A stretch of 64,000 nt of DNA from Candidatus Bathyarchaeia archaeon (GTDB lineage Archaea > Thermoproteota > Bathyarchaeia > 40CM-2-53-6). Location: assembly GCA_035656295.1 (NCBI GenBank), contig DASRSU010000008.1:8110-72109 (forward strand), written 5' to 3'. The notes beneath the pieces were generated by a model. The model ran no database searches and was not told where the DNA came from. It saw only the letters and a program-made list of their open reading frames with translations. Within the stretch, counting starts at the first letter, position 1. Every line of letters begins with the position of its first letter. Shown here in pieces: positions 1-64,000 of the stretch. A program made the position numbers and the translations under genes.

Positions 1-1125
1 AAGTGGGGAAAATGCGATTGCAGATGCGAGTGGTGCAATGTCGCTCATTCTGGGGAGCCTGGACGACCAACGTTATTCTGACCCAATATCGCGAGAGGAT
101 AGGCGTTTATTGCCGACGAAGCCCATTGATTTTACGAGGAGAAATATGACTTGAGTTCCACGGACCAATGTCATATTACAGGATTATTGGACTCCAGTCG
201 TGGCAGAAACATGTGGGAATCACCAGACACCACAGCATTTTTTGCACCAAAGTTCATCTCTCGTGTGCTCTCACGATCCTTCCACGAATATTTCCTGACA
301 TTGCTACGGCTCTGAAATAGTTAGGACTCCACTAGTGACCAAGCCCCGTTCCTCCAGTTCTTTCAACCGTCTCTCCCACTCCCGGAACTGTTGATCGCGC
401 AGTATCGTGTTCGGCACATGCGGTGTGCGCATGTGCGCGGGTCCAGTGTCCTGTTCAGCAAGCGATAGTTCCCGATTCTTCATTGTCTCCTCTGAGATCC
501 GTTGGCTTTCGCGCAGCGGATACAATGGCTCGCGTCGCAGTGTTTCCTGGCTTGGCAGCCTCTTTTTTTTCTTACAGAGATTGTCAACTAGGGTCTGGCT
601 ATCTTCTGTTCTTTCCTGGTTCTCTTCTCGTTCCATTTTCCATTTCTCGCCTTCAGCTTGGGCGTCTCCTTTCGTAGGCGTGTCAATTCTTCTCCCGGAG
701 AAAACTCCCGGAGACCTGGACTAATCAGCCTAGATTAGAGAGGGGACGTTGTCTACGGACGATATCCGTCTCGACTCCTTTTTAAGCGATGTCGTTCCCG
801 AGAATCCGTTTGTCGTCCGGGACGTTAATCGTCTGACAAGGACGAAAAAATACATTGACACACGAGGAAAGAAACGCACCATAACTCGTCTATCAGGGCT
901 AGATAGATATGGCCACATGCAACAGTTTAGCCGAGTTAAGGATCACTTTTCGTCCAATATTTTCCGGGCCGACGTAGAAAAACGTCTATCTCGTATCATC
1001 CTGACGCACATCCAAAGACGTTAGACATCTGACAACGACATCCAGCTACATTTCTCGAAAAAAACGGCGGAGATTCTCAACCACTAGAGGGCATATCCAA
1101 AAAAAATCTCGCGAGACCCCGCGTT

Positions 1126-2304
1126 TCAAAGCTTCAGATCCCCCGTCTCACCGAGGGCCCGGTAGGCGTTCAGCGTTACCCACTTACTAGGCTCTCCGAC
1201 CTTCTCAACTCTGACCGGCTCCTTCCGTCCCTTACCTGAAGGATAGAAGGAATCTCCTTCCGTCCACCAGTCGCCCTCAAGGTTCCATCTACCATCAGGC
1301 CTACGCTTCGACAATACCACTTGCACCGCGCTCCTAGTCCTCTCATCATCCGCAAAGCCAAGCTTCGTCAAAACCCTGAGTCCATGCAGTACATCGTAAA
1401 AGTAGTACATGGGAAAATGCAGCCGTGTAAAGAACGGATACGTCTCACGCCAGTGATGATTATCCGACTTGTACACATGATGCATCAACAAAAACTCCGT
1501 ACCATTCTCAATCGACCTCTTCATCCTCCGCGTCCACTTACTACGCGGAATCTCGCTGTACGCCCACAACGGTTCGATAGTGCTCATGAAGGAGCTGTGT
1601 TTCACCTTCTTCTCTGGAAAATCACAGTTCCAGCCACCATCCTCCAACTGCTGCACCGGCAACCAGTCAACCGCCGTCTTCACTCGCCGATCATTACCAT
1701 ATCCTAACCGGATCAATGTCCGAATCATGTTACCCGTCAAACACGGCTCATCCCACCGCTTCCCACGAGTCTCAAGCCTGCTCGGACAGACGAAAGAACC
1801 TGACTCATTCTGATGCAGATCCATGAATCTCTCAGCCTCAGCCTTGATCCTCTCATCAGCTGGCACAGCCAGCTCAGCCAACAATATCAATGGCCAGACC
1901 GCACTAGTCCATTTCGGCCGGTAACAGGTGTCCTTTGGCGGCCAGAACCCTGATTTGGTCTGCTTCGCCATGATATTCCGGACAATCCGGGACCCCGGAA
2001 TCTTCTTCTTGGCCGCTACCACATCAGTGTCCTTGGGTCCCCGGTGCAGCAGTTCGGTGAGAGCTAGGTATCGTACGGAGGGATTGCTAGGCTCTAGAAG
2101 CCAATCCAGTGTTTGCTTATCGAAAGACGGCACGAACACGGGAGAACAAGGAAGGCCCAAAATAGGTTTTGCTGGCGAACGTATTCTGCCTCGCCCAAGG
2201 GAAGATACTTTAGAAAACAGCCGGGCCACGGACTTGAACCAGTTGAACCCGAAGCAGGAGTCAGACCGACCGGTCAAGAGTCTGGTCAGCGGTGGGATTG
2301 CCAT
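1126..2304 (-). CDS. alpha/alpha-toroid prenyltransferase / terpene-cyclase-like repeat protein (hypothetical)
   Basis: Long minus ORF (listed as 1126..2499) with Trp/Tyr/Gly-rich repeats (EDGGWNCDF, DGRWNLEGDWW) typical of prenyltransferase/squalene-cyclase repeat proteins. Start placed at internal Met (residue 66 of listed ORF) to remove a ~160 nt antisense overlap with the SRPBCC gene; the 5' end is uncertain. Confidence 0.45.
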   Translation of the reverse strand: MAIPPLTRLLTGRSDSCFGFNWFKSVARLFSKVSSLGRGRIRSPAKPILGLPCSPVFVPSFDKQTLDWLLEPSNPSVRYLALTELLHRGPKDTDVVAAKKKIPGSRIVRNIMAKQTKSGFWPPKDTCYRPKWTSAVWPLILLAELAVPADERIKAEAERFMDLHQNESGSFVCPSRLETRGKRWDEPCLTGNMIRTLIRLGYGNDRRVKTAVDWLPVQQLEDGGWNCDFPEKKVKHSSFMSTIEPLWAYSEIPRSKWTRRMKRSIENGTEFLLMHHVYKSDNHHWRETYPFFTRLHFPMYYFYDVLHGLRVLTKLGFADDERTRSAVQVVLSKRRPDGRWNLEGDWWTEGDSFYPSGKGRKEPVRVEKVGEPSKWVTLNAYRALGETGDLKL

Positions 2305-2335
2305 AAAGGAGGTTTCTATCCATGTCGTCCCGTCA

Positions 2336-2803
2336 ATGGTCTTTGCCGCTTTGACAAAGCCCTCAAAGCTGAACACGTGGTTCACAACAGGGGCCAAGGT
2401 TGATCTTCGCGTTGGAGGCCGGTACTCTAACTTTGACAAGGATGCTGGTAGATTCCTCGAGATTGTTCCGAACAAACGACTCAGGTTCACATGGGACAAC
2501 CCTGATCATGCACCTGGTACCATCGTAGAGGTAGTTCTGACAAGAAACCGTGGGAGCACGATCGTCACACTACTACACTACGGGTTTAGCAAGAAGACAG
2601 ATTTCGAACATTACTCTTCACAAGCTTCTGGCTGGGACTGGGCACTATACAATCTAAAGGCCTATCTTGAAAAGAAGACCGTCGTCCAGTACGAAGAATG
2701 GCTCGAGAGGGAGAAATTGGTGTTTTCCAAGTCCGTTTTCGGATCCAACCCGCGGCTGCGAAAGGTCACCGCGAAGGACGAGGCAGAATCCCACGAGCTA
2801 TAG
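2336..2803 (+). CDS. SRPBCC / Aha1-domain (AHSA1-like) protein
   Basis: C-terminal 155 aa of ORF 1928..2803 (ALTKPSKLNTWF...VGGRY...RFTWDNPD...VTLLHYGF) matches the Aha1/SRPBCC fold pattern. Start at the in-frame ATG at 2336; the upstream 136 codons overlap the opposite-strand gene and look non-coding. AGGAGG at 2305-2310. Confidence 0.7.
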   Translation: MVFAALTKPSKLNTWFTTGAKVDLRVGGRYSNFDKDAGRFLEIVPNKRLRFTWDNPDHAPGTIVEVVLTRNRGSTIVTLLHYGFSKKTDFEHYSSQASGWDWALYNLKAYLEKKTVVQYEEWLEREKLVFSKSVFGSNPRLRKVTAKDEAESHEL

Positions 2804-3040
2804 CCACGTCATAGACACGTACGCATGGATAGAATATTTCCGAGCCTCGGGTGAGGGCGAGACGGCCCGAAAGTATATTGAGCAAGAAGTCTCATCAAGA
2901 ATAAGCCATAGCCAGCCGAAGTCCCGAAACTATCCAGAACTAGAGTGACCTACTCAGCACAGGCAGAAGGAATATATCGGCTTATGCTCCGAAACGCGTG
3001 GTGCAGAATGGTTGAAGCCGATTCGTTCGTGCTTGGCGAT

Positions 3041-3325
3041 TCACGCCAGTTCGGCGTCAGCCCGGTGTTCTTCTTCTTTCCAGTCCTTCAGCCTGCCACG
3101 AATCCTCTTCTGAAACCTTTCGAGCCTGAGGTCGGTGCTCAGTGAGAAGATTGGGTCGTTGGGATCTGCTTTCTCCGAGAGGAGGAGTAGTCGTGTGGCT
3201 ACTCTTAGTGCTTCTTTGAGGCTCAGCCCATGTTTCTCGGCGTAGCTCACTAACAGATTGTAGTCGGCCTTAGTAAGTTCCGTCTGGACAACTCTCACGG
3301 TATACGTTCCATGATCATGGACCAT
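3041..3325 (-). CDS. small hypothetical protein (possible ribbon-helix-helix-like)
   Basis: 94-aa ORF with a charged helical composition; no recognised family. Confidence 0.3.
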   Translation of the reverse strand: MVHDHGTYTVRVVQTELTKADYNLLVSYAEKHGLSLKEALRVATRLLLLSEKADPNDPIFSLSTDLRLERFQKRIRGRLKDWKEEEHRADAELA

Positions 3326-4110
3326 TTAAGAAATCGACTGGCCCCGATCAAAGAAGTGGACACGCTATCCTACCTCAAGCGAATTCGCTACGGAGGATCC
3401 GTTCAGCCCCGAATCGACGTTCTACGTAGGCTACACCGTCAACATTTGCTCACTGTACCCTTCGAGAATCTCGACATCCGCATGGGCCGACCAATCATCC
3501 TCGACCAACCCTTGTTCTTCCAGAACATTGTAACGAATTGTCGTGGCGGCTATTGCTACGAATTGAACGGATGCTTTGAGTGGCTGTTGAAGAGTCTTGG
3601 TTTTCAGGTGTCAATGCTCTCCGCGAGCGTGGCAACAAAGAACGACAGTTTCAGCCCAGACTTTGACCATATGCTACTGCTGGTCCATCTCAAGGAGCAT
3701 TGGCTGGCTGACGTCGGGTTCGGCGACCTGTTCACAGAACCAAAACAACTCAACAATTCCAACCCACAAGGGATAATGGGCGGCTGTACAAGATCAAGAA
3801 CGAAAATCGTAGAAGAGTCCTGTCCCGCTGGAACGAAGACACAAGTCAGTGGGAACCTCAGTACCGATTCAGCTTACAATCACGAAAGCTGACAGACTTC
3901 GCTACCAGGAATCGGTATCAGCAGACCTCGCCTATGTCTCATTTTACCCGAGGACGGTTGATAAGCAAACTTACACGTACAGGCAGGGTCACTCTCACTG
4001 ACAAGAGACTCATCGTGACAACTGGCAAGAAGCGCATCGAACGCTCTATTAAGAGCAGAAGAGAGTTCGATCAGCTATTGGCAAAACATTTCCAACTGAA
4101 AGTTGCGTGA
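3311..4110 (+). pseudogene. arylamine N-acetyltransferase (NAT family), disrupted by a -1 frameshift near 3770
   Basis: The N-terminal part (3311..~3780) carries the NAT motifs LTVPFENLDI and RGGYCYELNG (catalytic Cys). The C-terminal part continues in the -1 frame (DNGRLYKIKNE...LTDKRLIVTTGKKRIERSIKSRREFDQLLAKHFQLKVA, stop at 4108-4110) with no start of its own. Confidence 0.85.
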
Positions 4111-4133
4111 GAAACCACTGGTATGCTTAATTG

Positions 4134-4556
4134 TCACGACTCGAGTACGACATTCAATCTTCTAAGAGTCATTTTGTGTCTAAGAATAATGTCTCGCCCA
4201 AGGATGCTGTTGACGTTTTCGAGAAACGCTTTCCTTTCCGCTGGATCATTGCCTTGGAATAACAGAGCTCTCATTGGTTCAAAATCGTAATTCTTTCCAA
4301 CGAGGTTTAGTCTAACATGCTCCGGATACACGTACTGTTTGAGGACGTTTCCTGCTGTGAAGATTACTTCGTCGGTTTCCTGTAGCTTGTCTCTCTGGAT
4401 TCCCAGTTTCAAGAAATCTCCTTCTGAAACCTGAGTAAAAGTTGCACCAGTGTCTATTAGAAACCAGACTACTTCCGTGACATTTGCTGGAAAAATGGTC
4501 ACTCTTACTTGAATGCGGGGGCCCTTCGCAAGATCAACGACCCCGCTCTGTCGCAA
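4134..4556 (-). CDS. retropepsin-like (clan AA) aspartic protease
   Basis: 140 aa with the D-T/S-G-A active-site motif in hydrophobic context (FLIDTGATFTQV) and a length typical of single-domain retropepsin-like proteases. Confidence 0.7.
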   Translation of the reverse strand: MRQSGVVDLAKGPRIQVRVTIFPANVTEVVWFLIDTGATFTQVSEGDFLKLGIQRDKLQETDEVIFTAGNVLKQYVYPEHVRLNLVGKNYDFEPMRALLFQGNDPAERKAFLENVNSILGRDIILRHKMTLRRLNVVLES

Positions 4557-4563
4557 TCGTCCT

Positions 4564-4848
4564 TCAGATTATCATGTTGCGCGGTTTTGCGCCTATGAAT
4601 TCTGTCGCGAATCCGATTGTGCTTCCGTGTTTGTCTTTGAGTCTCTGGAGTAATGGCTCTAGGTCAGAGTCTGAGTCGACAATTTTCTTGTCTTTTACCG
4701 CTATCCATTTGTCTGGATACTCGCCGCGGAGCTTGTTGTAGTTCCTGACTATCCAGTCCATATCCTGGTTCGGAGCAGCAACCTTAGAGCCTTTAGTTAC
4801 TCTCATTTCTACCTGGAGGCCCATTTTGCTAGATTCCTCCCTTTGCAT
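4564..4848 (-). CDS. small hypothetical protein, co-directional and 7 nt upstream of the retropepsin-like protease
   Basis: 94-aa ORF (YPDKWIAVKDKKIV...), tightly packed with 4134..4556, suggesting a two-gene unit. Confidence 0.45.
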   Translation of the reverse strand: MQREESSKMGLQVEMRVTKGSKVAAPNQDMDWIVRNYNKLRGEYPDKWIAVKDKKIVDSDSDLEPLLQRLKDKHGSTIGFATEFIGAKPRNMII

Positions 4849-5064
4849 GTCTCAATAACTCCCGGAATTTGCTCCCACTGTAACCGTCCTAACACCTTGT
4901 CATATTAAGAATGGTAATACCCCAGTAATACGTGTATCCACAATCCAATGCTATCCAACCTTATCGTACAGGAAATTAGCGCCTTATCCAAGTCAAGGAT
5001 GACCGGTACAACGTACTACATCTGCTAGAGCTAGTGTCGAAGGTAGAATAGAACCCGGCATGAC

Positions 5065-5670
5065 CTATGCCCGCTTGTGCGGGGGTGATTGGAGGAATAT
5101 GGCCTTGAACCCTTCGAGCCAGGCCCGTTTAGCTTCTGGAACAGAAAGCCCCGAGACCATGAGCGTCTCGATCCCATTCCACAAACCAATGGCCGCATAT
5201 GTTATGGAGCGCAAGTCTAGCTGATCACTGACAAATCCTTTCTTCTGCAATTGGCCTAAGAAGCTTGTCAGGACATCCACATATTCGTCCTGGGTTTTCT
5301 TGAGCACGCGTCTAAGACTCGGGTTGCGTGACGCTTCCGAGAATATTTCAAAGCCGAGTCCCAAATTCCCCTCGTACCGCTTCACCATCTTATCGAAAAA
5401 TTCGCTGGCGCTCTCGATCGGATTCTTCCTCTCATCGAAGCTTGAGTACAGAATCTCTTTCAGAGCGAGTGGTTCCGTCCGGCTTACTTCTTCGAACAAT
5501 TCTTCCTTACTTGCAAAATACAGGTACAGCGCACCCTTGCTTACGCCAATCTTCTTTGCAACATCGTCCATCGTCGCCTGGCGGTATCCTTTCTCCGCGA
5601 ATACTTGGTTTGCAGCATCAAGGATCCGGCCCTTCGCTTCTTCCTTATACTCCGGCACGACTCGAGGCAT
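5065..5670 (-). CDS. TetR/AcrR-family transcriptional regulator
   Basis: N-terminal TetR HTH ([44 protein letters not shown]). The ORF opens at TTG 5679; the first ATG is at 5670. Divergent from the ABC operon. Confidence 0.9.
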
Positions 5671-5705
5671 TTCTATCAATCCGTACGCTCAACCTGGTAT
5701 TTAAA

Positions 5706-5758
5706 ATGACTGATGCGTCTGTGGAATGACCGATGCGCTTAAATACTGACCAATCAGT
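5706..5758. promoter_or_regulatory. candidate operator/promoter: three direct repeats aTGACyrAT(G/C) with TGAC at 5707, 5727, 5747 (exact 20-bp phasing) plus TTTAAAA / CTTAAATA AT-boxes
   Basis: Read directly in the 102-bp TetR-ABC intergenic region: atgactgatgcgt / atgaccgatgcgc / ctgaccaatcagt. The third unit is palindromic with the first (tgactgat / atcagtca). Confidence 0.35.
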
Positions 5759-5781
5759 CACTTTCACCAAGTGGTAAACAG

Positions 5782-6732
5782 ATGATCAATCCCTCTGCTG
5801 GATCCGACAAGATTGTCCAAGTAGAGAATCTCTCAAAGAAGTACGGAAATATTACAGCGGTCAACGGGATCTCATTCAACCTCACCAAAGGCGAAATCTT
5901 CGCTTTCCTAGGTCCTAACGGAGCCGGGAAAACCACCACCGTGGAAATCCTAGAAACTCTCCGAAACCCGACTGGCGGTCGAGCACATGTCCTCGGTTAC
6001 GACGTTAGCAAACGCACAGACCAAGCCGAAATCCGGAAACGCATTGGTGTCCTCCCACAGGATTTCAATGCAATCGACCGGCTAACAGTCCGAGAGAATA
6101 TCAATTATTTCGGAGCCATGTTCAAACACCAACTGGACGCGGACCAACTCATCGAACAGGTCGATCTAAAGGATAAACGAGACGAACAGTTCAAGAGTCT
6201 CTCTGGCGGGTTGAAACAACGAGTCGGCCTAGCAGTAGCCCTTGTAAACGATCCCACCCTCGTCTTCCTTGATGAGCCCACAACAGGCCTCGACCCACGC
6301 GCACGTCGGGATGTATGGGGCGTTATCGAACGGTTGAAGAAACAGGGAAAGACAGTCTTTCTAACAACTCACTACATGGACGAGGCCGAGTATCTGGCAG
6401 ACATCGTCTCGATCATTAACAATGGCCAAATCATTGCGTTGGGAACACCTGACCAGTTGATAGACTCCTACGGCGGTAAGAAGACGCTAATCATCCGCGA
6501 CGCAGGCCCACAGGGTCTCAAACAGCTACCACCGAACATTTCGAAAGCGGATCTACGCAACGCTGGTGACATCGCAATACCCCTCAACAATGGAGAACTC
6601 ACCAACATACTCCTCGAAATAGGGAAAACCCCGCTTCACGATAAGGAGATCGAGGTCAGACGTCCCACGCTGGACGATGTCTTTCTCAACCTTACCGGGC
6701 GTAGAGTGTCCGAGGAGGGAAACGGTGCATGA
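5782..6732 (+). CDS. ABC transporter ATP-binding protein
   Basis: Walker A GPNGAGKTT, ABC signature LSGGLKQRV, Walker B LVFLDEPTTGLD, H-loop TTHYM. Confidence 0.92.
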   Translation: MINPSAGSDKIVQVENLSKKYGNITAVNGISFNLTKGEIFAFLGPNGAGKTTTVEILETLRNPTGGRAHVLGYDVSKRTDQAEIRKRIGVLPQDFNAIDRLTVRENINYFGAMFKHQLDADQLIEQVDLKDKRDEQFKSLSGGLKQRVGLAVALVNDPTLVFLDEPTTGLDPRARRDVWGVIERLKKQGKTVFLTTHYMDEAEYLADIVSIINNGQIIALGTPDQLIDSYGGKKTLIIRDAGPQGLKQLPPNISKADLRNAGDIAIPLNNGELTNILLEIGKTPLHDKEIEVRRPTLDDVFLNLTGRRVSEEGNGA

Positions 6733-7844
6733 CCCGGGTCACAACCATCATAATTGGCCACTTCAAAGGCTGGTATCGCAGCAGAAGCAACATCTTCTGG
6801 ACAATCGCCTTCCCGCTTCTGCTCATAGTCCTGTTCGGCGCAATCTTCGGAAGCGGCAGCACAAAGTTCGACCTATACCTCCAGAACCAAGACCTCAACG
6901 GGAACGTTCCCACCACGTACTCACAAGGCTATGTACAGGTCCTCAACCATACTGGAGCCTTTAACCTCCGAATGATACCTGCAGAAAACACGAACCCGCT
7001 CGGCTATGTGAAAGATGACGCACAAGTCCACAACAGAGGCCAACGATTACTAGTAATACCCCTTGGCTTCCAGACGGAACTCAATACGAAACACAATGCA
7101 AGCATTCAGCTGTACATGGACAATAGTGATCAAGCTTCTGCAAGCCTCGCTGGCATAGTCACAGCAGCCACAACCTCGTACGCATCCCAATTCGCCACCA
7201 ACCCGGCCAGCCTGACAGTGAGCCAGGTGCCAATTGTTACCAGAAACGTCCGGTACATTGATTTCTTCATACCCGGAGTCATCGGCATGACACTGCTCAC
7301 CACAGGCGTCTTCGGCGCCGTAAACACGAACGGCAGATACAGGGAACTGAAGATCATCAAGAAACTGGCCACTACCCCCTTGAGCAAGATCGAATGGATC
7401 CTGGGAATGGTAGGCTACCAGATGATTCTCGCCACGATCTCGCTCGCGGTCATACTCGTATTTGGCTGGGCCATCTTCGGCGTAAACGCCACCATCACCA
7501 TCTACACCGCGGGACTCGTATTCGCCGCCGCATTACTATTCCCAGGTATAGGAATGGTCCTAGCCAACTTCGTCAGAGAAGCCGAATCAGCCGATGCAGC
7601 CGCCAATGCGATAACATTCCCGATGATGTTTCTCGCGGGCACGTTCTGGCCCCGCGAGACCCTACCTGATATTCTGAAGGTCCTCGCCAACTTCATGCCA
7701 TTGACCTACATCAACGATGGATTACGGGATGCAATGATCTATCTCGCACCAGCCCAGGCATTCAACAACATGATCATAGCACTCGGCCTCGCAGCATTCT
7801 TCATCGTCCTTGGCAGTTTGCTCATGAACTGGAAAGAAGAATAG
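6729..7844 (+). CDS. ABC-2 family transporter permease
   Basis: ATGA start/stop overlap with the ATPase gene; multi-TM 371-aa protein with ABC-2 permease topology (N-terminal TM, large loop, five C-terminal TMs). Confidence 0.8.
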   Translation: MTRVTTIIIGHFKGWYRSRSNIFWTIAFPLLLIVLFGAIFGSGSTKFDLYLQNQDLNGNVPTTYSQGYVQVLNHTGAFNLRMIPAENTNPLGYVKDDAQVHNRGQRLLVIPLGFQTELNTKHNASIQLYMDNSDQASASLAGIVTAATTSYASQFATNPASLTVSQVPIVTRNVRYIDFFIPGVIGMTLLTTGVFGAVNTNGRYRELKIIKKLATTPLSKIEWILGMVGYQMILATISLAVILVFGWAIFGVNATITIYTAGLVFAAALLFPGIGMVLANFVREAESADAAANAITFPMMFLAGTFWPRETLPDILKVLANFMPLTYINDGLRDAMIYLAPAQAFNNMIIALGLAAFFIVLGSLLMNWKEE

Positions 7845-7848
7845 CGAG

Positions 7849-8267
7849 ATGAGCATCCAGGCAATCGCAAACGAGCCCCGAAAACTCACGGTAGTTGTTG
7901 CCGCGAACCTTGCTGTACTTGGCGTGCACGCTACGGCCCACTCGATACTTGGCGTAGTCTTATCAGATTTTCAGTCACTCTTCGTGTTATTGGCAATGAT
8001 TATTGGGCCTATCGTTGCGGTCCCACTCCTGTTTACTCATCTTCGCGTGGGACTGTGGCTGTTGCTACTCTCAATGCTACATCCTTCGTCTTCGGCTTCG
8101 TCTACCATCTCATACTCCCTGGCGTAGACAACATCTTCACTCTCCCAGCGGGTGATTGGAAAATCGTCTTTCAATTCACGACTGTGCTCCTAGGAGTTTT
8201 GGAGGCAGCAGGAGCTCTGCTTCCTGCGTTGGGACTGTTGAAATTCAGGACAGTGAAAATTTCCTAG
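7849..8267 (+). CDS. small hydrophobic membrane protein, possibly split by a frameshift (ORFs 7849..8127 and 8055..8267)
   Basis: Two overlapping hydrophobic ORFs in adjacent frames; the second has no independent upstream context. Confidence 0.3.
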
Positions 8268-8561
8268 TCTCGGCTCCGACGATTACGTCTTGCGATCCTA
8301 CGAGCCTTCCGCTTGGCCTGTTTCTTTCTAACAACTAGAATTAGAGATAGGACCGCTGCAAGTCCTGTGATGATAATTACAGTGTTACTCAAAATTGTAT
8401 TCGCCCCAATCTTCGAACCGACGACCACATTGCCAGGCTACTAGAACAGTCTGTTACCGGAGCTCTACTGCTCGTTGAGTGTGAACTACGCTGCCACAAG
8501 CCGTCGATAGATTTAACCACACATCCCAAAATCCAAGACTATAGGACCAAGTGAAGACCAC

Positions 8562-8972
8562 TTGAAACCAACTCGAATCCTTGCCAACCTAGTCGGCATG
8601 ATGCTCTTCGTCCAAGTGATCCTTGGAGGAGGCGCCGTATTGTTGGGCTGGGACATAAACTATCACACCGCCTGGGGAGTAGTCACTTTCATCACATTGA
8701 TCATTGCCACCGTACTGGCATTCCGGAATTACGGCCAACAGTCGAACATGTTCAAGGTTGGAATCGCCGCCATAGCCGACTATGTTCTCCAGATAGCCTT
8801 AGGCTTCGTTGCCCTGAACGTGACCGTGAACACCGGATTGACTGTCGTCATACATCTCACTAACGCGTTCGTGCCGGGAGTCTTTACAACCTACTTCATC
8901 AGTTTCGCGGACAGCGCTGAGAAAACTGGTGCCATTCTCCATACTGCGACAACTAACCCATTTCAGTCATAG
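8562..8972 (+). CDS. hypothetical integral membrane protein (4 TM)
   Basis: 136-aa ORF with four hydrophobic segments. Confidence 0.45.
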   Translation: MKPTRILANLVGMMLFVQVILGGGAVLLGWDINYHTAWGVVTFITLIIATVLAFRNYGQQSNMFKVGIAAIADYVLQIALGFVALNVTVNTGLTVVIHLTNAFVPGVFTTYFISFADSAEKTGAILHTATTNPFQS

Positions 8973-9051
8973 CTCTAAGATTCTGCAACCACAATCCATT
9001 TTTCACGTGGAAGCATTTCTATTCTAGCTCAAAGCCTGAGACTGACGACAC

Positions 9052-9423
9052 TTGACCCTGATTCTGCACATTGCAACCCGACAAGAGTGGGAGAATGCAC
9101 AGTCTCTCGGAATCTACAGGACGCGATCGCTCGACACGCAGGGTTTCATCTACTGTTCCTATCCAGATCAGCTGGTCAAGATCGCAAACCAGCTATTCCA
9201 TGGACACAAAGATCTCGTATTGCTATTAATCGAATCGAACCGTGTCCATTCTGACGTTCGAGAAGATGAAGGAACAGACACTCACCCATACATCTACGGT
9301 CCACTAAACCTCGATTCCGTGTCAAGAGTACTTGATTTCAGACCCAACAAGTACGGGGATTTTGAAATGCCAGCGAATCTGGCTCAGCCCCCAAAAAAGG
9401 AATCCGCTAAACCTACTGTATGA
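9052..9423 (+). CDS. DUF952-family protein
   Basis: N-terminal pattern MTLILHIATRQEWENAQ...GFIYCSYPDQLVKIANQLFHG..DLVLLLIE matches DUF952 proteins. Confidence 0.6.
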   Translation: MTLILHIATRQEWENAQSLGIYRTRSLDTQGFIYCSYPDQLVKIANQLFHGHKDLVLLLIESNRVHSDVREDEGTDTHPYIYGPLNLDSVSRVLDFRPNKYGDFEMPANLAQPPKKESAKPTV

Positions 9424-9477
9424 TCGGCGTTGAGTCAGCCTCCACAAGCCAATGATCACTGCTAGCCCGAGAACCCT

Positions 9478-9891
9478 CTATTGTTTCTTCTTGGCGTCTG
9501 CTCTCTCGGTAAGCTTTCTTGAGAAACGTACTTTGACATCCTTTCCTTTCACAGCGTGGGAAAGTACTCCTGGCTTTGAGACTGCGTCTTCGACTTCGGG
9601 AGAGATGTTGATTCTAGTCTTGAAGACGGGCATTGGTTCAAGGGTGACGATATCTGGGGCACCGTCTACCTCAATTATGTGAGGGATCCTGATCGCATTC
9701 TCGACGGACATGAGCACGTCCTTTTCTAATGGTAGCTTCGAAATTTCTTTCATAGTATCATCCCCTAAGTAGTAGCTTGCAGTTCCTGCAATCTTCGCGA
9801 TCTGTCGCACTTTCTTAGCGCTGCTCGTCCCCGCGATTTTTGCCAGCTTCCTAGTTGACGAGGGCCCGTTCACAATCAGTGCCTTGACCAT
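9478..9891 (-). CDS. hypothetical protein with tandem helix-hairpin-helix-like repeats (LAKIAGTSSAKKV / IAKIAGTAS)
   Basis: 137-aa basic protein with a duplicated KIAGT motif reminiscent of HhH DNA-binding motifs; no confident family assignment. Confidence 0.35.
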   Translation of the reverse strand: MVKALIVNGPSSTRKLAKIAGTSSAKKVRQIAKIAGTASYYLGDDTMKEISKLPLEKDVLMSVENAIRIPHIIEVDGAPDIVTLEPMPVFKTRINISPEVEDAVSKPGVLSHAVKGKDVKVRFSRKLTERADAKKKQ

Positions 9892-10285
9892 TTTGGCAGT
9901 GATACGAGAATCATCGACTTTCTTCGGCAGCTTTCATGCCTCTGAATATATGACGTGAATACGGACATATATACGCATTGTTAACAAATATTCACTTTCG
10001 GGTCGATGCCCAACTCTTAACTCAGATTTACCCAGACCAACTTCGGGAGCTTGACTGACCAGACAACAGTCGAAGAATGGCATGCCTGCAGGCTACTAAT
10101 CAGAATCGGCACTTACATCCTCACACCCGGGATCGCGTTTGGACTGGTCGGCCTCTACCTATCAGTACAATACAAACCCGTACTCTACCTTCTCGCCGGT
10201 CTAATCATCACTGGCATCGTATTGCTCGCAGGCGGATACGGTTGCAAGCTGGCATGGAAACGAAAATACACGAGCAAGGCCTAGA

Positions 10286-10666
10286 TTGGCAAGACCATGG
10301 ATACCCGTACTCCCCCCAGGAACAAGCGACCGCGCAATAGCCGCCTTCGACAAGATCAGCTCAGACGATGATTTCAGGATCGTTCTGGTAAGCATTTACC
10401 AGAAAAATGTCGCATCACTTCAGTACGTGAAGACGGACTTTCTTCTGAAGATCATGGTCCAGGATCTCCTCGAAAAATTCGACAATCTCGATCGGATCGA
10501 AGTATCGAAAGAAGAATTAGCAGCACTCAGACAGGCAAAACTTGCAGTAGACTCTGCCGCGACTAAATGGAAAGAACAGAGAGCCTACGCTTGCACGCTA
10601 CTCGTTATTCTCACACTGAGAAAGATGGTCCAGGAGAACCTGGTAAAATTAGAGATCCAAGAGTAG
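10286..10666 (+). CDS. hypothetical protein
   Basis: 126-aa ORF; upstream 10051..10284 is a 77-aa 2-TM ORF in the same orientation. Confidence 0.35.
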   Translation: MARPWIPVLPPGTSDRAIAAFDKISSDDDFRIVLVSIYQKNVASLQYVKTDFLLKIMVQDLLEKFDNLDRIEVSKEELAALRQAKLAVDSAATKWKEQRAYACTLLVILTLRKMVQENLVKLEIQE

Positions 10667-10675
10667 CTGTTAGAG

Positions 10676-13167
10676 CTAGCTTGTCTGTCTCTTGTGGGTC
10701 ACCTTCAATGAGATTCGCTTGACAAAGACAATTCCTTTTCCAGTGACGATTTCAAATTCTGCTGGGACAGGCGATGTCTTTCGGCCCGCAAGTCTCTTCA
10801 CACTGATCAGCCTCGCAGTCGATCCTCCCTTCTGAACTGCGTTTAGTTCTATTACTCCGTCCACTAGGTTGTCGACGTTCGATCTTACTTCTTCAGGGAT
10901 CGAACCTCTCGATCCGGCGAGTACCAAGATCCCGTTATTGTTCTTGACCTTGGCGCTGAGGGCTCTGAGAAAGTTGATGGTCGTCTGGGGTTGGACTCCA
11001 TTGAAGATCGGTGCGATAGAGTCCATGACGATCATGATAGGTCCCCCCTTCGCGTTTTCGATCATGCTGGTTACTTGGATCCCGGTCTCCGTGAAGTCAA
11101 CCGGGTCCCTTACCTGTGGATTCTCCACCCCTGCAAGAGCAGAATAACAGTCTAGAATCCTGAAGGTTCCATTCTTCAGATACTCATCCACATCCCACCC
11201 GAACGACTTCATGATCCGTTGAATCTCCGCAGGAAAGGCATCATACGTGATGAGCCCTGCATGCTTTCTGTTGAGAGTTGTCGGTACATCAATTCGAGGC
11301 TAAGCGTTGTAGTTCCAGAGCCGGTGTCACCAAGAATCAATAACGTGGTAGAGGGCGAAAACTCTCCGCCTGTAAGTTTGAAGAGTTCGTCGAACGACCC
11401 CTGTCCCGTGTTGAACCTTCTGACTAGCAGTAGACCTGCCCCTCCCGATCCAGCTATTAGAGCTGCTACGAAAAACCAGAACGTAAGAGACTGTGGAATC
11501 GCCGCTGCGGGCGATGTATTGACAATGACTGACTGCGTCTGCTGACCCGCATTGCCATAAGCATCCATGACTTTGACTGTGGTCACCCACAGTCCAGAAG
11601 GATCCGCTGACCGGACAACGTAGCTTCCCGCCCATCTCGACTGACCCTGAACGTACGAGAGCGACAATGGGGTTCCAGTCGGACTTCCATTAGAGGAAAA
11701 TGTTACAGTCACTGTCCCATTGGTGAAAATCGTACCGTTGGGGTTTGTGATGGTTGCATAGACGGGTATCACTTGCCCGGTCGTATATGTCTGGTTGGGA
11801 ATTGTGAGAATTATGTTGAAAGTTGCGAGTTGTACATTGAAGCCCCGGACAACACTCGTCAACGGGCCCCCGTTCCCGTAGCCGTCGTCGAAACTGTTCG
11901 GCTCAATTGTGGCTACCCATGCTCCCGTTGGAGCATTGATCGGTGTCTTGGACACCGCTTGGTATAGACCCGTACTAGAATTGTAGTTTGCGGTTATGAT
12001 GAACGATGTTGTTCCGTCTGGTGCAGTGATTCGGATGCTGGTCGACCCGGCCTGGACGGGTAGACCATTCAGGTAGAATACGCTGAAAGAATAGTATTGA
12101 GACTGTGTCCGTTGAATTACACCTTGTGCGACCGTGATCTGTGCGATCGTCACGTTCGTCGGATACACTGTAAACTGACGCACAATACCAACTACGGGAC
12201 CAGTGTTTCCATAGCTATCATTGAACATGCCCGGGTCGATGGCCGCCAACCAGTTGCCTTTCTGGCTACTAGCAGGTATCATGTATGTGGCTCGATATGC
12301 TGCGTAGGTCGAGTTGTAGACTGCAGTGGCAAAGACAGAGGTTACACCATCAGATTCCGTTAGCCTAATCTTCGCCGATCCCGTCTGCACAACTGGTCCA
12401 GTAGAGTAACTAACGGTGAAGGATACCGACTGTGTCTGAGTTCTCTGAATAGTTACCTGGCCGAGCAGCAGTGGCGAGATTGTGACATTGGCGGGATTCA
12501 TAGTGAACGCCTGCCTGTCAGGAACAATCTTGCTAGTCTGGCTTCCTGTAAGGGAGACCGTCCAGCCACCAATTGGTGCGTTTACGGGTATCTGCCATGA
12601 TGTTGATAATTGGCCGGTGGAGTCAGCGGTGATCGTGGTAGGATAGCCATTTGCGGAGGTTGAGCCCTGGAAAATATTGATCGTCGTCATTTCCAGGTTA
12701 CGGTAACCTGTGGCCTTGATGGAGACGGTGTTAGTCCGCTGGTAAGTCAGCCTGTCAGTTAGTCCAACTTGGAATTGTCCACTGGCTACGTTTGGGACAC
12801 TGGTTGGCAGGGTCTCGTTGATTATGACATTGTAGTTTCCTATGAGGACGATGCTCGTTGCAAAATCTCTCGGATATTGAAGACTGATAAGGAATGAGGC
12901 AGCTGTAGCAACAGTCTGGTTCGAATGATTCCTCACCACCCCCGACGGGTCCGTTACCCCCCATGTGAACTGGTAAGCGGTCCCGATAGTTGCGCGAGAA
13001 ACATTCATGACCAATACGTCTGCTGCCGTCCCAGTCTCCTGCTGTCTCGCGGGTACCGGCGTGAACGTGAAGACTTCTCCGGCCGCATGAACGTGAGGGA
13101 TAGCTGGGGTAAGGAGTACGAGAAAAGATAGGACCGGAATTCCAATACGGAATAGTTTGGAAATCAA
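10676..13167 (-). pseudogene. surface receptor-like protein with a cytoplasmic KaiC/RecA-like domain, split across two frames near 11213-11300
   Basis: From the N-terminus: signal peptide (LVLLTPAIPHVHAAG), ~520 aa with tandem ~110-aa repeats and many N-x-S/T sequons, one TM helix (FWFFVAALIAGSGGAGLLLV), then a KaiC-like start GSFDELFKLTGGEFSPSTTLLILGDTGSGTTTLSLEL with a degenerate P-loop (Lys->Thr). This frame then stops (11209). The domain continues in the other frame without its own upstream start (GLITYDAFPAEIQRIMKSFGWDVDEY...IMIVMDSIAP...VLAGSR...). Confidence 0.65.
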
Positions 13168-13467
13168 GGACTATGCAGCCTTATCTTAACACCCAGACCA
13201 GTGCGTTACGACCCGCATCGGTCCTTGATTGGACGACGCCTATGGTAAGAGTCCCGTAACTGAAAATGCTAGGACACAGTACCTTGGTCTCGTTTATTTG
13301 CCAGTTTGAGCTGGACTCGTCAGAACTGCGAGTATCTCGTCGAACCGTTGTCTACTGATCTTTCTGGTTGGTTCTATTTGAAGCTCTGACCGACAGCCGT
13401 TCTTCCACAAATCTTATCGCGAAGACCTGTTGCTCTAGTTTGCGAGGCAAGAAAAGGAGGGCATGTG

Positions 13468-13638
13468 ATGGCGTTTGTTTTCTGGTTCAGCTGGGCCCTG
13501 TTCATCGTGTTTGAGAGGATCACGCTCGGCATGCCTTGGCCAGCGAAGGATTTCCTGATTTCGCAGTTTGCAGATGAGTTTGAGGCGCAGCGGCAAGTTC
13601 TCAAAGTCAGGAGTATTTCGAAACATTGGGGCTCTTAG
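13468..13638 (+). CDS. small hydrophobic ORF (56 aa) with a strong Shine-Dalgarno
   Basis: AAAAGGAGGG 6 nt upstream of ATG 13468; MAFVFWFSWALFIVFERITLGMPWPAKDF... Shorter than the ORF-track cutoff. Confidence 0.25.
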   Translation: MAFVFWFSWALFIVFERITLGMPWPAKDFLISQFADEFEAQRQVLKVRSISKHWGS

Positions 13639-13768
13639 CAGTCTAGTAGTTCTCGTGTCGCTCGCTTGCACCGTGGGACTGGACCCTTCTCGGCGCGCAT
13701 ATCAGATTCTTCCTCTGGCTTGAACCGATAGCGATGTTCTGGCTTGTTCGGATGACGCGCACTGTGTA

Positions 13769-14671
13769 TTAAGTCACAGGCGCGACCTGTCCCACGATGG
13801 ATTTTGATCGCAACCCGGCCACCTTCGCCTCAAGTCCGGGAGCATCTAGGCGCTTGCACATGGTCGAGAAAGACTCGTCTGGTCCCTTCCAACTTAGCTC
13901 ATCTGGTGATTTGATCCTCGGCTCGTCCTTCCTAAGTGTCGCTAGGTCTCGGAACAGTAATGCGAGCTTCATGTTCTCCCGCAGCGTCTTCGCCAGCGCG
14001 TCGTATCGACGCGGTTTTATCTTCCACTCTGTTCCATCTGCGGGAATAGCTTCCAGGTGAGTATAGGACGAGAGTACAGCGGAGGTCGATTTTTCTCCCC
14101 AGCCCTCCAAGCCTGGATATCCATCCGAGGTATCTCCGACCAATGCGAGATAATCAGGAATCGACGAAGGCGCGACACCATACTTTTCGATAACGCCAAT
14201 CTCGTCCCGGTAGCGCTGGGCCCGTCGGTCCAGTTGTAAGACACGATCGCTAACGACACACTGGGCCAGGTCCTTGTCCGGCGTGCAGATCAAAACATGA
14301 TGAACTTCACTGAACCTACCCAATGAGGCGGCCGCGCCCGCCAGTGCATCGTCAGCCTCTAATTCCACCATTGGCCAGACCACAACACCCATCGCTGTAA
14401 GAGCCTCCTCCAGCAATGGAAATTGCGCCAACAACTGTGGAGGTACGCCCTCCTCCGTCTTGTATCCGGGCCAGAGATCATTGCGGAAAGAACGGATCAC
14501 GTGATCTGTAGCAACACCGACGTGCGTCACACTATTCTCAAGCATCGACGCCACACTATCGAGCACGCCAACAACAGCCCCAACCTCTTCTCCCACAGAA
14601 TTCACGTGCGAGGGCACTGCGTAGAAGTGTCGGAATAATTCGTATGTGCCATCGACGAGGTAGACGTCCAA
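13769..14671 (-). CDS. bacterial-type 5'-3' exonuclease / flap endonuclease (Pol I N-terminal domain homologue, ExoIX/Xni-like)
   Basis: HVGVATDH, acidic VELEADDALAG, and an H3TH region LALVGDTSDGYPGLEGWGEKSTSAVL. About 300 aa. Confidence 0.8.
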   Translation of the reverse strand: MDVYLVDGTYELFRHFYAVPSHVNSVGEEVGAVVGVLDSVASMLENSVTHVGVATDHVIRSFRNDLWPGYKTEEGVPPQLLAQFPLLEEALTAMGVVVWPMVELEADDALAGAAASLGRFSEVHHVLICTPDKDLAQCVVSDRVLQLDRRAQRYRDEIGVIEKYGVAPSSIPDYLALVGDTSDGYPGLEGWGEKSTSAVLSSYTHLEAIPADGTEWKIKPRRYDALAKTLRENMKLALLFRDLATLRKDEPRIKSPDELSWKGPDESFSTMCKRLDAPGLEAKVAGLRSKSIVGQVAPVT

Positions 14672-14780
14672 CGCGGGAAATACTCGGCTACAATACGGCT
14701 GATCTTCTTGATTATCCCTTCGCCTTCTCCCATCAGCTTAAATCACGTTTCATCATGAGCCAGTCCAGGAGCCAGTCCGC

Positions 14781-15218
14781 ATGGCTACTCGTGCGACTAT
14801 AGCTTTCGTTCTCTCTATCATCGGAGCAACTTATCAGATAATGTCGTTTGGACTAGCAGCGCTTGTCGATTTGAGGGCTTCTTCTCTGTACTTGTACTAT
14901 GGTGGTTTCACAGACACGTTCCTACTGACCCTGGTCACTTTCTGGGCTGCCAGCCATCTCCTGGAAGACTGGAAGGGTCGAGCAACCTGGCCCGCGATAA
15001 TACTCGCGCTAGGCATTGCAAATGTATCCAACCTTGTCATTGCATATTTCCTGCCGTACAATGTACTGGGAACACCCTTGGGCACGAACCCGTCGCTAGC
15101 GCAATTCCTCGTAATAATACCGGGATCAATACTCGCACTGGTCGGAGGCCTCGTCGGGTTCGCGGCCGTACGACAATATTCACGGGAACACGGCCATGTA
15201 ATCGTACACCAGCCCTGA
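14781..15218 (+). CDS. hypothetical integral membrane protein
   Basis: 145 aa, four hydrophobic helices. Confidence 0.45.
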   Translation: MATRATIAFVLSIIGATYQIMSFGLAALVDLRASSLYLYYGGFTDTFLLTLVTFWAASHLLEDWKGRATWPAIILALGIANVSNLVIAYFLPYNVLGTPLGTNPSLAQFLVIIPGSILALVGGLVGFAAVRQYSREHGHVIVHQP

Positions 15219-15287
15219 CACCCTCCTCTCCGCACGAATCCTTATCCATACATGGCTAGGCTCGTTCTTCCAACCAGGTAATCACAA

Positions 15288-16928
15288 ATGTCTGAAATGC
15301 CGATCTATATTTTGAGAGAAGGCACCAACCGCACCCGCGGAAAGGATGCCCAGCGAACCAACATCATGGCCGCCAAGATCATCGCCGAAACAGTCCGCTC
15401 AACCCTCGGTCCCCGCGGCATGGACAAGATGCTGGTCGCCAGCATCGGAGACGTCGTCATAACAAACGACGGCGCCACGATCGTGAAGGAGATGGATGTT
15501 CAACATCCCGCAGCCAAGATGCTGGTCGAAGTTGCCAAGACACAGGATAGCGAGGTTGGAGATGGGACCACGACCGCTGTCGTACTAGCGGGCGAATTAC
15601 TAGCAGGCGCGGAAAAACTTCTCGACAAGGACGTTCATCCCAACGTTATCATCGACGGTTACCGGGACGCAGCGGAGAAGGCCTTAGAGGTTTTAGATGA
15701 TATTGCTGTCAGCATCAAACCTGACGACGTAGAACAATTGAAACAGGTCGCGTTGACCAGTCTAAACACGAAAGGCATCTTCGGATCACAGGAACACTTT
15801 GCGGATCTAGCCGTCGAAGCCATTCGCGATGTAATGGAAAGGACCGGTGACAAGATCAATGTCGACCTCGACCTTGTCAAGGTGATCAAGAAGCATGGAA
15901 AGAGCCTGGACGATACCGAGCTCGTGAACGGGATCGTCATCGACAAGGAACCATCTCATTCCGCGATGCCGAAGGTTGTGAAAGACGCGGCCATCGCATT
16001 GCTGAACGCGAAGCTCGAGATCGAGAAGGGCGAGTTCACTAGCGAGATCAGGATTAACCGGCCTGAAGAGATGCTGCAATACTTGGATGAGGAGACTAAT
16101 CTTCTCAAGAAGATGGTTGACCAAGTCGAAGAATCCGGCGCCAACGTATTACTCACGCAGTCCGGGATTGATGATGAAGCTCTGGCAATGCTTGCGAAGC
16201 GAGGAATATTCGCCATCAAGAACGTCAGCAGCAGCGACCTAGAAAAGCTAGCCAAAGCTACTGGCGCCAAAATAGTTGGCACCGTCAAAGATCTCTCGGC
16301 CGCATCGCTTGGCCAAGCCAAGCTCGTCGAGGAGGTTAAGATTGGCGACGACAAGCTGACCTATGTCCGGGAAGCCAAGAATCCGAAAGCGGTTACGATA
16401 ATGATACGCGGCGGATCCGAACACGTAGTAGACGAGGCAGAGAGGGCATTACACGACGCATTATCCGTTGTCAGAGATGCGGTTGAAGATGGAAAAGTTG
16501 TCGCCGGTGGAGGCGCCCCCGAAGCAGAACTTGCTAAGCGATTGAAAGATTATGGGAGGAATGCTGGAGGCAGAAGTCGATTAGCTATCACGGCCTTCGC
16601 AGAAGCATTAGAGGAAATACCTGTCGCACTGGCCCAGAACGCGGGGTTAGATCCTATCGATATCATGGTCGAGCTCCGGGCGAAACACAATACTCCGACC
16701 AACAAATGGTATGGCGTAGACGTATACACGGGCAACATAGTCGACATGTGGAAACTGAACGTCATCGAACCATTACGAGTCAAGAAACAGGTCGTCAAGT
16801 CGGCCTCTGAAGTCGTAAACATGCTCATACGCGTCGACGACGTGATCGCTTCGAAGGGTGGAGGTCCTAGTTCTAGTGCGCCCAAGGGGCCGCCTGGCGG
16901 CATGCCACCCGGCATGATGGGAATGTAG
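15288..16928 (+). CDS. ths: thermosome subunit (group II chaperonin)
   Basis: 546 aa; [29 protein letters not shown], and a C-terminal [10 protein letters not shown] tail. Confidence 0.96.
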
Positions 16929-17531
16929 ACCCGGAACCTACAAACATTCACAATCCTCTTCCTACTATTCTAGCAGATCCTAGGCATTAGACCGGTCTGG
17001 ATGGTAATGAGAGTATAATGCCGGATCTGCGGACAGACTATCGAGCACGGACTCTTCACAAGGGCCTGGACTATTACCCACTACGGAACCCAACACGCCG
17101 AATATGCGACATGGCTCCGACGCTGGTTCATAACATTCGTAATGGTCGGGGCCGTTGACGCTTCAATTCTCGGACTCTTCCTCTATCTCTACTACAACTA
17201 CTGGACACCCGGCAGTCTAGACTCTCTAGTCTCACTAGCTCCAATTCTATACCTGATACCATTATTGATCCTCATGTTTCGGTTCACGCAAAAGCGCAGA
17301 TTCTACAAGCGACAATGGCAGGAAGAACATCCGCGGAGTCCTTGAATAAACTAGGCTCGATAATCAGTCTCTGGTTTTTCCTTCCTATCTCCTCTCCACT
17401 CTGTCTCCTCGACTTCTCATTCCTCTTCGGTCCGCATACGATCCGGGACCCGGCCACGCACTATGTGAGCATTAACAGTCATTGTCGGAAACAAAAAAGG
17501 CGGGAGTAGTCGATGAGCTATACTAATGCTA

Positions 17532-18065
17532 TTACTGCTTGAAGACTGGTGCATAAGCGAGTAGTGTCTCGCTGCGGAAGAGGCCCCCAACGTTCGTTAG
17601 TTGGTTTATGGAGGTCTTCATAATCTCTTCAGGAGTCCTAGCCTGCCAGAGTGCTACAATATCGAATTGTCCTGGTACTGCGAATGCTTCGACGAATCCT
17701 GGGATATTGCTCAACTGTTTGATACTGTTTCCTAACGGAGAATGCTCGACATGTAATAGGCTAAAGCCTAATGCTTGCTGAGTTTCCAGCTTCTTATTCG
17801 GCTGAATACCGTCCATTGCTGTATGGGTAGTAGTAGTGCGTACGTCGCTGATAGCGCGGATTTGGTTGACTGTATTGTAGACTTCGTTTGGCGCACTGCT
17901 CTTTAATCGTAGAGCGAGGTCGTATCGGCCTGTTACTGGTGCGACAATGTCGATCTGGTTGAATGTCTTTAGCTCGTCGACCACTTTCTGTATTCGGCCC
18001 GGGTTAACGGTCGCGAACACGTAGGTCGGGAATTGCGTATTCGATTGCATATTTATTCCAAACAT
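17532..18065 (-). CDS. Lrp/AsnC-type ligand-binding (RAM) domain protein, tandem double-RAM without HTH
   Basis: Two consecutive AsnC C-terminal-domain-like units (YVFATVNPGRIQKVVDEL...DIVAPVTGRYDLALRLK and GFVEAFAVPGQFDIVALWQARTPEEI). Confidence 0.55.
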   Translation of the reverse strand: MFGINMQSNTQFPTYVFATVNPGRIQKVVDELKTFNQIDIVAPVTGRYDLALRLKSSAPNEVYNTVNQIRAISDVRTTTTHTAMDGIQPNKKLETQQALGFSLLHVEHSPLGNSIKQLSNIPGFVEAFAVPGQFDIVALWQARTPEEIMKTSINQLTNVGGLFRSETLLAYAPVFKQ

Positions 18066-18149
18066 GTAATACCTGTTACTTGCTTATAAGGATTGAATAC
18101 CACCAATCTAATATATTACAATCAGGTAATACTATGTAGAAGACGAGGC

Positions 18150-18839
18150 ATGACCGCCAGCTTCAGCGATACAACCGTCCCGGAAGCAGTACGCCAGATA
18201 CTAACGCGCAACTATCCCGTCTACCAATCCCTCAAGATGAAAGTAGTCAACTTCCACGCCCTCGCCGAACTAATCCAGTCCAAAGTCAAAGAGATCACCG
18301 GTAAAGAATCCAGCATCAATACGCTGGTGGTTGCGATCAAGAGATTCTCCGATACGCTAGAGCCATTGGAGAAACCTGACATTGGAAGCATACTAGGCAA
18401 CGCCCGGATCTCATTAACAAGCGGAATAGTCGACCTGACAATCAAAGCACCGAAGACACAGTTTTCGAATATCGTACGAGACGTCTCCGAGATAGGCGCC
18501 GAGTTATCCGAGTTCCCACACATCTTCCCACTAGCAACCTCGATCAAATTAATCATGCCAAGCGAAGACTATGAACAGGTCAAAGAGAAACTAGGCCAGT
18601 TCACCGGTGGTCACCCCTTGATCCATGCAGCAAAGCTCACCTTGCACATGTCGCCATCGGCGGAGATGAAGCCTGGAATAGCCTCATACCTGACAGAATT
18701 ATTGTACCGTAATGGAGTCAATATCCACGACGCATTCCTCGGCTACGGGGACATAATCATGGTCGTCGACGATCATGATGGTCCACAAGCCTACGAGATA
18801 TTGCAACGAGAAATCAACGATCAAATGAGAAAATTCTAG
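18150..18839 (+). CDS. ACT-domain-containing protein (COG2150-like putative amino-acid-responsive regulator)
   Basis: C-terminal ACT-like unit (AKLTLHMSPSAEMKPGIASYLTELLYRNGVNIHDAFLGYGDIIMVVDDHD). Start set at ATG 18150 (Met20 of listed ORF). Divergent from the double-RAM gene with an AT-rich intergenic region. Confidence 0.45.
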   Translation: MTASFSDTTVPEAVRQILTRNYPVYQSLKMKVVNFHALAELIQSKVKEITGKESSINTLVVAIKRFSDTLEPLEKPDIGSILGNARISLTSGIVDLTIKAPKTQFSNIVRDVSEIGAELSEFPHIFPLATSIKLIMPSEDYEQVKEKLGQFTGGHPLIHAAKLTLHMSPSAEMKPGIASYLTELLYRNGVNIHDAFLGYGDIIMVVDDHDGPQAYEILQREINDQMRKF

Positions 18840-18947
18840 GCCTTCAGCGACGGTGGCACCATGATGGAAACGCGCACCGAAAAAAGTACTAAATCATTTT
18901 TGTTATGGCTCCATAACCCAATTGTTGAACGCCCGCGGAGAAAGTTA

Positions 18948-19343
18948 TCAACCCGACGTTTTTTCTCGGACCCGGCAACCAGGCAGGTTCCAGCTCCGAC
19001 CTAGAAATGAAACAGTGGCACCTAATAGACTAATCCAGAACCCAAAGCCACGACTGTAATGAGTAGGGCCGATGATTGTTGAAAGAAAGAACACGGGGCT
19101 AATCGTGAGATATGCAATCGAGCCACTCATTGTGATGAGGGCCCCGCATCGGGACACTAGAGTTGTTAACCCGCCTACGAGAATCAACCAGGGTATGAAG
19201 GGCATGCCAGGGCTATATTCGAATACGGAGAATGAACGACCCCCTTCGATCGTCAGCCACGGAAGAACTAGAGATACCTCAATAATAACACACCCAATTA
19301 TGTTACAGCCAAGTCTGAGTGTGGAAGGTAACGAGATAGGCAT
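18948..19343 (-). CDS. hypothetical membrane protein
   Basis: 131 aa hydrophobic; co-directional and 15 nt downstream of the phosphoesterase gene. Confidence 0.4.
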   Translation of the reverse strand: MPISLPSTLRLGCNIIGCVIIEVSLVLPWLTIEGGRSFSVFEYSPGMPFIPWLILVGGLTTLVSRCGALITMSGSIAYLTISPVFFLSTIIGPTHYSRGFGFWISLLGATVSFLGRSWNLPGCRVREKTSG

Positions 19344-19357
19344 GGGCGATCGGAGAA

Positions 19358-20359
19358 CTAGGGCTTTGAGGGTGGCGGCTGTAAAGGTTTCTGGTTATAG
19401 TCGAAACAATCCATCATGTCATCAGCGCCCCCATCCCGCTTATTCAACGCGGCCAATCCGAAAATAGACTCGCAGAAGCGTAGGAGGCTGACGTGTGAAT
19501 GCAGTTTTTTCGAGATATAACCAGGTCTAGCATAGGGCCCGATTACGAGACATCCGACACGCGACCCATACCTGAACTCAGTATTCTTGTACGATACCTG
19601 TGGAGCGGCAAGTGTCCACGTCTCCACGTTAGGCGGCTGGACATGATCGTACCAGCCACCCCAATCATCCCACGTAATGAAAATACTCGTCCTGGGCCAT
19701 AGTCCGCCCTTGACAATCGCATTTACCTGGTCCACGGTCCACTGCATCCCCTTCGTCACGTTCCCCATCACCCCAGACATCTTGCCATATGGTGGGTGCT
19801 CGTCGAACTCGCTCGGAGCATACACCCAGGACACGCTCGGCAGCTTTCCAGTGGAAGCATCCTTGGCAAACTGGTCCGAAGTAAACTTCCTCCTACTACT
19901 AACCCCGCTCAGATATTCAAAGGCGTAGCCTCCATAGTTTCCCCAGCTCAGTCGACTTCGCTCAAGAGACAGTGGAAGCGACGCGGATATTGACCGTGGC
20001 GGAGTACCCCCACGCGGCGGATTATCAATAAACGGCGAATCAGCAGCTATGAGCATTAGATGATTTGGTGTCGATGGGCCTGCTACCTCGGTAAAGTATT
20101 GGTCGCAGAGCGTAAACTTGCGCGCATACGCGAAGTATCCCGGAATGTTCGACTCGACAAACTGTTCCCTGACCGAGGTGGTCTCGCGGGTAAGCCATGC
20201 GCTGTGGCGATGGTCTGGGTCATGCAACGGCGGATTCTGCGAAACAGGCATTTTCAACCCGTTAGCGCCGGGAAAGGTTCCGAAGTAATTGTCGAAAGTA
20301 TGATTCTCCTTGACAATGATCACTACATGTTCCGGCTTACTGGAAACGACGTTGGACAA
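19358..20359 (-). CDS. phosphoesterase family protein (phospholipase C / AcpA acid phosphatase family)
   Basis: N-terminal family signature HVVIIVKENHTFDNYFGTF; W/D-rich C-terminal half (ITWDDWGGWYDH). Confidence 0.75.
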   Translation of the reverse strand: MSNVVSSKPEHVVIIVKENHTFDNYFGTFPGANGLKMPVSQNPPLHDPDHRHSAWLTRETTSVREQFVESNIPGYFAYARKFTLCDQYFTEVAGPSTPNHLMLIAADSPFIDNPPRGGTPPRSISASLPLSLERSRLSWGNYGGYAFEYLSGVSSRRKFTSDQFAKDASTGKLPSVSWVYAPSEFDEHPPYGKMSGVMGNVTKGMQWTVDQVNAIVKGGLWPRTSIFITWDDWGGWYDHVQPPNVETWTLAAPQVSYKNTEFRYGSRVGCLVIGPYARPGYISKKLHSHVSLLRFCESIFGLAALNKRDGGADDMMDCFDYNQKPLQPPPSKP

Positions 20360-20376
20360 GTCTATGATCCCTTAGA

Positions 20377-21003
20377 TCAGCGGTTACGGCGACGCTTGGC
20401 CTTCCTCGACTTCATAGAGTTATTGTCTCTCTGGAAAAACAGCCCGAACGCTAGTACAGCAAGAATCCCCGCGAATACGAGTGCGGCATTGTAGCTGAGC
20501 AGTATCTCTCCGATGGCAAAGTTTGCTCGGACCCAGGACTGCATGCTCAGGCTGGACGAATACTCCCCGACCAGTCCAGCATAGATGAGGACTAATAATC
20601 CGGCCTCGACCAGTCCGACCAGCATCGTCCGAGAAACCTTTCTCGTCGGAATATCCTCTGGAGTGAAGATTGCGTGGACACCTTTCATCGATCCAGTCCT
20701 CCCCCAGCTTCTAGCTTCGATCGTGTTCAAGCCAATCGAGTCATCTGACAAGTCATCTCCAGGCAATGAGACATCTGAGTTCTCGCCCCGGATCCAGGAT
20801 CGTACGACAGGTGTCCGTGACTTTCGTTTGAGCAGGGCCCAGCCTGTGCCTGCGAAGACGAGGGCGATTCCTATCGCGGTAAGCCAGAACGGAAGTGGAC
20901 TACTCGCGAATGCCACAGGATCCAGCCTAGCTGAGCCATTGAAAAGTCCATGCTTCGATCGTACACCCGGACGGACAAGAAGAGTAGCTTGCGCATATGT
21001 CAT
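20377..21003 (-). CDS. hypothetical membrane protein
   Basis: 208 aa with a TM near the N-terminus and two at the C-terminus, basic tail. Confidence 0.4.
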   Translation of the reverse strand: MTYAQATLLVRPGVRSKHGLFNGSARLDPVAFASSPLPFWLTAIGIALVFAGTGWALLKRKSRTPVVRSWIRGENSDVSLPGDDLSDDSIGLNTIEARSWGRTGSMKGVHAIFTPEDIPTRKVSRTMLVGLVEAGLLVLIYAGLVGEYSSSLSMQSWVRANFAIGEILLSYNAALVFAGILAVLAFGLFFQRDNNSMKSRKAKRRRNR

Positions 21004-21397
21004 ACGCTCCTGTCGCTAATGTGACAGCTTGGCCCGAAACGAGACCTGTGAAACCCGTACAGCTCGTGGCAGAATGTGGAACATAACCAACACTATTGAT
21101 GTCAGGGGGCAGGTTGAAAGTCGCAGTATCCGTACCACCAGTTGTAACAGTGAAGCCAGCAACCCTCGGCCCGCCACCACAGTCGTACCTCAGAGTTCCG
21201 GCGATCGGAGCACCGTTCAAAACCAGAGAGCCGCAGCATGGAACTGTTGTGCCGGCTGATGGCGCCGGGATGACAGTCTGCGGAATCTGTAATGATGTAA
21301 TCGCCTGAACAGACCCGATCAACAAGATCCCAGTCACAACAACGATCATCGGCTTACCATAACGCCGAGAAAGAAATCGTTCGAGAAAGCTCGCCAT
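20927..21397 (-). CDS. secreted Cys-rich hypothetical protein
   Basis: Signal-anchor (MIVVVTGILLIGSVQA) then Cys/Gly/Thr-rich domain; start set at Met9 (21397) of the listed ORF. Confidence 0.4.
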   Translation of the reverse strand: MASFLERFLSRRYGKPMIVVVTGILLIGSVQAITSLQIPQTVIPAPSAGTTVPCCGSLVLNGAPIAGTLRYDCGGGPRVAGFTVTTGGTDTATFNLPPDINSVGYVPHSATSCTGFTGLVSGQAVTLATGAYDICASYSSCPSGCTIEAWTFQWLS

Positions 21398-21478
21398 GTT
21401 TCGGTTGTGAAAACAGTACACGTCATAAGTCTATCTTGACCACAAGCCTCGCTGTTCAGAAATGCTAGCAACGATTCT

Positions 21479-21910
21479 GTGTCTCTCATGAGAGGCCCCT
21501 CATTATCGAGGGTGTCGATTAGGGACTTCACCCCAAGAACCTACGGAGGTAACGATATCGAGAAAAAGATAGTAATTCGGGACAAGCTTCGTTCGAAAAT
21601 AGGCGACCTAGACTCTCTGAGGAATGTCTGCCGAGGGAAGTCCATTTCACTTGAAGTCTGTTTTTATCTATATGGAAAGTCTTTGGTCGAAAGCAGAGCG
21701 AAAAAGGATTTGGACAACTTGCTCAAGATACTATTGGACACGCTGCCAGACTATATGGACCGCGCCAAAACCGTGAGAGGTCTGGGCCTAATTGAGGAGG
21801 ATAACGATTACTTGGTCTTCGAAATTCATGTGATCAAGAAATTTGTAACAAAAGAAGCTGATGCAGGGCTGGACTTGGAAATATTCGAGTGGCGAGCTGA
21901 AAACATGTGA
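21479..21910 (+). CDS. rusA: RusA-like Holliday junction resolvase
   Basis: SLEVCFYLYG...KKDLDNLLKILLDTLPDYMDR...GLIEEDNDYLVFEIHVIKK matches the RusA D..D..K..D(D) pattern. Confidence 0.6.
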   Translation: MSLMRGPSLSRVSIRDFTPRTYGGNDIEKKIVIRDKLRSKIGDLDSLRNVCRGKSISLEVCFYLYGKSLVESRAKKDLDNLLKILLDTLPDYMDRAKTVRGLGLIEEDNDYLVFEIHVIKKFVTKEADAGLDLEIFEWRAENM

Positions 21911-21955
21911 AAAATGGATATTTGTTATGAAGACGGATTTGAACAGTTCTGCTCT

Positions 21956-22489
21956 TCACCTGAGTAGGTCCCAGTTATTCCAACACTTGTCAATTGACTC
22001 GGTCGATACTCTTGCTCGTAGCAATGCCTCTCCCCCTCGCCCCGACCCACGATGCCTAAGTTGAAACTTCTTCCCTAAGGGAAAGCCGGCTTCAAATTTG
22101 ACCAGTCGTCCCTGACAAGTTCCGACGAATTGACTTTGGAATAGTTTCAGGAGTTCTTGGGCGCGAAATACCAGAAAGCCTGTTGGTGGGTGCCCTTCCG
22201 CCAGGACATAGAACATGTCGGGTTGAGTGCTGTCTTCTTTCAAGTGTCTTTGAGAAATGTTGTTGAACCAACTTCCACCAGTTGGATAGATTCTTGATGT
22301 CTTGACCTGAATCTTCCTTAACTTTTGTTCTTTAGTGAGAATAACCAAGTCAACGCCAGTATCAGCCGCAGGACTGTAGACGTTCCCTATCCAACTCTTT
22401 GAGAGCAATTGAGCCATGACGGCATACTCTCCCATTCGCCCCAGCTGTTGGGATCTGCCTCTCCCGCTTACAGTGTCTTCCTCACTCAT
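21956..22489 (-). CDS. PD-(D/E)xK nuclease-superfamily protein (Hjc/restriction-endonuclease-like fold)
   Basis: GRMGEYAVMAQLLSKSWIGNVYSPAADTGVDLVIL...KIQVKTS fits the G..E...x..D-x(n)-D..-(E/Q)xK core. Confidence 0.45.
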   Translation of the reverse strand: MSEEDTVSGRGRSQQLGRMGEYAVMAQLLSKSWIGNVYSPAADTGVDLVILTKEQKLRKIQVKTSRIYPTGGSWFNNISQRHLKEDSTQPDMFYVLAEGHPPTGFLVFRAQELLKLFQSQFVGTCQGRLVKFEAGFPLGKKFQLRHRGSGRGGEALLRARVSTESIDKCWNNWDLLR

Positions 22490-22524
22490 GACAAGGATGA
22501 TGTGGACAAATCTTTATTCTGTTT

Positions 22525-22845
22525 GTGGTACTGCAAGTTCCCATGGAACGAAGAAAGACCGTGAGAAGCAAGTATTGGCACGCTCCTTCAAAGGAGACTC
22601 AAAAATTGGTGGAAGCAGAACGGCGAGAAGGTCTTACACCGTTAGACCCGGAGATTTGTTCGGCAATTCGGAAGTTCGTGCGTAAGGAATTCGGATTCGC
22701 ACGCTTCACAATGCACTATGTAGATGATGGAGGGACAAGAAATTACACCTCATATGTGGTACGTGCCTTGTCCAACAAAGTCAATGCATCGAAGCACTTT
22801 GACCTTCAAATGCAATTCATGTTGAACAGTAAGGGCGTTGACTAG
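22525..22845 (+). CDS. hypothetical protein
   Basis: 106-aa basic ORF; no family recognised. Confidence 0.3.
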   Translation: MVLQVPMERRKTVRSKYWHAPSKETQKLVEAERREGLTPLDPEICSAIRKFVRKEFGFARFTMHYVDDGGTRNYTSYVVRALSNKVNASKHFDLQMQFMLNSKGVD

Positions 22846-23043
22846 GGGTAGGATTCTAACCCGGGCCTAGTAACGCCGCTTTCTAGGAATCAAAGCATCT
22901 GTAGGTGCATTCCTTCGTCCACTTTCCAGAGCAGTCAAGAACTAGTTTGTCTTGCGAATTAAGTTCGCTGTATTCAAACTGACCGCCACACCTATCGCAA
23001 GCGAACTCCACAAGAACCAACATTGGGACGCTGAGCTTCAGAC

Positions 23044-23907
23044 TTATGGTTTCGCTTGAACTGCGCTTCTCTTCAGGACGCTCCAAAGAGTAGCCAGGTT
23101 ATGCTCCCAAGCATCTTTGCCGCCCGTTTCGATGCTTACAACGATCTTCAGAAATTCTTCTACTTCAAGCGGGACAACCCTGTAGTCATTGTCCCTGCCC
23201 ACCGTGACGAGGATCGTCTGTGTTTTTGCCTCAATCTTTGGGGCTATGAAAACGCCTGATACAGATTTGTCTCGATAAGTCTTCCTGGCATCTTCAATAT
23301 GATCAGGAACAGACGCAGCCTCCTGATTCCATTGTGCTCTTCCTCTTAGAAGGGTAGTCTCCACAACATACACGTTGTTGCCCTGAAAAGCCATTATGTC
23401 GGGCAGTTTCTTTCCAGTCTGTTCCGAAATCTTTTGGGCAGGAGTTGGAAGACCCCACTCTCCGGTCTTGCCGTTCCAAACAACATCATCAAACACGGTT
23501 CCTTTGAATACACGTAAGACCCGAAAGACTAATTCTTCCAGCCTTCCTCCAGCAACCCACCGTAGAGTTTTGGGGTCACTTTTCTCGGTCCCATTTTTCC
23601 ATTCCAACCTAGTCTGAAGGTCTGAATCTGCTTTCTTGGTCACAAGTTCCCGAATCCAGAGTGACAATAATTCGACTGTATCTACCTGGGCGGGCAGGCC
23701 CTCTTCTAGGGATATGGAGAACGTTCTATGCTTCGAGTCAGGTCTTATCATCGCTTTGGATATGGCCTGCCCGTCAGCTGGGCGGATTACTTCAATCTCG
23801 TATTCGCTATTCTCATACAGGCTGAAAATGGCGGAACCATCCTCGTTAGCAAATTGAACCGATTCAGGCTGTTGACCGGACTTCTTTGACTTTGACGACA
23901 AATCCAC
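23044..23907 (-). CDS. restriction endonuclease, C-terminal part (putative catalytic domain), GTG-initiated ORF continuing 23864..24751 in another frame
   Basis: 287 aa. The ORF opens right after an in-frame TAA (~23933). The combined length with the upstream ORF (~580 aa) matches AlwI-family enzymes, so a single gene split by a frameshift is likely. Confidence 0.4.
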   Translation of the reverse strand: MDLSSKSKKSGQQPESVQFANEDGSAIFSLYENSEYEIEVIRPADGQAISKAMIRPDSKHRTFSISLEEGLPAQVDTVELLSLWIRELVTKKADSDLQTRLEWKNGTEKSDPKTLRWVAGGRLEELVFRVLRVFKGTVFDDVVWNGKTGEWGLPTPAQKISEQTGKKLPDIMAFQGNNVYVVETTLLRGRAQWNQEAASVPDHIEDARKTYRDKSVSGVFIAPKIEAKTQTILVTVGRDNDYRVVPLEVEEFLKIVVSIETGGKDAWEHNLATLWSVLKRSAVQAKP

Positions 23908-24751
23908 TGGCTGTGCCCGAGGCGGGCTGGAGTTTTATTTCTACCTTCTGAGGTGGGTGATCACGTGATGTATCTCCGAAATATTCGAACCACTCTTCTT
24001 CATCTCTCCAATCGGTTTTGACATCAATCCGCTCGGAAAGGAGTGACTTTACCTCAGGTTCTTTGCCCGGTGTGATGCTAAGCTGTTGCGTCTTTGGGTC
24101 GAACGTGCATAACCCAGTGGCGAGAATGTAGGGTCTAAGATGTTCTTCGTACTCGTGAATACGAGTATATAGCAGGCCGGTAGACTGTTCCTCTTGGTTT
24201 CTGGCGTCCAGCTTGCGGAAGTCCAATATTGCGTTCCTAACCGTGTCCAGTTCACTCTGTTCCGCTGACATGGTTCGCCAAACGAACAGCGCGGATTCTC
24301 TTTCATGAAGTGACCCAAGCTCGGTCAGAAAATAGAGAATAGTTCTGAAAGGAAATAGCTTGATAGATCGGGTGTAAGGAGCCACGTGGCCCTGTGCCTC
24401 ATATGGATTAGGGTATTGCCACTTCAGGAGCTGAAGCCGTAAGACCTCTTCGACTTTTCCATTGACGAAGAGAGCACCCGCAGGCGTAATAGTAAGAAGT
24501 TCTTCTCGCACCCATGCGAGTCCAAAGTACTCAAATGTTGCGAGTATCGCTCTGGAGGAGCGCTCATCAGAGATTTTGGACACAACGAGTTTCTTCTTCT
24601 GAAGGAGTGTCTTGTAGTAGATTTGCTTCGGCCTCCAAGGCTTACCAGCAAAATCTCTCCCTGCGAGAATACTCAGGGCCAGTCGGGTTTTTTCAACATT
24701 AGTCCACCGCTTGTTCGCGTGCCAGTGCGGATAGTCAGGTCTCTTGGGCAC
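23864..24751 (-). CDS. restriction endonuclease, N-terminal part (AlwI/N.BstNBI-family-like)
   Basis: Immediately downstream of and co-directional with the methyltransferase. N-terminal region (...WRPKQIYYKTLL...SRAILATFEYFGLAWVREELLTITPAGALFVNG) resembles the N-terminal region of AlwI-family type IIS enzymes (similarity recalled from memory, not run). It overlaps the next ORF by 44 nt in another frame. Confidence 0.4.
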   Translation of the reverse strand: MPKRPDYPHWHANKRWTNVEKTRLALSILAGRDFAGKPWRPKQIYYKTLLQKKKLVVSKISDERSSRAILATFEYFGLAWVREELLTITPAGALFVNGKVEEVLRLQLLKWQYPNPYEAQGHVAPYTRSIKLFPFRTILYFLTELGSLHERESALFVWRTMSAEQSELDTVRNAILDFRKLDARNQEEQSTGLLYTRIHEYEEHLRPYILATGLCTFDPKTQQLSITPGKEPEVKSLLSERIDVKTDWRDEEEWFEYFGDTSRDHPPQKVEIKLQPASGTASGFVVKVKEVRSTA

Positions 24752-24780
24752 AGAGCGAGCTTGGAGATAGAGTGTTTAAG

Positions 24781-26145
24781 TCACTTTCTGAAAGTCATGA
24801 CCCATTCAGCGGACATCTTCTCAGATGGACGCATATCATGCGGCCGCATCATAAGGACAGACCCGAAGCTGTCAACTCGCGCAAAACCTAGTTCTTCGGC
24901 TATCTGTCCTATGACTGTGTGCGTGGGGACCGGAATTTTCCTAATCAAGTTGTCAGCAATAGCGTAGCAGAAATGCCCCTCATCCACCAAGACTCGCTTG
25001 ATCTCCAACATTGTCTCCCGCATGTCTCGGAAGAATTGATAAACGACGTACGCTCTCTTTTTGTCGATACTCCATAGTTCCTTGAGGATCGAGTCTAGAA
25101 GTTCGTTTCCATATTTCGGCATCTTGGAGTAAAGAGTTGCAGGAGCCTGTTCATTGCCGATATATGCGCGTTTGAGCTCTCCTAGAGGCCCTTTCCAGAA
25201 ACCAAACCAATACAACTGGAGTTGGTGGGCCCGAGGATAATCAACCGCATTCAGATACGGCGGAGATGTCATAACGAGATTTACTGTGCGGTCTGCCAAT
25301 TGAATCATTCTTGCATCTTCGCCGATGATTTGCGCAAGACTTTCCTTGCTGCAGGCCTTAGAGAATGCTATCATCTTAGGAACCAAGACATTGGTCCGTT
25401 CAATGAAGATCTTCTTGGCGTCGATAGCTCTTTTCGTCTTGGCCCTCATATGCCGGCTTATAGCAAGAGCATAGAGGAACTTAGGGTCAGCATTTGAAAC
25501 CTCTTTCAGAATCGAAGATAGAACGACGAGAAAGAATTCACGAACATCTCTATCCTCAATACGCAGAATAGCGGCGTAGATTATCCCTAGATCCTCTAGA
25601 ACATCGCCTCTGAACCAGTAATCTCGGTTAGGAAAGGAGGGGATTTCAGACTGATTGCTTTTGACAATCTCGTTGAACAGTTTGTTCTGTTGACTTCTTA
25701 GCTTGATCTCGTCAAGGGGAGTCGTTTTGACTTTGGCAAGCAGTCTTGCAAGAGGATCTACATCGATCGCGTAAGAATTCCTTGCCCATAGCTTAGCTTC
25801 TACGTTTGTGGTACCACTTCCACAAAAAGGATCAAGAACAACATTTCCTCTTGTCGTGAATTTGTGAATAGCCCATCGGGGAATTTCTGGTATGTACTTA
25901 GCAGGATACTTGTGAAAACCATGGGTGTAGTTTGACCTGTCGAGACTCACAATTGAAAGCAGTTTTCCCTCGAATACTCTCTCGGTCGATATGTCGCCCT
26001 CAATTGTCCCGGTGAGTGTTTGAGCAAACTTACGCCTCTGCTCTTTATCGTCGAATACATACTGGAGTAACCCTCCCCCTGTGGGTTCGTTGTTCTCAGA
26101 CATGAGTCTGGGCCCTAGCGTTTCAAATGGTTTTGTTAGAGCCAT
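24781..26145 (-). CDS. DNA methyltransferase, N6-adenine/N4-cytosine class (N6_N4_Mtase family)
   Basis: HKYPAKYIPEIPRWAIHKFTTRGNVVLDPFCGSGTT (AdoMet motif) and NLVMTSPPYLNAVDY (catalytic S/D-PPY). Confidence 0.85.
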   Translation of the reverse strand: MALTKPFETLGPRLMSENNEPTGGGLLQYVFDDKEQRRKFAQTLTGTIEGDISTERVFEGKLLSIVSLDRSNYTHGFHKYPAKYIPEIPRWAIHKFTTRGNVVLDPFCGSGTTNVEAKLWARNSYAIDVDPLARLLAKVKTTPLDEIKLRSQQNKLFNEIVKSNQSEIPSFPNRDYWFRGDVLEDLGIIYAAILRIEDRDVREFFLVVLSSILKEVSNADPKFLYALAISRHMRAKTKRAIDAKKIFIERTNVLVPKMIAFSKACSKESLAQIIGEDARMIQLADRTVNLVMTSPPYLNAVDYPRAHQLQLYWFGFWKGPLGELKRAYIGNEQAPATLYSKMPKYGNELLDSILKELWSIDKKRAYVVYQFFRDMRETMLEIKRVLVDEGHFCYAIADNLIRKIPVPTHTVIGQIAEELGFARVDSFGSVLMMRPHDMRPSEKMSAEWVMTFRK

Positions 26146-26297
26146 AAAAAGGGACGGTTTACCGAGTCCGCGAGGACTACCATGATTACGCCGTGGAAGT
26201 GAAAACGGTTCTCGTCGCTGGAGAAACTCTCATGGAGATAGGATTCTATCGAAAGTACAGACTCATCCAAACCCGACATCGTATACAAACCAGACAT

Positions 26298-28508
26298 CTA
26301 GCTCGGATAATCCACGATCGTAGCAACGTTCGTAGGATCCGGCTTCTCCAAGCCAATGTTGTACTCGTCACGTCGTTTCTGTGTCTTGCTGGTCGGCATG
26401 TCCAGGAGCATATTCGACAGTGAGACAGGCGTCAATGCCTGGTAATTCGTCAGATCATCCGTCAAGTCCAATTCCGTAACAAATCCTTCACCGGTTCCGA
26501 ATCGGTGTCGGGCCTCCAGTATTCGAAGCGTAGCTACTGTCAGGTTCGCGCTCGGGGCTGTGACTGTGACTTTCTGTCCAGGCAGGACGTCAGGGATTCC
26601 AGGAACGGTTATTGTTCCCCTTAGCACAGCCCTTTGGCTACGGAAGAGTTCTGCCTTTGCCAGGAGTTGGAGCTCGCTGGGCTCACGGATCTTGTGGTTC
26701 ACCAGGTGTGACTCGCGTAATCCGTAGGATGCTATCTTGGTCGAGTTCTTTGCTATGTAGTGGGTTTGTCCATCAATTCTGAATCCGTCAATCCAGACCT
26801 GGCCGGAAGTTTTCGCTTCTACGAACTGGAAGCCGAACTCTATCACGTTGATGTTGTTCCAATTGGGACTGCCAGTCTTGACAAACTGGTCACCATAGGG
26901 CCCTAAGTTATACTCCCACAAATGCCATTCAGTATTCGTGACTGCGTTTTTCGGATTGCTCGGGCCTGCTCCCGCAACCCCCAACGGTAGCGGCTCGCTC
27001 AAGAACCCATCCGTAGCGTATGTTGTCCAACATTTGATCTGGGGAGCATACATTTTCGCAACTGTGCCCGAAGGGTTAGTGTCACATTTCAGATAGATCT
27101 TCAGACGTGGTGGTACGATTCTTCCACCGAGTTTTGTAACGTCTAGCCCGCCGACCGCCGTAAAGCGAATATCGGCCTCGAGACTGCCCGTTGTCGCTCC
27201 AGTCCAAGAAGCAGTTACTGACTGGGCTCCCACCCGGAAGTTTCCCGCACCGACGTCGTACAAGGGGCCCGTCCTCGTGCCTCCAGTAGCTCCAGAGGAA
27301 AAGGCCCAGTTTCCGATCGGGGTAGTCTCAGTCCACGCATCACCGTCCGGAGGCTTGACCGTGATCGACCAGAAATGCACCTGGTTCACGAGATGTTGAA
27401 TGTCGCTGGTGAGAGCATTTGAGATCTGGTCGCGGCCCACGTTGAGCGCGTTCGGATAAGTTGAAGGGTTGGGATCCGTGCCCCAAGCACCGAGGGCTGC
27501 CAAGTGACAATTTTCAGCATTATCAACCCAGAACTCCACTGGTTGAGTACTTGTCCCGCTTGGATCGTTGTTGCTGGTGAGAAGATCACAAAGCTGCTTG
27601 ATGCAGTTGAAGGCAGGTTCTGTCTTGAAAATGATGTAGGTCAAGGCATTGTTTGCGAATGATTGGATGTAGTTTGTAGTCAGTTGGTAGCCTCCAGCAT
27701 TGACGACTGTGATGATATCGCTGACCGCTCCGGTCATGGTGTTGATGCTATTGTTGATCGACTGGCTTCCGTATTCTTTCAACGAGTAGGCGTTCAATAA
27801 TGCCTGGGCCCAGCCTTGACAATGAAGCTTGATCACGTCTCCCCGAGCCGATAGGTCCGGAGACAGTTCCGTGATTGTGCCACCGAAGACTTTGTTCAGA
27901 CTTTTTGTCTGCGTATCATCCTGGATGTATCCATTGTAGACGTAGAGAATGTCGTTGAGATGAAGAGGGGTAGTTACAAGATAGCGGCCGCCCGTGTTGC
28001 GAAGAGCGAAGCTGACGTCGTTCACAGTGTTCGTTGAACAGTTTGCGACTATTGGGTCGACGTCCTGCTTGGTTAGGACGACTGGTGTGAGATTGCAGAT
28101 GGCAACATAGTCGACATTGTTCGTGCCTGCAACGGACTGGTTTCCAAATTTCACCGAGCTGGTAGTCCTGCCGCTTGTCAGAGTGAACATGAAAACCTGG
28201 TAGCTGCTTGTGAGGGCCATAACGAAAGTATCGGTGCTAGCGCCTTCGACCACGGAGCAGGTGAGATTTCCAGATCCCTTTGCCCGGACCACGACGTAGG
28301 GTGACGTCGTGGTGCTGATTGCAGGCAGTGTCTTGTTGAAACCGTTGGCCCCAGTCGTCCCGCTTAGACTGAGAATGTCGCCGTCCGTCGTTGCAGTGAC
28401 GCCTGCATCTGCGGACCAGGCAATGTTGAAATTGTCATCACGGAAAACGCCATAATTGAAGCGCAGAATATCGATCTCTAGTATGGGACGGAGATAGGGC
28501 TGAGGCAT
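26298..28508 (-). CDS. tail fibre / receptor-binding protein (736 aa)
   Basis: Large beta-rich Gly/Thr/Asn-rich protein at the distal end of the morphogenetic block; its N-terminal module is paralogous to that of 28761..29591. Confidence 0.45.
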   Translation of the reverse strand: MPQPYLRPILEIDILRFNYGVFRDDNFNIAWSADAGVTATTDGDILSLSGTTGANGFNKTLPAISTTTSPYVVVRAKGSGNLTCSVVEGASTDTFVMALTSSYQVFMFTLTSGRTTSSVKFGNQSVAGTNNVDYVAICNLTPVVLTKQDVDPIVANCSTNTVNDVSFALRNTGGRYLVTTPLHLNDILYVYNGYIQDDTQTKSLNKVFGGTITELSPDLSARGDVIKLHCQGWAQALLNAYSLKEYGSQSINNSINTMTGAVSDIITVVNAGGYQLTTNYIQSFANNALTYIIFKTEPAFNCIKQLCDLLTSNNDPSGTSTQPVEFWVDNAENCHLAALGAWGTDPNPSTYPNALNVGRDQISNALTSDIQHLVNQVHFWSITVKPPDGDAWTETTPIGNWAFSSGATGGTRTGPLYDVGAGNFRVGAQSVTASWTGATTGSLEADIRFTAVGGLDVTKLGGRIVPPRLKIYLKCDTNPSGTVAKMYAPQIKCWTTYATDGFLSEPLPLGVAGAGPSNPKNAVTNTEWHLWEYNLGPYGDQFVKTGSPNWNNINVIEFGFQFVEAKTSGQVWIDGFRIDGQTHYIAKNSTKIASYGLRESHLVNHKIREPSELQLLAKAELFRSQRAVLRGTITVPGIPDVLPGQKVTVTAPSANLTVATLRILEARHRFGTGEGFVTELDLTDDLTNYQALTPVSLSNMLLDMPTSKTQKRRDEYNIGLEKPDPTNVATIVDYPS

Positions 28509-28760
28509 TTTCGATCAACGTTTATTTTGATGCGAGAATCACGACAGCATAATGACAGACAGGAAAACATGGGAAGGAAAGGCGACTCGACGGAACGAGG
28601 CGAATGACCACTACTTTGAATGGGGGGGTGCTGGAGCGTGGTGAAGAAGACGTAGATTTGCTGCAGATGTTTAGAGAACTGTTCGGAGATCGTTCATGGC
28701 GTGGAGATCCTTGGGCGGGTAGGAAAGTGCGTGTGACTCTTGAGGAGATCCCCTAATGAA

Positions 28761-29591
28761 CTACTGTATTGCTCCAGTTCCTGTGTTTGACTGGAAGCTT
28801 TGCGTACCAGCATTGATGACGTCGACCTTCACCAGCCGCATCTTGTAACCATAGTAACCGACCTTTCCAGGGTCCTGCGTCGGCATCAACTGTTCAATCT
28901 GATATTTCCCAGCTATGCGATCAGAACCGAGCCATTGCCAGTTAGCCTCCAACCAGGTCCCGACTAGCACGTCCCACCACTGGTTGCCACTGTAATTGTT
29001 GGGAGTAGTAGTCGTGATCAGAGTGCCTGCTAGCTCAACCATGGCACTTTGGGAGCCTAGGTCCTGGGTGACTTCTCCTTCACGGGTTGGGATCGGTAGT
29101 TTAACAAGCCACCTTTGCAGTGTCATGTTCATCGGCTGGCTCGCAGCGGGCAAGACCAGGTATTCTTTGAGGAAGAAGATGAAGTCGATCTTGATGCTGG
29201 AGGCGCCGTTCTGGATAAACTTCATCGAGCTCAGCGTCTTGCCAGCTGTTAGGCCTGTACCATCATTCGGCGAGAAAACGTACGTCTTGTAGGTCGCCGT
29301 GTTGATAGTGATTCCGTAGGTCTGGTTTGTAGCGTCCGCGAAAGTGATTGTTACCTGCGCATTCGTACCATCGACGCCGAGAATTTTGATGGCCCAACCC
29401 TTGTACGTGTTGGTAGAGAGAGATCCGGCAATGTTGCTGGATGCCCCGTTAGAGGCGGTCATGCCGCTGATTGTTAGAATGTCCCCGTCGCTACTGACGC
29501 TTACGCCAGCATCCGTAGTCCAGTTGTTCGCGTTGAGCATGTCATCCCGGTAGCCTACTCCTCGAGTAAGTGATACATCCCCAGCAGCCAT
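28761..29591 (-). CDS. tail fibre-like protein (276 aa) sharing its N-terminal module with 26298..28508
   Basis: YRDDMLNANNWTTDAGVSVSSDGDILTISGMTASNGASSNI aligns with FRDDNFNIAWSADAGVTATTDGDILSLSGTTGANGFNKTL. Confidence 0.45.
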   Translation of the reverse strand: MAAGDVSLTRGVGYRDDMLNANNWTTDAGVSVSSDGDILTISGMTASNGASSNIAGSLSTNTYKGWAIKILGVDGTNAQVTITFADATNQTYGITINTATYKTYVFSPNDGTGLTAGKTLSSMKFIQNGASSIKIDFIFFLKEYLVLPAASQPMNMTLQRWLVKLPIPTREGEVTQDLGSQSAMVELAGTLITTTTPNNYSGNQWWDVLVGTWLEANWQWLGSDRIAGKYQIEQLMPTQDPGKVGYYGYKMRLVKVDVINAGTQSFQSNTGTGAIQ

Positions 29592-29593
29592 GT

Positions 29594-30235
29594 CTATCTC
29601 CTGAGACGTTCACGATCGATGAGGATCTCGAGATGCCTCTTGACTGCAGCAGCCGTCTGTTCGGGGTTGCCGGATCCCTGGATTGTGATGTTGGCCGTCA
29701 CGTTGCTTCCACTACTGATCGGGCTCATGTTGTAGGTTCGGACGTCCATGCCTCCTTGTCCTGGACTAGTAGATGGCCCGGAAGGAGTCGTGGTAGTCCC
29801 TCCGCTTCCCCCGGGATTCTTTGAAATGTACTGTGAGAGTCCCCAGGCTGTGAGAGCTGCTACCGCTCCAGCCAAGAGTGCCCATCCTAGTGGACCGGCA
29901 AGAGCATCAGCAACCGCAGTGGCAGCGTTCATAATGTTCTGTGCGGAAGCTGCCGCGAGAATTGCAGGAACAAGTCTTGCCAAGACATTGATCATTGTCC
30001 CAGCAGCTGCAATGAAACCGAAGACTCGATCGAGAGACTGTGCCGTCTTCTTGTCCAGGAGGCCGAACTGTTCGGCTAGATTCGTGACGAAGAGGCCTGT
30101 TCCACCGAGAACTGCGATCGCTCCTCCTAAGGCGCGTACTTTCGACTGGATAGTGTCAGTTACTTGGCTGACATGGTCGATGCCGCGGAAGATGATGCGT
30201 AGATCGTGTACTGCACCGATAGCGCCGAGACTCAT
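29594..30235 (-). CDS. tail-associated Ala/Gly-rich hydrophobic protein (short tape-measure-like?)
   Basis: 213 aa with Ala-rich helices and a Gly/Ser/Thr/Pro linker; position between tail fibres and tail assembly genes. Confidence 0.3.
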   Translation of the reverse strand: MSLGAIGAVHDLRIIFRGIDHVSQVTDTIQSKVRALGGAIAVLGGTGLFVTNLAEQFGLLDKKTAQSLDRVFGFIAAAGTMINVLARLVPAILAAASAQNIMNAATAVADALAGPLGWALLAGAVAALTAWGLSQYISKNPGGSGGTTTTPSGPSTSPGQGGMDVRTYNMSPISSGSNVTANITIQGSGNPEQTAAAVKRHLEILIDRERLRR

Positions 30236-30607
30236 TCTTTACACCGGGCCCATTCGCGTAATCTGGGGCAAGATCGTTCGTTCTGATGAGCGGCCATCTT
30301 CTCAAACTCAGCTTTCACGTCATCACTCGCGGGATCCCAGATGTTCCTCTGACCGCAATATGGACAATCCGGAATTATTGTCAGACTCAATTCATGCTCC
30401 CTCTTTGTCTCATGATATCCTGTTGGGCCGCCTGTTCTCTGGCCGCAGTAGCTTGCAACAAAAGGAGTAAGCCGGCAACCACTTTCTGTGGCGCATTGTC
30501 AACCTGTTCCGGTGTCCAGCCATATTCTCTGCCCATGATGTGGTAGAGCAGGACCTGGTCGACGTCAAAATCCGGCTCGTCCGGAATAGGCGCCGAGCCA
30601 CGGAATC

Positions 30608-30901
30608 CTAGGTCGATAAAAAAGCAGATTCTGACCTGGAAACGTCGTTCAGCTTCATTGTCTCCTCCATCAGTTTACGCATGAGTCCATGTGGGAGATC
30701 CGCCATTTTCTCCTTCGACAAGGTTCCGAGCGGGCTTGTGCTGACGCTGGCTAGAACGAGATCTTCAATGTATTCCGTAGGATCCTTGGCCTTGATGGCT
30801 TTGCGGAGGAGCTCGCGGCCCAGCTTCCAGGAAATAGTGGACACTACGTAGATGCCCGCGTATTGCTCACCGTACTCCTCCTTGTTGATTTCTAATTTCA
30901 T
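30608..30901 (-). CDS. hypothetical virion assembly protein
   Basis: 97 aa; stop/start overlaps 30898..31521. Confidence 0.3.
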   Translation of the reverse strand: MKLEINKEEYGEQYAGIYVVSTISWKLGRELLRKAIKAKDPTEYIEDLVLASVSTSPLGTLSKEKMADLPHGLMRKLMEETMKLNDVSRSESAFLST

Positions 30902-31521
30902 TGTCTCTTCCTAGCTGCACTTTTTTTCGGAACGTATCCTGGAGGCCTTTGCTGCCGAGGTTTACGCGGGCCCGTGCGCTTCTGTCCTGGTTTCTTGACT
31001 GGTTTCTGAGGCTGTGCTGCAGCGGGCTTTGCGGCGATTGTTGCTCCAAGCGCTACTACTCCAGCAGCCACTGACAAGCCGGCTAGTAATCCGAGAATGT
31101 TGAGGCCCGTATCCCCGAGATCTTCCGGCTCGCCACCACCAGTTGATCGTGGAAGCAGCCCATCAAGTACCCGGTCGACCTCCTCCATGATCTGCGGCTC
31201 GATCTCCTGCGCAGCAGGACCTAGGAAAGGTTGGGCAGCCATTCTATTGGTGCCGTACTCAACATAGGTTGCATACTCTGCTTCTGCACGTACCTGGATA
31301 GGTGCAAATGCTTCTTTGACCTCAGACTGCTCGCCGAGCTCAGCGTGAATGCTAGCCATCAAGTGTCCTGTTCTGACTGGTGCGAGTTCCCGGGCCCTCT
31401 CCGCTAATCTCACACCCCCATTCTGGAGAACCTGCTGTACCCGGACAAACATCTCCTGCGGAAGAGTCTGCAAGAGGCGTGAAATGTCACCGCCGTTTTC
31501 GATTTCGACTTGTAAGCTCAC
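30898..31521 (-). CDS. HK97 gp10-like tail/virion morphogenesis protein with basic C-terminal tail
   Basis: ELAPVRTGHLMASIHAEL...TYVEYGTNRMAAQPFLGPA resembles the HK97 gp10 family signature (..TG.L..S......YA.YVE.GT....A.PFL.PA). Confidence 0.45.
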   Translation of the reverse strand: MSLQVEIENGGDISRLLQTLPQEMFVRVQQVLQNGGVRLAERARELAPVRTGHLMASIHAELGEQSEVKEAFAPIQVRAEAEYATYVEYGTNRMAAQPFLGPAAQEIEPQIMEEVDRVLDGLLPRSTGGGEPEDLGDTGLNILGLLAGLSVAAGVVALGATIAAKPAAAQPQKPVKKPGQKRTGPRKPRQQRPPGYVPKKSAARKRQ

Positions 31522-31525
31522 ACTA

Positions 31526-31903
31526 TCACGGCCTACTAGAAGCTCGTCTCAAAACTAGGTGAACATAACCCCTCAAGTAGGGATGAAGATGATATGCGAA
31601 AAGCTCCGACATTGAATCCCAGATTTTGAGAATCTCCTTGTATCCCATATCCGAGATGTAAATCACAAGACTAGCTCCTGTTGTGGGACCCGTAGGATTT
31701 TCAGGGTTCCTGAGATATTCCAAGCCGGGTTCTTTCAAATAAGAAACATGCTGCTTGTCAAGTTCCTCGGAAACCTTTGCGAGGGCCAGTTCAATTGTCT
31801 CCTCGTAATACGCTGCGGCAATCCCAAGAAGCAGGCGGTCAGTGACTTTTTCAACTGACTTTTTCTCTTCTACGATGCTTGGTTCTTTCTTTTTTCTGTC
31901 CAT
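31526..31903 (-). CDS. hypothetical phage protein
   Basis: 125-aa ORF in the structural operon. Confidence 0.3.
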   Translation of the reverse strand: MDRKKKEPSIVEEKKSVEKVTDRLLLGIAAAYYEETIELALAKVSEELDKQHVSYLKEPGLEYLRNPENPTGPTTGASLVIYISDMGYKEILKIWDSMSELFAYHLHPYLRGYVHLVLRRASSRP

Positions 31904-32242
31904 TGGCTATTTCGACTTGTACGCTCAAACAATGACGCCGCGTTTGACCCAGCGCTTGAACAGTTCGTCAAGACCGTATTCTATCGCGTTTGCCTTGTTC
32001 CAGTCATCACAATATTGTTGAGGTGCTTTCTTTTTGTTGTGCCTTTCGAGTTCTCTGTTTTCCAGCTCGTCCACCCGTTTTAGCAGGTAGTCTATGTCGG
32101 CCTGGTTGCCTGGCTTCACTGATTTCTTTTTCCACTTTCGCATTTTGATCTTGAACCCAGCTGAGATAATATACTGTAGCGCCTCCCAAGAGGAAGCCAG
32201 CGATCAGTAGGACTGCTTCGAACAATTATGAGAGTCTCACGA

Positions 32243-33121
32243 TCACGTAATTGTCACGGTCTTCGCCGTGAAGGCATACTTCTCGTAGACGACCTCTGTC
32301 GGGTCAAACTTCCACGACTCGAGTCGTGTAATGTAGCAGCCTGACAATGTCAACGTCGAGGTCGCGCTCTTGAGGACCCAGCTAATCGTATTGGACGTGG
32401 CGTTGGTGAGATTAGTGTACTGGCCGGTGTCTTCCCAGATGATCGTGAATGTGCCGTTGATACGGCGCTGTTTTGGGGGCATGAACTTTTGCTGTGACTG
32501 GCCGAGAACGTGCAGCTTCTCCACGTTCCGTTCGAAGGTTACCTGAATCTCCCGGACGTCAGGATTAGCGGCACCGATCGTGACCGGGTTGACGCCTCCA
32601 TCGTAGAAGGACCAGGGTGTCACGGCCGGATCCGTTGCATAACTGCCTGAGCCGATTGGAGTACTAGTTGACGGGACAGGAATCGATTTTGCGGTAAGCG
32701 TGCACTTGACCTTAGTCAGGTCCCCGTATCTCGAGGAAATTGTCAGGCTGCCTACTCTACTGCCGAGCAGCTGGACAAAGTTTTCGGTTCCAGACATTTT
32801 CGCGGAGAAGAGTATGCTGAGACTCTTGTCAATCGTGCCAGTACCTCCACCTTGACTACTGATGGCGTATTTTGCGAAGGTAGAGCTCGCCATGGCGTAT
32901 TCCATTTCCATCGAATAGGTCTCTGCGCCTTTGAGAATGTAGACGAGATCTTCAACGCCAAGCTGTGGTACGAGAATGTTCTGCATGTCAGCCTTGACGT
33001 CAGCATTGCCTATTGGTGCGATCCAGGACATTGCCGGATTCGTTGGAAAGACGCCATAGCTGGCTTCTTCGGCATACTGGAGGTTCTTGACAACTAGCCA
33101 GCCTCCGCTGGGACTTGACAT
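32243..33121 (-). CDS. putative major tail / tail tube protein
   Basis: 292-aa beta-rich protein upstream of the gp10-like and tail-fibre genes; positional inference only. Confidence 0.3.
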   Translation of the reverse strand: MSSPSGGWLVVKNLQYAEEASYGVFPTNPAMSWIAPIGNADVKADMQNILVPQLGVEDLVYILKGAETYSMEMEYAMASSTFAKYAISSQGGGTGTIDKSLSILFSAKMSGTENFVQLLGSRVGSLTISSRYGDLTKVKCTLTAKSIPVPSTSTPIGSGSYATDPAVTPWSFYDGGVNPVTIGAANPDVREIQVTFERNVEKLHVLGQSQQKFMPPKQRRINGTFTIIWEDTGQYTNLTNATSNTISWVLKSATSTLTLSGCYITRLESWKFDPTEVVYEKYAFTAKTVTIT

Positions 33122-33125
33122 TTTG

Positions 33126-33965
33126 TTACACTCTGTTGAAGATTAGGATTTGACGGAAGGCATGGCGCTTCTGGCCCATCTTGACCTTGACCGAGTTGTG
33201 GCTTGTTCTGAATGGCAGGAGCGAGAAGCGCTTGTAGAATTCGCGGATCTCTGGCGTATCATCATAGGTCATGATGAACTTGCCATGGATCCCGGCCAGC
33301 AGCTGTGCTAGATCCTTGTGGTCTTGTTCTATGAACGAGTAGTAGCCCTTGCTGACAGTTGAAAGATATGGCGGGTCTAGGAAGAATAGTGTTCCAGCAC
33401 TATCCCAGTTTCTGATGCACTTTCGAAAGTCGAGGTGGTCGATGTTGACGGATCTAAGCCGTTGGCTGAGATAGGCGACACGGCCTGCGATGTTCGTCCA
33501 GCTTGCAGAGCCGCCATGGGCCCCAGAACGATCAAAACGCCATCCTTTAGTGGGATCACCGACAAAAGCGCTGGAGATCGTGTAGGCGGTTCGTACTGCA
33601 GCTTCGACACGGTCAAGGCCAACTGTTTCGATGTCCTCTTCCAGCTGATCTCTCCACTCATAGTACAATTGCCTGCTGTAGTGGAGCCAGCGACATTTCT
33701 CGAGGAACTGAACCGGACTGTTCCTGACCGTCTCGAAAAAGTTGACAAGCCATCCGTTCCGGTCATTGTAAACTTCAATCTCGCTCGGCGGTTTTGCTAG
33801 GAGAACGCTGGCGGCGCCGCCGAATACTTCAACATAGATTTTGTGGGAGGGGAGTAGTCCCGCTATCTTCGGGGCCAAGCGGTATTTCCCGCCTCGCCAG
33901 GGAAACGCTGCGATTCTCTTGCACGCGCTGCTTCCAGTAGCGATGACAGTATCTAGCAAGATCAA
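33126..33965 (-). CDS. dam: Dam-type (D12 class) N6-adenine DNA methyltransferase
   Basis: FPWRGGKYRLAPKI, EVFGGAASV (AdoMet site), FFLDPPYLSTVSKGYY (DPPY). Confidence 0.8.
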   Translation of the reverse strand: MILLDTVIATGSSACKRIAAFPWRGGKYRLAPKIAGLLPSHKIYVEVFGGAASVLLAKPPSEIEVYNDRNGWLVNFFETVRNSPVQFLEKCRWLHYSRQLYYEWRDQLEEDIETVGLDRVEAAVRTAYTISSAFVGDPTKGWRFDRSGAHGGSASWTNIAGRVAYLSQRLRSVNIDHLDFRKCIRNWDSAGTLFFLDPPYLSTVSKGYYSFIEQDHKDLAQLLAGIHGKFIMTYDDTPEIREFYKRFSLLPFRTSHNSVKVKMGQKRHAFRQILIFNRV

Positions 33966-34191
33966 TCAGTGCGACGAAGTGATTCAGGGCTTGGCGCTGC
34001 ACTCTCCCATCTTTGAGCCAGGCGTGATACTTCGTCTGGCATTCTCCACAGAGAAGCATCTCCAGGTAGAGTTTTGGCTCCTCGGCCTTGTTGTGATAGG
34101 ACAGGCCAGAATGCCAGGCACCAGTGCGTGGAGCCGGTACCCTGAGTTCTTCGATGGGCGCTGCCATGTCACAATTATTGCATCGAAACAA
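33829..34191 (-). CDS. Cys/His-rich putative zinc-binding protein
   Basis: CNNC...CGEC...H..H spacing; the 3' end overlaps the Dam ORF by ~137 nt in another frame, so the true boundaries are uncertain. Confidence 0.3.
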   Translation of the reverse strand: MFRCNNCDMAAPIEELRVPAPRTGAWHSGLSYHNKAEEPKLYLEMLLCGECQTKYHAWLKDGRVQRQALNHFVALIDLARYCHRYWKQRVQENRSVSLARREIPLGPEDSGTTPLPQNLC

Positions 34192-34200
34192 TAGTAAGAA

Positions 34201-34692
34201 CTAGGAAGTACTCATTTCGAAGATTTGTCCGATGATGCGGGCTTCCACGTGTAATCGTGGAGGATCTCTATCGAGCTCGCTGCGGTCCTGCCAGGGTCCA
34301 AGGAGGATGTGTTGTATTCCGCTCCCGGCTGTCTCGCCCTGGATTCGAATTATGCGCCGGATCTCCTGCAACATATTGTACAAGCTAGTGTGCGCCTGCT
34401 CGATCGTCAGCTGCGGGTTTGGCAGGATCCAGACGTGAACGGCCATGTTCTCCGGATTATGGTATTTCGTGATCGTGCCCAGCTGCAGGGCCCGGTAGGG
34501 CTTGTTGAGTGGCCGAACAGTGATCTGGAATGGATGAAGCCGCAGCGGTGCGTATGCATACCACCGGTTTGTGAAGTGGACCTTGGTAGGATCCTGTGTC
34601 GCTGCTGTTGCAATGTCTTTGTTTGGTGAGGTTGCTGTCCAGTTGTTGTAGAGCAGGTTGGCTACTGCAACAATCGGTTCTACAGTGCTCAA
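34201..34692 (-). CDS. hypothetical virion protein
   Basis: 163-aa ORF in the operon. Confidence 0.3.
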   Translation of the reverse strand: MSTVEPIVAVANLLYNNWTATSPNKDIATAATQDPTKVHFTNRWYAYAPLRLHPFQITVRPLNKPYRALQLGTITKYHNPENMAVHVWILPNPQLTIEQAHTSLYNMLQEIRRIIRIQGETAGSGIQHILLGPWQDRSELDRDPPRLHVEARIIGQIFEMSTS

Positions 34693-34698
34693 GGACTC

Positions 34699-36210
34699 TC
34701 AGAGACCATACCATTTCCAAGAACTAGGTACAGTGGTCGCATACCAGATTTGTTCACCATAATCGAGCTGGACAACCGTCGGATCAATGCCGACCAGTGT
34801 ATCGACCGGGTTCGCTCCATCGCCCAATGGTCCAGAATCTATGATGTGAGTCCCGCTGATTGTACCGGCTGCGTAGATCCTCACCGGGCGAGGATAGAAG
34901 CATCTGCGTGCATTAGCAACGCCCGTTCCGACCGGGACCGCAGGCACTCTTGTGAGACTCCATCCTGCGGGCGGTGGCTGAAAATCAAACTGTCCCCAAC
35001 CACCAGTCTGTGGATCACCGATCGCAATGGTCGTGCCAGTTAGGAAGTTGTTTTCCCAAGTCAGCTTCTTGCCCATAGTCATGATAGAGCCGGCAGGAGC
35101 ACTGACCCATTTCGGAGTAGCGTCGAGACTGTTGAAGTTGCAGTTCCTGAAGTTGGCATTACTGCAGATGAGTGAGCCCGTTCCGGAGGATGCAAAGGCG
35201 GCGGAGGAATTCTTGAGTCCGATATAGCAGCCCATCCAGTCTATCGTGTTGACAGTGTTGGTCTGGTTTCCGTTGTTGATGAGCTTGTGAACACCTGCCG
35301 GCTGACTGTTGGCAAGGAAGAGGTCACGCAAGGAGAGCAGTATCGTGTTGGTGTACGTGATTGAATTGGCTAGCTGATTCTCGACAACAATCTGGTTCAG
35401 CACGCTATTGTAGACTTTGACCTGGTTGCCGATGACGTGCAGCGCTGCGCTCGTGCCGCCTGGCTGCGGCCAGATGAGGCGACTGACAGTAATGTCTCCG
35501 TTGAAAGTCTTAGCGTAAACCTCGCCCGCCAAGCAGGTAGCATTGTCTGCCCAGATCAGATCCATGACCGAGGCTTCACAGCCCGTCATGTCAACGAGAG
35601 TCGTAAAATTACGGAAGAACTGTAGATCGTGGACAAAGTTGTTTTGTGTTGTCTGGTTGACCTCTTGGTTGGTTTGGTTGAAATCTACACCAGTAACGCC
35701 AGTGAATGTGCCCGAGTCGAAGCCGAAATGCAGCAGTCTGACACTGTTCTGTGGAAGCGCGGTCGCCATGCTGAGAAGTTTGAGATTGTTAGCGTTGGCC
35801 TTGAGAACGGTAGCTGCACTAGTTTCGCCCTCGAGATAGATCCCTGTTTTCGGCGCGATGTTCGTGTTCACGGGGTAAGTTGCGTCTCTGACGAAGACAC
35901 GGCTGTTTGCTCTATCGATAGCTTCCTGGATCCCGTTCTTGTAGTTGCTGTGATGAATGTAGTGTAGTCCATGCAGCCGGTAGAATGTCTTGTTCCCGAT
36001 CTTTCGCCAGATTCCTTCTTCAGGAATTATTATGAGACTCTCATTTCTCGGTTTACGGTCGTCTGCTTCTAGTCTCAGAATGTGAGACTGTATCCGTTCT
36101 GAAAGTGGTTTGACGGGTTTGATTGGTCCCCTTGGAAAACGATGGTTGAAGTCTAGACCATTGAGCGGTGGCCGTGGTGTTGGGTTTGGATTGTCATAGC
36201 CGTCAAGCAT
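34699..36210 (-). CDS. right-handed beta-helix (pectate-lyase-like) tailspike / depolymerase-like protein
   Basis: 503 aa with repetitive N-x-x-N/V-x-N beta-helix rungs (VIGNQVKVYNSVLNQIVVENQLANSITYTNTILL...). Confidence 0.5.
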   Translation of the reverse strand: MLDGYDNPNPTPRPPLNGLDFNHRFPRGPIKPVKPLSERIQSHILRLEADDRKPRNESLIIIPEEGIWRKIGNKTFYRLHGLHYIHHSNYKNGIQEAIDRANSRVFVRDATYPVNTNIAPKTGIYLEGETSAATVLKANANNLKLLSMATALPQNSVRLLHFGFDSGTFTGVTGVDFNQTNQEVNQTTQNNFVHDLQFFRNFTTLVDMTGCEASVMDLIWADNATCLAGEVYAKTFNGDITVSRLIWPQPGGTSAALHVIGNQVKVYNSVLNQIVVENQLANSITYTNTILLSLRDLFLANSQPAGVHKLINNGNQTNTVNTIDWMGCYIGLKNSSAAFASSGTGSLICSNANFRNCNFNSLDATPKWVSAPAGSIMTMGKKLTWENNFLTGTTIAIGDPQTGGWGQFDFQPPPAGWSLTRVPAVPVGTGVANARRCFYPRPVRIYAAGTISGTHIIDSGPLGDGANPVDTLVGIDPTVVQLDYGEQIWYATTVPSSWKWYGL

Positions 36211-36411
36211 TGGTTATCGCCGTCTGAATAACAGTGGCGTCAGTCCCAGTTGCGTCAACTGTACTGCTGCCCTTCATTGTGTCAGCGCGATAATTTGTGC
36301 CATCGTACCAGACGAGATATGCGTAGGAAGCCTGACGTCTCGCCCGGAGTGGTGCAGCGACCCAGCCTGTGCTGCTTGTCGGAGTCTGGTATACTACTGA
36401 GCTCATGAGAA

Positions 36412-37011
36412 CTAACCTACGGCAGCTGGTAGAGACTGGAATCTCGCAAGTAGTCGAGTGACGCGCTCGTCAAGCTTTGTCTTCATGAAGCCCTGGTCTT
36501 CCTGAATATTCAATTGTGAACCCCAGAAGGTGAGAACGTCCCGGGCCGTTATTGTCGCGGAGAGATCTCTGATCGCGTCTGGAACGCTTGCATAGCCCCA
36601 GGTGTATGTTACGCGGTAGCGGAGGGTATCGTCAAGGCGTAGCTTGTGCCACTGGATCTTGCCCTCAGGATAATAGACGTAATAGGTCTGGTTACTAGGA
36701 AATTGAGTTGGGTATCCTTCGACGCCGGCAATCCATGTCTGGGTCCCGGGATCCCAGTATTCGACGGTTGTAACTGAGAGCAGTGGACTATTGCGGAGAA
36801 TTATCTTGCCAGCGCGTGGGCCCGTACCGATCGCGTCATATCGTTCCTGGACGTTGTTCTGGTACCAGTTGTGACCCGTGGCCTTGTCAACATACGAGTC
36901 TGCCCGGGCAATAAGATCCGTAACCTGCGTCGACGTCGGAACTGTCGAACTAGTGAAAGTCAGGTTGAGAATATTGCTGACGTCAGCTGGAGCACTGTAT
37001 GGCAGCTTTTT
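36412..37011 (-). CDS. gp6-like head-tail connector (adaptor) protein; open frame without a canonical start codon
   Basis: Not in the ORF track. Hand translation of the minus strand gives a ~195-codon open frame (...PTSTQVTDLIARADSYVDKATGHNWYQNNVQERYDAIGTGPRAGKIILRNSPLLSVTTVEYWDPGTQ...YYPEGKIQWH...). This fits the gp6/gp15-like connector pattern. There is no ATG/GTG/TTG in the first ~170 codons. Confidence 0.45.
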   Translation of the reverse strand, partial: KKLPYSAPADVSNILNLTFTSSTVPTSTQVTDLIARADSYVDKATGHNWYQNNVQERYDAIGTGPRAGKIILRNSPLLSVTTVEYWDPGTQTWIAGVEGYPTQFPSNQTYYVYYPEGKIQWHKLRLDDTLRYRVTYTWGYASVPDAIRDLSATITARDVLTFWGSQLNIQEDQGFMKTKLDERVTRLLARFQSLPAAVG

Positions 37012-37216
37012 TCACCATTAATTGGTAGACGAGGTCGGGCAGCATCCTATCTCGAGTAGCCGGGTCGTATCTCCAGAGGGCATTTCCAATGGCGAGTACG
37101 CGTAAGCATTCACCGCAGACGAATCGGTTGTGGTGGATGGCGCCACCGGCACCTCTTTGATTCTTGGAAGCACGGCAGAAGGTGCATCCTGTATCAATTA
37201 TTTCCGGGATCATCAT
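36983..37216 (-). CDS. small zinc-ribbon protein
   Basis: CTFC...CGEC; 77 aa. Its last 10 codons overlap the connector frame. Confidence 0.35.
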   Translation of the reverse strand: MMIPEIIDTGCTFCRASKNQRGAGGAIHHNRFVCGECLRVLAIGNALWRYDPATRDRMLPDLVYQLMVKKAAIQCSS

Positions 37217-37569
37217 AGGCGCTTCCGGATCTGCTGCAGCTTGTCAAGTGACTGTTTCATCGAATTGTAACTAGGAACCGGGAAAAACGGGAGGTTGACC
37301 GGCGGCAAAACCTGGTTAGCGGGTGCTCCACGATCGAGCGGTGTAGGCTTCTCCAGCTGCTGCATCAACGGACTTTGTTGAATGTCCTGTGAGTGGGCTT
37401 TGCGATGGGCCTCTTTCGGCGAAAAGCCTGCTTGGATTCCTTCCACGTTCCAGCGGGCGAAGACACACATTGAACAGGTCTTGTTGTCAGCGTACTCGCA
37501 CTGGAGGCATGGATAGGATCCGTCGATCCTGCGCCCATTGCGATAGTGGCGTGCTGGGAGACTGTCCAA
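37213..37569 (-). CDS. Cys/His-rich hypothetical protein
   Basis: 118 aa, CLQCEY...CSMC. Confidence 0.3.
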   Translation of the reverse strand: MDSLPARHYRNGRRIDGSYPCLQCEYADNKTCSMCVFARWNVEGIQAGFSPKEAHRKAHSQDIQQSPLMQQLEKPTPLDRGAPANQVLPPVNLPFFPVPSYNSMKQSLDKLQQIRKRL

Positions 37570-37571
37570 GA

Positions 37572-38042
37572 CTAGCCCTTGGAATCAAGTTCGACTGCGA
37601 CAGTGTTCGTGCCAGAAGTGAAGACGCTACAGGTTTCTGTGATTTTCACAAAGTTACCGAATGGGCCGATGACACTTCCAGTCGACGGAGGACTTGCAGG
37701 AGGATAGACAGCTGCTGATACCGCCCCTCCCATCTCCGAAAGAATTACGACAGTGGTCCCGTTGGCGGTGAGTGAGATGCTGAAGAATGGGTTGCTACCG
37801 ATAGTGTTGCCCTGGCTGTCACAGGGATAGATCTTCACAACGACGGTTGCAGTTCCCCATGCCGAGGCTACAACAGACATCACTATGGACCGGTAAGAAT
37901 CAACAGGTACAATGTCCACAGTCGTTTCGGCTTCTGTTGCTCCAAAGTTGCCACTGTACTTGATGATGCTGGATATAGCACGGCTCGGAAGTTGGGAGGC
38001 CGGGATCTTTGCGATCCTGTCCGCAATATTCATGTTTACCAT
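37572..38042 (-). CDS. hypothetical head protein (possible decoration / Ig-like)
   Basis: 156-aa beta-rich ORF directly downstream of the MCP candidate. Confidence 0.3.
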   Translation of the reverse strand: MVNMNIADRIAKIPASQLPSRAISSIIKYSGNFGATEAETTVDIVPVDSYRSIVMSVVASAWGTATVVVKIYPCDSQGNTIGSNPFFSISLTANGTTVVILSEMGGAVSAAVYPPASPPSTGSVIGPFGNFVKITETCSVFTSGTNTVAVELDSKG

Positions 38043-38131
38043 TGTTTTTCAGACTCATGAAAGGGTGAAGGAGAAACTAGGAAATACGGGAATCGCTCCC
38101 ACGTGAAAATAGATGGGAGGAAGAAAATCAG

Positions 38132-39106
38132 TTACGCGTGCTTGATAGAGCCAGTGAACTCGTCCAGCACAAGCCCCGTTTTTCCGATCGAGTGCGTCAC
38201 GATTCGGAAACCGACCTGTAGCGCCCATCTTTGAATCTCAGAGACAATGTCTTCTGCCTGTGCCCATCCGACAGCCTCGTTCGAAACGAGAATGTGTCCG
38301 ATGGTGTCATTGGCGTTGCTGCCGAAGTTCGCGATGGCACGATCGTACTGCTTGTCAACGTACAATTGCAGGCCGAAAAGACTTGCAATCGAACCTGTTC
38401 GCAGATAGTCTGCAAGTGCCGCCGTGAACTGTACGCTGGTGATGTTGCTCTGGATGAATGGGTACCAGCCGATTTCGACACCGGTCGATACTGCTGGCGA
38501 CTGTGGTACGGTTACGAATGCGTCAGGTCTTCCCCGCTGGCGTTCGATTTGTCCTCTGAGGTTGGTGATGTCGCTGAAAGCATAGTTGGTCGTCCTGCCA
38601 TCGGCTGCTGTGCCGACAGTTCGGCTGTTGACGCTGTTGGTTGTTAGTACGGTGTAGATGTCGTTGTTCATTTGCTGGTTGATGCTGTTGCCGTGTGCGA
38701 TTCCGTAAACCTCTGCGAGGTTGACGGCTGCTTGTCGCTGTGCCATGTCGCTGATGAACGAGCCGACCCTGAACATCACCAGTGTTCCAGTGACGTCCGT
38801 CCCGGTCTCGTCCTGCAGCGTAATGTCCGCTGCTGGTTCTCCAGAGGCGCTGGGCACCTGGGTCACGACTTTCTGGAAGTGGAACACGCTACCTCCACCT
38901 GGAGGCACTAATTCCACACGGCAGAAGCGTCGCGCGTCGACCAATGTGAGCAGCTGTATGGCTGCCCTGGTGGCTACGAGTTGTGCGAGCGAGACGCCGG
39001 CAGTCGATGAGAGTACTTCGCGGACTGTGACGTTGGCGTATTTCTCTGTCAATCGCCCGAAGTCGAGCGATTGAGCGCTCATGCTGGGTCCTACTGCTAT
39101 TGCCAA
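38132..39106 (-). CDS. putative major capsid protein (HK97-fold, by size and position)
   Basis: 324 aa, immediately downstream of the prohead protease/scaffold gene; TTG-initiated ORF (internal ATG at Met9). Motif-level identification not possible by eye. Confidence 0.5.
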   Translation of the reverse strand: MAIAVGPSMSAQSLDFGRLTEKYANVTVREVLSSTAGVSLAQLVATRAAIQLLTLVDARRFCRVELVPPGGGSVFHFQKVVTQVPSASGEPAADITLQDETGTDVTGTLVMFRVGSFISDMAQRQAAVNLAEVYGIAHGNSINQQMNNDIYTVLTTNSVNSRTVGTAADGRTTNYAFSDITNLRGQIERQRGRPDAFVTVPQSPAVSTGVEIGWYPFIQSNITSVQFTAALADYLRTGSIASLFGLQLYVDKQYDRAIANFGSNANDTIGHILVSNEAVGWAQAEDIVSEIQRWALQVGFRIVTHSIGKTGLVLDEFTGSIKHA

Positions 39107-39378
39107 ATTTTCTATTCTTCCTCCTTTGGATTGGTTTCAGAAAACTAGTGTAACGCCGCACTGTATCCCTGGATTACCGATCGAGAGCTTGTCGAGGAAC
39201 TCGCCCGGAGTCCAGTCTCATGTGACAGTGCGGTTGTTACCGGAAATGTAGTGTCCAGGATCCGTCCTCTCGGGTGGGTACCGAGCTCCCACGATCCAGA
39301 TGCTGGACAAGCTACTAGGAAACGCTACACGGTGTGTAGCGTAGTACACAATGATGTGTCTAAGAAAACACAGGAAGT

Positions 39379-41576
<2,198 letters not shown>

Positions 41577-41580
<4 letters not shown>

Positions 41581-41795
41581 AGGTCTAAGACCTCGTGGCG
41601 GTGCGGCCGCTCTTTCGCCGCTGAAACCTTGGTGACGTCTAGAGGAACGTAGACTCCCAAGCTCTCTTTGGACGCGGGCTCTTTCAGTTCTGTAACGACA
41701 AGAATCAGACTGTTAGATCCGCAGTAGGAGCAGAACCGTGCGTTTGGTGAGAGAAGCATTACTTCTCTACAGTTTCCACACTTGTATTCAGTCAA
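41577..41795 (-). CDS. small zinc-ribbon protein
   Basis: CGNC...(17)...CSYC; 72 aa. ATGA overlap with the downstream protease gene. Confidence 0.4.
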
Positions 41796-42010
41796 TGTTT
41801 GATACCTCTGATTGACGATAGACCATCACGTAGGCCGGCCTGCTAGCTAGCTCAAGATGTCGCGAAATTTCCATAGGGATGCCGTCGTGAAGATGATCCT
41901 GAAGCCCGTAGATGTTACGAGTCACGCCAAACTCGCGGGTTTCATAGAGCCAGATGCTGCGAAAAATCTTCCAAATTTCGCGTGGCACAATCATTGAAAG
42001 TGCTACCGGA

Positions 42011-42208
42011 TTACAGCTTGGTCGAGATTCCGGCTAGAACGTGCTCGAGGAGCAGTCCGAGGAACAATACTAGAGCAGCAGCTGAGCCAGCTGCAAGGCC
42101 CGTAGTAACCGGGATTCCAAGCAGTGCTAGCCATGCAGTGAGAGCGACGGTCTCTACGATAGTGAAGAGAACAATCACGGCCAGTGCTTTACGATCTAAC
42201 AGTTTCAA
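42011..42208 (-). CDS. small 2-TM membrane protein (holin-like topology)
   Basis: 65 aa, two hydrophobic helices. Confidence 0.3.
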   Translation of the reverse strand: MKLLDRKALAVIVLFTIVETVALTAWLALLGIPVTTGLAAGSAAALVLFLGLLLEHVLAGISTKL

Positions 42209-42806
42209 GGATCTCGAATATCTCCGGTAATTCTGCGAATTCTAGGAGCTCGTCAACAGGCGTCCAGGTGAATGACTGGGAGAGCTCGGCCGTGCTATTA
42301 CTCACAGCCGAGACTCTGACTACACACGTCGACGAGACAGGCGTCTTCGACGAGAATGAACTACTGTGACTCTTGAGAATGACGCTGCGCTTCGAAAATC
42401 GCATTACTCAAACCGGTACTCTTCTACTGCCCGGGATCTTGCCTGGAGGCGTTTGTGAGAGGGTGCCACCAGGCGAGCTGTCAGGGCCCGTCTGGTAGTT
42501 TTGCGCGAAGTTACTCTGAGAGTGAAGTTAGCCCAGAACTTTGCCGGGTCTTGGAGCATTCGTAGGACAGCCTGCTGGTCCAGGCCGCCCGCGCGCGAGG
42601 CATTGATGAAATCGATGAGTGGAATAAGCACCTTAGGCTTCCTCTGAATATTGGCCAGCCAATTGTGCCAATGCCGTTGGGTTGCCGGTATTCCAAGTAG
42701 TGATTTGAGATTTTAGAGATGCAATTATCGCGTCCCATTGTGCTCGGGTAAGACCTACTATCGAAATCTTGATCTGTCCAGAACTTGCCATTGAATCACC
42801 AACCTT

Positions 42807-43496
42807 TCATGGAACTCCCATGTAGATCGCCAGAATGCTTCCGGCGCCAGTGTACACGGTGCATCTTGGTCTGAAGTACCTGAATGGTCGTGCGATTGCA
42901 TCTACCGAAAACTTGTAGGTACCGGAACCATCCGTGTTCGTATGAGTAAGTATCGTCGACCAGTTAGCGTTGTCAAAGGAGCCTTCTAAAATGACGGTCC
43001 ATGTTGTAGCGCCACTGTTGATTACTACAAACCCATAATATTTTGGGTTCCACCCAAAAGCGGTGAAGTCAAGGCTGACCCCCGTTCCAGTAGCAGTAAA
43101 TGTGTTTTGTTGTGGCGTAGCAAAGCCCGGTGGAAATTGTATTCCGGGAGTAACGCTGAGGATGTTTGTCGAAACAGTATTGAAAACTTGGACTGGTAGA
43201 TCCATCAACGCGGGCGTAAGCGCATCTGGAACTCCGGCGATGCCGCCAACCGTTGTACCATCGAGATAACTTGTCGCTTTTGCTAGCGTCGGCCAGTTCT
43301 GTGCCCCCGAATTGCCTTGGTTCGCAGTAACGGTGCCGGAGGAGATGGTCGTGCTAACAAGGGATACTGTCTGCGTACCACCGGGAATATTGCGGACGAC
43401 TAGAGCCTGCTCGTTACCAACGATCGCTGTCCCTTTGACCGCGGCGAGATTCGCGCTTGTCGTAGGGTCGCCGATTACAACAACATCCATCTCCAC
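42807..43496 (-). CDS. hypothetical virion protein (beta-rich, 229 aa)
   Basis: Gly/Thr/Asn-rich ORF between the portal and protease genes. Confidence 0.3.
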   Translation of the reverse strand: MEMDVVVIGDPTTSANLAAVKGTAIVGNEQALVVRNIPGGTQTVSLVSTTISSGTVTANQGNSGAQNWPTLAKATSYLDGTTVGGIAGVPDALTPALMDLPVQVFNTVSTNILSVTPGIQFPPGFATPQQNTFTATGTGVSLDFTAFGWNPKYYGFVVINSGATTWTVILEGSFDNANWSTILTHTNTDGSGTYKFSVDAIARPFRYFRPRCTVYTGAGSILAIYMGVP

Positions 43497-43750
43497 GACG
43501 ACAGAGTTGGCGGTAACTTCGCGGGTGCGGATTTTCTTGCCGGTATTGTCTGGAGCTACTTGGACGTATTTCTCGGACGTATGGGTTCTTCCCCTGGCTT
43601 CTTAGCCTCTTCTAGTGCTGAATGTTCAACGACCTTGACCTGGACCCATTTCGGGACCACTTTCGCCTGAACGATGATGAATCCATAACCGCATCCACAG
43701 GGGCAGAACGTGATCTGAGAATTTTCTGATTGACTCACAGATCCAGCCTT

Positions 43751-44113
43751 CTAATCACCGAACACGTAGAATTTTCCTTCCAGGGCAAAGTCGAATCGGA
43801 GATCTTCCTCTGCCTTGGCCATGTCCCAGACGATATCCACGGGGATAACTTGGCTGGGCTTGATTATTCGCTTGTCAGCGTTCAGAGCGACTGACAGGTC
43901 GACTCTTGTAGTGACGCGTATGTTGCCGATGTAGTAGGTGCGGTCTCCCTCGTTCTTGAGGTAGAGCTGGAATGTTTTCGTGCCGCCTTCGACATAGCTG
44001 ACTTCGCCTAGATCAACTGGTATCGGCTGCTCGTTTTCGTCGCGGACGTGTTCGACTGGCTGCTTGCAGGTCTCATCCCAGTACATGCGCAGCTTGACTT
44101 TTCCAGGCGCCAC
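43751..44113 (-). CDS. hypothetical head-morphogenesis protein
   Basis: 120-aa ORF immediately downstream of the portal region; a 60-aa CPCGCG zinc-ribbon ORF (43556..43738) follows. Confidence 0.3.
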   Translation of the reverse strand: MAPGKVKLRMYWDETCKQPVEHVRDENEQPIPVDLGEVSYVEGGTKTFQLYLKNEGDRTYYIGNIRVTTRVDLSVALNADKRIIKPSQVIPVDIVWDMAKAEEDLRFDFALEGKFYVFGD

Positions 44114-44116
44114 TAC

Positions 44117-45915
44117 TTCCTCTTCCTCTCAACAACGTATTCCCGGCCGGTAGGAGTACGGATCTTCAACGTCTCCGCTGCGGGATCTTTGGGTTGATCG
44201 TTCAGTGGTTTCGGGACTGCCTGGGGCTGGAACATCGTTCCCTGACCAGCCTCCTCCGGGATCTGCAATCTCTCGCGCACGTATTCCTGGCTGACTATTC
44301 CTCGAGTATAGAGATCTGCTAACGGTGCCTCGTTGGCCCGCCAGTCTTCAGGCGTGATTTCTTTGAAGTTGAAAGTAATGTCTTCCTTGTCGGTCGGCGA
44401 GTCTTTCGCTGCCGGGACGTTGGCTGCTTGTGGTTTTGCTACTTTCTTGGGGGTTGAGATTGTACGTCTACCTCTGGTCCATCGCCAAGCTGTCTACCAG
44501 GACGCAGGTTAAGCAGAATTCTCGGAATCACGTAGTCCATGTGGAGCTGCTCTAGCTTCTCCTGGTTCTCTCGAGTCTCGTCTTCCATCAGTTCGAAGTT
44601 GAGGCTTCCCCACTTGATCTCCTGACCTCCGCCCAGAGTTGCAACTGTGAGAGGGATGCCCATTCCCAGAAGGACACGTTCCTTGTACGCCTGGAGATAG
44701 TTGGCCACACTGTCGCTGGTTCCGCCGGCTTTGTAGAGCTCTTCGCCTTTGACGAGAAAGTTGACCCAGACGTCCTCGCCCTGCTGACGATTTTCGATCG
44801 TAGTCTTCTGGCGCAGAATGTCATCGGTTGCAGGAATACTAGAGACCTGTTGGTGGGTCTCGTCAAAGTACGTGCCTCCAAAGTTCCACACAATCGTCTT
44901 GTCGCCTCTCTTGCCAACGATCGTGGGCAAGTACTGCAGCATTACGAGGTAGCCTTTCAGCGCGAACAATGTTTCGCGGAAAGTACTGTAGCCGTAGATG
45001 CCGCCCGTTATCTTGTTGAACTGGAGACACAGCATCTGATCCGGGTGAAAATCAATCTCCGTCTCGCTACCGATTACTGCAGTCGGTGCAAGAGGCCCGG
45101 ACCATCTCCGCTGAATATACTTGTCCACAAGAACTGTTGCGCGGTCCTTGTCCCACTGCTGTGGCTGGATCTGGATACGGAACGTTCGTGGATCCGTGTT
45201 CTTGAGACCATAGAACTTGGTTGCAGGAGTGAAGCTTACGAGTGGTCGCGGCGCGTAGGTGATGTTACTGCCCTGGTATCCGACTCCTTGGGCAACGTCA
45301 GCAGCGTTTGAAAGACTCCAGGTTGCCGTGCTGTCGTCTACGGACTCAATGTACGCATTGCCCCAGATCAGCGCGTTCTTCGTCGCTTCGAATAGTGAGT
45401 GCTTGATCTTGAGCCGCTTGTACTCTTTGAGAATCTTGTCGGTCAGCTGGTCGCTGCCACTGTTGATCTCAAAACCCGGTTTCCAAACTTGACGAGTTTT
45501 GAGCTTTACCGCGTATGCAACTTCGGGAACGAACAGATATGCGTCGAGGCTAGAGGAGCTTTCTTAGAGCTCTTACTCCCAATACCAACCCCAGTCGTTT
45601 AGCCCTGCTTGGTTTAGCAGACTGGCCAACCGAAGGTTGGTGCATACTGTCCGAGAACGGGCGTCGTGGCTGCAAGGGCGCGATCGTCTTCTCGAATCTT
45701 GGTCCTAACATGCTCAGCGAGTTTCTGACTCGCGACCTGCGGAGAATATTCCCAGCTGTCCCCAAAGCCAATGTCGCTGTTGCGAACATAGCCCTGCTGG
45801 ATGAAACGTATTGGAACCTTCTCAATTATTCTGTTGAAGTCGGGCAGAACGGATGTTGAGAAGACTGGGGTGGGGAGGGTGTTTCGCCCTGGTGTCCGTT
45901 TTTTAAGACCGAATC
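44117..45915 (-). pseudogene. portal protein, reading frame broken at least three times
   Basis: Hand translation gives portal-like segments in different frames, from N- to C-terminus. First, frame q (~45915 to TAA ~45613), ...DFNRIIEKVPIRFIQQGYVRNSDIGFGDSWEY...PVLGQYAPTFGWPVC*. Second, frame c (opens ~45562, ESSSLDAYLFVPEVAYAVKLKTRQVWKPGFEINSGSDQLTDKILKEYKRLKIKHSLFEATKNALIWGNAYIESVDD...ATKFYGLKNTDPRT), switching at ~45176-45186. Third, the listed 229-aa ORF 44439..45128 (...RIQIQPQQWDKDRATVLVDKYIQRRW...GGGQEIKWGSLNFELMEDETRENQEKLEQL...). Fourth, the C-terminal frame 44117..~44490 (...ITPEDWRANEAPLADLYTRGIVSQEYVRERLQIPEE...). None of the upstream segments has a canonical start. Confidence 0.55.
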
Positions 45916-45930
45916 TTTCTAGGAACCTCT

Positions 45931-46394
45931 TTGGTAGATGTAACAGTGCTCACCTCCGACGTGATCGTGAAGTCTTGGTCTGAACCCGAGAAATCCTGGC
46001 TCGCCTGTGCTATCGACAGCGAAGGATCTATCAATTTCCGTCCTGACAAGAGGCACAAGGAAACAATGAGTTTCTCCGTTTGGTTCTGCAATACCAATCG
46101 GCCATTCGCGCACACGTTCGCCAAACTGACTGGAGGGACGCTCTTTTCGCGCGGCCACCGCGCGGTTTCGGCAAGAAGATGCAATTCGAGGTCTATGTGA
46201 CCTCCAAGGCGCGGGTTGGGAAGCTGCTAGAAGCAGTGCTTCCGTATCTGATTGTAAAACAACAACGCGCTCGCGAACTGCTAGCCTGGATCCGTCAGCA
46301 TCCAGAGACTAGAGCCGACAGAATCGTCAGGTTGAACCGGACGCTTCCTCGAAACGAGGCCGGTTCAAACATGCCTCTAGCATCGTCCTACTGA
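45931..46394 (+). pseudogene. LAGLIDADG-family homing endonuclease (single-motif type), frameshifted near 46105-46135
   Basis: KSWLACAIDSEGSINFRPDKRHKETMSFSVWFCNTNRPFAHTFAKLTGG (LAGLIDADG-like motif WLACAIDSEGS). The C-terminal half continues in the +1 frame (FGKKMQFEVYVTSKARVGKLLEAVLPYLIVKQQRARELLAWIRQHP). The break lies at a cttttcgcgcggccaccgcgcgg run. Sits on the opposite strand between the portal and TerL genes. Confidence 0.6.
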
Positions 46395-47864
46395 ACATAC
46401 GTGCCGTCTGCTTTCTTGTGACCGCAGATACAGTCAGTGTTGGGTGGATTCCAGCGTCCACACCAAGTGCACAACACCTTGCCGTGCTTTGTGTTGTCAT
46501 TGTCCCAGGGCTTCTTGGGCCCATTGTCGAATTCGCCCGGTCGCTTGCTCAGATATACTGTGTAATCGATGGGCTTGTTCTCAGGCCTTGAAGCGTACAC
46601 TGCCAAGGCGAACGCCCACAGCTGATCGTCATGTGTCCCGGCGGGGTGAGAGAACTGCATCTGCCCGGTCTTGGTGAGTTCGTACCTTTCCAAATTTAGC
46701 TGGTTGATCAAGTCCTGATCATAGAACACCGCAGCTTTTCCTTCTTGCATCTGTTTCTTGAGATACACCATGATCTGCTGTTTCTGGGGCAGGGAGAGCA
46801 TAACGCCCTCCGAATTTTTCAATCCGGCTTTCGCGGCTTCCTCCACGAAAACTTCGCCAACTCCAGTTTGATCAATGAGGATGCGGACGACTCGGTCATG
46901 TTTCTGATTCGCAAGAGACAGCCAGCCGAGGACCGTCCCATATTCAGTGCCGAGTTTGAACTGTTTCACCTTAACTAGAAGTGCCTGCCCAGCAATCTTC
47001 CGGACTACTGCGATCACCGAATGATTACGCTTCTGGCCAAGGTCTACGCCAATGTAGAACTCGCCATGTTTAGCGTCCTCAGTCGCTGCTGGTGTAGAAG
47101 TCGTCGGGTATAGGCTCCAGATCTTGTCTTATCGATTTGGTGATGAGACTCATTGGGAGCCAGGCGTCTTCGTCTTCGGCGAACTCTGCTTCCATCTCTC
47201 TTTGCCAACGCCACGGATCAACCGACTCAATCTGTTTGCGCAGTTTCTCCAGAATCTCCTCTTTGAGGGGACCGTTGGGTTCGAGGGCTTCACGCCAGGA
47301 AATGTGATGTCGTGAGACATCTCCGTAAGTATCGTTGTCGGTACACATCCGATAGAAGACGCTGTCGCGGCTTCCAGGTGTCGAGGTGGCGAGAAACTTA
47401 CCGTTAGTGGTGGCCAGCGTAAAGACGACTGCGTCGAGTAGATCTGCGTCGTCCCGTACGAAACCGTATTCGTCGATGAATACGAGATTGACTCCGGGCT
47501 CGCCACGTATCGTCTCGGGATTGTTGGGGAAGGCCTGGACGCGGCTGCCGTTGTGGAATTCGATTTTTGTTTGGAGCGGTTTCGGGGCCACATATTTGGG
47601 TAGACGCCTCAGGAAACTAGAAATTTTTCGAATGATGATCTTGCTTTGCCGAAGTGAGGGTGAGACGACTAGGACATTGAATTCACGGTTGCGTAGGCAC
47701 TGAAAGAGTATCAACGCTGCGATGATGTGGCTTTTGCCGCTTTGTCGACACCAGCGAATGACAATGAACTGTGACTTGTCATTGAGAACTTTGTTTTGGT
47801 ATTTTGTGGGTTTGAATGACAATAGTTTCTCGCAAAATTCTACTGCCTCCTCCGGGACATTCAA
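46388..47864 (-). pseudogene. terL: terminase large subunit, ATPase and nuclease domains in different frames (break ~47054-47100)
   Basis: ORF 47079..47864 has Walker A VIRWCRQSGKSHII, Walker B LVFIDEYGFV and an ...AEFAEDEDAWLPMSL end. ORF 46388..47017 is the RNase-H-like nuclease (IDQTGVGEVFVEE, HDDQLWAFALAVYA). The nuclease frame extends upstream with no start (STPAATEDAKHGEFYIGVDLGQKRNHSVIAVV) and overlaps the ATPase ORF end (PDDFYTSSD*). Confidence 0.85.
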
Positions 47865-47889
47865 GCCCTTCTTGCGCGCAAGGCGTCCT

Positions 47890-48204
47890 TCAATCTCGTG
47901 CTTGAGGTTGTGCGTCTCCGTCTCGAAGCTCTTCGACCATATGTCTGAGTTCCGCGAGCTGTCTCTTCGCGACGTTGTTGTCCACGTTTTTCATTAGTCC
48001 GTTTAGGGTTTGTGCAAGATAGGCCAACACGCTATACCAGCTAGTCCTCTGGTTTGCTTCGTACTCCGGTTCATTAGGATTGGTTGGGCCTTTACGCTTA
48101 GTTGGGCCCTTGGCAAGCATCGCTGCTGTTCTGATCGCTTCATGGAGAGTATTGATGATCTCTCGCCTGATGGTTTCAGTAGTGGGACTTCGTTTTTTCG
48201 GCAT
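47890..48204 (-). CDS. putative terminase small subunit (positional)
   Basis: 104-aa ORF immediately upstream of TerL in the same orientation; basic N-terminus (MPKKRSPTTETIRREIINTL...). Confidence 0.3.
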   Translation of the reverse strand: MPKKRSPTTETIRREIINTLHEAIRTAAMLAKGPTKRKGPTNPNEPEYEANQRTSWYSVLAYLAQTLNGLMKNVDNNVAKRQLAELRHMVEELRDGDAQPQARD

Positions 48205-48604
48205 TCAATGAGGCCTGCCAAAGAAGACTCTCAGCCAATCCAATTTGTCGAAGTAATTGTGAGATCAACCGTGAATTAGGTGCCTGCGCAGGTGTCTGCG
48301 GCTGCGTCATCCACGTCCTCGCCCTTTACCGTGATGTATGTTGGTATGTTTCCTAACAAGTTGCAATATTGTAAGATTCATGATTGTCGCTATCGCACTG
48401 AATGCGCTGTTGATCAATATCCCGTCGTGGCCTGTCAGTGTGCCCGCGATTGTGATCGCTGTAATGCCGAGAATCCCCGAGCTACCGAGCATTACTATGT
48501 TGTCCACCAAGATTGAACGCCGAACCATTTCAAGGAGAGACAATTACTAAACCCCGGATGATCTCGACAAAAAATTGGGGAGCCCAGTTCTTCGGACTTG
48601 GTGC

Positions 48605-48814
48605 TCAATACACTTTGCGGTCTCGGAGGAATTTATCGATGAACAGAAGGACCAGCGCGAGGAATGGCACGCCTCCAATCGTGGGTTCTGCCTGCAATCC
48701 TGGAATCAAAGTCTGGAGAAATGTGGCGATGGCTGCTGCGATTGCGACCCGTAGAATTCTTAGGAACGCTCTGAAGCTCGGATAAGCTAGGGCCTTCTGC
48801 CAGAGAGTATTCAC
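48605..48814 (-). CDS. small membrane protein
   Basis: 69-aa 2-TM ORF near the presumed right end of the provirus. Confidence 0.25.
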   Translation of the reverse strand: MNTLWQKALAYPSFRAFLRILRVAIAAAIATFLQTLIPGLQAEPTIGGVPFLALVLLFIDKFLRDRKVY

Positions 48815-50085
48815 TTCTTTGGCTATGCTTAATGTCTACACCTCCAATCGGGTTTTGGTCGCGCGACGGCCAATAGGTCGCGGTCGTAGCCAGGTGAACT
48901 GATTACCTCGCCAACATCAACATCTAGGAGGACACTCTCAACGAGTGAGACAATCTCGCCGAGTTGCCGGTCCCTGAATGTGTTTTGCCGGACCTGGCGA
49001 ACCTCTTGGTCTAGAATTTGTTGTATGCGAGTTTGTCCTCTGATTGTTGGTCCCTCCCCGGTTATTCCGGGCGAGGAGAATCGCTGGCATCACGCCCGAT
49101 TCGGCGTCTACAGCGTTTGTCCGTCGCGGTTTTTCCGCAGACCACTATATGTCGACGGAAATATATTAGGAGAGGCCGCGCAAAAAACCACCGTCCGGGA
49201 TTATCTGGGATTTAATCGAGCCTCTGAGATTCATTCCTTGAACTGTTTCAGATATCCTAACTCGCTTAATCGTTCTCTTACCAATCTTCGTATCAAGAAA
49301 CTTAGCTGATGTTCTCCAATTGCTTCGGAGTACGACCGCAAGGCGTTCCATACATCTGTAGGCATTCTCAGGTGAACCTCAGCCCTCAGTCGGTTTTCTG
49401 GATTGTAAAGCGGGGGTCTTCCTCGCCGCCTAGCTGAGGAAATATCCGATTATCTGCACCGACTTATCTATGGTAACCCTTCGGAAAACATTTTCTCGAC
49501 AACGAAGACCAAGAAGACTAGAACAGATGCCGGGAATATTACTGTCTGCGGCTGAAAAACATCACGCAATTCTCTTCAAAATGAGGATCTTCAGCCGACT
49601 TGAACGCGTCTACGTCAATTCGCGCAAGGCTCTATCAGTATACCACTATTTTTCCTTGTGATTCTCAACTCTATTCCAATCAATGGTTCCGCCATTTCTC
49701 TCGGCAGGTAAACAAAGTAGGATTTGTAGACGTACTCTCCTTTTTTTCTTGTCATGTAGATTTTCCTGTAAGTCTTTACCTGGATCTTAGGCAAGGTGCG
49801 TTCCTCAACGAGACTTCATTGCTGAATACGGAGCTGGCCGACCATTAAGCGAAAGATAGGTGCAAAAGTGACCTCTTGCCAGCGTGGGAAAGGTAAGTTT
49901 TACCTGTCAAACTGTACCCAAATGAACCTGATCCACCACTCGAACGGGTTGATTTCAGCCTTAATCATGTGATCCCAGCTGACTTTAGGCGAGTCATGCA
50001 AGGGGTAGGGGGTGGGGGTCAACCAAAATCATGAGCGAGCCTTGGTAAGGTTAAGGTAGCCCAGACCTTCTGGTCAGGGTTCTTC

Positions 50086-50814
50086 ATGACAGGCATCCCC
50101 AAACCGACCGTCGAACGACTACTCCAGGAAAACCTGGAACATGACTGCAGTAAAGCCCGAGGAGCATGTGTTAGAATCGTTGCCGTTGCTGAGCTTCCGA
50201 CCATTTATGGACATTTCCAGGCGGTAGCGTTCGAGAACAACGTGGACAAGAAAGAGCATGCGGCCCTTGTCAAGGGAGACGTTTTCGACAGAGATGACAT
50301 CCCGGTCAGAATGCATTCCGAATGCCTCACAGGCGACGTCTTCGGCTCCCTGCGCTGCGACTGCCGCGAACAGTTGCAACACTCCCTGAAAGCAATCAAC
50401 GAAATGGAGCATGGCATTATCCTCTACTTGAGACAGGAGGGGCGGGGAATCGGCTTCGTAAACAAGATACGAGCATATCAGCTACAAGACCATGGCAAGG
50501 ATACGTACGAGGCGAACATTGCACTAGGCTTCCGGCCGGACGAGCGGGACTACGATCTAGCCGCACACATGATCGGGTCGTTACATGTCAAGTCGGTCAA
50601 GCTGATGACGAACAATCCTCAGAAGATCAAGGATTTACAATTACACGGTGTCAAGATAACAGGTCGAATCCCCCTTATTATTCCGTCAAACAGGTACAAC
50701 GCGTTCTACCTAGAAACGAAACGCGTCAAAGGAGGACACTTGTTACAGCCGGGTCAATTGCATGACATGTTTCTGGAGCAGGGCGAGCTACCGCCAGACC
50801 AAGATCCAAAATAG
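50086..50814 (+). CDS. ribA: GTP cyclohydrolase II (riboflavin biosynthesis)
   Basis: RMHSECLTGDVFGSLRCDCREQL zinc/substrate motif; ILYLRQEGRGIG. Confidence 0.85.
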   Translation: MTGIPKPTVERLLQENLEHDCSKARGACVRIVAVAELPTIYGHFQAVAFENNVDKKEHAALVKGDVFDRDDIPVRMHSECLTGDVFGSLRCDCREQLQHSLKAINEMEHGIILYLRQEGRGIGFVNKIRAYQLQDHGKDTYEANIALGFRPDERDYDLAAHMIGSLHVKSVKLMTNNPQKIKDLQLHGVKITGRIPLIIPSNRYNAFYLETKRVKGGHLLQPGQLHDMFLEQGELPPDQDPK

Positions 50815-50828
50815 GAATGCTACAATAG

Positions 50829-51497
50829 TCAGTCTAGAACCTCGTAAGACAATACGATATCAGCTCCGTACGATCTAGCTTTTGTAAACCGTAATTTGAC
50901 TGCATCCTCCACTCGCTCGACACCCTCTCCTTCAACCAATGTGACGGCCTCCTCTCCACCAATTATCAACGGACTCACAGCAATACTCACTTCATCCACG
51001 AAACCCTGGGTCAACATATTCCAGTTCAACGTCCCGCCACCTTCCAGGAGTATTTTCCGAATCCCGAGCCGCATGACACTTTTCATCAACATAGGAAGAG
51101 AAACGAGTTTGCCTCTTCCACAAACCAAGACCATAACACCCATCTTCTTGAGTCGACGAATATTCCCTGCAGGTGCCTTGCTCGTTACTGCAATGATTGT
51201 AGGTATTTTCCTGGCCGTCTTGACAACGTAGGCGCCTGCTGGTGTCCTAGCGAGGCCGTCGACGACGATCCGTGTCGGGTTTCGTCCTCGGTAGTATTTG
51301 GTCGTAAGTTTTGGATCGTCTGCTAGTATCGTGCCAAGCCCGACCATTATTCCGTCCACGCTACTTCGTAACCTGTGGACACGCTTGAGATCTTGTTGAG
51401 ATGAGAGTCTTGATTCCCTCCTCTTGGTGGCTATTTTGCCATCAAGGCTCATAGCTGAATTCAAAATTACGTGGGGACGCGAGCCATTCATAGTCAT
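50829..51497 (-). CDS. 2,5-diamino-6-ribosylamino-4(3H)-pyrimidinone 5'-phosphate reductase (RibD C-terminal-domain-type reductase)
   Basis: VILNSAMSLDGKIATKRRESRLSS...RLRSSVDGIMVGLGTILADDPKLT matches the RibD_C / dihydrofolate-reductase-like reductase pattern. Confidence 0.8.
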   Translation of the reverse strand: MTMNGSRPHVILNSAMSLDGKIATKRRESRLSSQQDLKRVHRLRSSVDGIMVGLGTILADDPKLTTKYYRGRNPTRIVVDGLARTPAGAYVVKTARKIPTIIAVTSKAPAGNIRRLKKMGVMVLVCGRGKLVSLPMLMKSVMRLGIRKILLEGGGTLNWNMLTQGFVDEVSIAVSPLIIGGEEAVTLVEGEGVERVEDAVKLRFTKARSYGADIVLSYEVLD

Positions 51498-51517
51498 CCA
51501 GTTGAGACTGTGGTGTA

Positions 51518-52010
51518 TTACCTTGTCAACTCCATTAGAATCTCTTCAATCTCAGCGCCGCGCGCCATAGCGAAGCCCTTTCCCAGGTCGACAATTCTGA
51601 AACCATTCTTTTCCAAAACCCTGATGCTTGCCGTATTGTTTTTGGCCGCACCAGCATAGATGGGACGGGTCTTCAACTCTTGCAGAAATAACGATAAGGC
51701 TTGGTCGCGACCCCCTTGCCCCAGTATTTCTTTTCCAATCCAGTAGGTAACCTCTGGCCTCCCTTCTTCGCACGTATTTGGCGACGCTACTGGCAATACG
51801 TCCATTGTAAAGAACAGACTTGACCACAACATCCTCCTCATTCCTCATTTTTGTCCAGTGTTTGTCGAAAGCCTCTCGCTCGCTCGGGTCTATCCCAATG
51901 AACGCGGCCATGTAATTTGCTTTCGGATCCAGTTGATACTCGTAGAACGCAGGTAGGTCGCTGTCGGGGACAGCTCTCAAAAGGATCCTGCTCACTACCA
52001 CCACTCTCAT
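51518..52010 (-). pseudogene. GNAT-family N-acetyltransferase, frameshifted near 51760-51775
   Basis: N-terminal part in the frame of ORF 51552..52010 (...AFIGIDPSER...VVVKSVLYNGRIASSVAKYV, then nonsense). C-terminal GNAT motifs in the frame of ORF 51518..51841 (RPEVTYWIGKEILGQGGRDQALSLFLQEL...NNTASIRVLEKNGFRIVDLGKGFA) after a nonsense N-terminus. Confidence 0.75.
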
Positions 52011-52170
52011 TTACAAAGGGTAGTTGGCGGTGAGCGCAATGAATGTAGAGTATTGTCGGCCCAATCCCATGACTTACGGTTCTGGTCGGGACTATCAATA
52101 GACCTCGTAGAATATTGTTGTACAGGATATGTCTATCGACACTACCTAGACATGTTGAGCAGGAAGATGA

Positions 52171-52587
52171 ATGGGGAAAGTCGAATTCGTCCTCGCGGTC
52201 GGATTGTACACGTCAAGCATTCTGGGAATCCAACTATTGCTCATGGACAGATGGCTCTGGAATGCTAGCCCAACACACGCAATCGGCCTAGCCCTGTTCG
52301 TAACAGTTGACGTCATGCTCCTAGCAGGTATGCGGAGACAAACACAATTGGCTAGTCCTGGTGCTCTGCTAGTCTCGCTCATCCAGCTTGGGGCGATGAT
52401 AGCTGATTTGGGCAACGGACAACCTGCAGACGTGTCATCAGACTCTTTCCGAGCCTACCTACTCGCTAACACCGGCTTCGTTAGTCTCATGGTGGTCCAG
52501 GCCGCAATACTCATAGTGGCAAGCATGGCAGTAACCTCGTCATTAGTTAGCGATCATAACTTGGTGAGTCCTATCAGAGGACAATAG
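52171..52587 (+). CDS. hypothetical integral membrane protein
   Basis: 138 aa, four hydrophobic helices. Confidence 0.45.
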   Translation: MGKVEFVLAVGLYTSSILGIQLLLMDRWLWNASPTHAIGLALFVTVDVMLLAGMRRQTQLASPGALLVSLIQLGAMIADLGNGQPADVSSDSFRAYLLANTGFVSLMVVQAAILIVASMAVTSSLVSDHNLVSPIRGQ

Positions 52588-53004
52588 CCCGGTGAGAACT
52601 AACTGCAAACAATGATTGTGATGGAGTCGTAGTCTAAAAAATGGGGTGGACTGCTCCCTTATTCTCGCGCAGTCGATAGAGGTTTACTTTTTCCTGGATC
52701 GGGGTGTCCAATATTCGAGGCGTTTCTTGAGTTCTCTGAGTTTGCCCTCGCTCTTTGCTCTAGCGGCGGTGAGCCTTTTCTGCAGTTCTTTGACTTCTTT
52801 GTTGCGCGCAGATGTGACGCTCCGGATGTCTGCCCTTATTCGCCGTACGTAGGCTTCCACTTTCGAACGCTTTGACATTGTTCTGACCGCAGAATCAGAC
52901 CATCTCCTTTTATGATTTTAACATCGTGTCCTTATCATCTAGCGGAAACCTCCGCGAGATCGATCACAGCCATTGTTATCACTATGGGTCCATGATTATG
53001 GACG

Positions 53005-53241
53005 CTAGTTGAACAGCCTCTCCTGACCGTACTTTGTAAGTATCCAGCGATTTTCCCTACCCACTTTGCTGGAAGACACGACTCTATTCTTTCGCAGGAG
53101 CACGAGATGATGACTTACACAACCATTACTGAGACCAGACTTTTCGCTGATCTCGGAGATCCGATTCCAACCTTTTTCCATAACTTCAATAATTCTGGTC
53201 CTCGAAGCGAGTCCTCGCGTCACGTTTCGCATTCCTGGCAA
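53005..53241 (-). CDS. small winged-helix transcriptional regulator (ArsR/MarR-like)
   Basis: 78 aa; NRISEISEKSGLSNGCVSHHLVLLRKNRVV HTH-like. Confidence 0.5.
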   Translation of the reverse strand: MPGMRNVTRGLASRTRIIEVMEKGWNRISEISEKSGLSNGCVSHHLVLLRKNRVVSSSKVGRENRWILTKYGQERLFN

Positions 53242-53284
53242 GTAGGCGCGCGGATGATAGGCGAGACTCAGCTATCTTACCTAC

Positions 53285-56200
53285 TCACGCAAAGTCGCCG
53301 ATCAGGAGTTTCTGCTGTGTCTCCGCTTCTTTTTCGGCGGGGAGTGGTTTGAAGGTCTCGGACAATTCGACCTTGATCAGTCCTAGCCTCTGACGGTAGT
53401 ATTCGCGGATGTTGTAGCGTGCGACCATTTCTGTAGCCACGTCCAAGTATTTTTCGACTCCGCTGCGGAAGACAGTCCCAGTGAGTTTTCCGCCACACCG
53501 GTAACACTTACCGCCTAGCGGGGCGCGTCGAGGTTTCCACCCGCACTTCGTGCATCTTGCCCTTTGCGAAGTAAACGTTCGCAGGTTACCAACTAGATCG
53601 CGTAGGATATGTGTAGACAGGACTTTCACTGCTACTTCTTCTGCTTTGACTGCGACTATCTGGTCCGCCAGTCGCAACTGTTCTTTCACCTTTTCAAGCA
53701 TCGTCGGCAACTCCTTGTAACTACTTACGAGTCGTCCGTCGTCAAGGTCTAATGTGGAGTGCGTGAGCCCTATGTGCCAGTGATTGCCTCCGTTGCCTAC
53801 GCAAACATTCAATGTTGGAACAAGGTTCTCTACATCTTTCGGATGAGTAGACTGCAGCGTCTTCTCATAAAACTCGACTGGGAATCGGTCAACAGTTTCG
53901 ATGTTCAGCGCCTGACGAGCCACTTCTGATGGGTTTAGCACTGGAGAGAGCAGTAGAGGTGCATCCATCAACCCCCCTATTCGGTCAGGCATGAATTCCC
54001 TCGAAAAATTGAGCAGTACGTCGAATAATAGTGACACTGAATCCTCGTCTCCGTCACAGTCCCTGCGCTTGGCAGCGTGCCAGAACGGATGGGCGTAACA
54101 TACGCTCGCCTTGGTGAACCCAATGATCCTGGCTACTACTCCTACCGAAGTGTGCGGCGAGAGTCCTACGACTAGTCGACCGATAAGGTCCTCTTTGGAT
54201 CTGGCTCCGTAGAACTTTTCCTGGCCGTAGTACAGGGTTAAGAGGTCGTCAAGGAATTTCGAGACTTTCACAAGGTACAGTGCGCAGACTTCCGGGACGA
54301 CAAGGTCCTGTAGTTCAAGCGGACAAAGTTGATCAGGAGACTCCAATGGTTTGCCTTCGACATCTTTCGTGTAACCTAGCAAACGTGCTTCTTCGATGGA
54401 GAGTCCGATTTCTCTGGGCCGGAAATGTGTCAGTATCGCGTTGGTGGCATCGAATCGTACTGTGCCGTCTTTGAACACTGAAACGTCATTCTTGGATCGC
54501 AGAATCCCCTTCTCTAAGGGCTCAGGAGTCTTTGACTTGTTGATCAGTCCCTTTACTCCTTTGACAGGCTCAGTAGGCTTGGCAAGTGATAGCCGATGCG
54601 CCGCATCATCGAGTAGACGGTCTAGATCCAGTGGCTTCTCATGGTAAGGTACTGTCTCGAGATTACAGTTTCCGCACACGTCGGAGCCCGGTTGACCGCA
54701 CCGTGGACACCATTTACGTTGAACTGTGTATGAGCCACAAACTGGACACTTGACACGCGGTTCCCACGTATCACACTCCGGACAGATTCTATCCATGATC
54801 TCGAGTGATAGTGAGAGCTTCTTCGAGGCTTCCACAATGTCCCGTCTTGATCCCCCGAACTGCCCTGTGGGAAAAAGTGAGTGTACCCTCGGTGTCATCA
54901 CGCGCTCCTTTGCTTTCTCTGGGCGTCCCATTCTCGCGCCTACGAAAACAGGAGCCTTGTTCTTGATGGGGAAACCGGCAAGTTTGCTGAGATTGTCGAG
55001 CACGGTGTCGCTCGATTGATCCATCAAGAGTTCGGGTCGCTCGGCCCCGAGAAGAGCGTTTACGATGAGAGCATCATCTCTATCGACTATTATTGAACTG
55101 TTCAGAATCTTATGAGGGAGACACAACCGTTCAAGAATAGTTTTTAGCCGTTCATCGTTCGAGAAAACCATTGAGCCGTCTTCCATTTTGGAATGGCTCC
55201 CTACTCGGTGATGGAAATGCTTCAGATCCTCAAGTTTTATCGAATCCCAAAACCAAGTATGGAAGGGATGAAGCGGTAAACTTAGGATCCGGGATATTTC
55301 GAGGGCTTCCTCAGCGGTAGGCCTCGTTGACAGTGGGTCGTCAACCATTTTTTTCAGTCTGGAAAAGGGAACTGTCAAGGATTCTGGGACGGTCTGGCCT
55401 TCCAGCTCTACAAGTTTCGTGGTCAAGAGTTGGGCCCACCATTCCTCTACAAACCCCGACGCGACAAGGATTCGATTGTTCTCGAGAAATTCTCCGTATC
55501 CAACCATCAAGTCTCCGATGAAGAGAATCTCTTCGATACGGGTCTTGATCGCTTTGGCTTCAGTGACATTGCCGACTCGCAATACTGAGCCGTCGGTCAA
55601 CTTGACAACTGGGGGCTCGATGCTGTCGACGGCTGTGACGATGCCGGCTTTTCCTGGCCTCTCCATCTTTAGCTGCACTCCTACTGCGAGAAATCCTCCA
55701 AGAATCTCCATTGTGCATGGGTGTACCCCTACGCTGGCAAGGCCAGTGTTCCTGGCGTGACCATAACGTATCCGGAATCCACCATGCGCGCTTGGAAATG
55801 CGAAGATGGGACGTCCGCCAACAACGTCTTCCATGAACATGAACTCCTTCGCCTCTTCCCCATCGGCGGAAGATGTTTTCAACTGGGCGAGCCAGTCCCA
55901 TCCCTCAAGTCCCAGTCTCTCGACTATCCTCAGGACTTTCGTCGATCTGCCAAGCAGTCCATCGTTGACGACTCGTAGCGCGCCGCCACGTACACGGTTC
56001 GTCTCTATTCTGGGAAGGTTCCGGTTGACGACCACCTCGACAGGATCTGTCTCGACTCCATTCGGCTCGATTGGAAGGCTCATCATCGTATTGTGCAATA
56101 CATCATCCGGGTTGCGATATTGAAAGCGTGCAACCATCCGTTCGTAGAGTCGCAGTTCTTCGACGAATCTGCGTGCTTCTTGTTCTGTGGCACGGTAGGG

Positions 56201-56713
56201 CTGAAGGTTCAGTTTTCTTCGGACATGGTCCGCCACTATCATCGTAAGACCCATTTCTGTTCCACCGGCCGATCTCATGGGACCAGCAAAATACACGGCA
56301 AGATGTTTAGTTCGATCTGGGTTCGTCCGGATCTTTACGTCGTAGATTCCTTGGATTGGGGCAACGGTCACTGCCTCATCCAAGACAGCTAGGGCAGTCC
56401 GTACGGCCCGTTCAGCCGCTTCCTCCTCGTCGAAGCTTCCGAAACGTCCCAGCACAATCTCTTCACTGATTTTCAGCGCTGTCTCTTCGCGCGAGATCAC
56501 GTTGTTCAGTTCGCGGATTCTTGCAGCTACACCAGGGGGACCAACAGCTTTCTCAACGCGGTCGGCTAGGTCATAGGTAGTCTGTGATTCTACTTTTATT
56601 GAAGGGTCTAGACCTTTGCCGCGGCAGAGAGTTGCTATCGCATACTGCCGTTCATACTCTTCATGCAGCCCTTTCACATAATCGGATTCAGGTCGTGTTT
56701 CATGGCTCTGCAT
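53285..56713 (-). CDS. polD: DNA polymerase II (PolD) large subunit DP2
   Basis: 1142 aa without intein; conserved DP2 blocks including the Cys clusters (CPECDTWEPRVKCPVCG, CPRCG...CGNC, CTKCGWKPRRAPLGGKCYRCGGKL) and GGRPIFAFPSAHGGFRIRYG. Confidence 0.95.
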   Translation of the reverse strand: MQSHETRPESDYVKGLHEEYERQYAIATLCRGKGLDPSIKVESQTTYDLADRVEKAVGPPGVAARIRELNNVISREETALKISEEIVLGRFGSFDEEEAAERAVRTALAVLDEAVTVAPIQGIYDVKIRTNPDRTKHLAVYFAGPMRSAGGTEMGLTMIVADHVRRKLNLQPYRATEQEARRFVEELRLYERMVARFQYRNPDDVLHNTMMSLPIEPNGVETDPVEVVVNRNLPRIETNRVRGGALRVVNDGLLGRSTKVLRIVERLGLEGWDWLAQLKTSSADGEEAKEFMFMEDVVGGRPIFAFPSAHGGFRIRYGHARNTGLASVGVHPCTMEILGGFLAVGVQLKMERPGKAGIVTAVDSIEPPVVKLTDGSVLRVGNVTEAKAIKTRIEEILFIGDLMVGYGEFLENNRILVASGFVEEWWAQLLTTKLVELEGQTVPESLTVPFSRLKKMVDDPLSTRPTAEEALEISRILSLPLHPFHTWFWDSIKLEDLKHFHHRVGSHSKMEDGSMVFSNDERLKTILERLCLPHKILNSSIIVDRDDALIVNALLGAERPELLMDQSSDTVLDNLSKLAGFPIKNKAPVFVGARMGRPEKAKERVMTPRVHSLFPTGQFGGSRRDIVEASKKLSLSLEIMDRICPECDTWEPRVKCPVCGSYTVQRKWCPRCGQPGSDVCGNCNLETVPYHEKPLDLDRLLDDAAHRLSLAKPTEPVKGVKGLINKSKTPEPLEKGILRSKNDVSVFKDGTVRFDATNAILTHFRPREIGLSIEEARLLGYTKDVEGKPLESPDQLCPLELQDLVVPEVCALYLVKVSKFLDDLLTLYYGQEKFYGARSKEDLIGRLVVGLSPHTSVGVVARIIGFTKASVCYAHPFWHAAKRRDCDGDEDSVSLLFDVLLNFSREFMPDRIGGLMDAPLLLSPVLNPSEVARQALNIETVDRFPVEFYEKTLQSTHPKDVENLVPTLNVCVGNGGNHWHIGLTHSTLDLDDGRLVSSYKELPTMLEKVKEQLRLADQIVAVKAEEVAVKVLSTHILRDLVGNLRTFTSQRARCTKCGWKPRRAPLGGKCYRCGGKLTGTVFRSGVEKYLDVATEMVARYNIREYYRQRLGLIKVELSETFKPLPAEKEAETQQKLLIGDFA

Positions 56714-56795
56714 GACCTAGTCTGGTCCCGGATGCTAGCAGGTCTAATAGGTTATTGCTGATTTGACATTGAGACAGATGAAACTACTGGTCTAG

Positions 56796-57047
56796 TCATG
56801 AGCTTGGGCTATAGCGCATCCAGCCCCGACGTCCCGCCCAAGAAACCCACACTATTGCAATTGCTGCGGCCGCGATTATGAGCGCGACCAGGAAGACGAC
56901 AACTTTCTGAAATATGTCATAGCCGGCAGTATAGAAGCCAAGATAGACCAAGACGCCCACGAGGAATCCAGAGCCAATAATTATGGTTCCGATAATCCTA
57001 GTCAGTGCTCCTCTAGAAGCATTATCAACAATACTCATCCGACACAC
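56796..57047 (-). CDS. small 2-TM membrane protein
   Basis: 83-aa hydrophobic ORF. Confidence 0.3.
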   Translation of the reverse strand: MCRMSIVDNASRGALTRIIGTIIIGSGFLVGVLVYLGFYTAGYDIFQKVVVFLVALIIAAAAIAIVWVSWAGRRGWMRYSPSS

Positions 57048-57388
57048 GCACTCCTCCTTCGGACAATCTCCATCGGGAAGTTAAGCTTTCACACGCTCAA
57101 GAATTACTGCGACAATTCTGTCCCACTTGCTGGCTTAATTTGGACGTGGAGCTGTGGAATCATATGATTGTTCGACCTCCGGCGAAACCGTGCCCCAGTA
57201 GCTGTCGCGGTTACTTGAGGACTCGTGCCGTGAGCCGTGGGTCCCCTGCAAGAAGGAAGAACCCTGCTTCAACTCGAAGTTCTTTCCGCAGAACTCACAG
57301 AAGGCCAATCTTGACGATCACTGCATGAGAACTCAGAGATTATGAACCCTGCGTTGAACGGATTGATGTACTAGGGACGGTCGATGAG

Positions 57389-58483
57389 ATGATCGCGGAT
57401 AAGGTCCGGCCTCGCAGAATCGTGCTTCACTTTGACCTGGACGCGTTCTATCCTAGCTGTGAGATCAGGAGGGATCTATCCCTTGCTGGGAAGCCCTTGA
57501 TCGTTGGTGCAGATCCAAAGCAGGGTCATGGTCGGGGAGTAGTCACGTCCTGCAGTTACGAGGCGCGAAAGTATGGCGTCCGTTCAGGCATGCCTATTTC
57601 AATCGCGTACAAACTTTGCCCTCCCCCCACCGGTATCTACGTGAAACCCGACTTCGAGCTTTACGGTAAAACATCCGACAGGGTCATGCAACTGCTCCGA
57701 AAATACGGCGACAGTTTCGAACAGACCAGCATCGACGAAGCCTTCCTCGACGTTAGCGAAAGGTGCAGAAATTTTGAAAGAGCGGCAGAACTGGCGAAGA
57801 ACCTGAAAAACGACCTGAAACAGTCTGAAGGCCTCACTACGAGTGTTGGCATTGCTCCGAACAAGTCCGTCGCCAAGATGGCGTCTGACATTCAGAAACC
57901 TGATGGTTTAACAGTTGTAACGCAGGAACAGCTTCGTTCATTTCTTGAACCACTCCCAGTCGAAAAAATTAGTGGTGTCGGTAAGAAAACCGCACAGTTT
58001 CTGCATGAACACGGGATTCAAACGATTGGCCAGCTACGGAACGTCCAGGCCAAGAAGCTTACAGATTGGTTTGGAAAGGGGGGTATCTGGCTCTGGGGTA
58101 TAGCGAACGGGATTGAGGAGACTCCGGTCGAAGAGAGGCCGTTGCGAAAGTCGATTAGCGTAGAACAGACGTTCGAACGGGATGTTCAGAACAAGCAGGT
58201 TGTCAAGGAAGCTCTGGAGGCGCTGATCCAAGAAGTACATGAACGCCTTCTCGGTGAGGGACTCTTATTCCGGACCATCGGGATCAAGATCAGGTTCGAA
58301 GGTTTCCAGACGTTTACAAGGGAAAAGACCCACACTGGCTACGTCGACGACCCTCTCGTCGTGAACGACTATGTGAAAGGGCTCTATCGAGAGTTCGAGA
58401 AGGACCGTCGTAAAATCCGGCTTGTCGGCGTGCGACTGTCAGACCTTAAGCCTGCGAAGGGTAAACAGGCGACACTGGCCTAG
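57389..58483 (+). CDS. dpo4: Y-family DNA polymerase IV (Dpo4/Dbh/DinB-like)
   Basis: IVLHFDLDAFYPSCEIRRDLSLAGKPLIVG, SIDEAFLDV, and an HhH region ISGVGKKTAQFLHEHGIQTIGQL. Confidence 0.9.
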   Translation: MIADKVRPRRIVLHFDLDAFYPSCEIRRDLSLAGKPLIVGADPKQGHGRGVVTSCSYEARKYGVRSGMPISIAYKLCPPPTGIYVKPDFELYGKTSDRVMQLLRKYGDSFEQTSIDEAFLDVSERCRNFERAAELAKNLKNDLKQSEGLTTSVGIAPNKSVAKMASDIQKPDGLTVVTQEQLRSFLEPLPVEKISGVGKKTAQFLHEHGIQTIGQLRNVQAKKLTDWFGKGGIWLWGIANGIEETPVEERPLRKSISVEQTFERDVQNKQVVKEALEALIQEVHERLLGEGLLFRTIGIKIRFEGFQTFTREKTHTGYVDDPLVVNDYVKGLYREFEKDRRKIRLVGVRLSDLKPAKGKQATLA

Positions 58484-58636
58484 TGAGGCTAAGTTTCTAC
58501 AAAGTTTCAGGGTCCAATAGGACCAAATTGTAAGTTTTCTCTCCGGAAATGAACCTTCACTATCATGCTTCGGTTTCGACACGAATAAACCGATTCCGGA
58601 CGGTAACGATCACTCCTAGAGCATGGGGCACAGTTA

Positions 58637-59494
58637 GTGGCAACAAGGGTCCCTGAACGGTCTATCGAAATCATTGCTCGAGTATACAATGCACTCGGCG
58701 ACCCTGTGCGGAGGCACATCATCCAGATCCTGCAGGAAAAGGGTGGGGCCGGATTCAGAGAGCTCCGAGAAGCTCTCAAGCTCACTCCAGAAAGTCTGTT
58801 TCGTACCTTGAACACTCTAGAAGGAATAATTACTCAGGACAAGAATGAAAACTATCTACTGTCTGACGAAGGCCGTTCCGCCTTGGAGGCGGTTAGAGCC
58901 GGGAATGCTATTGATACCGGAACGGGTCTTCGAGAAACGAGGCCCGGATTCCTAACACGAGAGCTACTATTCGCCCGTTCAGTCTTTCAATACCTGAACC
59001 GATCACCACTCCGAGCGCTTCCACTTGCCATTGCCATAGTATCGTTTGGTGGCTGGGTTTCGTCTCAGACAAATCTTGAACCTCTATTGTTATTCTACGT
59101 CAATCCTCCGCCGGGCCCAAGCCGTGCCTGGTTTCTACTCATGTTCCCACTAGGATGGCTGGCGACATTTGCGGCGGCCGAGATTTTGAGCATTACAATT
59201 TTCCACCGTCGGGGAGGTGAGCTGCGCCTGTTGAATGGTACTGCGTTCGCGTTGTTGCCCCTCCTAATCGTGCCCGTGTTGTCCCTCGCACAGTTTTTCT
59301 CGGTTGCCAAAACAGCGGGCTATATTGTCATAGTGTTGCCGGTGATTCTCCAAGCCTGGGTGGCTTGTCTATTATCCAGCTCAATATCCATTGCCAAGGG
59401 ATTGAAGATGGAACGGACGGCTCTGGTCAGTCTTGGAATAATGTACCTTAACTCTCTAGTAGTGTTGACAAGTCTAGAGTTAGGCCTCTTCTAG
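58637..59494 (+). CDS. ArsR-type winged-HTH regulator fused to a multi-TM membrane domain
   Basis: N-terminus ARVYNALGDPVRRHIIQILQEKGGAGFRELREAL (ArsR HTH); C-terminal ~150 aa with four to five TM helices; GTG start. Confidence 0.55.
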   Translation: MATRVPERSIEIIARVYNALGDPVRRHIIQILQEKGGAGFRELREALKLTPESLFRTLNTLEGIITQDKNENYLLSDEGRSALEAVRAGNAIDTGTGLRETRPGFLTRELLFARSVFQYLNRSPLRALPLAIAIVSFGGWVSSQTNLEPLLLFYVNPPPGPSRAWFLLMFPLGWLATFAAAEILSITIFHRRGGELRLLNGTAFALLPLLIVPVLSLAQFFSVAKTAGYIVIVLPVILQAWVACLLSSSISIAKGLKMERTALVSLGIMYLNSLVVLTSLELGLF

Positions 59495-59523
59495 AAGATA
59501 GCTTCGGAAGCGAAGCGCTCTGT

Positions 59524-59850
59524 TTATCTTATCTTGAGTAGGATGTTCGGTTCTTGTACTCTGACCTCGTAGCTTGGCTCTGGAGTCCGGGCGGGTCCAC
59601 CCTTCACTTCGCCGGTTCTAAGGTCGAAACGGGAACCATGCCATGGGCACTGTACTTCAAAGCCGTGCAAACGGCCTTCGTCCAACGGACCCCCAACATG
59701 TGTACAGACACTGCTAATCGCATAGTACTTTCCATCAATGTTCGCTATCAGTATCTCATGGTCTCCAACTTCCACTTTCCGCATTATTCCAGGCGGTATC
59801 TCGTCAGTGGAAGCGACCTTGACAAAGCCCTCCTGCAAAGTATCTGTCAA
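59524..59850 (-). CDS. Rieske [2Fe-2S] ferredoxin-type protein
   Basis: CTHVGGPLDEG...CPWHGSRFDLRTGEV (CxH...CxxH). Confidence 0.8.
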   Translation of the reverse strand: MTDTLQEGFVKVASTDEIPPGIMRKVEVGDHEILIANIDGKYYAISSVCTHVGGPLDEGRLHGFEVQCPWHGSRFDLRTGEVKGGPARTPEPSYEVRVQEPNILLKIR

Positions 59851-59924
59851 ATGGCTTCTGCAACATTCCCAGTCTAGGGTCTATTATCCCTTTAGAAACG
59901 TGAAGAGATCCGAACCGTTCGATT

Positions 59925-60752
59925 TCAATGGCCATTGCGATTCGGAAGGATTGATGGGATGGTCGCGAGAACGTCGCTGGCAGTCAAGCCCTCGCCAAAG
60001 ATCCTAGCAGCTTTTTCTCCTGATAGTCCAACAACTAGTGCAGCCGCTCTCGCGGCATCGAAAGGACTGCGTCCCCTTGCAAGATGCGCAGCGAGAACGC
60101 CCGCTAACAAGTCGCCAATCCCTCCCTTAGTCATGTAAGGAGAGCCTGCCCGGTCGACGTGTACACGATCTCCATCTGAGATAAAGTCCAGACCACCCTT
60201 TACGCTTACAGTGCAGTCGTATCTTCTAGCGAGTGACTTTACCGCGCGTCGTCTAGCAGATTCCGTCCAGGGCCATGCCTGCCCTGTTAGTGTTCGATAC
60301 TCTCCTCCGTTAGGGTTTAGCACTATCTTCTTCCCTTTTACCACGGCCGGTTTTTCGGCGATTGCGTGCAACGCCTCGGCATCGGCAACTATGGGTTTCG
60401 TGCAGTTTCTAATGATAGAGACTAATGCAGCATGTGCTTTGCGCGTTTTTTCGACGCCACCGCCTACTACAAGCGAGTCTGCCTTGTCGAGCACTTCAGC
60501 TACCTTGTCAGGCTCCGGATACCGAGTAGTGCATGGTACTGTTATGAGGTCAGGTGAATAACCCGCGGCTATGTTCGCGGCTCGTTCGGGTGCTACAATT
60601 ATTGAGAGGTCGGCACCCGCGCGTAGCGCTGCGAGCCCGTTGAACGCGAGACATCCTGCGTAACGTTCGCTTCCGCCAGCGACAATTATCCTGCCGAAGT
60701 CACCCTTCCGAGACTCCCGATCTCGTTTCGGGTAAAAATCTTCTAGCCTCAT
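59925..60752 (-). CDS. nnrD: NAD(P)H-hydrate dehydratase (YjeF C-terminal / carbohydrate-kinase-like)
   Basis: HKG-equivalent SRKGDFGRIIVAGGSERYAGC, VGGGVEKT, GGIGDLLAGVLAAHLARG. Confidence 0.8.
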   Translation of the reverse strand: MRLEDFYPKRDRESRKGDFGRIIVAGGSERYAGCLAFNGLAALRAGADLSIIVAPERAANIAAGYSPDLITVPCTTRYPEPDKVAEVLDKADSLVVGGGVEKTRKAHAALVSIIRNCTKPIVADAEALHAIAEKPAVVKGKKIVLNPNGGEYRTLTGQAWPWTESARRRAVKSLARRYDCTVSVKGGLDFISDGDRVHVDRAGSPYMTKGGIGDLLAGVLAAHLARGRSPFDAARAAALVVGLSGEKAARIFGEGLTASDVLATIPSILPNRNGH

Positions 60753-60822
60753 TTCGAAATCAACGTGGAAGGTTGACAGCTAAATAAGAGACCTGTGAAA
60801 GAGTAGATTGTTCGTGTAGCTG

Positions 60823-61716
60823 TTGCAGGAGACAGTAGCCCCAGAACTGGCCAGCCTAGCAGCAGAATCGGCCAGGGATGAGTACACTGACGGGGCCGTC
60901 TATCTCGCGCTTTCTCGAAGAGAAAGAAATCAAGAGTTCAAGGCCGCTCTCGAAGGACTCGGCCGCGGAGAACAATCGCACTATGAGTTCTGGAAACACT
61001 TTGCCCCGAACGTCGAAGTGAATGCAAAGCGGCTCAAGCTGTACTTTGTATTGTTGCTACGCTTCACTCTGGGCCTAACTTTTACGATGAAATTCCTGGA
61101 GAGGCATGAGGACAAGCTGCACAAGCGGTACCGGGAGATTGCCAAGATGATTCCTCCTGAAGACATGGCCAGATTCCAGGCGATGATGGAGGAAGAGGAG
61201 AAGCAAGAAGAAGCGTTGATGGGCAAAGTCCATGAAGGACGAGTCAAGTACATGTCTTTCATCGTTCTGGGTCTCGCAGATGCGGTCGTTGAAATATCCG
61301 GAATACATGCAGGGTCCCTTGGAATATACAAGAAAACTGAGCTAGCTGGACTGGCCGGGGTCATTGCGGGAATGGCGGCCTCGGTCGCCATGGCGTCCGC
61401 AGCATATGCCCAGGCGAAACAGGGGTTTGAGGGCTCGGCAAAATGGTCTGCGATCTATACTGGCGTATCCTACATGTTCACAGCGGTCTTCCTAGCACTA
61501 CCCTACTTCCTTACGAGCAACATGATCTCGGCTCTTTCCACATCTCTCGTCATAGGCGTAATCCTCGTAGCGATGATGACCTACTATGACACAGTGATCT
61601 CAGCAAAGCCATTCGCAAGGCAGTTCGCCGAGATCGCGGGTATCATCCTAGCAGCGAGTCTTGCCCTTTACATTGCCGGGACAATCATCAACCAACTGCT
61701 TGGAATAAGCATCTAA
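60823..61716 (+). CDS. VIT1/CCC1-family Fe/Mn transporter with N-terminal ferritin-like domain (MbfA-like)
   Basis: N-terminal ferritin/rubrerythrin-like residues (ESARDEYTDGAVYLALS...EQSHYEFWKHF) then five TM helices; the ORF opens at TTG 60823 immediately after a stop. Confidence 0.55.
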   Translation: MQETVAPELASLAAESARDEYTDGAVYLALSRRERNQEFKAALEGLGRGEQSHYEFWKHFAPNVEVNAKRLKLYFVLLLRFTLGLTFTMKFLERHEDKLHKRYREIAKMIPPEDMARFQAMMEEEEKQEEALMGKVHEGRVKYMSFIVLGLADAVVEISGIHAGSLGIYKKTELAGLAGVIAGMAASVAMASAAYAQAKQGFEGSAKWSAIYTGVSYMFTAVFLALPYFLTSNMISALSTSLVIGVILVAMMTYYDTVISAKPFARQFAEIAGIILAASLALYIAGTIINQLLGISI

Positions 61717-61717
61717 G

Positions 61718-62983
61718 TTAGGTCGTCACGCGTACCAACCGCTCCATCAACATCCATCCATGCTCGAGCAATCCCAAACTACCCTTGACCGCATTCGATT
61801 CAGTAAATCTAGGCCGGCTAACTCCTGGCGCACGAGGTCCCGTGATAAGAACTGGTACTGGGTCGTCACTGTGACCTTTGGTCACCCACGGTGTCGAATG
61901 GTCACAGGTAACACAAATCGTCATTCGCGTGGCTGTTGAGGCTTTGTGGAGGGTCGAAAAGAATCTGGAATCGATCCCTTCAATCCTCTGCTTTTTCAGC
62001 TCGAACATCCCGTCGTGACCAGGTTCATCAGGACCTTTCAGGTGAACATAGACGAAGCTATATTGTCCAGCTAGTTTCAGCACGAGGTCCGCTCGATTGC
62101 GATAATCCGTCGCCGACGTTCCTGCGGAGACCTCCTTGACGTCCATTTTCAACAATCGTCCGATCCCAAGTTCAGCAGGCAAGTCAGCTACCAATGCAGG
62201 ATTCAGATTCCATTTTTCCTGGAAACTCTCAATGTTCGGTATCGAGGTTCCGGGATCCCTCATCAGGACAAAATTGGCAGGTTTCTTTCCCAGACTTTTC
62301 CTTTTCTGATTCACGGGGTGGTTATCGATGGCTTGTCGGGTCTTGTAGCCGAACTCGTTTACCAGGGCTGCGGACGTGATCGATGCATGAGAACCGTCCA
62401 AAGGTTCACACTTGGGAATATCGTATTCTTTCTGTGCGGGTTGTGCGATGCTTATATTGCCCTTTCTCATGTACGCGGGGTCAAAGTTGGAAATGTTCGA
62501 TGAGAAGCTCTGCGAGTCCTTTCGGAAAACTACTACGGCTCTGTGTCCTATGGTTGCTTTGAACTCGAAACGTATGTTCTTCAAACGGAGCTTCTCATTT
62601 ACAGCAATGGCTAGCTCATGCGCCTCTTGGGTAGATAGATCACGGCCGGCTCGACGGTCGACGAGTTTGCCTCCCTGAACAGTTGCGAAGCCTGCGCGGA
62701 GGGCTAGGTCGCCGTCTTCGAACTTGACACCGGCACCAAGGGTCTCGACGATGCCCCTTGATAGGTGGGTCTCCAACGGATCGTATCCGAGGATTGAGAA
62801 TACGCCAGCATCGCTTTCCGGAGCGATACCCCGTCCGACAGTGTACATTGACCCAAGAATGCCGTCTTGGGCGAACTTGTCCAAGTAGGGCGTGGAAGCA
62901 GCTTCAAGCGGGGTCTTATGCGCACTGAGTCTATCGCTTGCTCCGTCCATGACAACGAGAACGATGGGAGACATTTCCGACAC
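61718..62983 (-). CDS. apgM: 2,3-bisphosphoglycerate-independent phosphoglycerate mutase, archaeal type
   Basis: N-terminus IVLVVMDGASDRL, metal-binding CDHSTP, GHDGMFELK; 421 aa. Confidence 0.85.
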   Translation of the reverse strand: MSEMSPIVLVVMDGASDRLSAHKTPLEAASTPYLDKFAQDGILGSMYTVGRGIAPESDAGVFSILGYDPLETHLSRGIVETLGAGVKFEDGDLALRAGFATVQGGKLVDRRAGRDLSTQEAHELAIAVNEKLRLKNIRFEFKATIGHRAVVVFRKDSQSFSSNISNFDPAYMRKGNISIAQPAQKEYDIPKCEPLDGSHASITSAALVNEFGYKTRQAIDNHPVNQKRKSLGKKPANFVLMRDPGTSIPNIESFQEKWNLNPALVADLPAELGIGRLLKMDVKEVSAGTSATDYRNRADLVLKLAGQYSFVYVHLKGPDEPGHDGMFELKKQRIEGIDSRFFSTLHKASTATRMTICVTCDHSTPWVTKGHSDDPVPVLITGPRAPGVSRPRFTESNAVKGSLGLLEHGWMLMERLVRVTT

Positions 62984-63081
62984 AGGAAGAGGACTGTTCT
63001 GCCTTGATAGAAAAAAGAAGTGCTAAAAGAAAACCCGTACAGCCCTCGGCCAGGGTGAACAATCTGCCTCCGACACAGTCG

Positions 63082-64000
63082 TTGCATCGTCCAAGGCTAG
63101 AGAGGACCCATGTCACATCACAGCTGAAAGAGGCGTTGAACTCTGAGGTCGTGTTAGCAGGTTGGGTTCACGATGTCAGGGTCCTAGGCGGCATCTCATT
63201 CATACTACTGCGTGACATTGACGGAATAGTCCAAGTAACGGCACCGAAGTCCAAGACCACGCCTGAGCTTCTCAAACAGGTGGAGGGACTCCATCAGGAA
63301 GACGTGATAATTGTCAAGGGCAAAGTTGTTCCAAGCAAGATCGCGAAGCGGGGACTAGAGGTTATCCCTAGCGAGCTCGAAATTATCAACCGTTCCGAAA
63401 CTCCGCTCCCACTCGATCCCCGCGGAGTACAGAATACTCTGCTTGACACGAGGCTGAACTGGAGATTTCTCGACTTTCGCAGCCAGGAATCGAACGCCAT
63501 TTTCAAGATCCAGTCCCGACTCCTCCAATACTTCCGGGAATTCTTTGTCAAGAGAGGCTACGTCGAAATCCAGCCTCCTGTCATCATAGCCTCGGCTAGC
63601 GAGGGGGGGGCCGAACTGTTTTCCCTGAAATATTTCGAGAAGGAAGCTTACCTTGCCCAGTCGCCGCAATTGTACAAACAGATGTGCGCGATAGCATTCG
63701 AGAAAGTGTACACAGTACTGCCAGTCTTCAGAGCCGAAAAGTTTGAGCAGCCGACACATCTGAACGAGGTACGCCAGATGGACATTGAACAAGCATTCTC
63801 AACAGACGAGGATGTGATGAAAGTTCTTGAAGAGTTCCTCGCATATTGCATAGACAAGATCAGCGAATCCTCCAAGGAACAACTAGAGATTCTCGGGCAG
63901 AAGCTGGAAAAGCTGAGGCTCCCGTTGAAACGCGTAAAATACGAGGAAGCTATCAGGCTTTTGCAAAAGGCAGGCGAGGACATTCAGCAGGGAATGGACT
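63082..64000 (+). CDS. aspS: aspartyl-tRNA synthetase, archaeal type (5' part, runs off window)
   Basis: ERTHVTSQLKEALNSEVVLAGWVHDVRVLGGISFILLRDIDGIVQV..., FRAEKF, NEVRQMDIE: near-collinear with archaeal AspRS. No in-frame ATG; TTG 63082 is the first start-like codon after stop 63055-63057 (ATG 63110 is out of frame). Confidence 0.85.
   Translation, partial: MHRPRLERTHVTSQLKEALNSEVVLAGWVHDVRVLGGISFILLRDIDGIVQVTAPKSKTTPELLKQVEGLHQEDVIIVKGKVVPSKIAKRGLEVIPSELEIINRSETPLPLDPRGVQNTLLDTRLNWRFLDFRSQESNAIFKIQSRLLQYFREFFVKRGYVEIQPPVIIASASEGGAELFSLKYFEKEAYLAQSPQLYKQMCAIAFEKVYTVLPVFRAEKFEQPTHLNEVRQMDIEQAFSTDEDVMKVLEEFLAYCIDKISESSKEQLEILGQKLEKLRLPLKRVKYEEAIRLLQKAGEDIQQGMD

Follow-up and report, generated by a model that had tools for sequence, protein, structure and literature searches.

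Why are so many genes interrupted in one stretch of archaeal DNA, and are these interruptions errors, lesions or features of another kind? The window analyzed here, 64,000 nucleotides long, belongs to a contig of 1.05 Mb from a soil Candidatus Bathyarchaeia MAG and includes a provirus. The original prediction named nine interrupted genes, all of which we found to be broken at or near the positions given, and it offered two explanations, indel errors or true pseudogenes in a decaying prophage. This choice was only partly borne out. Pseudogenes account well for the host genes, the restriction endonuclease (REase) and the LAGLIDADG HEG, but not for TerL and the portal, which display conserved two-ORF splits, intron-like insertions and purifying selection. 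We conclude that the interruptions are probably real features of the DNA, belonging to three classes, i.e. slippage indels (class A), conserved gene splits (class B) and mini-introns in the portal gene (class C).

One-base indels in host and cargo genes

Class A would consist of one-base slippage indels that inactivate the following genes.

3311..4107, + strand: arylamine N-acetyltransferase (NAT); frame break, one base missing at GGG 3770-3772
7849..8264, + strand: member of a family of small, 139-aa membrane proteins; frame broken around 8078-8085
10676..13167, - strand: MG2-domain/transmembrane/KaiC-like ATPase; -1 frame break at the A-run 11265-11267
23044..24751, - strand: AlwI/N.BspD6I-type REase; +1 frame break somewhere in 23867-23934
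45931..46394, + strand: LAGLIDADG HEG, between TerL and portal; one frame break, at TTTT 46144-46147
51518..52010, - strand: GNAT acetyltransferase; three one-base indels (+1 at about 51770, +1 at about 51730, -1 at about 51700)

A profile or a homologue ran across every one of these breaks, and full-length homologues in a single frame exist. The two NAT pieces (3311-3889 and 3712-4107) matched positions 2-128 and 119-235 (of 240) of Pfam Acetyltransf_2. The two REase ORFs matched positions 13-186 and 347-441 (of 441) of RE_AlwI, and mapped to residues 12-189 and 418-553 of N.BspD6I. The comparison with relatives that had been proposed for these loci showed that NAT and the KaiC-like protein are read through the junction in one frame elsewhere: residues 8-263 of NAT lie in a single frame in Bathyarchaeota relatives (64% identity), and 90-95% of the repaired KaiC-like sequence is covered within one protein in the homologues P0208-P0213. 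In the window, the 178-aa KaiC-like ORF covers only positions 67-228 of the KaiC profile, while the Walker-A segment GDTGSGTT is found at the C-terminal end of a 652-aa ORF, in a different frame. A reading of this break as two overlapping genes was rejected.

Correction of single bases, also suggested with the original prediction, gave products that match homologues across the junctions for the membrane protein, the HEG and the KaiC-like protein. The repaired membrane protein was 79% identical to P0238 over residues 1-139 of 139 and matched 486 proteins at E<=0.001, hundreds of which span the junction; matches of the annotated 92-aa ORF are confined to residues 1-79. With GNAT, the Pfam Acetyltransf_3 score rose from 33.5 bits (C-terminal piece alone) to 51.6 (one indel repaired) and 72.2 (three repaired). 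The repaired HEG spanned its junction in matches to I-MsoI/I-CvuI residues 10-123 (E 0.001-0.03) and to phrog_5046 (E 7e-13), and had no match in Pfam. It contains a single LAGLIDADG motif, which reads LACAIDSEGS, and belongs to the I-CreI/I-MsoI homodimeric family; the relative L032 has just 124 nt at its place. Taken together, NAT, the membrane protein, the KaiC-like protein, GNAT, the REase and the HEG are predicted pseudogenes.

These breaks could also be sequencing or assembly indel errors in genes that are truly intact. Several lie in short homopolymer runs, as originally noted, and this was true where the position could be fixed exactly (GGG, AAA, TTTT and AAAAAA). Furthermore, some 43 kb contain five broken host or cargo genes (about one per 8-9 kb), a high density which counts against the three-class explanation and in favor of errors, and a search for a second assembly of NAT, GNAT, the HEG and the head-tail adaptor found none. 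Against this, two contigs of SRR12347814 from a second assembler, Logan, were 100% identical to positions 7701-18698 and 20285-30110 of the window (about 20.8 kb), including three breaks: contig L001 has the same DNA at the membrane-protein and KaiC-like breaks, and contig L031 the same two REase ORFs (100% identical). The exact proteins of both TerL ORFs and of the portal fragments are also on record from Logan (that of the TerL ATPase ORF from NCBI as well), and independent assemblies from ENA, JGI and NCBI again show TerL and the portal interrupted, at 46-84% identity. In addition, the three GNAT indels fall within 80 nt and two of them compensate each other, and the portal is interrupted by 23- and 24-nt insertions rather than by one-base errors. 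Errors are therefore a scarcely credible explanation.

Split reading frames of TerL and the portal

Class B would correspond to old, conserved splits, which leave TerL with separate ATPase and nuclease ORFs and the portal with separate core and crown ORFs.

47079..47864, - strand: TerL ATPase-domain ORF; ends at TGA 47081-47079, matches Terminase_6N
46388..47104, - strand: TerL nuclease-domain ORF; +1 frame, ACG 47104-47102 where P0191 has its start Met
44439..45549, - strand: portal exon 3 (core); ends with GDGPEVDVQSQPPRK and then a stop codon
44113..44460, - strand: portal crown ORF; -1 frame, ATC 44460-44458 where the relatives L117 and L118 have ATG

The +1 change of frame in TerL lies within 47079-47128. 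The ATPase ORF is 84% identical to P0033, which stops at the same domain boundary, and 24 of 81 related loci shift frame at this boundary, in one direction or the other (+1 or -1). The junction sequence is ATGA, GTGA or TTGA at one fixed site; other junctions are ATGAGTAG, TAGGATG or TAGATTG. In relatives, the nuclease ORF opens with a start codon of its own, ahead of the catalytic Asp (in P0191, which is at least 90% identical, a Met 12 codons before GEFYIGVDLG); the window has ACG there, and its first canonical start, GTG 47019-47017, is downstream of the catalytic GVDLG motif. As for the portal, about 15 protein clusters of homologues end after GDGPE, and the crown ORFs begin with MSIDP in L117 and MSISP in L118. 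TerL and the portal are split alike in dozens of metagenomic relatives, and the TerL break and the C-terminal portal break are, by this comparison, conserved two-ORF architectures. Because downstream starts overlap or adjoin upstream stops in relatives, the data suggest that the downstream ORF (TerL nuclease or portal crown) is translationally coupled in these relatives. The dN/dS ratio, computed for the TerL and portal pieces (the host genes being without close orthologue DNA), amounted to 0.10-0.24 for each piece, with dS values of 0.85 to >2; it was 0.10-0.14 for the TerL nuclease ORF and 0.12 for the crown against L068.

The alternative that the ribosome decodes the breaks, with programmed +1 frameshifting where the TerL frame stops and bypassing of the 23-29-nt gaps in the portal (as in T4 gene 60 and the yeast mitochondrial byps), gains some weight from the fact that the four TerL genes in the subclade of the window all shift +1, the upstream frame ending with TGA in three of them. 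Yet no conserved shift-prone sequence was found at a fixed position when a programmed site of the prfB/antizyme type was sought at TerL. The four stop contexts (GAC TGA G, CGG TGA G, GCC TGA C and ACC TAA A) share no such sequence and their positions differ by up to 18 nt. Moreover, other subclades shift -1 with overlapping start codons, and the nuclease ORF of a close relative starts with Met.

Another possibility is that all interruptions of the provirus are lesions of a dead prophage inherited vertically, the hairpins in the portal gene being small mobile palindromes that are removed at no stage. Near-cognate codons occupy three expected starts (CTG in the portal, ACG in the TerL nuclease ORF and ATC in the crown), the HEG is broken too, and the adaptor has no start.

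36415..37018, - strand: head-tail adaptor (gp6-like); no canonical start codon

The adaptor frame is open for 199 codons (36415-37011), and its first ATG, GTG or TTG is codon 166; an ATG at 37018-37016, on the other side of the run A6 37012-37007, is out of frame by one. The adaptor is 66% identical to a 209-aa protein of L113 and matches phrog_442 (head-tail adaptor). Owing to the near-cognate codons and the startless adaptor, the provirus of the window may be recently defective, so that the defective prophage originally proposed is still plausible, but on evidence other than the frame breaks. Likewise, since the TerL nuclease and crown ORFs are without canonical starts, the class B splits may be non-functional in this copy. 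A dead prophage is nevertheless difficult to reconcile with dN/dS values of 0.1-0.24 in every TerL and portal piece at saturated dS, when a value near 1 is expected of pseudogenes, or with the start/stop overlaps at the TerL junction, which are conserved across subclades.

Short insertions in the portal gene

The portal gene has three interruptions, the crown split and, upstream of the core, two insertions, for which we use the term mini-intron (a slash marks the putative cut).

45622..45946, - strand: portal exon 1; opens with CTG 45946-45944
45599..45621, - strand: candidate mini-intron 1 (23 nt); H GGCC, bulge AG/T, hairpin CTGCT-AAACCA-AGCAG, H' GGCT, bulge AA/A
45574..45598, - strand: portal exon 2 (25 nt); encodes DDWGWYWE
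45550..45573, - strand: candidate mini-intron 2 (24 nt); H GGAG, bulge TA/A, hairpin GAGCT-CTAAGAA-AGCTC, H' CTCT, bulge AG/C

A perfect Shine-Dalgarno sequence, GGAGGTGA, is present at 45957-45950, six bases before the CTG of exon 1, and the amino acids of this exon are conserved with respect to L068 and L032 while synonymous change is saturated. Alignment to the intact gene of L113 delimited clean insertions: the two of the window measure 23 and 24 nt, and the four of L068 measure 22, 24, 26 and 23 nt. Six further mini-introns were present in the relatives L068, L114 and L115, with compensatory changes in their stems; L114 and L115 (46-48% identity) have a 29-nt example two codons away, and the homologue of mini-intron 2 in L068 has a different stem (GACAGT/ACTGTC).

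Removal of mini-intron 1 restores W-P-D-D-W-G. Mini-intron 2 contains two in-frame stop codons, and its removal joins TA/C, the invariant Tyr codon of WEYLDAY; with both insertions removed, the invariant GWPDDWGWYWEYLDAY motif is back. In-silico removal yielded open ORFs of 487 codons in the window (70% identical to residues 75-509 of P0121) and 499 codons in L068, with invariant residues restored, including those whose codons are split by an insertion.

Each insertion showed a strict splice geometry exactly at the boundaries that restore the frame, which shuffled inserts reached in 5e-5 to 1.3e-3 of trials per insertion (5e-5 for mini-intron 1). The central helix, formed by exon positions -6 to -3 with intron positions -6 to -3, comprised four Watson-Crick or G-U pairs in seven of the eight insertions and three in the other, and the helix partner in the intron changes along with the exon sequence, even when the site shifts. 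On the 5' side, each of the eight insertions has a single base before a closed 4-6-bp stem, in keeping with a 3-nt bulge that would be cut after its second base. Pairing was found in 98% of the structure cells, versus 46% in shuffles, and 8/8 pairs varied on both sides, though the alignment was built on the proposed structure, which makes this count partly circular. Minimum free energy folds contained the helix, the 3-nt bulge and the hairpin for intron 1 of the window and introns 2-4 of L068; the expected fold appeared in the centroid only for intron 1 of L068, and the inner hairpin only for intron 2 of the window. Fold z-scores were weak at single sites.

The geometry agrees with the published motif definition (PMC4090602). 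An outer exon-exon helix, with the second 3-nt bulge of the canonical hBHBh' form, was looked for by inspection and in the outer-helix count of a motif scan, and no pairing was found upstream of H with exon 2 from +2; the relaxed HBh' form of the archaeal bulge-helix-bulge is thus the only one that the predicted structures fit. Without the outer helix, 3' cleavage would require an endonuclease of relaxed specificity. The HBh' motif is unspecific by itself (218 strict hits in the window versus about 158 in shuffled sequence), and it was not found at the TerL, REase, HEG, membrane-protein or adaptor breaks.

In the mechanism that we propose for class C, the last exon bases would pair with the 3' part of the intron in a 4-bp helix, and the element would further comprise a 3-nt bulge containing the 5' splice site, an inner hairpin and a 3-nt segment containing the 3' splice site. 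The host tRNA-splicing endonuclease would cut the portal mRNA at both sites, and an RNA ligase would join the exons into one frame of 487 codons. No endA gene was found in the window. We infer the splicing itself from observed properties, i.e. the positions and geometry of the insertions, the restored frame and residues, the compensatory stems and the purifying selection.

Bypassing would account for the stop codons just past the putative take-off site and for the hairpin formed by the gaps. Yet matching take-off and landing codons were looked for in the insertions and none was found, and in seven of eight insertions the junction is inside a codon, where joining restores a conserved residue, which bypassing cannot do. 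With the TerL findings above, this makes ribosomal decoding very unlikely. The four insertions in one gene of L068 could be taken as a sign of a dead prophage, but removal of the insertions alone opens the 487 and 499 codons, the stems differ among relatives and yet stay paired, the 4-bp exon-intron helix tracks the exon when the site shifts, and the splice geometry is rarely reached by shuffling. Overall, we regard a dead prophage as an unlikely cause. Our preference, which is a modest one, goes to the view that tailed viruses of soil Bathyarchaeia carry mobile BHB/HBh' mini-introns of 22-29 nt in an essential structural gene and rely on the tRNA-splicing endonuclease and ligase of their host.

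Comparison with known systems

In some phages, the large terminase is encoded by separate ATPase and nuclease genes. The TerL described here similarly has the two domains on adjacent ORFs, but the split occurs within a Mu gp28-like terminase clade from viruses of soil Bathyarchaeia, where stop and start codons overlap at the junctions, and these viruses have a split portal too. Translational bypassing occurs in T4 gene 60 and in the byp elements of Magnusiomyces mitochondria; it resembles the portal insertions in that essential genes are interrupted by short non-coding stretches containing a hairpin and stop codons, but it keeps codons whole and needs a matching codon pair, whereas the portal insertions split codons and have no such pair. 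Group I introns, inteins and free-standing homing endonucleases occur in phage packaging genes. They likewise cluster at TerL and portal, and the LAGLIDADG HEG of the window lies exactly between both genes; at 22-29 nt, however, the mini-introns are far too small for a ribozyme or an encoded protein.

A likeness is also found with the non-canonical (hBH/HBh') tRNA introns of Thermoproteota, which are also tens of nucleotides long, with a relaxed motif, several per gene and varied positions. These introns depend on broad-specificity endonucleases of the (alpha-beta)2 or epsilon2 type (PMC4090602; PMC5829648). The difference is that the portal substrate would be an mRNA, so that splicing must keep the reading frame. 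The BHB intron of cbf5 in Crenarchaeota (Aeropyrum, Sulfolobus) is likewise a short intron in a protein-coding gene, presumably removed by the tRNA-splicing endonuclease; it has been misannotated as a frameshift, and cbf5 was described as the one archaeal gene whose pre-mRNA splicing is confirmed (PMC2738675). Compared with cbf5, the present case concerns a virus portal gene with up to four candidate introns per gene, which vary in presence and exact position among relatives and lack the outer helix. Mini-introns of the tRNA type in a virus gene have not been reported before. If confirmed, they would represent the first archaeal-type mRNA splicing in a virus and would extend protein-coding BHB splicing well beyond cbf5.

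Short insertions in the provirus portal gene

All nine gene disruptions of the original prediction (NAT, a membrane protein, a KaiC-like gene, REase, adaptor, portal, HEG, TerL, and GNAT) were found in the sequence when each gene was compared with profiles, homologues, and reading frames. Reading them as indel errors or pseudogenes was correct in part for the host genes but mistaken for the portal and TerL. The latter two lie in a tailed provirus spanning at least 26.3-49.9 kb of the window, which is syntenic with contig L113 (GCA_030157145.1), where portal and TerL are both intact.

Features of the provirus (window positions)
26298-28508: tail protein
32243-33121: tube protein
33126-33965: DNA methyltransferase
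36415-37011: adaptor
39379-41580 (-): 733-aa ORF, homologue of a 740-aa L113 protein, without Pfam or PHROG match
44.1-47.9 kb: portal, HEG, and TerL

The genes of the window carry locus tags VFE98_027xx to 030xx. Scans for tRNA genes and Rfam families found none in the window, and a viral contig collection scanned with TerL gave no match. Low-complexity sequence rich in Pro, Thr, Gly, and Ser makes up the long middle of the 733-aa ORF, which also contains an acidic stretch. Downstream of it is a 324-aa ORF sharing 81% identity with its equivalent in L113. A 503-aa ORF (34699-36210, minus strand), also lacking a Pfam or PHROG match, is replaced by about 270 nt in L113. Conversely, two L113 genes upstream of the adaptor (13251-14473; 278 and 129 aa) are absent from the window, and this boundary in gene content coincides with the missing 5' end of the adaptor.

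The three portal pieces of the window correspond to a single protein in relatives, such as P0121 (601 aa), which covers 99% of the pieces at 63% identity, and the similar homologues P0122-P0124 and P0131. Comparison with L068 and L032, two contigs of relatives, indicated purifying selection on every piece. A three-way DNA alignment including the intact L113 gene was used to define the insertions. The window portal contained clean insertions of 23 and 24 nt within the invariant FGWPDDWGWYWEYLDAY, while L068 had insertions of 22 and 24 nt at the two corresponding positions and two more, of 26 and 23 nt, in a later stretch that is uninterrupted in the window. All of them share one layout: H (four exon bases), then two exon bases and one intron base flanking the first junction, a closed hairpin, H' (four intron bases that pair with H), and two intron bases preceding exon 2. 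This architecture matches the geometry of the archaeal bulge-helix-bulge (BHB), in which a 4-bp helix separates two 3-nt bulges holding the splice sites (PMC4090602). Because the outer exon-exon helix is absent, the motif is of the relaxed HBh' form. The boundaries set by this geometry were exactly those that restored the frame and the invariant residues, split codons included.

Predicted portal mini-introns (slash, predicted exon junction)
Window intron 1, 45599-45621 (-): CCA G/AC GAC, restores P-D-D
Window intron 2, 45550-45573 (-): GAG TA/C CTC, restores E-Y-L
L068 intron 3: GCA C/TC AAG, restores A-L-K
L068 intron 4: ACC AT/A GCG, restores T-I-A

Without the insertions, the window has an uninterrupted 487-codon ORF, 70% identical to P0121, and L068 one of 499 codons, which then has an ATG start. 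The IMG/VR contigs L114 and L115 (46-48% identity) carry a 29-nt insertion of the same geometry two codons away; H' is AAGT versus GAGC in L114/L115, and each pairs with GCTT. When the inserts were shuffled with the exons fixed, the geometry arose in 5e-5 to 1.3e-3 of trials. Over eight sites, 98% of the structure cells were paired versus 46% in shuffles, a comparison that is partly circular as the alignment was made from the proposed structure; both partners vary in each of the eight pairs. Strict motif matches over the window (218, versus about 158 in shuffled sequence) made the scan uninformative by itself. Because the motif alone is not rare, the weight lies in its coincidence with boundaries that were set independently by homology. 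The predicted portal mini-introns stand out among the results and are well supported by this comparative evidence.

Just 5' of its mini-intron, L114 has another frame change (6190-6215) at an ATATAT repeat (…GEI/WPDDWG…), for which no explanatory intron-like structure was found.

Division of TerL and probable division of the portal core and crown

TerL is divided into an ATPase ORF (TerL-N) and a nuclease ORF (TerL-C). The repaired protein has many single-frame, full-length homologues (45-55% identity). The ENA contig L032 (78% nucleotide identity) showed the same +1 frame change at the same place in a gapless alignment, and a change of frame at the ATPase-nuclease boundary, of the +1 or the -1 type, was present in 24 of 81 related loci. 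In one subclade the stop and start overlap at a fixed site (ATGA, GTGA, or TTGA), and in others the junctions read ATGAGTAG, TAGGATG, or TAGATTG. The two halves had dN/dS values of 0.10-0.14 (dS 0.85-2.4), and P0191, which is at least 90% identical to the window TerL-C, starts M-TSTPAANDDVKHGEFYIGVDLG. The recurrent boundary break, the stop/start overlaps, the dN/dS values, and the P0191 start argue that TerL is an old two-ORF gene. The window has ACG (47104-47102) at the position of the P0191 Met codon, and its first canonical start lies downstream of the catalytic GVDLG; the nuclease ORF of the window has lost its canonical start codon.

At the TerL stop, a +1 frameshift and a 7-nt hop (GAC..GAC) were both rejected on the comparison of four relatives and on the -1 subclades with start codons. 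BHB scans of the TerL, REase, HEG, membrane protein, and adaptor junctions gave no compact frame-restoring candidate. In L084-L099, contigs of a -1 split-TerL subclade, a 7-bp hairpin (GGTATCG…CGATACC; e.g., L084 3680-3730) surrounds the overlapping (A/G/T)TGA and could act in translational coupling or mark a further processing site.

The break between portal core and crown looks like a second two-ORF split, unlike the two N-terminal portal breaks. About 15 portal homologue clusters end right after GDGPE, with tails such as …LNVN. In the contigs L117 and L118, a downstream ORF overlapping or following the upstream stop begins at a conserved MSI(D/S)P…, where the window has ATC (44460-44458) in place of ATG. 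This break may instead be a long intron, and a weak 95-nt candidate (44372-44466) was found at the junction; the BHB scan there gave no compact frame-restoring candidate and only weak long ones.

Frame breaks in host genes, REase, HEG, and adaptor

The two NAT pieces matched Pfam positions 2-128 and 119-235 of 240. The gene is one base short at GGG (3770-3772) and forms a single continuous frame in relatives, the closest being from soil Bathyarchaeota MAGs (64% identity). The repaired membrane protein (139 aa) was 79% identical end to end to a 139-aa homologue, and its junction was also spanned by hundreds of homologues of about 140 aa, while the annotated 92-aa ORF matched residues 1-79 only. 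GNAT contained three indels in 80 nt, of which the second and third offset one another around KYWGKGVATK; their successive repair raised the Pfam score from 33 to 52 and 72 bits. The two REase ORFs corresponded to the N- and C-terminal parts of RE_AlwI and N.BspD6I.

The KaiC-like ORF (178 aa) begins at KaiC profile position 67, and the missing Walker-A part (…LILGDTGSGTTTLSLELMYRQL…) forms the end of a 652-aa ORF in a different frame. Relatives with 50-57% identity are continuous, some also including the MG2 domain. The Pfam coordinates, together with the Walker-A segment lying upstream, excluded a reading as two genes with an ATGA overlap. Other relatives (P0221, P0223, P0224, and P0228) share 59-67% identity and have a length of about 180 aa; their ORFs start at the internal Met with which the 178-aa ORF of the window begins, or 13 residues before it, while P0231 and P0208 are continuous. 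Judged from these sequences, other lineages may share the break point.

Within the provirus, the LAGLIDADG HEG (45931-46394, plus strand) is on the strand opposite to TerL and the portal and exactly fills the interval from the stop of TerL (46388) to the Shine-Dalgarno sequence of the portal (45957-45950). It has a single break at a T4 run, and the repaired protein aligned with I-MsoI and I-CvuI through the junction. Its insertion is recent, since only 124 nt separate TerL from the portal in L032. The adaptor has a 199-codon open frame, 66% identical to the L113 protein, in which the first possible ATG, GTG, or TTG is codon 166; one ATG lies out of frame across an A6 run.

Two Logan contigs (run SRR12347814), from an independent assembly, showed 100% identity to window positions 7701-18698 and 20285-30110 and had the same split ORFs of the KaiC-like gene and REase. 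The exact 261-aa TerL-N, 209-aa TerL-C, and 229-aa portal fragment were also recorded from Logan; exact-protein look-ups, extended to the RibA and RibD regions, found no second assembly for NAT, GNAT, HEG, and adaptor. As Logan was possibly built from the MAG's own reads, this agreement excludes assembler artefacts and not systematic read errors. The triple indel of GNAT is hard to explain as error. Stop-codon reassignment was ruled out because it cannot join pieces that differ in frame, as most of them do.

One-base indels affected four host genes and REase in about 43 kb (window 1-26000 and 50000-64000), about 10% of the genes. Pseudogenes are not usually so dense in a free-living archaeon, and the frameshifts in host genes suggest that this soil archaeon carries an unusually large number of them.

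State of the provirus and predicted splicing

The first codon of the portal is CTG, which follows a perfect GGAGGTGA at a distance of six bases (45944-45957, minus strand). Near-cognate codons thus stand at three expected starts on this strand (portal CTG, TerL-C ACG, crown ORF ATC). Together with the startless adaptor and the broken HEG, they are consistent with recent inactivation of the provirus; non-canonical initiation, with the provirus using such codons, would also fit.

Standard pipelines label such portal and terminase genes as fragments or pseudogenes. In the MAG annotation, the pieces are a 261-aa 'terminase family protein' and hypothetical proteins of 209 and 229 aa. This labelling may bias estimates of completeness and calls of 'defective provirus' for archaeal viruses. 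The papers on Bathyarchaeia viruses and proviruses consulted here do not mention introns, frameshifts, or split genes, and literature searches for BHB introns in archaeal viruses gave no result. Splicing of the mini-introns would raise questions on intron mobility, the timing of late-gene expression, and escape from DNA-targeting defence, and it would mean that viruses depend on archaeal mRNA splicing for structural genes. In the literature searched, the sole confirmed case of archaeal pre-mRNA splicing is cbf5, which was likewise confused with frameshifting (PMC2738675); if the mini-introns are spliced, archaeal mRNA splicing reaches past this one gene.

Follow-up and report, generated by a model that had tools for sequence, protein, structure and literature searches.

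A lysine-less KaiC-like domain behind a macroglobulin-like ectodomain in a membrane protein of soil Bathyarchaeia

Archaea possess few classical two-component systems or receptor kinases, and it has been proposed that KaiC-like ATPases are the chief hubs of their signalling. We know of no route by which extracellular information reaches these hubs, and the cell-surface biology of uncultured soil Bathyarchaeia has, to our knowledge, hardly been described. A gene in the stretch of Bathyarchaeia DNA analysed here (64 kb, hereafter the window) raises the question of what a KaiC-like domain does when it is anchored in the membrane behind a large extracellular region and has lost the catalytic lysine of its P-loop. 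The gene occupies 10676..13167; all features described below lie on the minus strand. It belongs to the genome of a soil archaeon of the Bathyarchaeia and encodes a type I membrane protein, predicted to be glycosylated, but it is interrupted in the window by a frameshift that has to be dealt with before the protein can be read.

One gene in two reading frames

Public annotation divides the gene into two ORFs of 652 and 178 aa. ORF1 (11209..13167) begins with a TTG codon, and ORF2 (10676..11212) lies in a different frame. The two are pieces of one gene, which encodes 831 aa once a single missing base is restored. ORF2 alone matches positions 67-228 of the Pfam KaiC profile PF06745 and the C-terminus of ORF1 matches positions 3-46; the joined 242-aa sequence matches positions 8-228 of 231 (E=7.8e-26, 91.3 bits, cut-off 26.6). 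Twelve cluster representatives of 784-867 aa, each a single ORF, cover 94-100% of the repaired protein at 53-63% identity, and the intact orthologues in this size range (at least 12) come from Bathyarchaeia or metagenomes and from no other source. The assignment to one gene follows from the nearly full-length profile match of the joined domain and from these single orthologous ORFs. An earlier note on this DNA, made from the letters alone, had placed the second half of the protein in another frame of the same gene; its caveat that the frames might be separate, unrelated genes is answered by the orthologues.

The frameshift lies at 11264..11268, where the window reads G_A-AAG for GGN-AAR (Gly-Lys) and one base of the glycine codon is missing. 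Codon comparison with six orthologous loci sets ACA-G_A-AAG in the window against GGG/GGA/GGC-AAR, with GGA-GGA (Gly-Gly) at L005. The base is lost between 11268 and 11267, within the junction (11213-11300) singled out by the earlier note. Past this point ORF1 is read out of frame for 18 codons until it meets a TGA (11209..11211), which overlaps the ATG of ORF2 (ATGA, 11209..11212). Programmed frameshifting was rejected: the site has neither an X-XXY-YYZ heptamer nor a long A-run, and every orthologue is in frame. A second, seemingly frameshifted orthologue (UBA185, L003) was dismissed, its break falling on N/masked bases that appear as X in the translation.

Over 6512 bp, split included, the sequence is 100% identical to that of a Logan assembly of SRR12347814, which is independent. 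Because that assembly has the same frameshift, the window copy may be a recent pseudogene; we consider it probably a very recent one, with a sequencing error at read level as the alternative, and the disrupted copy may be inactive in its organism. A sequencing or consensus error in a gene that is intact and functional in the organism is a serious possibility, although we think it the lesser one. The region past the frameshift is undecayed: its identity to the intact orthologue P0002 is 65%, vs 61% before it, it is free of stops and all clade-invariant residues are present. The missing base belongs to a short run (GAAAG in place of GGAAAG), and frame breaks occur in other metagenomic family members as well. 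Against an error stand the 6.5 kb of identity in the Logan assembly and the run itself, which is two G's only, with no long homopolymer; at least one further window gene, for an AlwI-like endonuclease, is split likewise, which fits pseudogenes and error equally. That the split yields two functional products, a membrane protein ending in a 50-residue P-loop stub and a 178-aa soluble fragment coupled by the ATGA stop-start and perhaps reassembling as a split domain, is highly improbable. The overlap of stop and start and the calling of both ORFs as genes in public data invite this idea, but the orthologues are all single ORFs and 18 junk codons precede the stop. The ATG of ORF2 is, moreover, the conserved Met of an R.M..FGWD motif, the ATGA overlap arising automatically from Met-Lys codons, and ORF2 is not a folding unit, since it is missing strand β1, the P-loop and helix α1 of the RecA core.

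From the signal peptide to the active site

The protein begins with a Sec-type signal peptide (13084..13167 including the TTG start; residues 1-28, MISKLFRIGIPVLSFLVLLTPAIPHVHA, followed by AG). Read from the sequence, it consists of a basic n-region, a hydrophobic core and a cleavage-like site between VHA and AG; this N-terminus is conserved among orthologues and appears in the model as a low-confidence helix at residues 9-18. The extracellular region (11503..13083, residues 29-555) comprises five macroglobulin-like (MG) β-sandwich domains: D1 (12760..13080), D2 (12493..12753), D3 (12160..12489), D4 (11827..12156) and D5 (11518..11823). All five are present in the AlphaFold (AF2) model (pLDDT 89.8; above 90 for the ectodomain), and D3 and D4 form a tandem duplication (47% identity over 108 aa, E=6e-32). 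The ectodomain matches Pfam MG2 (E=3.8e-10), and Foldseek aligns it with the MG arrays of complement C3/C5 and alpha-2-macroglobulin (E ~1e-20).

The likeness to these arrays, and to bacterial ECAM, extends to a superposition of the five modules on MG1-MG6 over ~600 aligned columns, but the sequences are 9-13% identical and the domains are arranged differently relative to one another (TM 0.14). The thioester domain (TED), bait region, CUB domain and receptor-binding domain are all missing: residues 29-555 are Cys-free, which leaves no CGEQ thioester, and the model contains no helical TED. An alpha-2-macroglobulin-like protease trap was rejected on the absence of Cys/thioester, bait region and TED. 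In composition, Thr, Ser, Val and Gly are abundant, and Lys and Glu account for ~1% each. The region has 14 N-x-S/T sequons, about twice the 7.6 +/- 2.4 expected from composition-preserving shuffles, 0.7% of which reach 14; the cytoplasmic part has one. Of the sequon positions, seven recur in 60% or more of the orthologues, and N-glycosylation of the ectodomain is predicted from these sites.

A single TM helix follows (11413..11484, residues 562-585, TFWFFVAALIAGSGGAGLLLVRRF). It is succeeded by RR, and because this pair stands on its C-terminal side the KaiC-like domain is placed in the cytoplasm. The domain is divided by the frameshift into a first part in the ORF1 frame (11269..11412, residues 586-633) and a remainder in the -1 frame up to the stop codon (10676..11266). 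Profile comparison with the PDB matches the whole KaiC CI domain with per-domain E-values of ~1e-23 to 1e-18 (7.3e-23 for a designed KaiC, 8zn5; 7.1e-18 for a natural KaiC, 7s65). In the domain model (pLDDT 89.7, pTM 0.88) the closest structural match is PH0284 (TM 0.81-0.84, rmsd 2.4 Å over 229 columns), with KaiC CI next, so that both the PDB profile search and Foldseek concur with the PF06745 match. The layout described in the earlier note is thus recovered from end to end: the signal peptide, the sequon-rich β-repeats and the single helix are all there, and after the helix, where that note allowed that a RecA fold might fail to appear, stands a strong match. The repeats, correctly called β-rich, are more exactly an array of MG domains.

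The active site is degenerate. Walker A reads GDTGSGTT (11308..11331), with Thr (ACT, 11311..11313) at the lysine position, as had been noticed from the sequence. In the alignment to KaiC CI, K52 is replaced by T, E77 by D and E78 by A, while D145/S146 are kept as the Asp-Ser of IMIVMDS (Walker B, 11018..11023), which is invariant in the clade. The FEET of KaiC becomes YDAF in the window protein (T-Y-D-A-F-P); as the YD.FP motif is also present in Lys-bearing relatives, Asp for Glu is not by itself a mark of inactivation. Between the two Walker motifs lies a clade-specific motif, ILDCYSALAG..RDPVDFTE (11072..11158). The loss of the lysine suggests that the domain is non-catalytic, without ATP hydrolysis of its own.

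The lysine-less clade and its relatives

The family to which the protein belongs is defined here by an N-terminal secreted region, one TM helix directly before the KaiC-like domain and the location of this domain at the extreme C-terminus, a layout that the window protein shares. Among the best 150 representatives of 50%-identity clusters, a TM segment lies directly N-terminal of the KaiC-like domain in 85, with the domain C-terminal in 80. The TM-KaiC module is constant and the ectodomains differ (MG, PKD, CARDB; up to 1689 aa). The lysine-less clade sits inside, and descends from, this large Bathyarchaeia family, and its distinction is the loss of the lysine, not the anchoring of a KaiC-like domain in the membrane. 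The architecture that the earlier note called unusual is therefore real, but not a one-off, and most members retain an intact P-loop: the search for such relatives that it recommended returns GxxGxGK[ST] in 69 of the 85, none of them inside the lysine-less clade. A description of a membrane-anchored or extracellular-domain KaiC protein was not found in the full-text literature covered, which was incomplete and excluded Makarova et al. 2017; within that coverage the family appears to be undescribed.

All 25 clade representatives read G..G.G[TMIV][ST], that is, T, M, I or V in place of lysine. In a simple NJ tree, built without support values, the clade is monophyletic and contains no Lys-bearing member; in its sister clade the loop is fully eroded (ARKDE[ED]ATA), and the next relatives retain GDPGSGK[ST]. 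The P-loop glycines, Walker B and ~40 further positions are invariant within the clade. To judge from this pattern of conservation, the loss of the lysine is ancient and has been selected around. The result is a series of P-loop decay on one scaffold, from intact through loss of the lysine to erosion of the loop, which should be useful for asking what RecA-fold pseudo-ATPases still do.

We think it unlikely that the domain remains an active ATPase/autokinase with a non-canonical P-loop, in which the role of the lysine is filled from another position, as WNK kinases do, or by a neighbouring subunit acting in trans. Retention of the P-loop glycines, the Ser/Thr after the lost lysine, the Asp of Walker B and several invariant Arg and Lys residues (RTL, GR, AKVK) would suit an enzyme. 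However, a search for a relocated catalytic lysine, in the form of a clade-specific basic residue, found no new Lys or Arg; the GK after helix α1 and the other basic residues are common to Lys-bearing relatives. Furthermore, the loop is eroded further in two sub-lineages and in the sister clade (EDxxTGANT, ARKDE[ED]ATA), which is unexpected for an active site. As for the non-catalytic signalling module put forward in the earlier note, the loss of the lysine and of the Glu-Glu pair of KaiC is shown, while both the lack of catalysis and the signalling role are inferred.

In the Lys-bearing clades a gene for a soluble KaiC-like ATPase with one domain is often found tail-to-tail with the family gene. 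Three Lys-bearing loci out of five (L011, L015, L019) have such a neighbour, whose product of 251-258 aa has an intact P-loop and which is convergent and abuts the 3' end. The partners at L011 and L015 are 45% identical. At L009 the gene after an eroded-loop relative encodes a soluble KaiC-like protein whose loop reads GALGSGKTT, and at L010, a short contig, only the disordered N-terminus homologous to the L009 partner is present. No soluble KaiC gene adjoins the lysine-less clade in the window, L001-L007 or L012-L014, the nearest being 4.8 kb away (L001). An all-against-all comparison of ORFs from the window and L001-L015 found nothing shared around the members of this clade apart from the gene; an ABC ATPase present at 4 loci was dismissed as SufC or an unrelated transporter. 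Across the 64-kb window the family HMMs find the gene only, with no paralogue and no soluble KaiC partner, and tRNA and Rfam searches of the window gave no matches. A role as an anti-phage defence component was considered and rejected (PADLOC non-hit, 14.5 bits only).

Signal input or surface structure

Comparison with described KaiC-like proteins helps to frame the function. The window protein shares with KaiC CI (PF06745) the RecA-like fold over the whole domain (Foldseek TM ~0.75-0.8), the Walker B Asp-Ser and the overall order of motifs. In contrast to KaiC, it has a single domain rather than tandem CI-CII, is anchored in the membrane behind a large ectodomain, has replaced the Walker A lysine and E77/E78, and has no KaiA or KaiB nearby; scores against the circadian models are far below their cut-offs (NF006799, 57.2 bits vs 408; TIGR02655, 40.4 vs 546). 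Proteins of the PH0284/SSO2452 type are likewise archaeal and single-domain, but they are soluble, have an intact GxxGxGK[ST] and lack signal peptide, ectodomain and TM helix. For a non-hydrolysing module the closest functional analogy comes from the archaellum motor: its component ArlH/FlaH, likewise one KaiC-like domain, binds ATP but does not hydrolyse it, and regulates a partner ATPase (PMC8978795). Unlike the window protein, ArlH is soluble, retains the Walker A lysine and is encoded in the arl operon; the window protein reaches 48.6 bits against the NCBIfam ArlH model NF052589 (cut-off 215), with no arl genes nearby. Inactivated KaiC-like ("iKaiC") domains have been reported in archaeal signalling proteins (Makarova, Galperin and Koonin 2017, as cited in PMC5847659), where a KaiC-like domain with a degraded ATPase site is fused to other signalling modules; in the text consulted these are REC, HalOD1, PAS and similar cytoplasmic domains. 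The combination of iKaiC with a signal peptide, an extracellular Ig-like array and a single TM helix was not met with there or in the incompletely covered full-text literature.

Taken as a whole, the features are best explained, in our guarded opinion, by a non-catalytic transmembrane adaptor or receptor that feeds KaiC-type signalling. Domains of the KaiC type assemble into rings of six, in which nucleotide is bound where the subunits meet. The protein would then be a pseudo-enzyme, and binding or clustering of its glycosylated ectodomain at the surface would change the oligomeric state or conformation of the cytoplasmic domain. This domain could serve soluble KaiC-family ATPases/autokinases as a non-catalytic subunit, a docking platform or a substrate, and would thereby carry information from the cell surface to the regulatory network, based on KaiC, that has been proposed for archaea. 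Formation of a hexamer is suggested by analogy with PH0284, crystallised with six chains (2dr3), and by the likeness to KaiC; nucleotide may still be bound without the lysine, and hetero-oligomers may form. More tentatively, the gene may be a pseudo-enzyme member of an undescribed archaeal class of single-pass receptors ("receptor KaiC-like proteins"), in which variable Ig-like/PKD/MG arrays and one TM helix are joined to a KaiC-type ATPase/autokinase domain working with a dedicated soluble KaiC-like ATPase. Such a class would be the missing transmembrane input layer, and the lysine-less clade would stand to it as pseudokinase receptors stand beside eukaryotic receptor kinases. Because this conserved family links an extracellular domain, predicted to be glycosylated, to a KaiC-like one by a single TM helix, it is a testable candidate for this input, the more so as it holds both catalytically intact and naturally inactivated members and recurrent soluble KaiC partners.

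A less probable but still credible explanation is that the protein is structural, an envelope, S-layer-like or adhesion array of MG domains whose KaiC-like domain only oligomerises or anchors it, six chains being clustered by the ring with no transfer of information. The composition of the ectodomain is typical of archaeal envelope glycoproteins and its sequons are conserved, and loss of the catalytic lysine fits a purely architectural role. In addition, the same ectodomain and TM helix recur in ~60 clusters of ~520-aa paralogues that carry only a short charged cytoplasmic tail, which indicates that the ectodomain can work without the KaiC module, may be mainly structural and makes a purely structural surface role possible. 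On the other hand, a 240-aa domain with a mean column identity of 68%, an invariant glycine-rich loop and an invariant Walker B exceeds the needs of an anchor. The ATP site is complete in sister clades, which have soluble KaiC ATPases as partners, and this points to a nucleotide-dependent ancestral function. Ectodomains are also exchanged within the family in the manner of sensor families. We accordingly prefer the adaptor or receptor to the structural protein.

Archaeosortase and glycosyltransferase genes near the Lys-bearing relatives at L015 and L017 would also suit a structural role. They bring to mind the bacterial Wzc-type BY-kinases/polysaccharide co-polymerases, membrane proteins with a domain outside the cytoplasm and, inside, a P-loop autokinase that forms rings and controls surface-polymer biogenesis. 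The parallel is one of analogy only, without homology, as these proteins belong to the MinD/SIMIBI P-loop lineage rather than to RecA/KaiC and have two TM helices; on the archaeal side, the link to surface biogenesis comes from these two loci of Lys-bearing relatives. In the window the gene has as its neighbours genes for a DUF952 protein, a 5'-3' exonuclease, a thermosome and an ABC transporter.

Split frames of the receptor-like gene

The gene for the receptor-like protein (10676..13167, -) is read in two frames. ORF1 (11209..13167, -) starts with TTG and encodes 652 aa with 100% identity to a hypothetical protein that NCBI lists for a metagenome-assembled genome of Candidatus Bathyarchaeia archaeon; ORF2 (10676..11212, -) lies in a different frame and encodes 178 aa. 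Against the Pfam KaiC profile (PF06745), the last part of ORF1 aligns with the first 46 positions and ORF2 with positions 67-228; joined, they match positions 8-228 of 231 (E=7.8e-26, 91.3 bits vs. a 26.6-bit cut-off). Because these matches are complementary and the joined ORFs match the profile together, the two frames are halves of one domain, as the earlier note had proposed in placing the downstream RecA-fold half of this gene in another frame. That note had also considered that orthologues might reveal separate, unrelated genes; instead, all 12 orthologue cluster representatives (784-867 aa, 53-63% identity, 94-100% of the repaired protein covered) consist of one ORF each, with identical architecture.

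When its codons are compared with those of six orthologous loci, the gene proves to lack one base of a Gly codon, between 11268 and 11267: the window reads G_A-AAG where the orthologues have GGG, GGA or GGC followed by AAR (Gly-Lys) or, in locus L005, Gly-Gly (GGA-GGA). Programmed frameshifting is not supported, since no slippery heptamer was found at the site and every orthologue is in frame. Conservation is as high after the break as before it (65 vs. 61% identity to P0002, a cluster representative), and the part after it keeps all clade-invariant residues, so the lesion is either very recent or an artefact. The same 652 + 178 split recurs in an independent Logan assembly of run SRR12347814, which matches window 7701..14212 at 100% identity (6512 bp); this argues against an assembler artefact. 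Between a real mutation and a read-level error, the balance tilts modestly toward the former. An antisense ORF within the KaiC-domain coding region (10869..11147, +), with counterparts in 10 loci ("conserved" in 11), most likely reflects conservation of the sense frame rather than a gene of its own.

Ectodomain and cytoplasmic domain of the repaired protein

Residues 1-28 of the repaired protein form a Sec-type signal peptide. The AlphaFold2 model (61-sequence alignment, pLDDT 89.8) comprises five beta-sandwich domains (about 30-136, 139-225, 227-336, 338-447, and 449-550), a TM helix (562-585) with Arg-Arg after it, and an alpha/beta domain (587-820), in agreement with the beta-rich repeats and single TM segment read earlier from the sequence. 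The ectodomain resembles the MG1-MG6 macroglobulin (MG) array of complement C3/C5, alpha-2-macroglobulin and bacterial ECAM (Foldseek E ~1e-20 over ~600 columns) and also matches Pfam MG2. In contrast to alpha-2-macroglobulin and complement, it has no thioester, because it contains no cysteine, and the model includes no helical TED domain. Domains 3 and 4 form a tandem duplication (47% identity, E=6e-32), of which just one copy is present in a set of orthologues of 709-762 aa. The abundance of N-x-S/T sequons that had been noticed in the ectodomain exceeds expectation (14 vs. 7.6 +/- 2.4 in shuffles), and seven sequon positions are kept in at least 60% of orthologues. The MG array is shared by a paralogue family of ~60 clusters of ~500-550 aa proteins. 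The example at L008 consists of a signal peptide, the array and a TM helix followed by a short charged tail and no more. Such MG-only paralogues (L008 7977..9551; L005 14576..15934; L013 14402..15904; P0020-P0075), whose short charged cytoplasmic tail is coiled-coil-like, may be a major family of envelope glycoproteins in soil Bathyarchaeia.

The assignment of the cytoplasmic part to a KaiC/RecA-like fold holds at the level of both profile and structural model. In the PDB, the clade profile matches the entire KaiC CI domain (per-domain E ~1e-23 to 1e-18), as well as the archaeal single-domain proteins PH0284 and SSO2452 and ArlH/FlaH. Modeled separately, the domain (pLDDT 89.7, pTM 0.88) superposes best on PH0284 (TM 0.81-0.84, rmsd 2.4 A), with KaiC CI next. 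Scores against the NCBIfam equivalogs for KaiC and ArlH fall far under their cut-offs. From these profile and model comparisons, the domain is assigned to the KaiC superfamily, being neither clock KaiC nor ArlH. In the HMM alignment, KaiC K52 corresponds to Thr, bearing out the missing P-loop lysine, E77 to Asp and E78 to Ala, whereas the Walker B pair D145-S146 is retained as Asp-Ser.

Family distribution, lysine loss and gene neighborhoods

Seven loci in GTDB species representatives all belong to Bathyarchaeota-type MAGs from soil or sediment. When the HMM profile of the cytoplasmic domain was run exhaustively against 1.84 billion representatives, 4646 proteins matched at E<=1e-3 and 100 at E<=1e-30; family members with an organism name are all Bathyarchaeia. 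Among the best 150 matches, 85 have a hydrophobic TM-like segment directly ahead of the domain; in 80 no more than 25 residues separate the end of the domain from the C-terminus, and in 72 more than 150 residues precede it. Arrays of PKD, CARDB or Ig-like type, reaching 1689 aa, are present in the examples inspected. TM-linked members of the best 150 with a fully aligned domain keep GxxGxGK[ST] in 69 cases and lack it in 14. In a neighbor-joining tree, 25 representatives with G..G.G[TMIV][ST] and two with a further eroded loop (EDxxTGANT) form one clade without any Lys-bearing member, and in its sister clade (P0110/P0112) the loop is wholly gone (ARKDE[ED]ATA). The tree thus places a single loss of the lysine in the ancestor of an MG-ectodomain lineage. 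The next relatives (P0094, P0096, P0097, P0099, and P0111) keep it, so that relatives with an intact P-loop, which the earlier note had suggested seeking, do exist as sister clades. The glycines, Walker B and ~40 other positions are invariant in the lysine-less clade.

The window gene stands alone, with a 600-bp spacer upstream and a convergent gene downstream; its neighbors encode DUF952, a 5'-3' exonuclease, a thermosome and an ABC transporter. Among the lysine-less loci compared, no conserved neighbor was found. At three of five Lys-bearing loci examined, a soluble KaiC-like ATPase (251-258 aa, intact P-loop) is convergent with the membrane gene and abuts or overlaps its 3' end (L011 5962..6738; L015 12292..13047; L019 9531..10298; all -). 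The soluble ATPases of L011 and L015 share 45% identity even though the membrane proteins they accompany fall into different sub-clades; membrane gene and soluble ATPase together look like a conserved two-gene module. Directly downstream of an eroded-loop relative, a soluble 568-aa protein (L009 9131..10837, +) combines a long Pro/Ser/Gln-rich disordered N-terminus with a KaiC-like domain bearing an intact GALGSGKTT; a short contig holds the homologous disordered N-terminus only (L010 3127..3489, +). Two Lys-bearing loci have archaeosortase (Exosortase_EpsH) and glycosyltransferase or PTPS-related membrane protein genes nearby (L015 8253..9848 and 15782..16807; L017 1..505 and 1700..5156), which hints at a link to cell-surface biogenesis. 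At a single lysine-less locus, a TPR-containing adenylate/guanylate cyclase lies 200 bp downstream on the same strand (L012 12570..14489, +), and a second cyclase-domain protein is encoded upstream (5512..6900, -). A small conserved module, present in L001 (9404..11401) and L008 (2428..3572), pairs a protein of ~98 aa with a KaiC ATPase of 283 aa (64% identical between the two). In L001 it is followed by a MASE3-like membrane protein and lies ~5 kb from the receptor-like gene; in L008 it lies ~5 kb from an MG-only paralogue.

Possible function and other features of the window

The cytoplasmic part may be classified as an inactivated KaiC-like signaling domain in a new single-pass receptor-like architecture. 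The domain would be non-catalytic, oligomerize as other KaiC-type domains do, and serve soluble KaiC-family ATPases as an adaptor, docking platform or substrate, thereby coupling events at the putatively glycosylated ectodomain to KaiC-type signaling. This adaptor or receptor role is slightly favored, because the modular family is variable outside and constant inside and because precedents exist: ArlH binds but does not hydrolyze ATP and regulates ArlI (PMC8978795), and inactivated KaiC domains are reported in archaeal signaling proteins (PMC5847659). The main rival, less probable than the adaptor or receptor role, is a structural envelope or adhesion glycoprotein whose KaiC-like ring is used solely to cluster chains. 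The main argument for such a structural role is that the MG array also stands on its own in the ~60 paralogue clusters. Public databases annotate the proteins in generic terms ("KaiC/GvpD/RAD55 family RecA-like ATPase", "hypothetical protein"), and the full text searched describes no KaiC-like domain preceded by a TM helix and an extracellular array; figures or tables of the 2017 KaiC-hub study might mention one. The family, more than the damaged window copy, deserves attention.

Elsewhere in the window, a thermosome and the PolD large subunit are archaeal markers. A restriction-modification module comprises an N6/N4 DNA methylase and an adjacent AlwI-like endonuclease (23044..24751 and 24781..26145, -). 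The latter is a second split-frame gene: its two ORFs overlap but differ in frame, and they match profile positions 13-186 and 347-441. A PF04185 phosphoesterase ORF (19358..20359, -) lacks the first ~85 profile positions, and upstream of it lies an ORF in a different frame without a Pfam match (20377..21003, -); the gene may be the third in the window to be disrupted, or its N-terminus may be divergent. The region ~26000..48000 (-), which may be an integrated tailed virus, encodes a Phage_tube_2 tail tube protein (32243..33121, -) and a D12 Dam-type methylase (33126..33965, -) and includes a run of long same-strand ORFs without Pfam match (e.g., 26298..28508, 34699..36210, and 39379..41580). 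As a candidate Bathyarchaeia provirus, it is worth its own look.

Follow-up and report, generated by a model that had tools for sequence, protein, structure and literature searches.

The DNA analysed here (the window) is a stretch of 64,000 nucleotides from a Candidatus Bathyarchaeia archaeon. The region 13769..14671 encodes, on the minus strand and from a TTG start, a 300-aa standalone PolA-like 5'-3' exonuclease/flap endonuclease. The protein (GenBank HZY93773.1) is 100% identical to P0001, found on a 1,051,031-bp Candidatus Bathyarchaeia contig of a metagenome-assembled genome. An intergenic region of 109 bp (14672..14780), in which no Shine-Dalgarno-like motif precedes the nuclease start, separates the gene from a divergent one (14781..15218, plus strand) encoding a 145-aa membrane protein that matches no family in Pfam or NCBIfam. 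Both the intergenic region and the start of the membrane-protein gene are conserved in L081, the locus hosting the closest relative of the nuclease (88% identity). On the opposite side lies a 56-aa gene (13468..13638, plus strand; GenBank HZY93772.1), convergent with the nuclease gene and conserved in L081 and P0129. Between the two, the tract 13646..13772 (plus strand) is what is left, about 40 codons at the 3' end, of a gene for a TMEM175/DUF1211-like membrane protein. The remnant was recognized by blastn against L081, where positions 82-1266 correspond to 14843-13646 of the window and positions 1267-1849 have no window counterpart. In L081 the gene is present between the small ORF and the nuclease, but is frameshifted, and its TMEM175 match (19 bits) is below the cut-off. 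Scans of the window for tRNAs and Rfam families gave no match, and no tRNA, repeats or mobile genes were found at the borders of the nuclease locus. No direct or inverted repeats suggesting a mobile element flank the indel at 10.66-13.46 kb, and sigma-70 promoter and intrinsic-terminator scans of the 13.1-14.9 kb interval stayed at chance level.

Residues 3-165 of the nuclease match PF02739 (5_3_exonuc_N) with 111 bits (cut-off 34.3, E 6.5e-32) over profile positions 2-164 of 164, and residues 166-266 match PF01367 (5_3_exonuc H3TH) with 68.2 bits (cut-off 40); the cut-offs for membership are the Pfam gathering scores, exceeded in both cases. XPG_N and XPG_I, which denote the FEN1 family, gave no match at E <= 0.01 in the Pfam profile search. 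The top NCBIfam match is to the N-terminal third of DNA polymerase I. The full-length Pol I models NF004397 and TIGR00593 score 176 and 150 bits, against cut-offs of 720 and 600, the former aligning over positions 3-275 of 889 only, and by the NCBIfam models the polymerase and 3'-5' exonuclease domains are absent from the ORF. Scores to models of standalone enzymes are similarly below threshold, being 90.7 bits for NF007017 (ExoIX/Xni; curated equivalog cut-off 261) and 111/434, 107/305 and 86/347 bits (score/cut-off) for the PRK14976 standalone 5'-3' exonuclease models. Among solved structures, the nearest in sequence are the Pol I enzymes of M. smegmatis and Taq (E 3e-29 and 1e-24), and the nearest in fold, according to Foldseek, are plastid exonuclease 1, Taq, FenA and ExoIX; archaeal FEN1 (3ory) gave a Foldseek E of 3e-5 with 14% identity. 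Domain matches, Pol I-like relatives and the weak FEN1 fold match confirm what the first-pass annotation had claimed: the nuclease is a bacterial PolA-type 5' nuclease, and not an archaeal FEN1. It belongs to a subfamily of standalone proteins of about 290-300 aa, which carry a helical C-terminal add-on, miss the arch arginine of Pol I and have no curated NCBIfam model of their own. Such proteins are common in soil Acidobacteriota, Acidimicrobiales, Gemmatimonadota and Chloroflexota. In current annotations they appear under two names, "flap endonuclease" and "5'-3' exonuclease H3TH domain-containing protein".

The PIN-like 5' nuclease domain (aa 3-165; 14177..14665, minus strand) contains D7, D56, E105, D107, D108, D132, D134 and the arch pair Y70/K71, and the H3TH DNA-binding domain (aa 166-266; 13874..14176, minus strand) contains D173, D180 and D183 in invariant columns. 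The region 13772..13873 (minus strand) encodes most of a family-specific helical C-terminal extension (aa 267-300), delimited by alignment and AlphaFold. A conserved block (WxGP...F...RLDAP), common in the alignment to archaeal and bacterial standalone members, spans about aa 255-290, starting inside the part assigned to the H3TH domain. In the AlphaFold model, residues 251-280 have pLDDT values of 91-95, and C-terminal helices are found at 268-274 and 278-293. All nine metal-binding carboxylates (the acidic residues listed above except D173) are intact, and align with the Asp/Glu residues of Taq and M. smegmatis Pol I. In E. coli Pol I, metal sites A and B include D13, D63, E113, D115, D116, D138, D140 and the H3TH aspartates (PMC5499597). 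Y70/K71 align with the Tyr-Lys pair of Pol I and are placed as expected of helical-arch residues, the lysine being the equivalent of T5 exonuclease K83. The nuclease is thus predicted, from its sequence, to be a Mg2+-dependent flap endonuclease/5'-3' exonuclease with two metal sites. A PIP box (Qxx[LIVM]xx[FYW][FYWL]) was found in none of the 122 archaeal and 78 bacterial members of the family, nor was a beta-clamp motif.

That the gene may be a decaying or catalytically dead relic, without present function, is hardly credible. It is non-native, the arginine found in the YKxxR motif of the Pol I arch (Taq R85 position) is missing, and AlphaFold is less certain in the arch (residues 60-70) and in an H3TH loop (180-194). 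Yet the arginine is replaced throughout the subfamily, bacterial members included, where the motif reads YKT[S/E/G]xG, and a disordered arch is normal in FENs free of substrate (PMC5499597). Moreover, no substitution of the nine carboxylates or of Y70/K71 is seen in any of 200 homologues, and at least 120 archaeal variants retain an uninterrupted reading frame. Substitutions are mostly synonymous, 95 synonymous against 34 non-synonymous codon differences separating the nuclease from its L081 orthologue, which denotes purifying selection.

Like the Pol I 5' nuclease domains of Taq, M. smegmatis and E. coli, the nuclease features two Pfam domains in the same order, with alignable metal ligands and arch Tyr-Lys pair. 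Unlike them it is free-standing, shares about 30% identity, is devoid of 3'-5' exonuclease and polymerase domains, has another residue in place of the arch arginine and carries the additional conserved C-terminal module. ExoIX/Xni of E. coli, FenA of M. smegmatis and plastid-localized exonuclease 1 are also free-standing proteins, of about 250-330 aa. Their structures (PDB 3zd8, 6c33, 9l55/9l56) match the nuclease with Foldseek E values from 4.5e-16 to 2e-12, TM scores of 0.65-0.76 and 22-26% identity, but the nuclease falls below every NCBIfam cut-off for those families. For ExoIX/Xni, five acidic residues and a single metal site are reported (PMC5499597), whereas the complete two-site carboxylate set is retained here. 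FEN1, the enzyme usually in charge of Okazaki flap removal in Archaea (PMC3914693), shares with the nuclease the superfamily fold (PIN-like core, helical arch, helix-turn-helix module) and the expected chemistry. The nuclease differs from FEN1 in the absence of XPG_N/XPG_I matches and of a C-terminal PIP box. The two are functional analogues from separate branches of the superfamily.

The archaeal context claimed by the first-pass annotation is well founded, as genes for a thermosome (15288-16928, 766 bits) and for the PolD large subunit (53285-56713, 1345 bits) reside on the same DNA. The source is a metagenome-assembled genome and the relatives of the nuclease in reference genomes are mostly bacterial, so that a bacterial fragment misjoined to, or misbinned with, archaeal DNA has to be considered. 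The probability of such an artefact is negligible. The thermosome gene is 617 bp away from the nuclease and the PolD gene 39 kb away, on a single contig of 1.05 Mb. The same gene order is found in L081, an independent assembly from another sample, with flanks 93-95% identical. Composition is uniform over the junctions of the nuclease locus, and other members of the archaeal clade reside on contigs of 41 to 183 kb labelled as archaeal.

With one genome taken per GTDB species, 558 relatives were retrieved, the best 80 of which belong to 2 Bathyarchaeota and 78 soil bacteria, with 54-64% identity, and the closest bacterial protein is about 60-64% identical to the nuclease. The archaeal clade counts at least 120 clusters at 90% identity, and its variants share 50-67% identity with standalone nucleases of soil bacteria. 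Of the 122 archaeal-clade sequences, 6 carry an organism name, and 116 have been assigned by clade membership and a few inspected contexts. Neighbour-joining trees were drawn from 291 columns, with the bacterial sample limited to the 80 sequences closest to the query. Archaeal sequences form one clan in 199 of 200 bootstraps, and an exclusively bacterial clan is recovered in 4 of 200. Midpoint rooting sets archaea plus three Chloroflexota sequences apart from the other 75 bacteria, and the outgroup root also falls inside bacteria. Chloroflexota are the sister group of archaea in 67 of 200 bootstraps, and are weakly favoured as such; with a Pol I outgroup close to saturation (distances of about 1.4-1.5), any choice of donor phylum is tentative.

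In these trees, drawn by neighbour-joining and rooted with a distant outgroup, the archaeal genes are nested in the diversity of the putative donors, and within Archaea the family is narrowly distributed. Such nesting, the levels of identity and the rarity of PF02739 in Archaea uphold the claim of a horizontal origin from bacteria made in the first-pass annotation, and a bacterial origin of the gene appears well supported. The opposite direction of transfer, or an ancestral archaeal gene lost many times, looks very unlikely. The archaeal variants make up a monophyletic group on a distinct stem of 0.07 substitutions per site, and with an unreliable root reciprocal monophyly is formally conceivable. 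Mean archaeal-bacterial identity (58%), however, is close to that measured among bacteria (62%) and far above the 42% shared by the Pol I nuclease domains of Taq and M. smegmatis, two different bacterial phyla. The family is spread over at least five bacterial phyla and, in Archaea, is found in one soil subgroup of one class; both roots fall inside bacteria; and PF02739 is nearly absent from Archaea, with 2 of about 17,700 sequences in a 2017 catalogue of the PIN superfamily (PMC5499597). Plasmid and phage collections yielded no close homologue, only Pol I-type matches at 36% identity or less, and our literature searches brought up no description of a FEN of bacterial type from Bathyarchaeia.

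A recent arrival does not fit the data. Codon usage is ordinary (GC3 z 0.43; codon score z -1.15), as is GC content, and orthologues fill the whole soil Bathyarchaeia clade, with conserved synteny and divergence that proceeds along with that of the neighbours. The annotation had regarded broadly distributed, vertically inherited orthologues as contrary to a transfer; vertical inheritance does hold within the soil Bathyarchaeia clade, but a bacterial origin of the gene still stands. The transfer is probably old, and inheritance since then mainly vertical. The position of the nuclease is fixed within each archaeal sublineage. In the main clade, a cassette in which HTH_20, AHSA1 and DUF1801 genes lead to the nuclease is repeated in L082, L087, L088 and L089. 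The main-clade cassette as a whole (HTH_20, AHSA1, DUF1801, FMN_dh, GSDH, RraA) has no counterpart in bacterial loci or in the window, so that apparently no block was co-transferred. Clustering of the nuclease neighbours over 83 loci revealed no conserved partner gene, and bacterial nuclease loci share no neighbours. As close homologues are also missing from plasmids and phages, the gene seems to have moved alone, by no visible vector.

Positions differ between sublineages, and no synteny is common to the window/L081 pair, the main clade, L001 and L002. This, and the long branch (0.134) on which the window subclade is found, could denote several transfers, either repeated entries from bacteria or spread among archaea after entry. 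We hold this to be rather unlikely. Repeated bacterial entry is at odds with the single archaeal clan recovered in nearly all bootstraps, and within sublineages divergence tracks the neighbouring genes. In addition, a homologue of the 652-aa surface protein of the window is encoded directly downstream of the nuclease in the main-clade locus L089, which hints at an older shared position. A single, old entry remains the preferred reading.

The 56-aa ORF is preceded by the Shine-Dalgarno-like motif AAAAGGAGGG (13452..13461, plus strand), in which GGAGG is placed 7 nt before the ATG at 13468. In the encoded protein, a hydrophobic stretch at the N-terminus precedes the conserved motif PWP...QF.DE[FY].AQR. 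The ORF is intact in L081, with 13 synonymous and 4 non-synonymous codon changes, 13 of the 17 substitutions being at codon position 3; P0129 is a third orthologue, and the family has seven representatives in 1.84 billion proteins. It is this conservation, and not the GGAGG motif, that marks the ORF as real. Two further candidates have been discarded, the 126-aa protein preceding the small ORF in L081, rejected as conserved partner of the family, and P0130 (520 aa), an unrelated subtilisin-like peptidase placed in the small-ORF cluster by a clustering artefact. Motif and ORF are thus present as first annotated. The location just upstream of the nuclease is wrong, since the two genes are on opposite strands, with stops 130 nt apart and the ORF beyond the nuclease 3' end.

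Nor can the motif be taken as a bacterial mark, as had been implied. GGAGG occurs in the window at chance frequency (145 observed, 143 expected) and precedes 3 of 45 genes, against a background of 1.3%; the other two genes, starting at 6729 and 39106, directly abut the preceding gene. GGAG is kept before the small ORF in L081, where 12 nt separate the ORF start from the preceding gene, and in the P0129 upstream region. Use of Shine-Dalgarno motifs by downstream genes of operons is an ordinary archaeal pattern. The GGAGG before the 56-aa ORF fits an internal gene of an archaeal operon, not bacterial ancestry.

The hypothesis that nuclease and 56-aa ORF recently entered this archaeon together, as a two-gene bacterial fragment, has next to nothing to recommend it beyond the bacterial type of the nuclease, the GGAGG motif and a GC content slightly above the window mean (0.55 vs 0.518, z 1.48). 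GC3 and codon score are ordinary, the nearest bacterial protein is too distant, and the nuclease gene is common to the whole archaeal clade in conserved synteny. The small ORF is convergent, and separated from the nuclease by the TMEM175-like gene in L081. It is absent from all 78 bacterial nuclease loci, as well as from other archaeal loci. Its distant relatives are found in unrelated contexts without the nuclease. The 56-aa ORF is thus a real small-protein gene, probably native, with no link to the nuclease. L084 and L085, considered as a candidate "empty site", host distant homologues of both the small ORF and the 145-aa protein of the window, and no nuclease, but their divergence and rearrangement are too great for them to carry weight.

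As a whole, the data are probably best explained by a single old bacterial entry and vertical descent of a Pol I-type nuclease, predicted to be active, next to an unrelated 56-aa ORF. One copy of the nuclease gene would have moved alone from a soil bacterium to the ancestor of the soil-dwelling Bathyarchaeia clade, later taking on the composition of the host and being inherited mainly vertically, under purifying selection. As in other members of the family, a 5' flap or 5' end would thread through the helical arch (Y70/K71), the H3TH domain would grip the downstream duplex, and two Mg2+ sites, formed by the nine carboxylates, would cut at or near the flap junction. In the archaeon the enzyme may serve as accessory nuclease for the processing of repair patches, primers or flaps, beside the native FEN1 and RNase HII, and, given the lack of a PIP box, outside the PCNA-tethered replisome. 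A tblastn search with P. furiosus FEN-1 gave no match in 1.1 Mb of sequence, a result that has no bearing on whether the genome encodes FEN1. There is a slim chance that the bacterial-type nuclease displaced native FEN1, or shares primer and flap removal with it, or, in a milder version, that it comes from a repair-gene pool of the soil and has a substrate preference of its own. If true, the former would be a case of non-orthologous displacement within an otherwise eukaryote-like archaeal replication apparatus. The latter would imply a habitat-wide pool of repair genes exchanged by soil bacteria and archaea, with the C-terminal module and the altered arch conferring the preference.

Replication and repair enzymes of Archaea are overwhelmingly of the eukaryotic type, and few bacterial imports are documented, among which DNA gyrase and, in Halobacteriales, the NAD+-dependent ligase (PMC3914693). 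In these cases too a bacterial gene for DNA metabolism was acquired at the root of an archaeal clade and retained thereafter. The present case differs in gene and in recipient (soil Bathyarchaeia), and there is no sign that a native counterpart was replaced. The nuclease leaves unchanged what is known of how such enzymes work. It is a clear addition to the short list of imports, a Pol I-type flap nuclease maintained by selection clade-wide in soil archaea, in at least 120 variants. Attention is also drawn to a standalone FEN subfamily, as yet uncharacterised, that is shared by the main soil bacterial phyla with unusually high cross-phylum identity. The finding is useful for the annotation of subfamily proteins, now under two differing labels, and provides a tractable test case of a foreign nuclease beside a PCNA-based machinery.

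The interval in which the first-pass annotation saw a bacterial-type exonuclease has a single long gene, located at 13769-14671 on the minus strand. It starts with TTG and encodes a 300 aa protein. In Pfam searches, PF02739 (5_3_exonuc_N) matches residues 3-165 end-to-end (111 bits, cut-off 34.3), PF01367 (H3TH domain) matches residues 166-266 (68.2 bits, cut-off 40), and no match to the XPG/FEN1 profiles was obtained. The protein aligns with the first ~275 positions of the NCBIfam DNA polymerase I model, and scores far under the NCBIfam cut-offs for Pol I, Xni and other curated standalone exonucleases. Among solved structures, sequence comparison ranks M. smegmatis Pol I (E 3e-29) and Taq Pol I nearest. 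In Foldseek comparisons the AlphaFold model (pLDDT 79.7, pTM 0.80) gave its best matches (E 1e-16 to 1e-12) with plastid exonuclease 1, Taq, mycobacterial FenA and E. coli ExoIX; archaeal FEN1 matches the fold only at E 3e-5, with 14% identity. By these profile, sequence and fold matches, the protein was rightly identified as a bacterial-type 5' nuclease. The same protein is deposited as HZY93773.1 (exact match, on a 1,051,031-bp contig), and is already in GenBank under generic names; no discussion of the gene was found in the searchable literature.

The genomic context of the nuclease is archaeal. A thermosome subunit gene (15288-16928, 766 bits) starts 617 bp from it, and the large subunit of the archaea-specific PolD is encoded at 53285-56713 (1345 bits). 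The closest relative's locus, L081, from an independent assembly (GCA_030157145.1), carries a nuclease orthologue 88% identical, flanked in the same order by the same genes, whose products are 93-95% identical; this makes a chimeric assembly very unlikely. The Y-family (DinB-type) polymerase gene adjoining PolD (57389-58483, plus strand) may be a second bacterial-like repair gene. Its product is over the cut-off of the bacterial Pol IV model (348 vs 256 bits), under that of the Sulfolobus-type Dpo4 model (214 vs 339 bits), and, among solved structures, matches E. coli Pol IV (194 bits) slightly better than Dpo4 (178 bits).

Relatives of the nuclease were searched in one genome per species (185,579 species), and 558 were found. 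The best 80 of these 558 are two Bathyarchaeota (67% and 64% identity) and 78 soil-type bacteria (54-64%), belonging to Acidobacteriota (including Vicinamibacterales), Acidimicrobiales, Gemmatimonadota and Chloroflexota, with a few Proteobacteria. All the archaeal-named matches fall within the best 120 database clusters (66-90% identity), and no bacterial-named one does. In neighbour-joining trees (291 columns, 200 bootstraps), 122 archaeal-labelled sequences form a single clan in 199/200 bootstraps; bacteria form their own in just 4/200. Chloroflexota are sister to the archaeal clan in 67/200. In the Pol I-rooted tree the archaeal clan lies eight nodes deep among bacteria, with an outgroup that is nearly saturated, and outgroup-free tests were therefore added. 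Midpoint rooting separates archaea and three Chloroflexota sequences from the other 75 bacteria. Archaeal and bacterial nucleases are on average 58% identical (maximum 67%), about as much as bacterial family members among themselves (62%); between two bacterial phyla, Pol I 5' nuclease domains are just 42% identical. The midpoint root and the identity levels therefore rule out a split dating back to the divergence of the two domains of life. Since the bacterial range is broad and the archaeal one narrow, the transfer went from bacteria to archaea. The bacterial origin initially proposed for the nuclease, as an ultimate origin, stands on trees, identities and narrow archaeal distribution. In a 2017 catalogue of the PIN superfamily, PF02739 proteins were 17,107 in bacteria and 2 in archaea (PMC5499597), and imports of bacterial replication genes into archaea have been described as rare by Raymann et al. 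(PMC3914693).

The family also appears, from the tree of the bacterial loci (L003-L080), to be horizontally mobile among soil bacteria. The tree does not follow phyla, and mean cross-phylum identity is 62%. One sequence from Woeseiaceae and one from another gammaproteobacterium sit among Vicinamibacterales and Gemmatimonadota, Gemmatimonadota nucleases occupy two places, and a MAG that bears the label Bifidobacteriaceae has a nuclease grouping with those of Chloroflexota and Acidimicrobiales.

The nuclease gene is unremarkable in GC content (0.55, z 1.48), GC3 (0.593, z 0.43) and codon preference (score z -1.15, rank 8/42), each value falling inside the scatter of genes across the window. Members of the main archaeal clade have the nuclease after ArsR-type HTH_20, AHSA1 and DUF1801 genes, an arrangement fixed in four loci (L082, L087, L088 and L089), rearranged in L083 and found in none of the bacterial loci. 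In the window and L081 the gene has another address, likewise fixed. Two other archaeal loci, L001 and L002, have no neighbours homologous to those of the window or of the main-clade cassette, so their addresses differ too. Across locus pairs, neighbour identity and nuclease identity vary together. Ordinary composition, fixed addresses and neighbour co-divergence in archaeal sublineages speak against a recent transfer, and indicate that it is old. On the best reading, the gene entered once, long ago, and then descended mainly vertically while its surroundings were rearranged; the nuclease may possibly have spread later between archaea. Vertically inherited orthologues in the lineage, which had been expected to disprove horizontal acquisition, were thus found, yet the ultimate bacterial origin still holds. 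No transfer vector is visible. Bacterial nuclease loci have no conserved neighbour, plasmids and phages no close homologue (the best matches are Pol I genes, with identity ≤36%), the 64-kb window no tRNA genes, and the 10.4-13.8 kb region, on the 3' side of the nuclease, no direct or inverted repeats.

The nuclease had been suspected to have arrived together with a 56-aa ORF preceded by a Shine-Dalgarno motif. Motif (AAAAGGAGGG, 13452-13461, plus strand), ATG at 13468 and frame (13468-13638, plus strand; HZY93772.1) were all found. L081 has an intact copy of the ORF, with 13 synonymous and 4 non-synonymous changes in the first 47 codons and 13/17 substitutions at codon position 3, and a third orthologue is known (P0129). 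Seven matches came out of an exhaustive search through 1.84 billion representative proteins. Six are short (45-87 aa) and have F[SW]F[AS]W[AS]LF[IL]VFE...PWP.[KR].[FY].....F.DE[FY].AQR as a common motif; the seventh, P0126, is a 628 aa protein with eight short matched stretches. By its conservation the ORF is a real gene. Its family is rare, with seven 50%-identity representatives in that database, and has no description in Pfam or NCBIfam. Members from the window, L081, L084, L085 and L086 are hydrophobic in an N-terminal segment, carry PWP...QF.DE[FY].AQR as a strongly conserved motif, and occur in varying contexts. The 90%-identity cluster of the 56-aa protein (P0128) also includes P0130, a 520-aa subtilisin-like peptidase without visible similarity, rejected as a database clustering artefact.

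Small ORF and nuclease are not linked, and co-transfer finds no support. The ORF is on the opposite strand, converging on the 3' end of the nuclease gene; another gene lies between them in L081; no similar sequence was found beside any of the 78 bacterial nuclease genes, nor beside the other archaeal ones; distant relatives adjoin SMC/ScpAB or ZnuA genes and have no nuclease in their vicinity. GGAGG occurs in the window at chance frequency (145 observed, 143 expected) and precedes 3/45 genes, the other two of which directly abut the preceding gene. In L081 the small ORF starts 12 nt after the 126-aa gene before it. Downstream operon genes that use Shine-Dalgarno motifs are nothing unusual in Archaea, and the motif is therefore uninformative on bacterial ancestry. 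In L085, distant homologues of the window 145-aa membrane protein (51%; L085 2-250, window 14781-15023) and of the small ORF (58%; L085 1626-1799, window 13468-13581) are 1.4 kb apart, in an orientation unlike that of the window and with no nuclease between. This highly divergent pair may reflect the locus as it was before the nuclease came, or as it is where the nuclease is lacking.

The gene found in L081 between small ORF and nuclease is a frameshifted TMEM175/DUF1211-like gene (L081 854-1774, minus strand), broken into two overlapping frames (ORFs 854..1774 and 1141..1509). The window keeps its last ~40 codons (3') at 13646-13772, and by these remains the gene is decaying in both. In the window, small ORF and 126-aa gene, adjacent in L081, are separated by a 2.8-kb segment (10659-13464; L081 counterpart 1989-2008) with no flanking repeats found. 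It includes a 652-aa MG2-domain surface protein (11209-13167, minus strand) and a 178-aa KaiC-like ORF (10676-11212, minus strand). The former is encoded downstream of the nuclease; in main-clade locus L089 the nuclease is directly followed by a gene whose product shares 41-44% identity with this surface protein. The homologue would favour loss in L081 over insertion in the window, and is possibly a trace of an older common nuclease position. The KaiC-like ORF matches only positions 67-228 of the 231 of the KaiC profile, and overlaps the stop of the 652-aa ORF by 4 nt; the tail of the latter shows, by eye, a transmembrane stretch and then a degenerate P-loop (GDTGSGTT). The 10676-13167 interval resembles a fusion of a surface protein with an ATPase domain, the latter split across two frames by frameshift, sequencing error or as a true split gene.

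One alignment combined the 122 archaeal-clade sequences with the 78 bacterial ones and with the Pol I domains of Taq and M. smegmatis. Residues D7, D56, E105, D107, D108, D132, D134, D180 and D183 are invariant, and line up with Asp/Glu of Pol I domains, including the seven metal-site carboxylates listed for E. coli Pol I (PMC5499597). The arch residues Y70 and K71 are invariant too. The arginine of the Pol I arch motif YKxxR is in contrast missing in the entire subfamily, bacterial members included, a change that could alter substrate handling; the subfamily has WPGYKT[S/E/G]xG in place of that motif (window 14459-14470, minus strand, aa 68-71). A helical C-terminal module (~residues 255-290) is common to the subfamily by alignment and modelled with confidence by AlphaFold. 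Motif searches revealed neither a PIP box nor a beta-clamp motif in any member. Codon differences from the L081 orthologue (95 synonymous, 34 non-synonymous) show purifying selection; the domain architecture and a full catalytic residue set are likewise established, and the gene has been kept across an archaeal clade.

The protein looks like an active two-metal-site FEN devoid of a sliding-clamp tether. As in its family, 5' flaps or ends would thread beneath the helical arch, the duplex would be bound by the H3TH domain, and two metal ions would be used for cleavage. According to Raymann et al. (PMC3914693), most archaeal genomes have Fen1, essentially as a single copy. There is a small chance that the nuclease has displaced it. 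Because it has no clamp-binding motif, and is encoded by a standalone gene in variable contexts, the nuclease would rather play an accessory role, in repair or primer removal, beside a putative native FEN1 and RNase HII: a bacterial-type enzyme of known kind, in an unusual, archaeal host.

Follow-up and report, generated by a model that had tools for sequence, protein, structure and literature searches.

Why is the portal gene of an archaeal provirus interrupted by short inserts, and is the gene broken or spliced? The window, i.e. the whole stretch of 64,000 nucleotides analysed here, belongs to a 1.05-Mb contig of a Candidatus Bathyarchaeia metagenome-assembled genome, and Bathyarchaeia are already known to host tailed proviruses (PMC11705971). 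Three hairpin inserts of 22-24 nt, two of them in the portal gene and the third in a small upstream gene named gene X, look like tRNA-type bulge-helix-bulge (BHB) introns. I estimate at about 0.72 the probability that the window carries a tailed HK97-lineage virus genome with BHB mini-introns, integrated in a soil Bathyarchaeia chromosome, whose transcripts would be spliced.

As listed in Table 1, the hallmark genes were found on the minus strand: TerL, an HK97-fold major capsid protein (MCP), portal, adaptor, a Neck1/gp10-like protein, a tail tube, and tail proteins. The first-pass annotation had proposed an integrated head-tail provirus, and its calls for both TerL halves, the tail tube, the gp10-like protein, the tail fibre region, the Dam methyltransferase, and the restriction-modification system were borne out by profile matches. 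The MCP had been called from its size. Its AF2 model (pLDDT 71) has the HFTV1 HK97-type MCP 8qpq as its best Foldseek match (1.8e-12), and capsid and encapsulin proteins lead the list of 341 PDB matches at E<=1e-3. A profile search against the PDB also reached 8qpq (6e-6), while the window protein has no Pfam match, Phage_capsid_4 being reached by only two distant family members. The portal call is supported via relatives: the 575-aa protein of L002, 59% identical to the spliced window product, matches phrog_9232 'portal' at 9.7e-9, and the L011 portal does so at 1.2e-7.

Table 1. Features of the element, from the right end to the left end of the window segment
Feature	Position	Strand	Basis or remark
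AbrB/MazE-like ORF, 46 aa	49615..49755	-	rightmost gene common to relatives; kept in L034, L037
Ribbon-helix-helix-like small ORF (stop-to-stop coordinates)	49231..49449	-	kept in L034, L017
Leader hairpin, nearly invariant	49091..49150	-	3' strand contains gene X ATG; alifold
Gene X	48829..49090	-	exon 1 49090-49073, exon 2 49050-48829
Gene X candidate BHB mini-intron, 22 nt (GCCCGGAATAACCGGGGAGGGA)	49051..49072	-	solver's top solution
69-aa predicted membrane protein	48605..48814	-	kept in relatives; no family match
104-aa ORF in TerS position	47890..48204	-	38% identity to L002 ORF, same position
TerL ATPase half	47079..47864	-	Pfam Terminase_6N 2.6e-8; phrog_2 3.6e-35
TerL nuclease half	46388..47092	-	phrog_5909 9.5e-9
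LAGLIDADG-like free-standing HEG remnant, frameshifted	45931..46394	+	between TerL and portal
Portal exon 1	45622..45949	-	75% identity to L033 N-terminus
Portal mini-intron A, 23 nt (TCTGCTAAACCAAGCAGGGCTAA)	45599..45621	-	candidate BHB
Portal exon 2, 25 nt	45574..45598	-	
Portal mini-intron B, 24 nt (AGAGCTCTAAGAAAGCTCCTCTAG)	45550..45573	-	candidate BHB
Portal exon 3, to stop codon	44439..45549	-	59% identity to L002 portal, residues 49-477
Portal C-piece ORF	44113..44493	-	matches C-terminal ~100 aa of fused portals in L002, L039, L041
229-aa protein	42807..43496	-	C-terminal domain resembles 'major tail protein' phrog_9522, 1.3e-7
733-aa candidate prohead protease/scaffold	39379..41580	-	conserved DH and VSIGG motifs; model
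Major capsid protein, HK97 fold	38132..39106	-	AF2 model and Foldseek; profile search against PDB
Head-tail adaptor	36421..37005	-	phrog_442 1e-11
503-aa protein, earlier 'beta-helix tailspike'	34699..36210	-	label without support
163-aa ORF	34201..34692	-	70% identity to residues 1-163 of 591-aa fibre-like L002 protein
Dam-type (D12) adenine methyltransferase	33126..33965	-	PF02086 1.2e-20
Tail tube	32243..33121	-	Phage_tube_2 7.7e-17; phrog_290 2.3e-17
Tail completion/Neck1 (HK97 gp10-like)	30898..31521	-	PF04883 2.7e-9; phrog_5 9.4e-20
213-aa protein, weak tape-measure-like match	29594..30235	-	phrog_1686 0.0085
Distal tail/fibre proteins, 276 aa and 736 aa	26298..29591	-	homologues in L002; 736-aa protein (26298-28508) phrog_52 5.9e-7
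RM block	23044..26145	-	N6/N4 methyltransferase 24781-26145; AlwI-type nuclease 23044-24751
RusA-like ORF (+), PD-(D/E)XK nuclease ORF (-)	21479..22489	+ and -	presumed left end

Other labels fared less well. The TerS name had been given from gene position, and the 104-aa ORF has no Pfam or PHROG match; the same holds for the 503-aa 'tailspike', which also has no homologue in L002. The neighbouring 163-aa ORF is homologous to the N-terminal domain of the fibre-like L002 protein. The prohead protease call remains tentative: the 733-aa protein has an N-terminal candidate protease of ~190 aa, followed by ~450 aa of low-complexity S/T/P/G/Q-rich and poly-Glu sequence that looks scaffold-like. No HMM matched it, and its low-confidence model (pLDDT 59) most resembles the herpesvirus assemblins 1at3 (6e-3) and 4v08 (2.4e-2). 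RusA and Hjc-like nucleases had been named, and their matches are marginal (Pfam 0.049 and phrog_34 0.025 for RusA, both sub-threshold; PDDEXK_5 at 9.3e-5, under the Pfam cutoff, for the nuclease). The presumed homing endonuclease gene (HEG) is a frameshifted remnant in the window; homologues are intact (155 aa) in L023, L043, L045, and L011, and an intact relative matches LAGLIDADG_3 at 0.0055, under the cutoff. The RM block, a possible part of the element, is low in GC (0.47-0.49).

Where does the element end? It appears to span from ~26.3 kb (possibly 21.4 kb) to ~49.8 kb of the window. The right limit lies ~1 kb further out than the 48.85 kb given earlier; it takes in the conserved gene X with its insert and two short regulator-like ORFs that relatives share. 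The 46-aa ORF of this end reaches Pfam MazE_antitoxin at only 0.038; the other ORF has no Pfam match, and its ribbon-helix-helix assignment would follow from a sequence pattern. Host genes stand at both sides as first described (thermosome on the left; GTP cyclohydrolase II, ribA, and PolD DP2 on the right), and the flanks also contain RibD_C. Since the source is a metagenome-assembled genome, a free virus or plasmid contig might have been misjoined to the host, or indel errors might have produced the gene breaks. An independent Logan assembly contig (SRR12347814) matches the window at 100% identity over 18,997 bp; starting at 30086, it crosses the right junction and enters ribA. Insertions of the same kinds recur in NCBI, JGI, ENA, and Logan assemblies; an assembly artefact is thus extremely improbable.

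In agreement with the first-pass annotation, neither an integrase (among the tested ORFs), a tRNA, nor direct repeats longer than 12 bp between the two element ends were detected, and no att site, replication genes, or Rfam match was recognised in the window. A domesticated particle-forming locus like a gene transfer agent, kept by the host and no longer a mobile virus, would explain these absences, and this idea was raised for thaumarchaeal head-tail proviruses lacking the same features (PMC6563490). Such a locus is improbable here: the relatives adjoin unrelated host genes (SBP_bac_5 and ArsB genes flank L017, unlike the window) and do not match the host flanks of the window, divergence at synonymous sites is saturated in this very diverse group, selfish and defence genes (HEG, restriction-modification, Dam) are carried as cargo, and a distant relative is a 27.7-kb viral contig in IMG/VR.

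In the portal gene, the frame of exon 1 is open from 45949. Intron A has GGCC/GGCU as its central helix, and its two bulges are AG|U and AA|A; its removal gives WPDDWG, matching the intron-less alleles, and removal of intron B (central helix GGAG/CUCU), which has a GAG-TAA stop at its start, rebuilds the Tyr codon (TA|C) of a conserved WEYLDAY. The portal ORF spliced in silico has 487 codons. The predicted spliced junctions at the three window sites are TTGGCCAG^ACGACTGG, TGGGAGTA^CCTCGACG, and ATTCTCCTC^CCAACAAT. The best reading is that the 'broken' portal contains mini-introns rather than damage.

In gene X, in silico excision of the intron gives a product of 79 aa (MPAILLPTIRGQ...) with no Pfam match, and the substitutions in exon 2 are 3-periodic. 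The preceding leader has invariant alignment columns with no 3-base periodicity, and its hairpin has no Rfam match. Excision brings the ATG and the conserved frame into register in the window, L017, L021/L034, L013, and L023/L045; an ATG-initiated 79-aa ORF results from a 22-nt excision in six lineages. The intron is 23 nt in L023/L045, with an additional C in the bulge, and excision still restores the frame there; L013 has a compensatory CCCGT/ACGGG stem. The central helix has three of four pairs, with an alternative register, and none of the gene X alleles found among the relatives lacks the intron.

Is the portal trait common in the relatives? Intron-less alleles occur in L002, L033, L036, L038, L039, and L040, and interrupted alleles have differing inserts at the same or neighbouring positions, in six portal sites. 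Since a generic compact BHB pattern occurs by chance at ~1 per 800 nt, the motif alone proves nothing. The insert borders were set by protein homology alone, and a pass required at least 3/4 pairs in the central helix and, directly after it, 4 bp or more in the inner stem. Eight of the ten alleles passed; none did when the borders were slid by 1-4 nt, and shuffled inserts passed at 0.08%. The inner stems vary by lineage with compensatory changes (CUGCU/AGCAG, GUCGC/GCGAC, CCGAGU/ACUCGG, GAGCU/AGCUC, and GACAG/CUGUC), and the 115 helix positions of 12 alleles comprise 101 Watson-Crick pairs, 9 G-U pairs, and 5 mismatches. Imperfect helices were found in L023 (central helix 2/4) and L021 (an A.C mismatch in the inner stem). 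A blind solver returned the three window introns as its top-scoring solutions and none for the other frame breaks in the window.

The rule stated for the crenarchaeal cbf5 introns places cleavage between the second and third bulge residues (PMC2738675). Junctions predicted by this rule rebuild conserved residues here, among them the split Tyr codon of WEYLDAY in the window and L026, PQFGWPDDWG in L011 (a contig of IMG/VR), and, at another two sites of L026, ALK and PTIAQKR. According to the proposed mechanism, each insert would fold with flanking exon bases of the transcript into an archaeal BHB, the host tRNA-splicing endonuclease would cleave each 3-nt bulge after its second base, and the exons would be joined by the host's RNA ligase (the genes of both enzymes lie outside the window), yielding an uninterrupted 487-codon portal mRNA and the 79-aa gene X product. 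The proposal is based on geometry, exact in silico frame restoration, the comparative pattern, and purifying selection, from which cleavage and ligation are deduced.

Might the ribosome skip the inserts instead? Like the bypassed elements of T4 gene 60 and mitochondrial byp, they are short, hairpin-forming inserts in a conserved ORF, sometimes with a stop codon directly after the last sense codon; here, stop codons stand at the insert's beginning or close to it, as in intron B. Unlike those, they split codons, and bypassing cannot rebuild the codons of the conserved Asp at site 1a (G|AC) and Tyr at site 2 (TA|C, TA|T), which are regained only if the nucleotides themselves are joined. Matching take-off and landing codons are absent, and the geometry obeys the endonuclease cut rule at single-base resolution. 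Programmed bypassing is thus very improbable.

Outside the introns, several irregularities are compatible with decay: the +1 change in TerL, missing starts, the split nuclease, and the frameshifted HEG. The module had been called complete-looking, but portal, TerL, adaptor, and nuclease are not plain intact ORFs. From the TerL ATPase half to the nuclease half the frame changes by +1, and the nuclease half has its GVDLG catalytic-Asp motif 5′ of the first canonical start codon. No credible BHB was found at this break. Portal exon 1 has no canonical start in frame, and neither has the portal C-piece; in L013 and L017 this piece stands apart as an ORF that does have an ATG. The adaptor has a CTG at the position of the relatives' ATG or TTG, and it was missed by the ORF listing for lack of a canonical start. 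The AlwI-type nuclease is spread over two ORFs that overlap.

The window may hold a cryptic, decaying provirus which makes no more virions and in which the interruptions, hairpin inserts included, are inactivating. The TerL, start codon, nuclease, and HEG defects, as well as the missing integrase and att site, favour this account, and L029 has a genuine frame-shifting portal deletion. However, inserts of this class are conserved across many independent metagenome contigs, and their BHB geometry is exact. Unspliced portal ORFs stop after 11-13 codons, while of the 24 intron-bearing copies whose stop lies within the contig, 23 run for 387-477 codons after splicing (L029 is the exception; L026 has 245 codons until its two further introns are removed too). 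Among intron-bearing alleles, dN/dS is 0.04-0.08 (dS 0.08-0.8), so that purifying selection on the exons 3′ of the inserts is strong. A subclade with the window, L002, and L026 has the TerL frame change in common, and each half is ~61-66% identical between the window and L002; the change is thus old, and it has been tolerated. L033 lacks the portal start as well. Decay of this kind is unlikely, although it is the alternative to be taken most seriously, and it may hold for the window copy even with real introns.

How do the proposed mini-introns compare with known systems? In the literature, no BHB intron was found described for any archaeal virus gene. Archaeal Caudoviricetes proviruses include BATPV1/2 and 38 proviruses (PMC11705971), Fuxivirus and Kunpengvirus (PMC10848311), and Nvie-Pro1 of Nitrososphaera (PMC6563490); introns or frameshifts are mentioned in neither PMC11705971 nor PMC10848311. 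The element resembles this group in its usual module order, HK97-fold MCP, TerL, portal, and tail tube, chromosomal integration, and restriction-modification and methyltransferase cargo. It differs in that neither an integrase nor a tRNA target was found, whereas both were search criteria for the proviruses of PMC11705971. It is like Nvie-Pro1 in having no recognisable att site or replication genes, but its candidate protease is separate from the MCP, not fused. In IMG/VR, two conserved DNA motifs had no exact match, and scanning with the MCP profile gave two distant contigs and no others.

The BHB introns of crenarchaeal cbf5 pre-mRNA (Watanabe 2002; Yoshinari 2006; Yokobori 2009, PMC2738675) are likewise short introns in a protein-coding gene (16-44 bp; 21-29 nt here), too short for coding, with exon bases contributing to the BHB (or relaxed BHB), the same predicted cut, and a patchy distribution implying gain and loss. 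For cbf5, cDNA sequencing and enzyme assays demonstrated splicing, whereas the present introns are predicted from DNA. Unlike the cellular cbf5, the genes here are viral and the host lineage is Bathyarchaeia; one gene can have as many as four introns (L026), the portal family has six or more insertion sites, and a second gene is interrupted as well. Archaeal tRNA and rRNA BHB introns share the motif, the presumed enzymes, and a similar size range (11-175 nt for tRNA introns; PMC2738675). In contrast to them, the substrate here would be an mRNA coding region, so that intron phase and the exact junction matter for the protein product. Apart from the inserts, the element is an ordinary provirus, and its virus group is common in soil metagenomes.

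The portal gene of the window is matched in three frames, with two in-frame stops, by the uninterrupted 575-aa portal protein of L002, an NCBI MAG contig that is the closest relative with sequence compared (MCP 75% identical). It was found that the first two breaks are discrete DNA inserts, 23 nt after TTCGGTTGGCCAG and 24 nt after TGGGAGTA, listed in the table as introns A and B. Metagenome contigs were searched with a pattern of the conserved QYAPTFGWP coding sequence; of the 27 loci found, 26 are portal genes, and the other (L031) matches by chance. With the earlier loci included, the portal alleles form three groups: six intron-less alleles, alleles whose insert (21-23 nt) has the position seen in the window (site 1a), and alleles having a 22-26-nt insert 6 nt beyond it (site 1b). 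The second site of the window is common to L026 (JACXTT010061105.1), whose insert there is a different 24-nt sequence. The L026 portal has four inserts of the bulge-helix-bulge (BHB) type (sites 1b, 2, 3, and 4), the most seen in one gene.

Are these interruptions signs of decay? All portal inserts either change the frame or contain a stop codon, and the unspliced portal ORFs stop after 11-13 codons; the gene caller reported the window portal as a 229-aa fragment. When spliced in silico, the window gene becomes an open frame of 487 codons, and a peptide predicted within the spliced full-length portal is FGWPDDWGWYWEYLDAYLF. Among the intron-bearing portals reaching a stop codon on their contig, 23 of 24 give spliced ORFs of 387-477 codons, provided that two further introns are also removed from L026. 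The exception, L029 (Ga0209469_1027674), has a deletion of about 11 nt at portal codons ~235-245, which removes QFLP and shifts the frame; this may be a truly damaged copy or an assembly error, unlike the intron-type interruptions. The dN/dS ratio is 0.04-0.08 at dS of 0.08-0.8 over 385 downstream codons, between alleles that all have a site-1a insert bearing an in-frame TAG. Truncation at 12 codons would leave no such signature in a gene. Thus, the insert must be removed or skipped during expression, and the portal gene is, as judged from these alleles, interrupted rather than decayed. A further break around amino acid 470 was also considered as damage and rejected, since the intron-less L038 portal ends at the same place; the ORF downstream of the break is separate and ATG-started in L013 and L017. 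Stop-codon reassignment would account for in-frame stops, but the breaks comprise frame changes and mixed stop codons, which are explained by inserts.

The borders of the portal inserts were fixed solely by comparison with the intron-less alleles. With these borders, four exon bases (2 upstream of the 5′ border) pair with four intron bases (2 upstream of the 3′ border), as in GGCC/GGCU, GACG/CGUU, GACG/CGUC, and GGAG/CUCU, and a hairpin of 4-6 bp begins one base inside the intron. The resulting fold has two 3-nt bulges, on opposite strands, with a 4-bp helix between them, and the cut is predicted after the second base of each bulge. In the cbf5 pre-mRNA introns, which are 16-44 bp long, the borders lie between the second and third bulge nucleotides (PMC2738675). 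The homology-derived borders of the portal inserts coincide in silico with this cut rule. In introns A and B, the central helix is paired at 4/4 positions and the inner stem measures 5 bp. When a central helix of at least 3/4 pairs and an inner stem of at least 4 bp were demanded, 8 of 10 alleles passed, while none of the 10 passed with both borders slid by 1-4 nt, and shuffled inserts passed at a rate of 0.08%. The inner stems vary between lineages through compensatory changes; over 12 alleles and 115 helix positions, there are 101 Watson-Crick pairs, 9 G-U pairs, and 5 mismatches.

The cut rule also performs where the border had not been fixed beforehand. At site 2, joining TA/C in the window and TA/T in L026 (a slash marks the join) rebuilds the Tyr codon in the conserved motif WEYLDAY. 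The rule resolves two more breaks in L026, of 26 and 23 nt and both with 4/4 central helices, into the joined products SLFALKGYL and LPTIAQKRAD. A distant relative filed as a viral contig, L011 (IMGVR_UViG_3300005573_001228), has a 29-nt insert at 6378-6408, directly before the WPDDWG codons, with 4/4 central pairs and a 9-bp inner stem; splicing gives PQFGWPDDWG. L011 has another, longer insert a few codons further downstream, which does not fit the BHB motif. The spliced junctions of the three window introns, including one in a small upstream gene (gene X), are in silico TTCGGTTGGCCAG/ACGACTGGGG, TATTGGGAGTA/CCTCGACGCA, and GCGATTCTCCTC/CCAACAATCAG. A gene-60-type translational bypass would likewise skip an insert during expression. 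However, the inserts split codons, no take-off and landing codon pairs are present, and ribosomal bypass does not fit because the conserved residue is recovered only through joining at the nucleotide level. A scan of the 64-kb window for the compact BHB motif alone gave 155 matches, about one per 800 nt over both strands; since this is not discriminating, the comparative evidence was relied upon. One other candidate, a 22-nt BHB match at 42325-42346, was rejected, as its splicing joins no ORFs.

In gene X (49090-48829), the ATG lies inside a nearly invariant segment of about 95 nt, and the conserved downstream frame, which has 3-periodic substitutions, is +1 to it. Excising 22 nt (49072-49051, GCCCGGAATAACCGGGGAGGGA) by the cut rule gives a 79-aa ORF starting MPAILLPTIRGQ, and this ORF is restored likewise in the window, L017, and L021/L034. 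In L013, worked out by hand, the frame is also restored and the stem is compensatorily changed to CCCGU/ACGGG; in L023/L045, where the 5′ bulge has an extra C, the intron measures 23 nt and its removal again restores the frame. With a central helix paired at only 3/4 positions in the BHB register (inner stem, 5 bp) and no known intron-less allele among the relatives compared, the case is somewhat weaker than that of the portal. When a solver listed every excision that restores the frame between a pair of anchor peptides, the three window introns ranked top, with scores of 9, 9, and 8. As a separate observation, the ~95 nt around the gene X start (window 49091-49150, minus strand; L034 ~880-960, and equivalents) hardly vary between lineages, although the protein identity between these lineages is only about 50%. 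The leader can form a hairpin, CGCUG-UAG-ACGCC...GGCGU-GAUGC-CAGCG, with the GUGAUG start region in its 3′ strand. It has no match in Rfam and may serve in protein binding, in the control of translation, or in packaging.

From these comparisons, I estimate a probability of roughly 65% that a family of tailed viruses of soil Bathyarchaeia routinely carries BHB mini-introns in structural and small early genes, with up to four per portal and at least six sites gained or lost between lineages, and that virion expression depends on the tRNA-splicing endonuclease and ligase of the host. As far as is known, the tRNA-splicing endonuclease (EndA) is universal in archaea. The intron-bearing viral genes would be a variant of a known splicing mechanism, a reading that has good support from sequence comparisons.

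The intron-bearing genes belong to a head-tail provirus, as the first-pass annotation had claimed. The window has a GC content of about 52%, and from ~21.4 to 49.8 kb nearly every gene is on the minus strand. The features found by family and structure searches are collected in the table; they include the large terminase (TerL), a tail and neck set (tube, Neck1/gp10-like protein, adaptor, and tail proteins), and the predicted Dam methyltransferase and restriction-modification (RM) system, the latter spanning 23044-26145.

Features of the provirus in the window and the evidence for each
Feature	Position	Strand	Evidence
AlwI-type nuclease, two ORFs	23044-24751	-	family search
N6/N4 methyltransferase	24781-26145	-	family search
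Tail protein	26298-28508	-	family search
HK97-gp10-like / Neck1 protein	30898-31521	-	family search
Tail tube protein	32243-33121	-	family match, 7.7e-17
D12 (Dam) methyltransferase	33126-33965	-	family search
Head-tail adaptor	36421-37005	-	phrog_442, 1e-11
Major capsid protein (MCP), 324 aa	38132-39106	-	HK97 fold, model and profile search
Candidate intron B (portal gene)	45550-45573	-	
Candidate intron A (portal gene)	45599-45621	-	
TerL nuclease half	46388-47092	-	phrog_5909, 9.5e-9
TerL ATPase half	47079-47864	-	Terminase_6N, 2.6e-8; phrog_2, 3.6e-35
Ribbon-helix-helix-like ORF	49231-49449		
AbrB/MazE-like ORF	49615-49755		
69-aa predicted membrane protein gene	right of putative TerS, in stretch common to relatives		

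The MCP ORF had no match in a Pfam search, and only 2 of its 61 homologues reach Phage_capsid_4. Its profile matched the capsid protein of Haloferax tailed virus 1 (HFTV1; 8qpq, 6e-6) in the PDB. An AlphaFold (AF2) model (pLDDT 71) gave 341 PDB matches at E<=1e-3 in Foldseek, with capsid and encapsulin proteins at the top and the HFTV1 MCP first (1.8e-12). As modeled, the product is an HK97-fold major capsid protein, in agreement with its earlier labeling by size. The portal is assigned by homology via relatives: the spliced window product shares 59% identity with the protein of L002, and that protein matches the phrog_9232 portal at 9.7e-9; the L011 portal matches phrog_12 at 5.9e-7. The portal profile gave nothing meaningful against the PDB. 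The virus gene set is complete, as its description as a complete-looking module implied, but not all of its genes are simple intact ORFs; the portal, TerL, and a nuclease are interrupted or split, and the competence of this copy is uncertain.

Some other labels were weaker. The small terminase (TerS) is putative, being named by position only, and the beta-helix tailspike is likewise a putative label. In a 733-aa protein, the N-terminal ~190 aa have an invariant D-H and an invariant Ser inside a conserved SIGG segment. HMM searches with this protease domain gave no match, and its profile found nothing meaningful in the PDB. A low-confidence model of the domain (pLDDT 59) had herpesvirus assemblin proteases as the sole notable matches (6e-3 and 2.4e-2, TM 0.40). 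An HK97/assemblin-type prohead protease, with a long scaffold-like region of low complexity behind it, would fit these features. In the C-terminal ~450 aa (window 39379-40780, minus strand), S, T, P, G, Q, and A are extremely abundant, and the tail includes a run of about 20 Glu/Asp; the low-complexity tails of the relatives are comparable but different in sequence. The proposed RusA resolvase fell below threshold (14.7 bits in Pfam, where the cutoff is 22.8; PHROG 0.025), and the proposed Hjc-like nuclease had marginal or generic nuclease matches only. The label of LAGLIDADG homing endonuclease gene (HEG) was likewise below threshold. In the window, this gene, which stands between TerL and the portal, has a frameshift, while intact 155-aa copies exist in L023, L043, and L045, and an intact relative scores 17.4 bits, under the cutoff of 22.5. 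It is seen as a decayed free-standing HEG whose LAGLIDADG membership is only suggested.

Further irregularities lie outside the introns. Both the ATPase and nuclease domains of TerL are present, but they are +1 frame apart, and a continuous protein would require recoding; the nuclease half has no start codon upstream of the GVDLG catalytic motif. The +1 change is located in the inter-domain linker just past LEPIP(D/E) (window 47079-47092, L002 ~1880-1930) and is also found in L002 and L026. In L003 and L008, the frame changes in the opposite direction, while most other relatives have one continuous ORF. Frame changes at the linker recur in 5 of about 30 relatives. As the change is shared and conservation persists in both halves, a programmed +1 frameshift or a split terminase made as two polypeptides seems as likely as decay. 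The +1 change, which is conserved within the subclade, may represent another recoding event, distinct from the introns. No credible BHB solution was found for the TerL change, the portal break around amino acid 470, the split of the AlwI-type nuclease into two ORFs in the window, or the HEG frameshift, while positive controls were recovered. Some start codons are also unusual. Portal exon 1 has no in-frame ATG, GTG, or TTG in the window (45949-45990) or in L033 (776-900; 75% identical), and it is overlapped by a short ORF in another frame that does have a canonical start. Behind the portal, the window copy of a ~100-aa ORF lacks a canonical start; in L002, L039, and L041, this ORF is fused to the portal. 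The adaptor was absent from the mechanical ORF list because it has CTG in the start position, where the relatives have ATG or TTG.

The element lies between archaeal host genes on one contig, as had been noticed before, with thermosome, GTP cyclohydrolase II, RibD_C, PolD large subunit, and Y-family polymerase genes in the flanks. Window 30086-49082 is matched at 100% identity by a Logan contig of SRR12347814, which runs on to ~50.24 kb inside ribA; thus, the right junction is not an artefact of a single assembly. A portal fragment is also identical to an NCBI protein that is encoded on a 1.05-Mb contig of a Candidatus Bathyarchaeia archaeon MAG. The initial failure to recognize an integrase, a tRNA, or att repeats was repeated here: no integrase family was found among the ORFs scanned, no tRNA in the window, and no direct repeat longer than 12 bp between the element ends. 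Rfam gave no match over the whole window or over 48.4-50.0 kb. Nvie-Pro1, a provirus of Nitrososphaera, likewise lacks an integrase and att repeats (PMC6563490), so their absence from the window does not exclude a provirus.

The limits had been put at 21430-48850. To the right of the TerS candidate, the DNA seems to lack ORFs, yet it is common to the relatives; window 48602-49189 has 70-78% DNA identity to ten other loci, and 49685-49789 is conserved too. Thus, the element extends to ~49.8 kb, about 1 kb further right than had been drawn. In strains without the element, the empty site would be expected between a 164-aa gene (20927-21421) and ribA (50086). On the left, the RM/nuclease block (window 21000-26000) has a GC content of 0.47-0.49, against 0.52-0.54 in the structural module. 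No counterpart of this block was found in the sequences of the relatives, none of which reaches past the tail fibres; it may have been acquired on its own, as a defence islet, and not be cargo of the virus. In the host part, ORFs 3311-3892 and 10676-11212 have partial Pfam profile matches (N-acetyltransferase, positions 2-128 of 240, and KaiC-like, 67-228 of 231); they could be truncated, or interrupted like the viral genes. The host stretch at 7844-10676 (2.8 kb) has no ORF of at least 150 aa.

TerL relatives with 49-55% identity occur in soil Bathyarchaeia MAGs. The L003 and L006 MAGs come from soils of the Angelo/Eel River type, and L019-L045 from JGI samples. None of the flanking genes of the window recurs beside the relatives; in L017, for example, the neighbours are SBP_bac_5 and ArsB genes. 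These differing surroundings fit a mobile virus better than a fixed locus. In L005 (JBAZEV010000003.1, 1-6722), tail tube, Neck1-like, tape-measure-like, and fibre genes lie immediately upstream of TerS-TerL, and no MCP was detected downstream; with this gene order, permuted against that of the window, it could be a circularly permuted or rearranged relative. Identity with Nvie-Pro1 or Thermococcus TKV4 was rejected, as the relatives belong to MAGs of Bathyarchaeia and the candidate protease and the MCP are separate proteins. Tailed proviruses of Bathyarchaeia have already been described (PMC11705971, PMC10848311). The provirus as such is therefore ordinary and adds one member to a known group.

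The mini-introns matter more than the provirus itself. Introns are not mentioned in the two papers on Bathyarchaeia viruses and proviruses (PMC11705971, PMC10848311), and IMG/VR gave no exact match to the portal or gene X DNA patterns. Within the searchable literature, cbf5 was the only archaeal protein-coding gene found with BHB introns, and a 2025 paper on archaeal splicing endonucleases cites only cbf5 studies. If the reading is true, these would be, as far as I found, the first such introns in any virus and the first multi-intron mRNAs processed by tRNA-type splicing in Archaea. The presence of such introns would explain why gene callers and provirus-completeness tools flag such elements as broken. 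The intron-bearing and intron-less alleles would offer a natural system for studies of intron gain and loss, and the tRNA-splicing machinery would process mRNAs in a non-crenarchaeal lineage.
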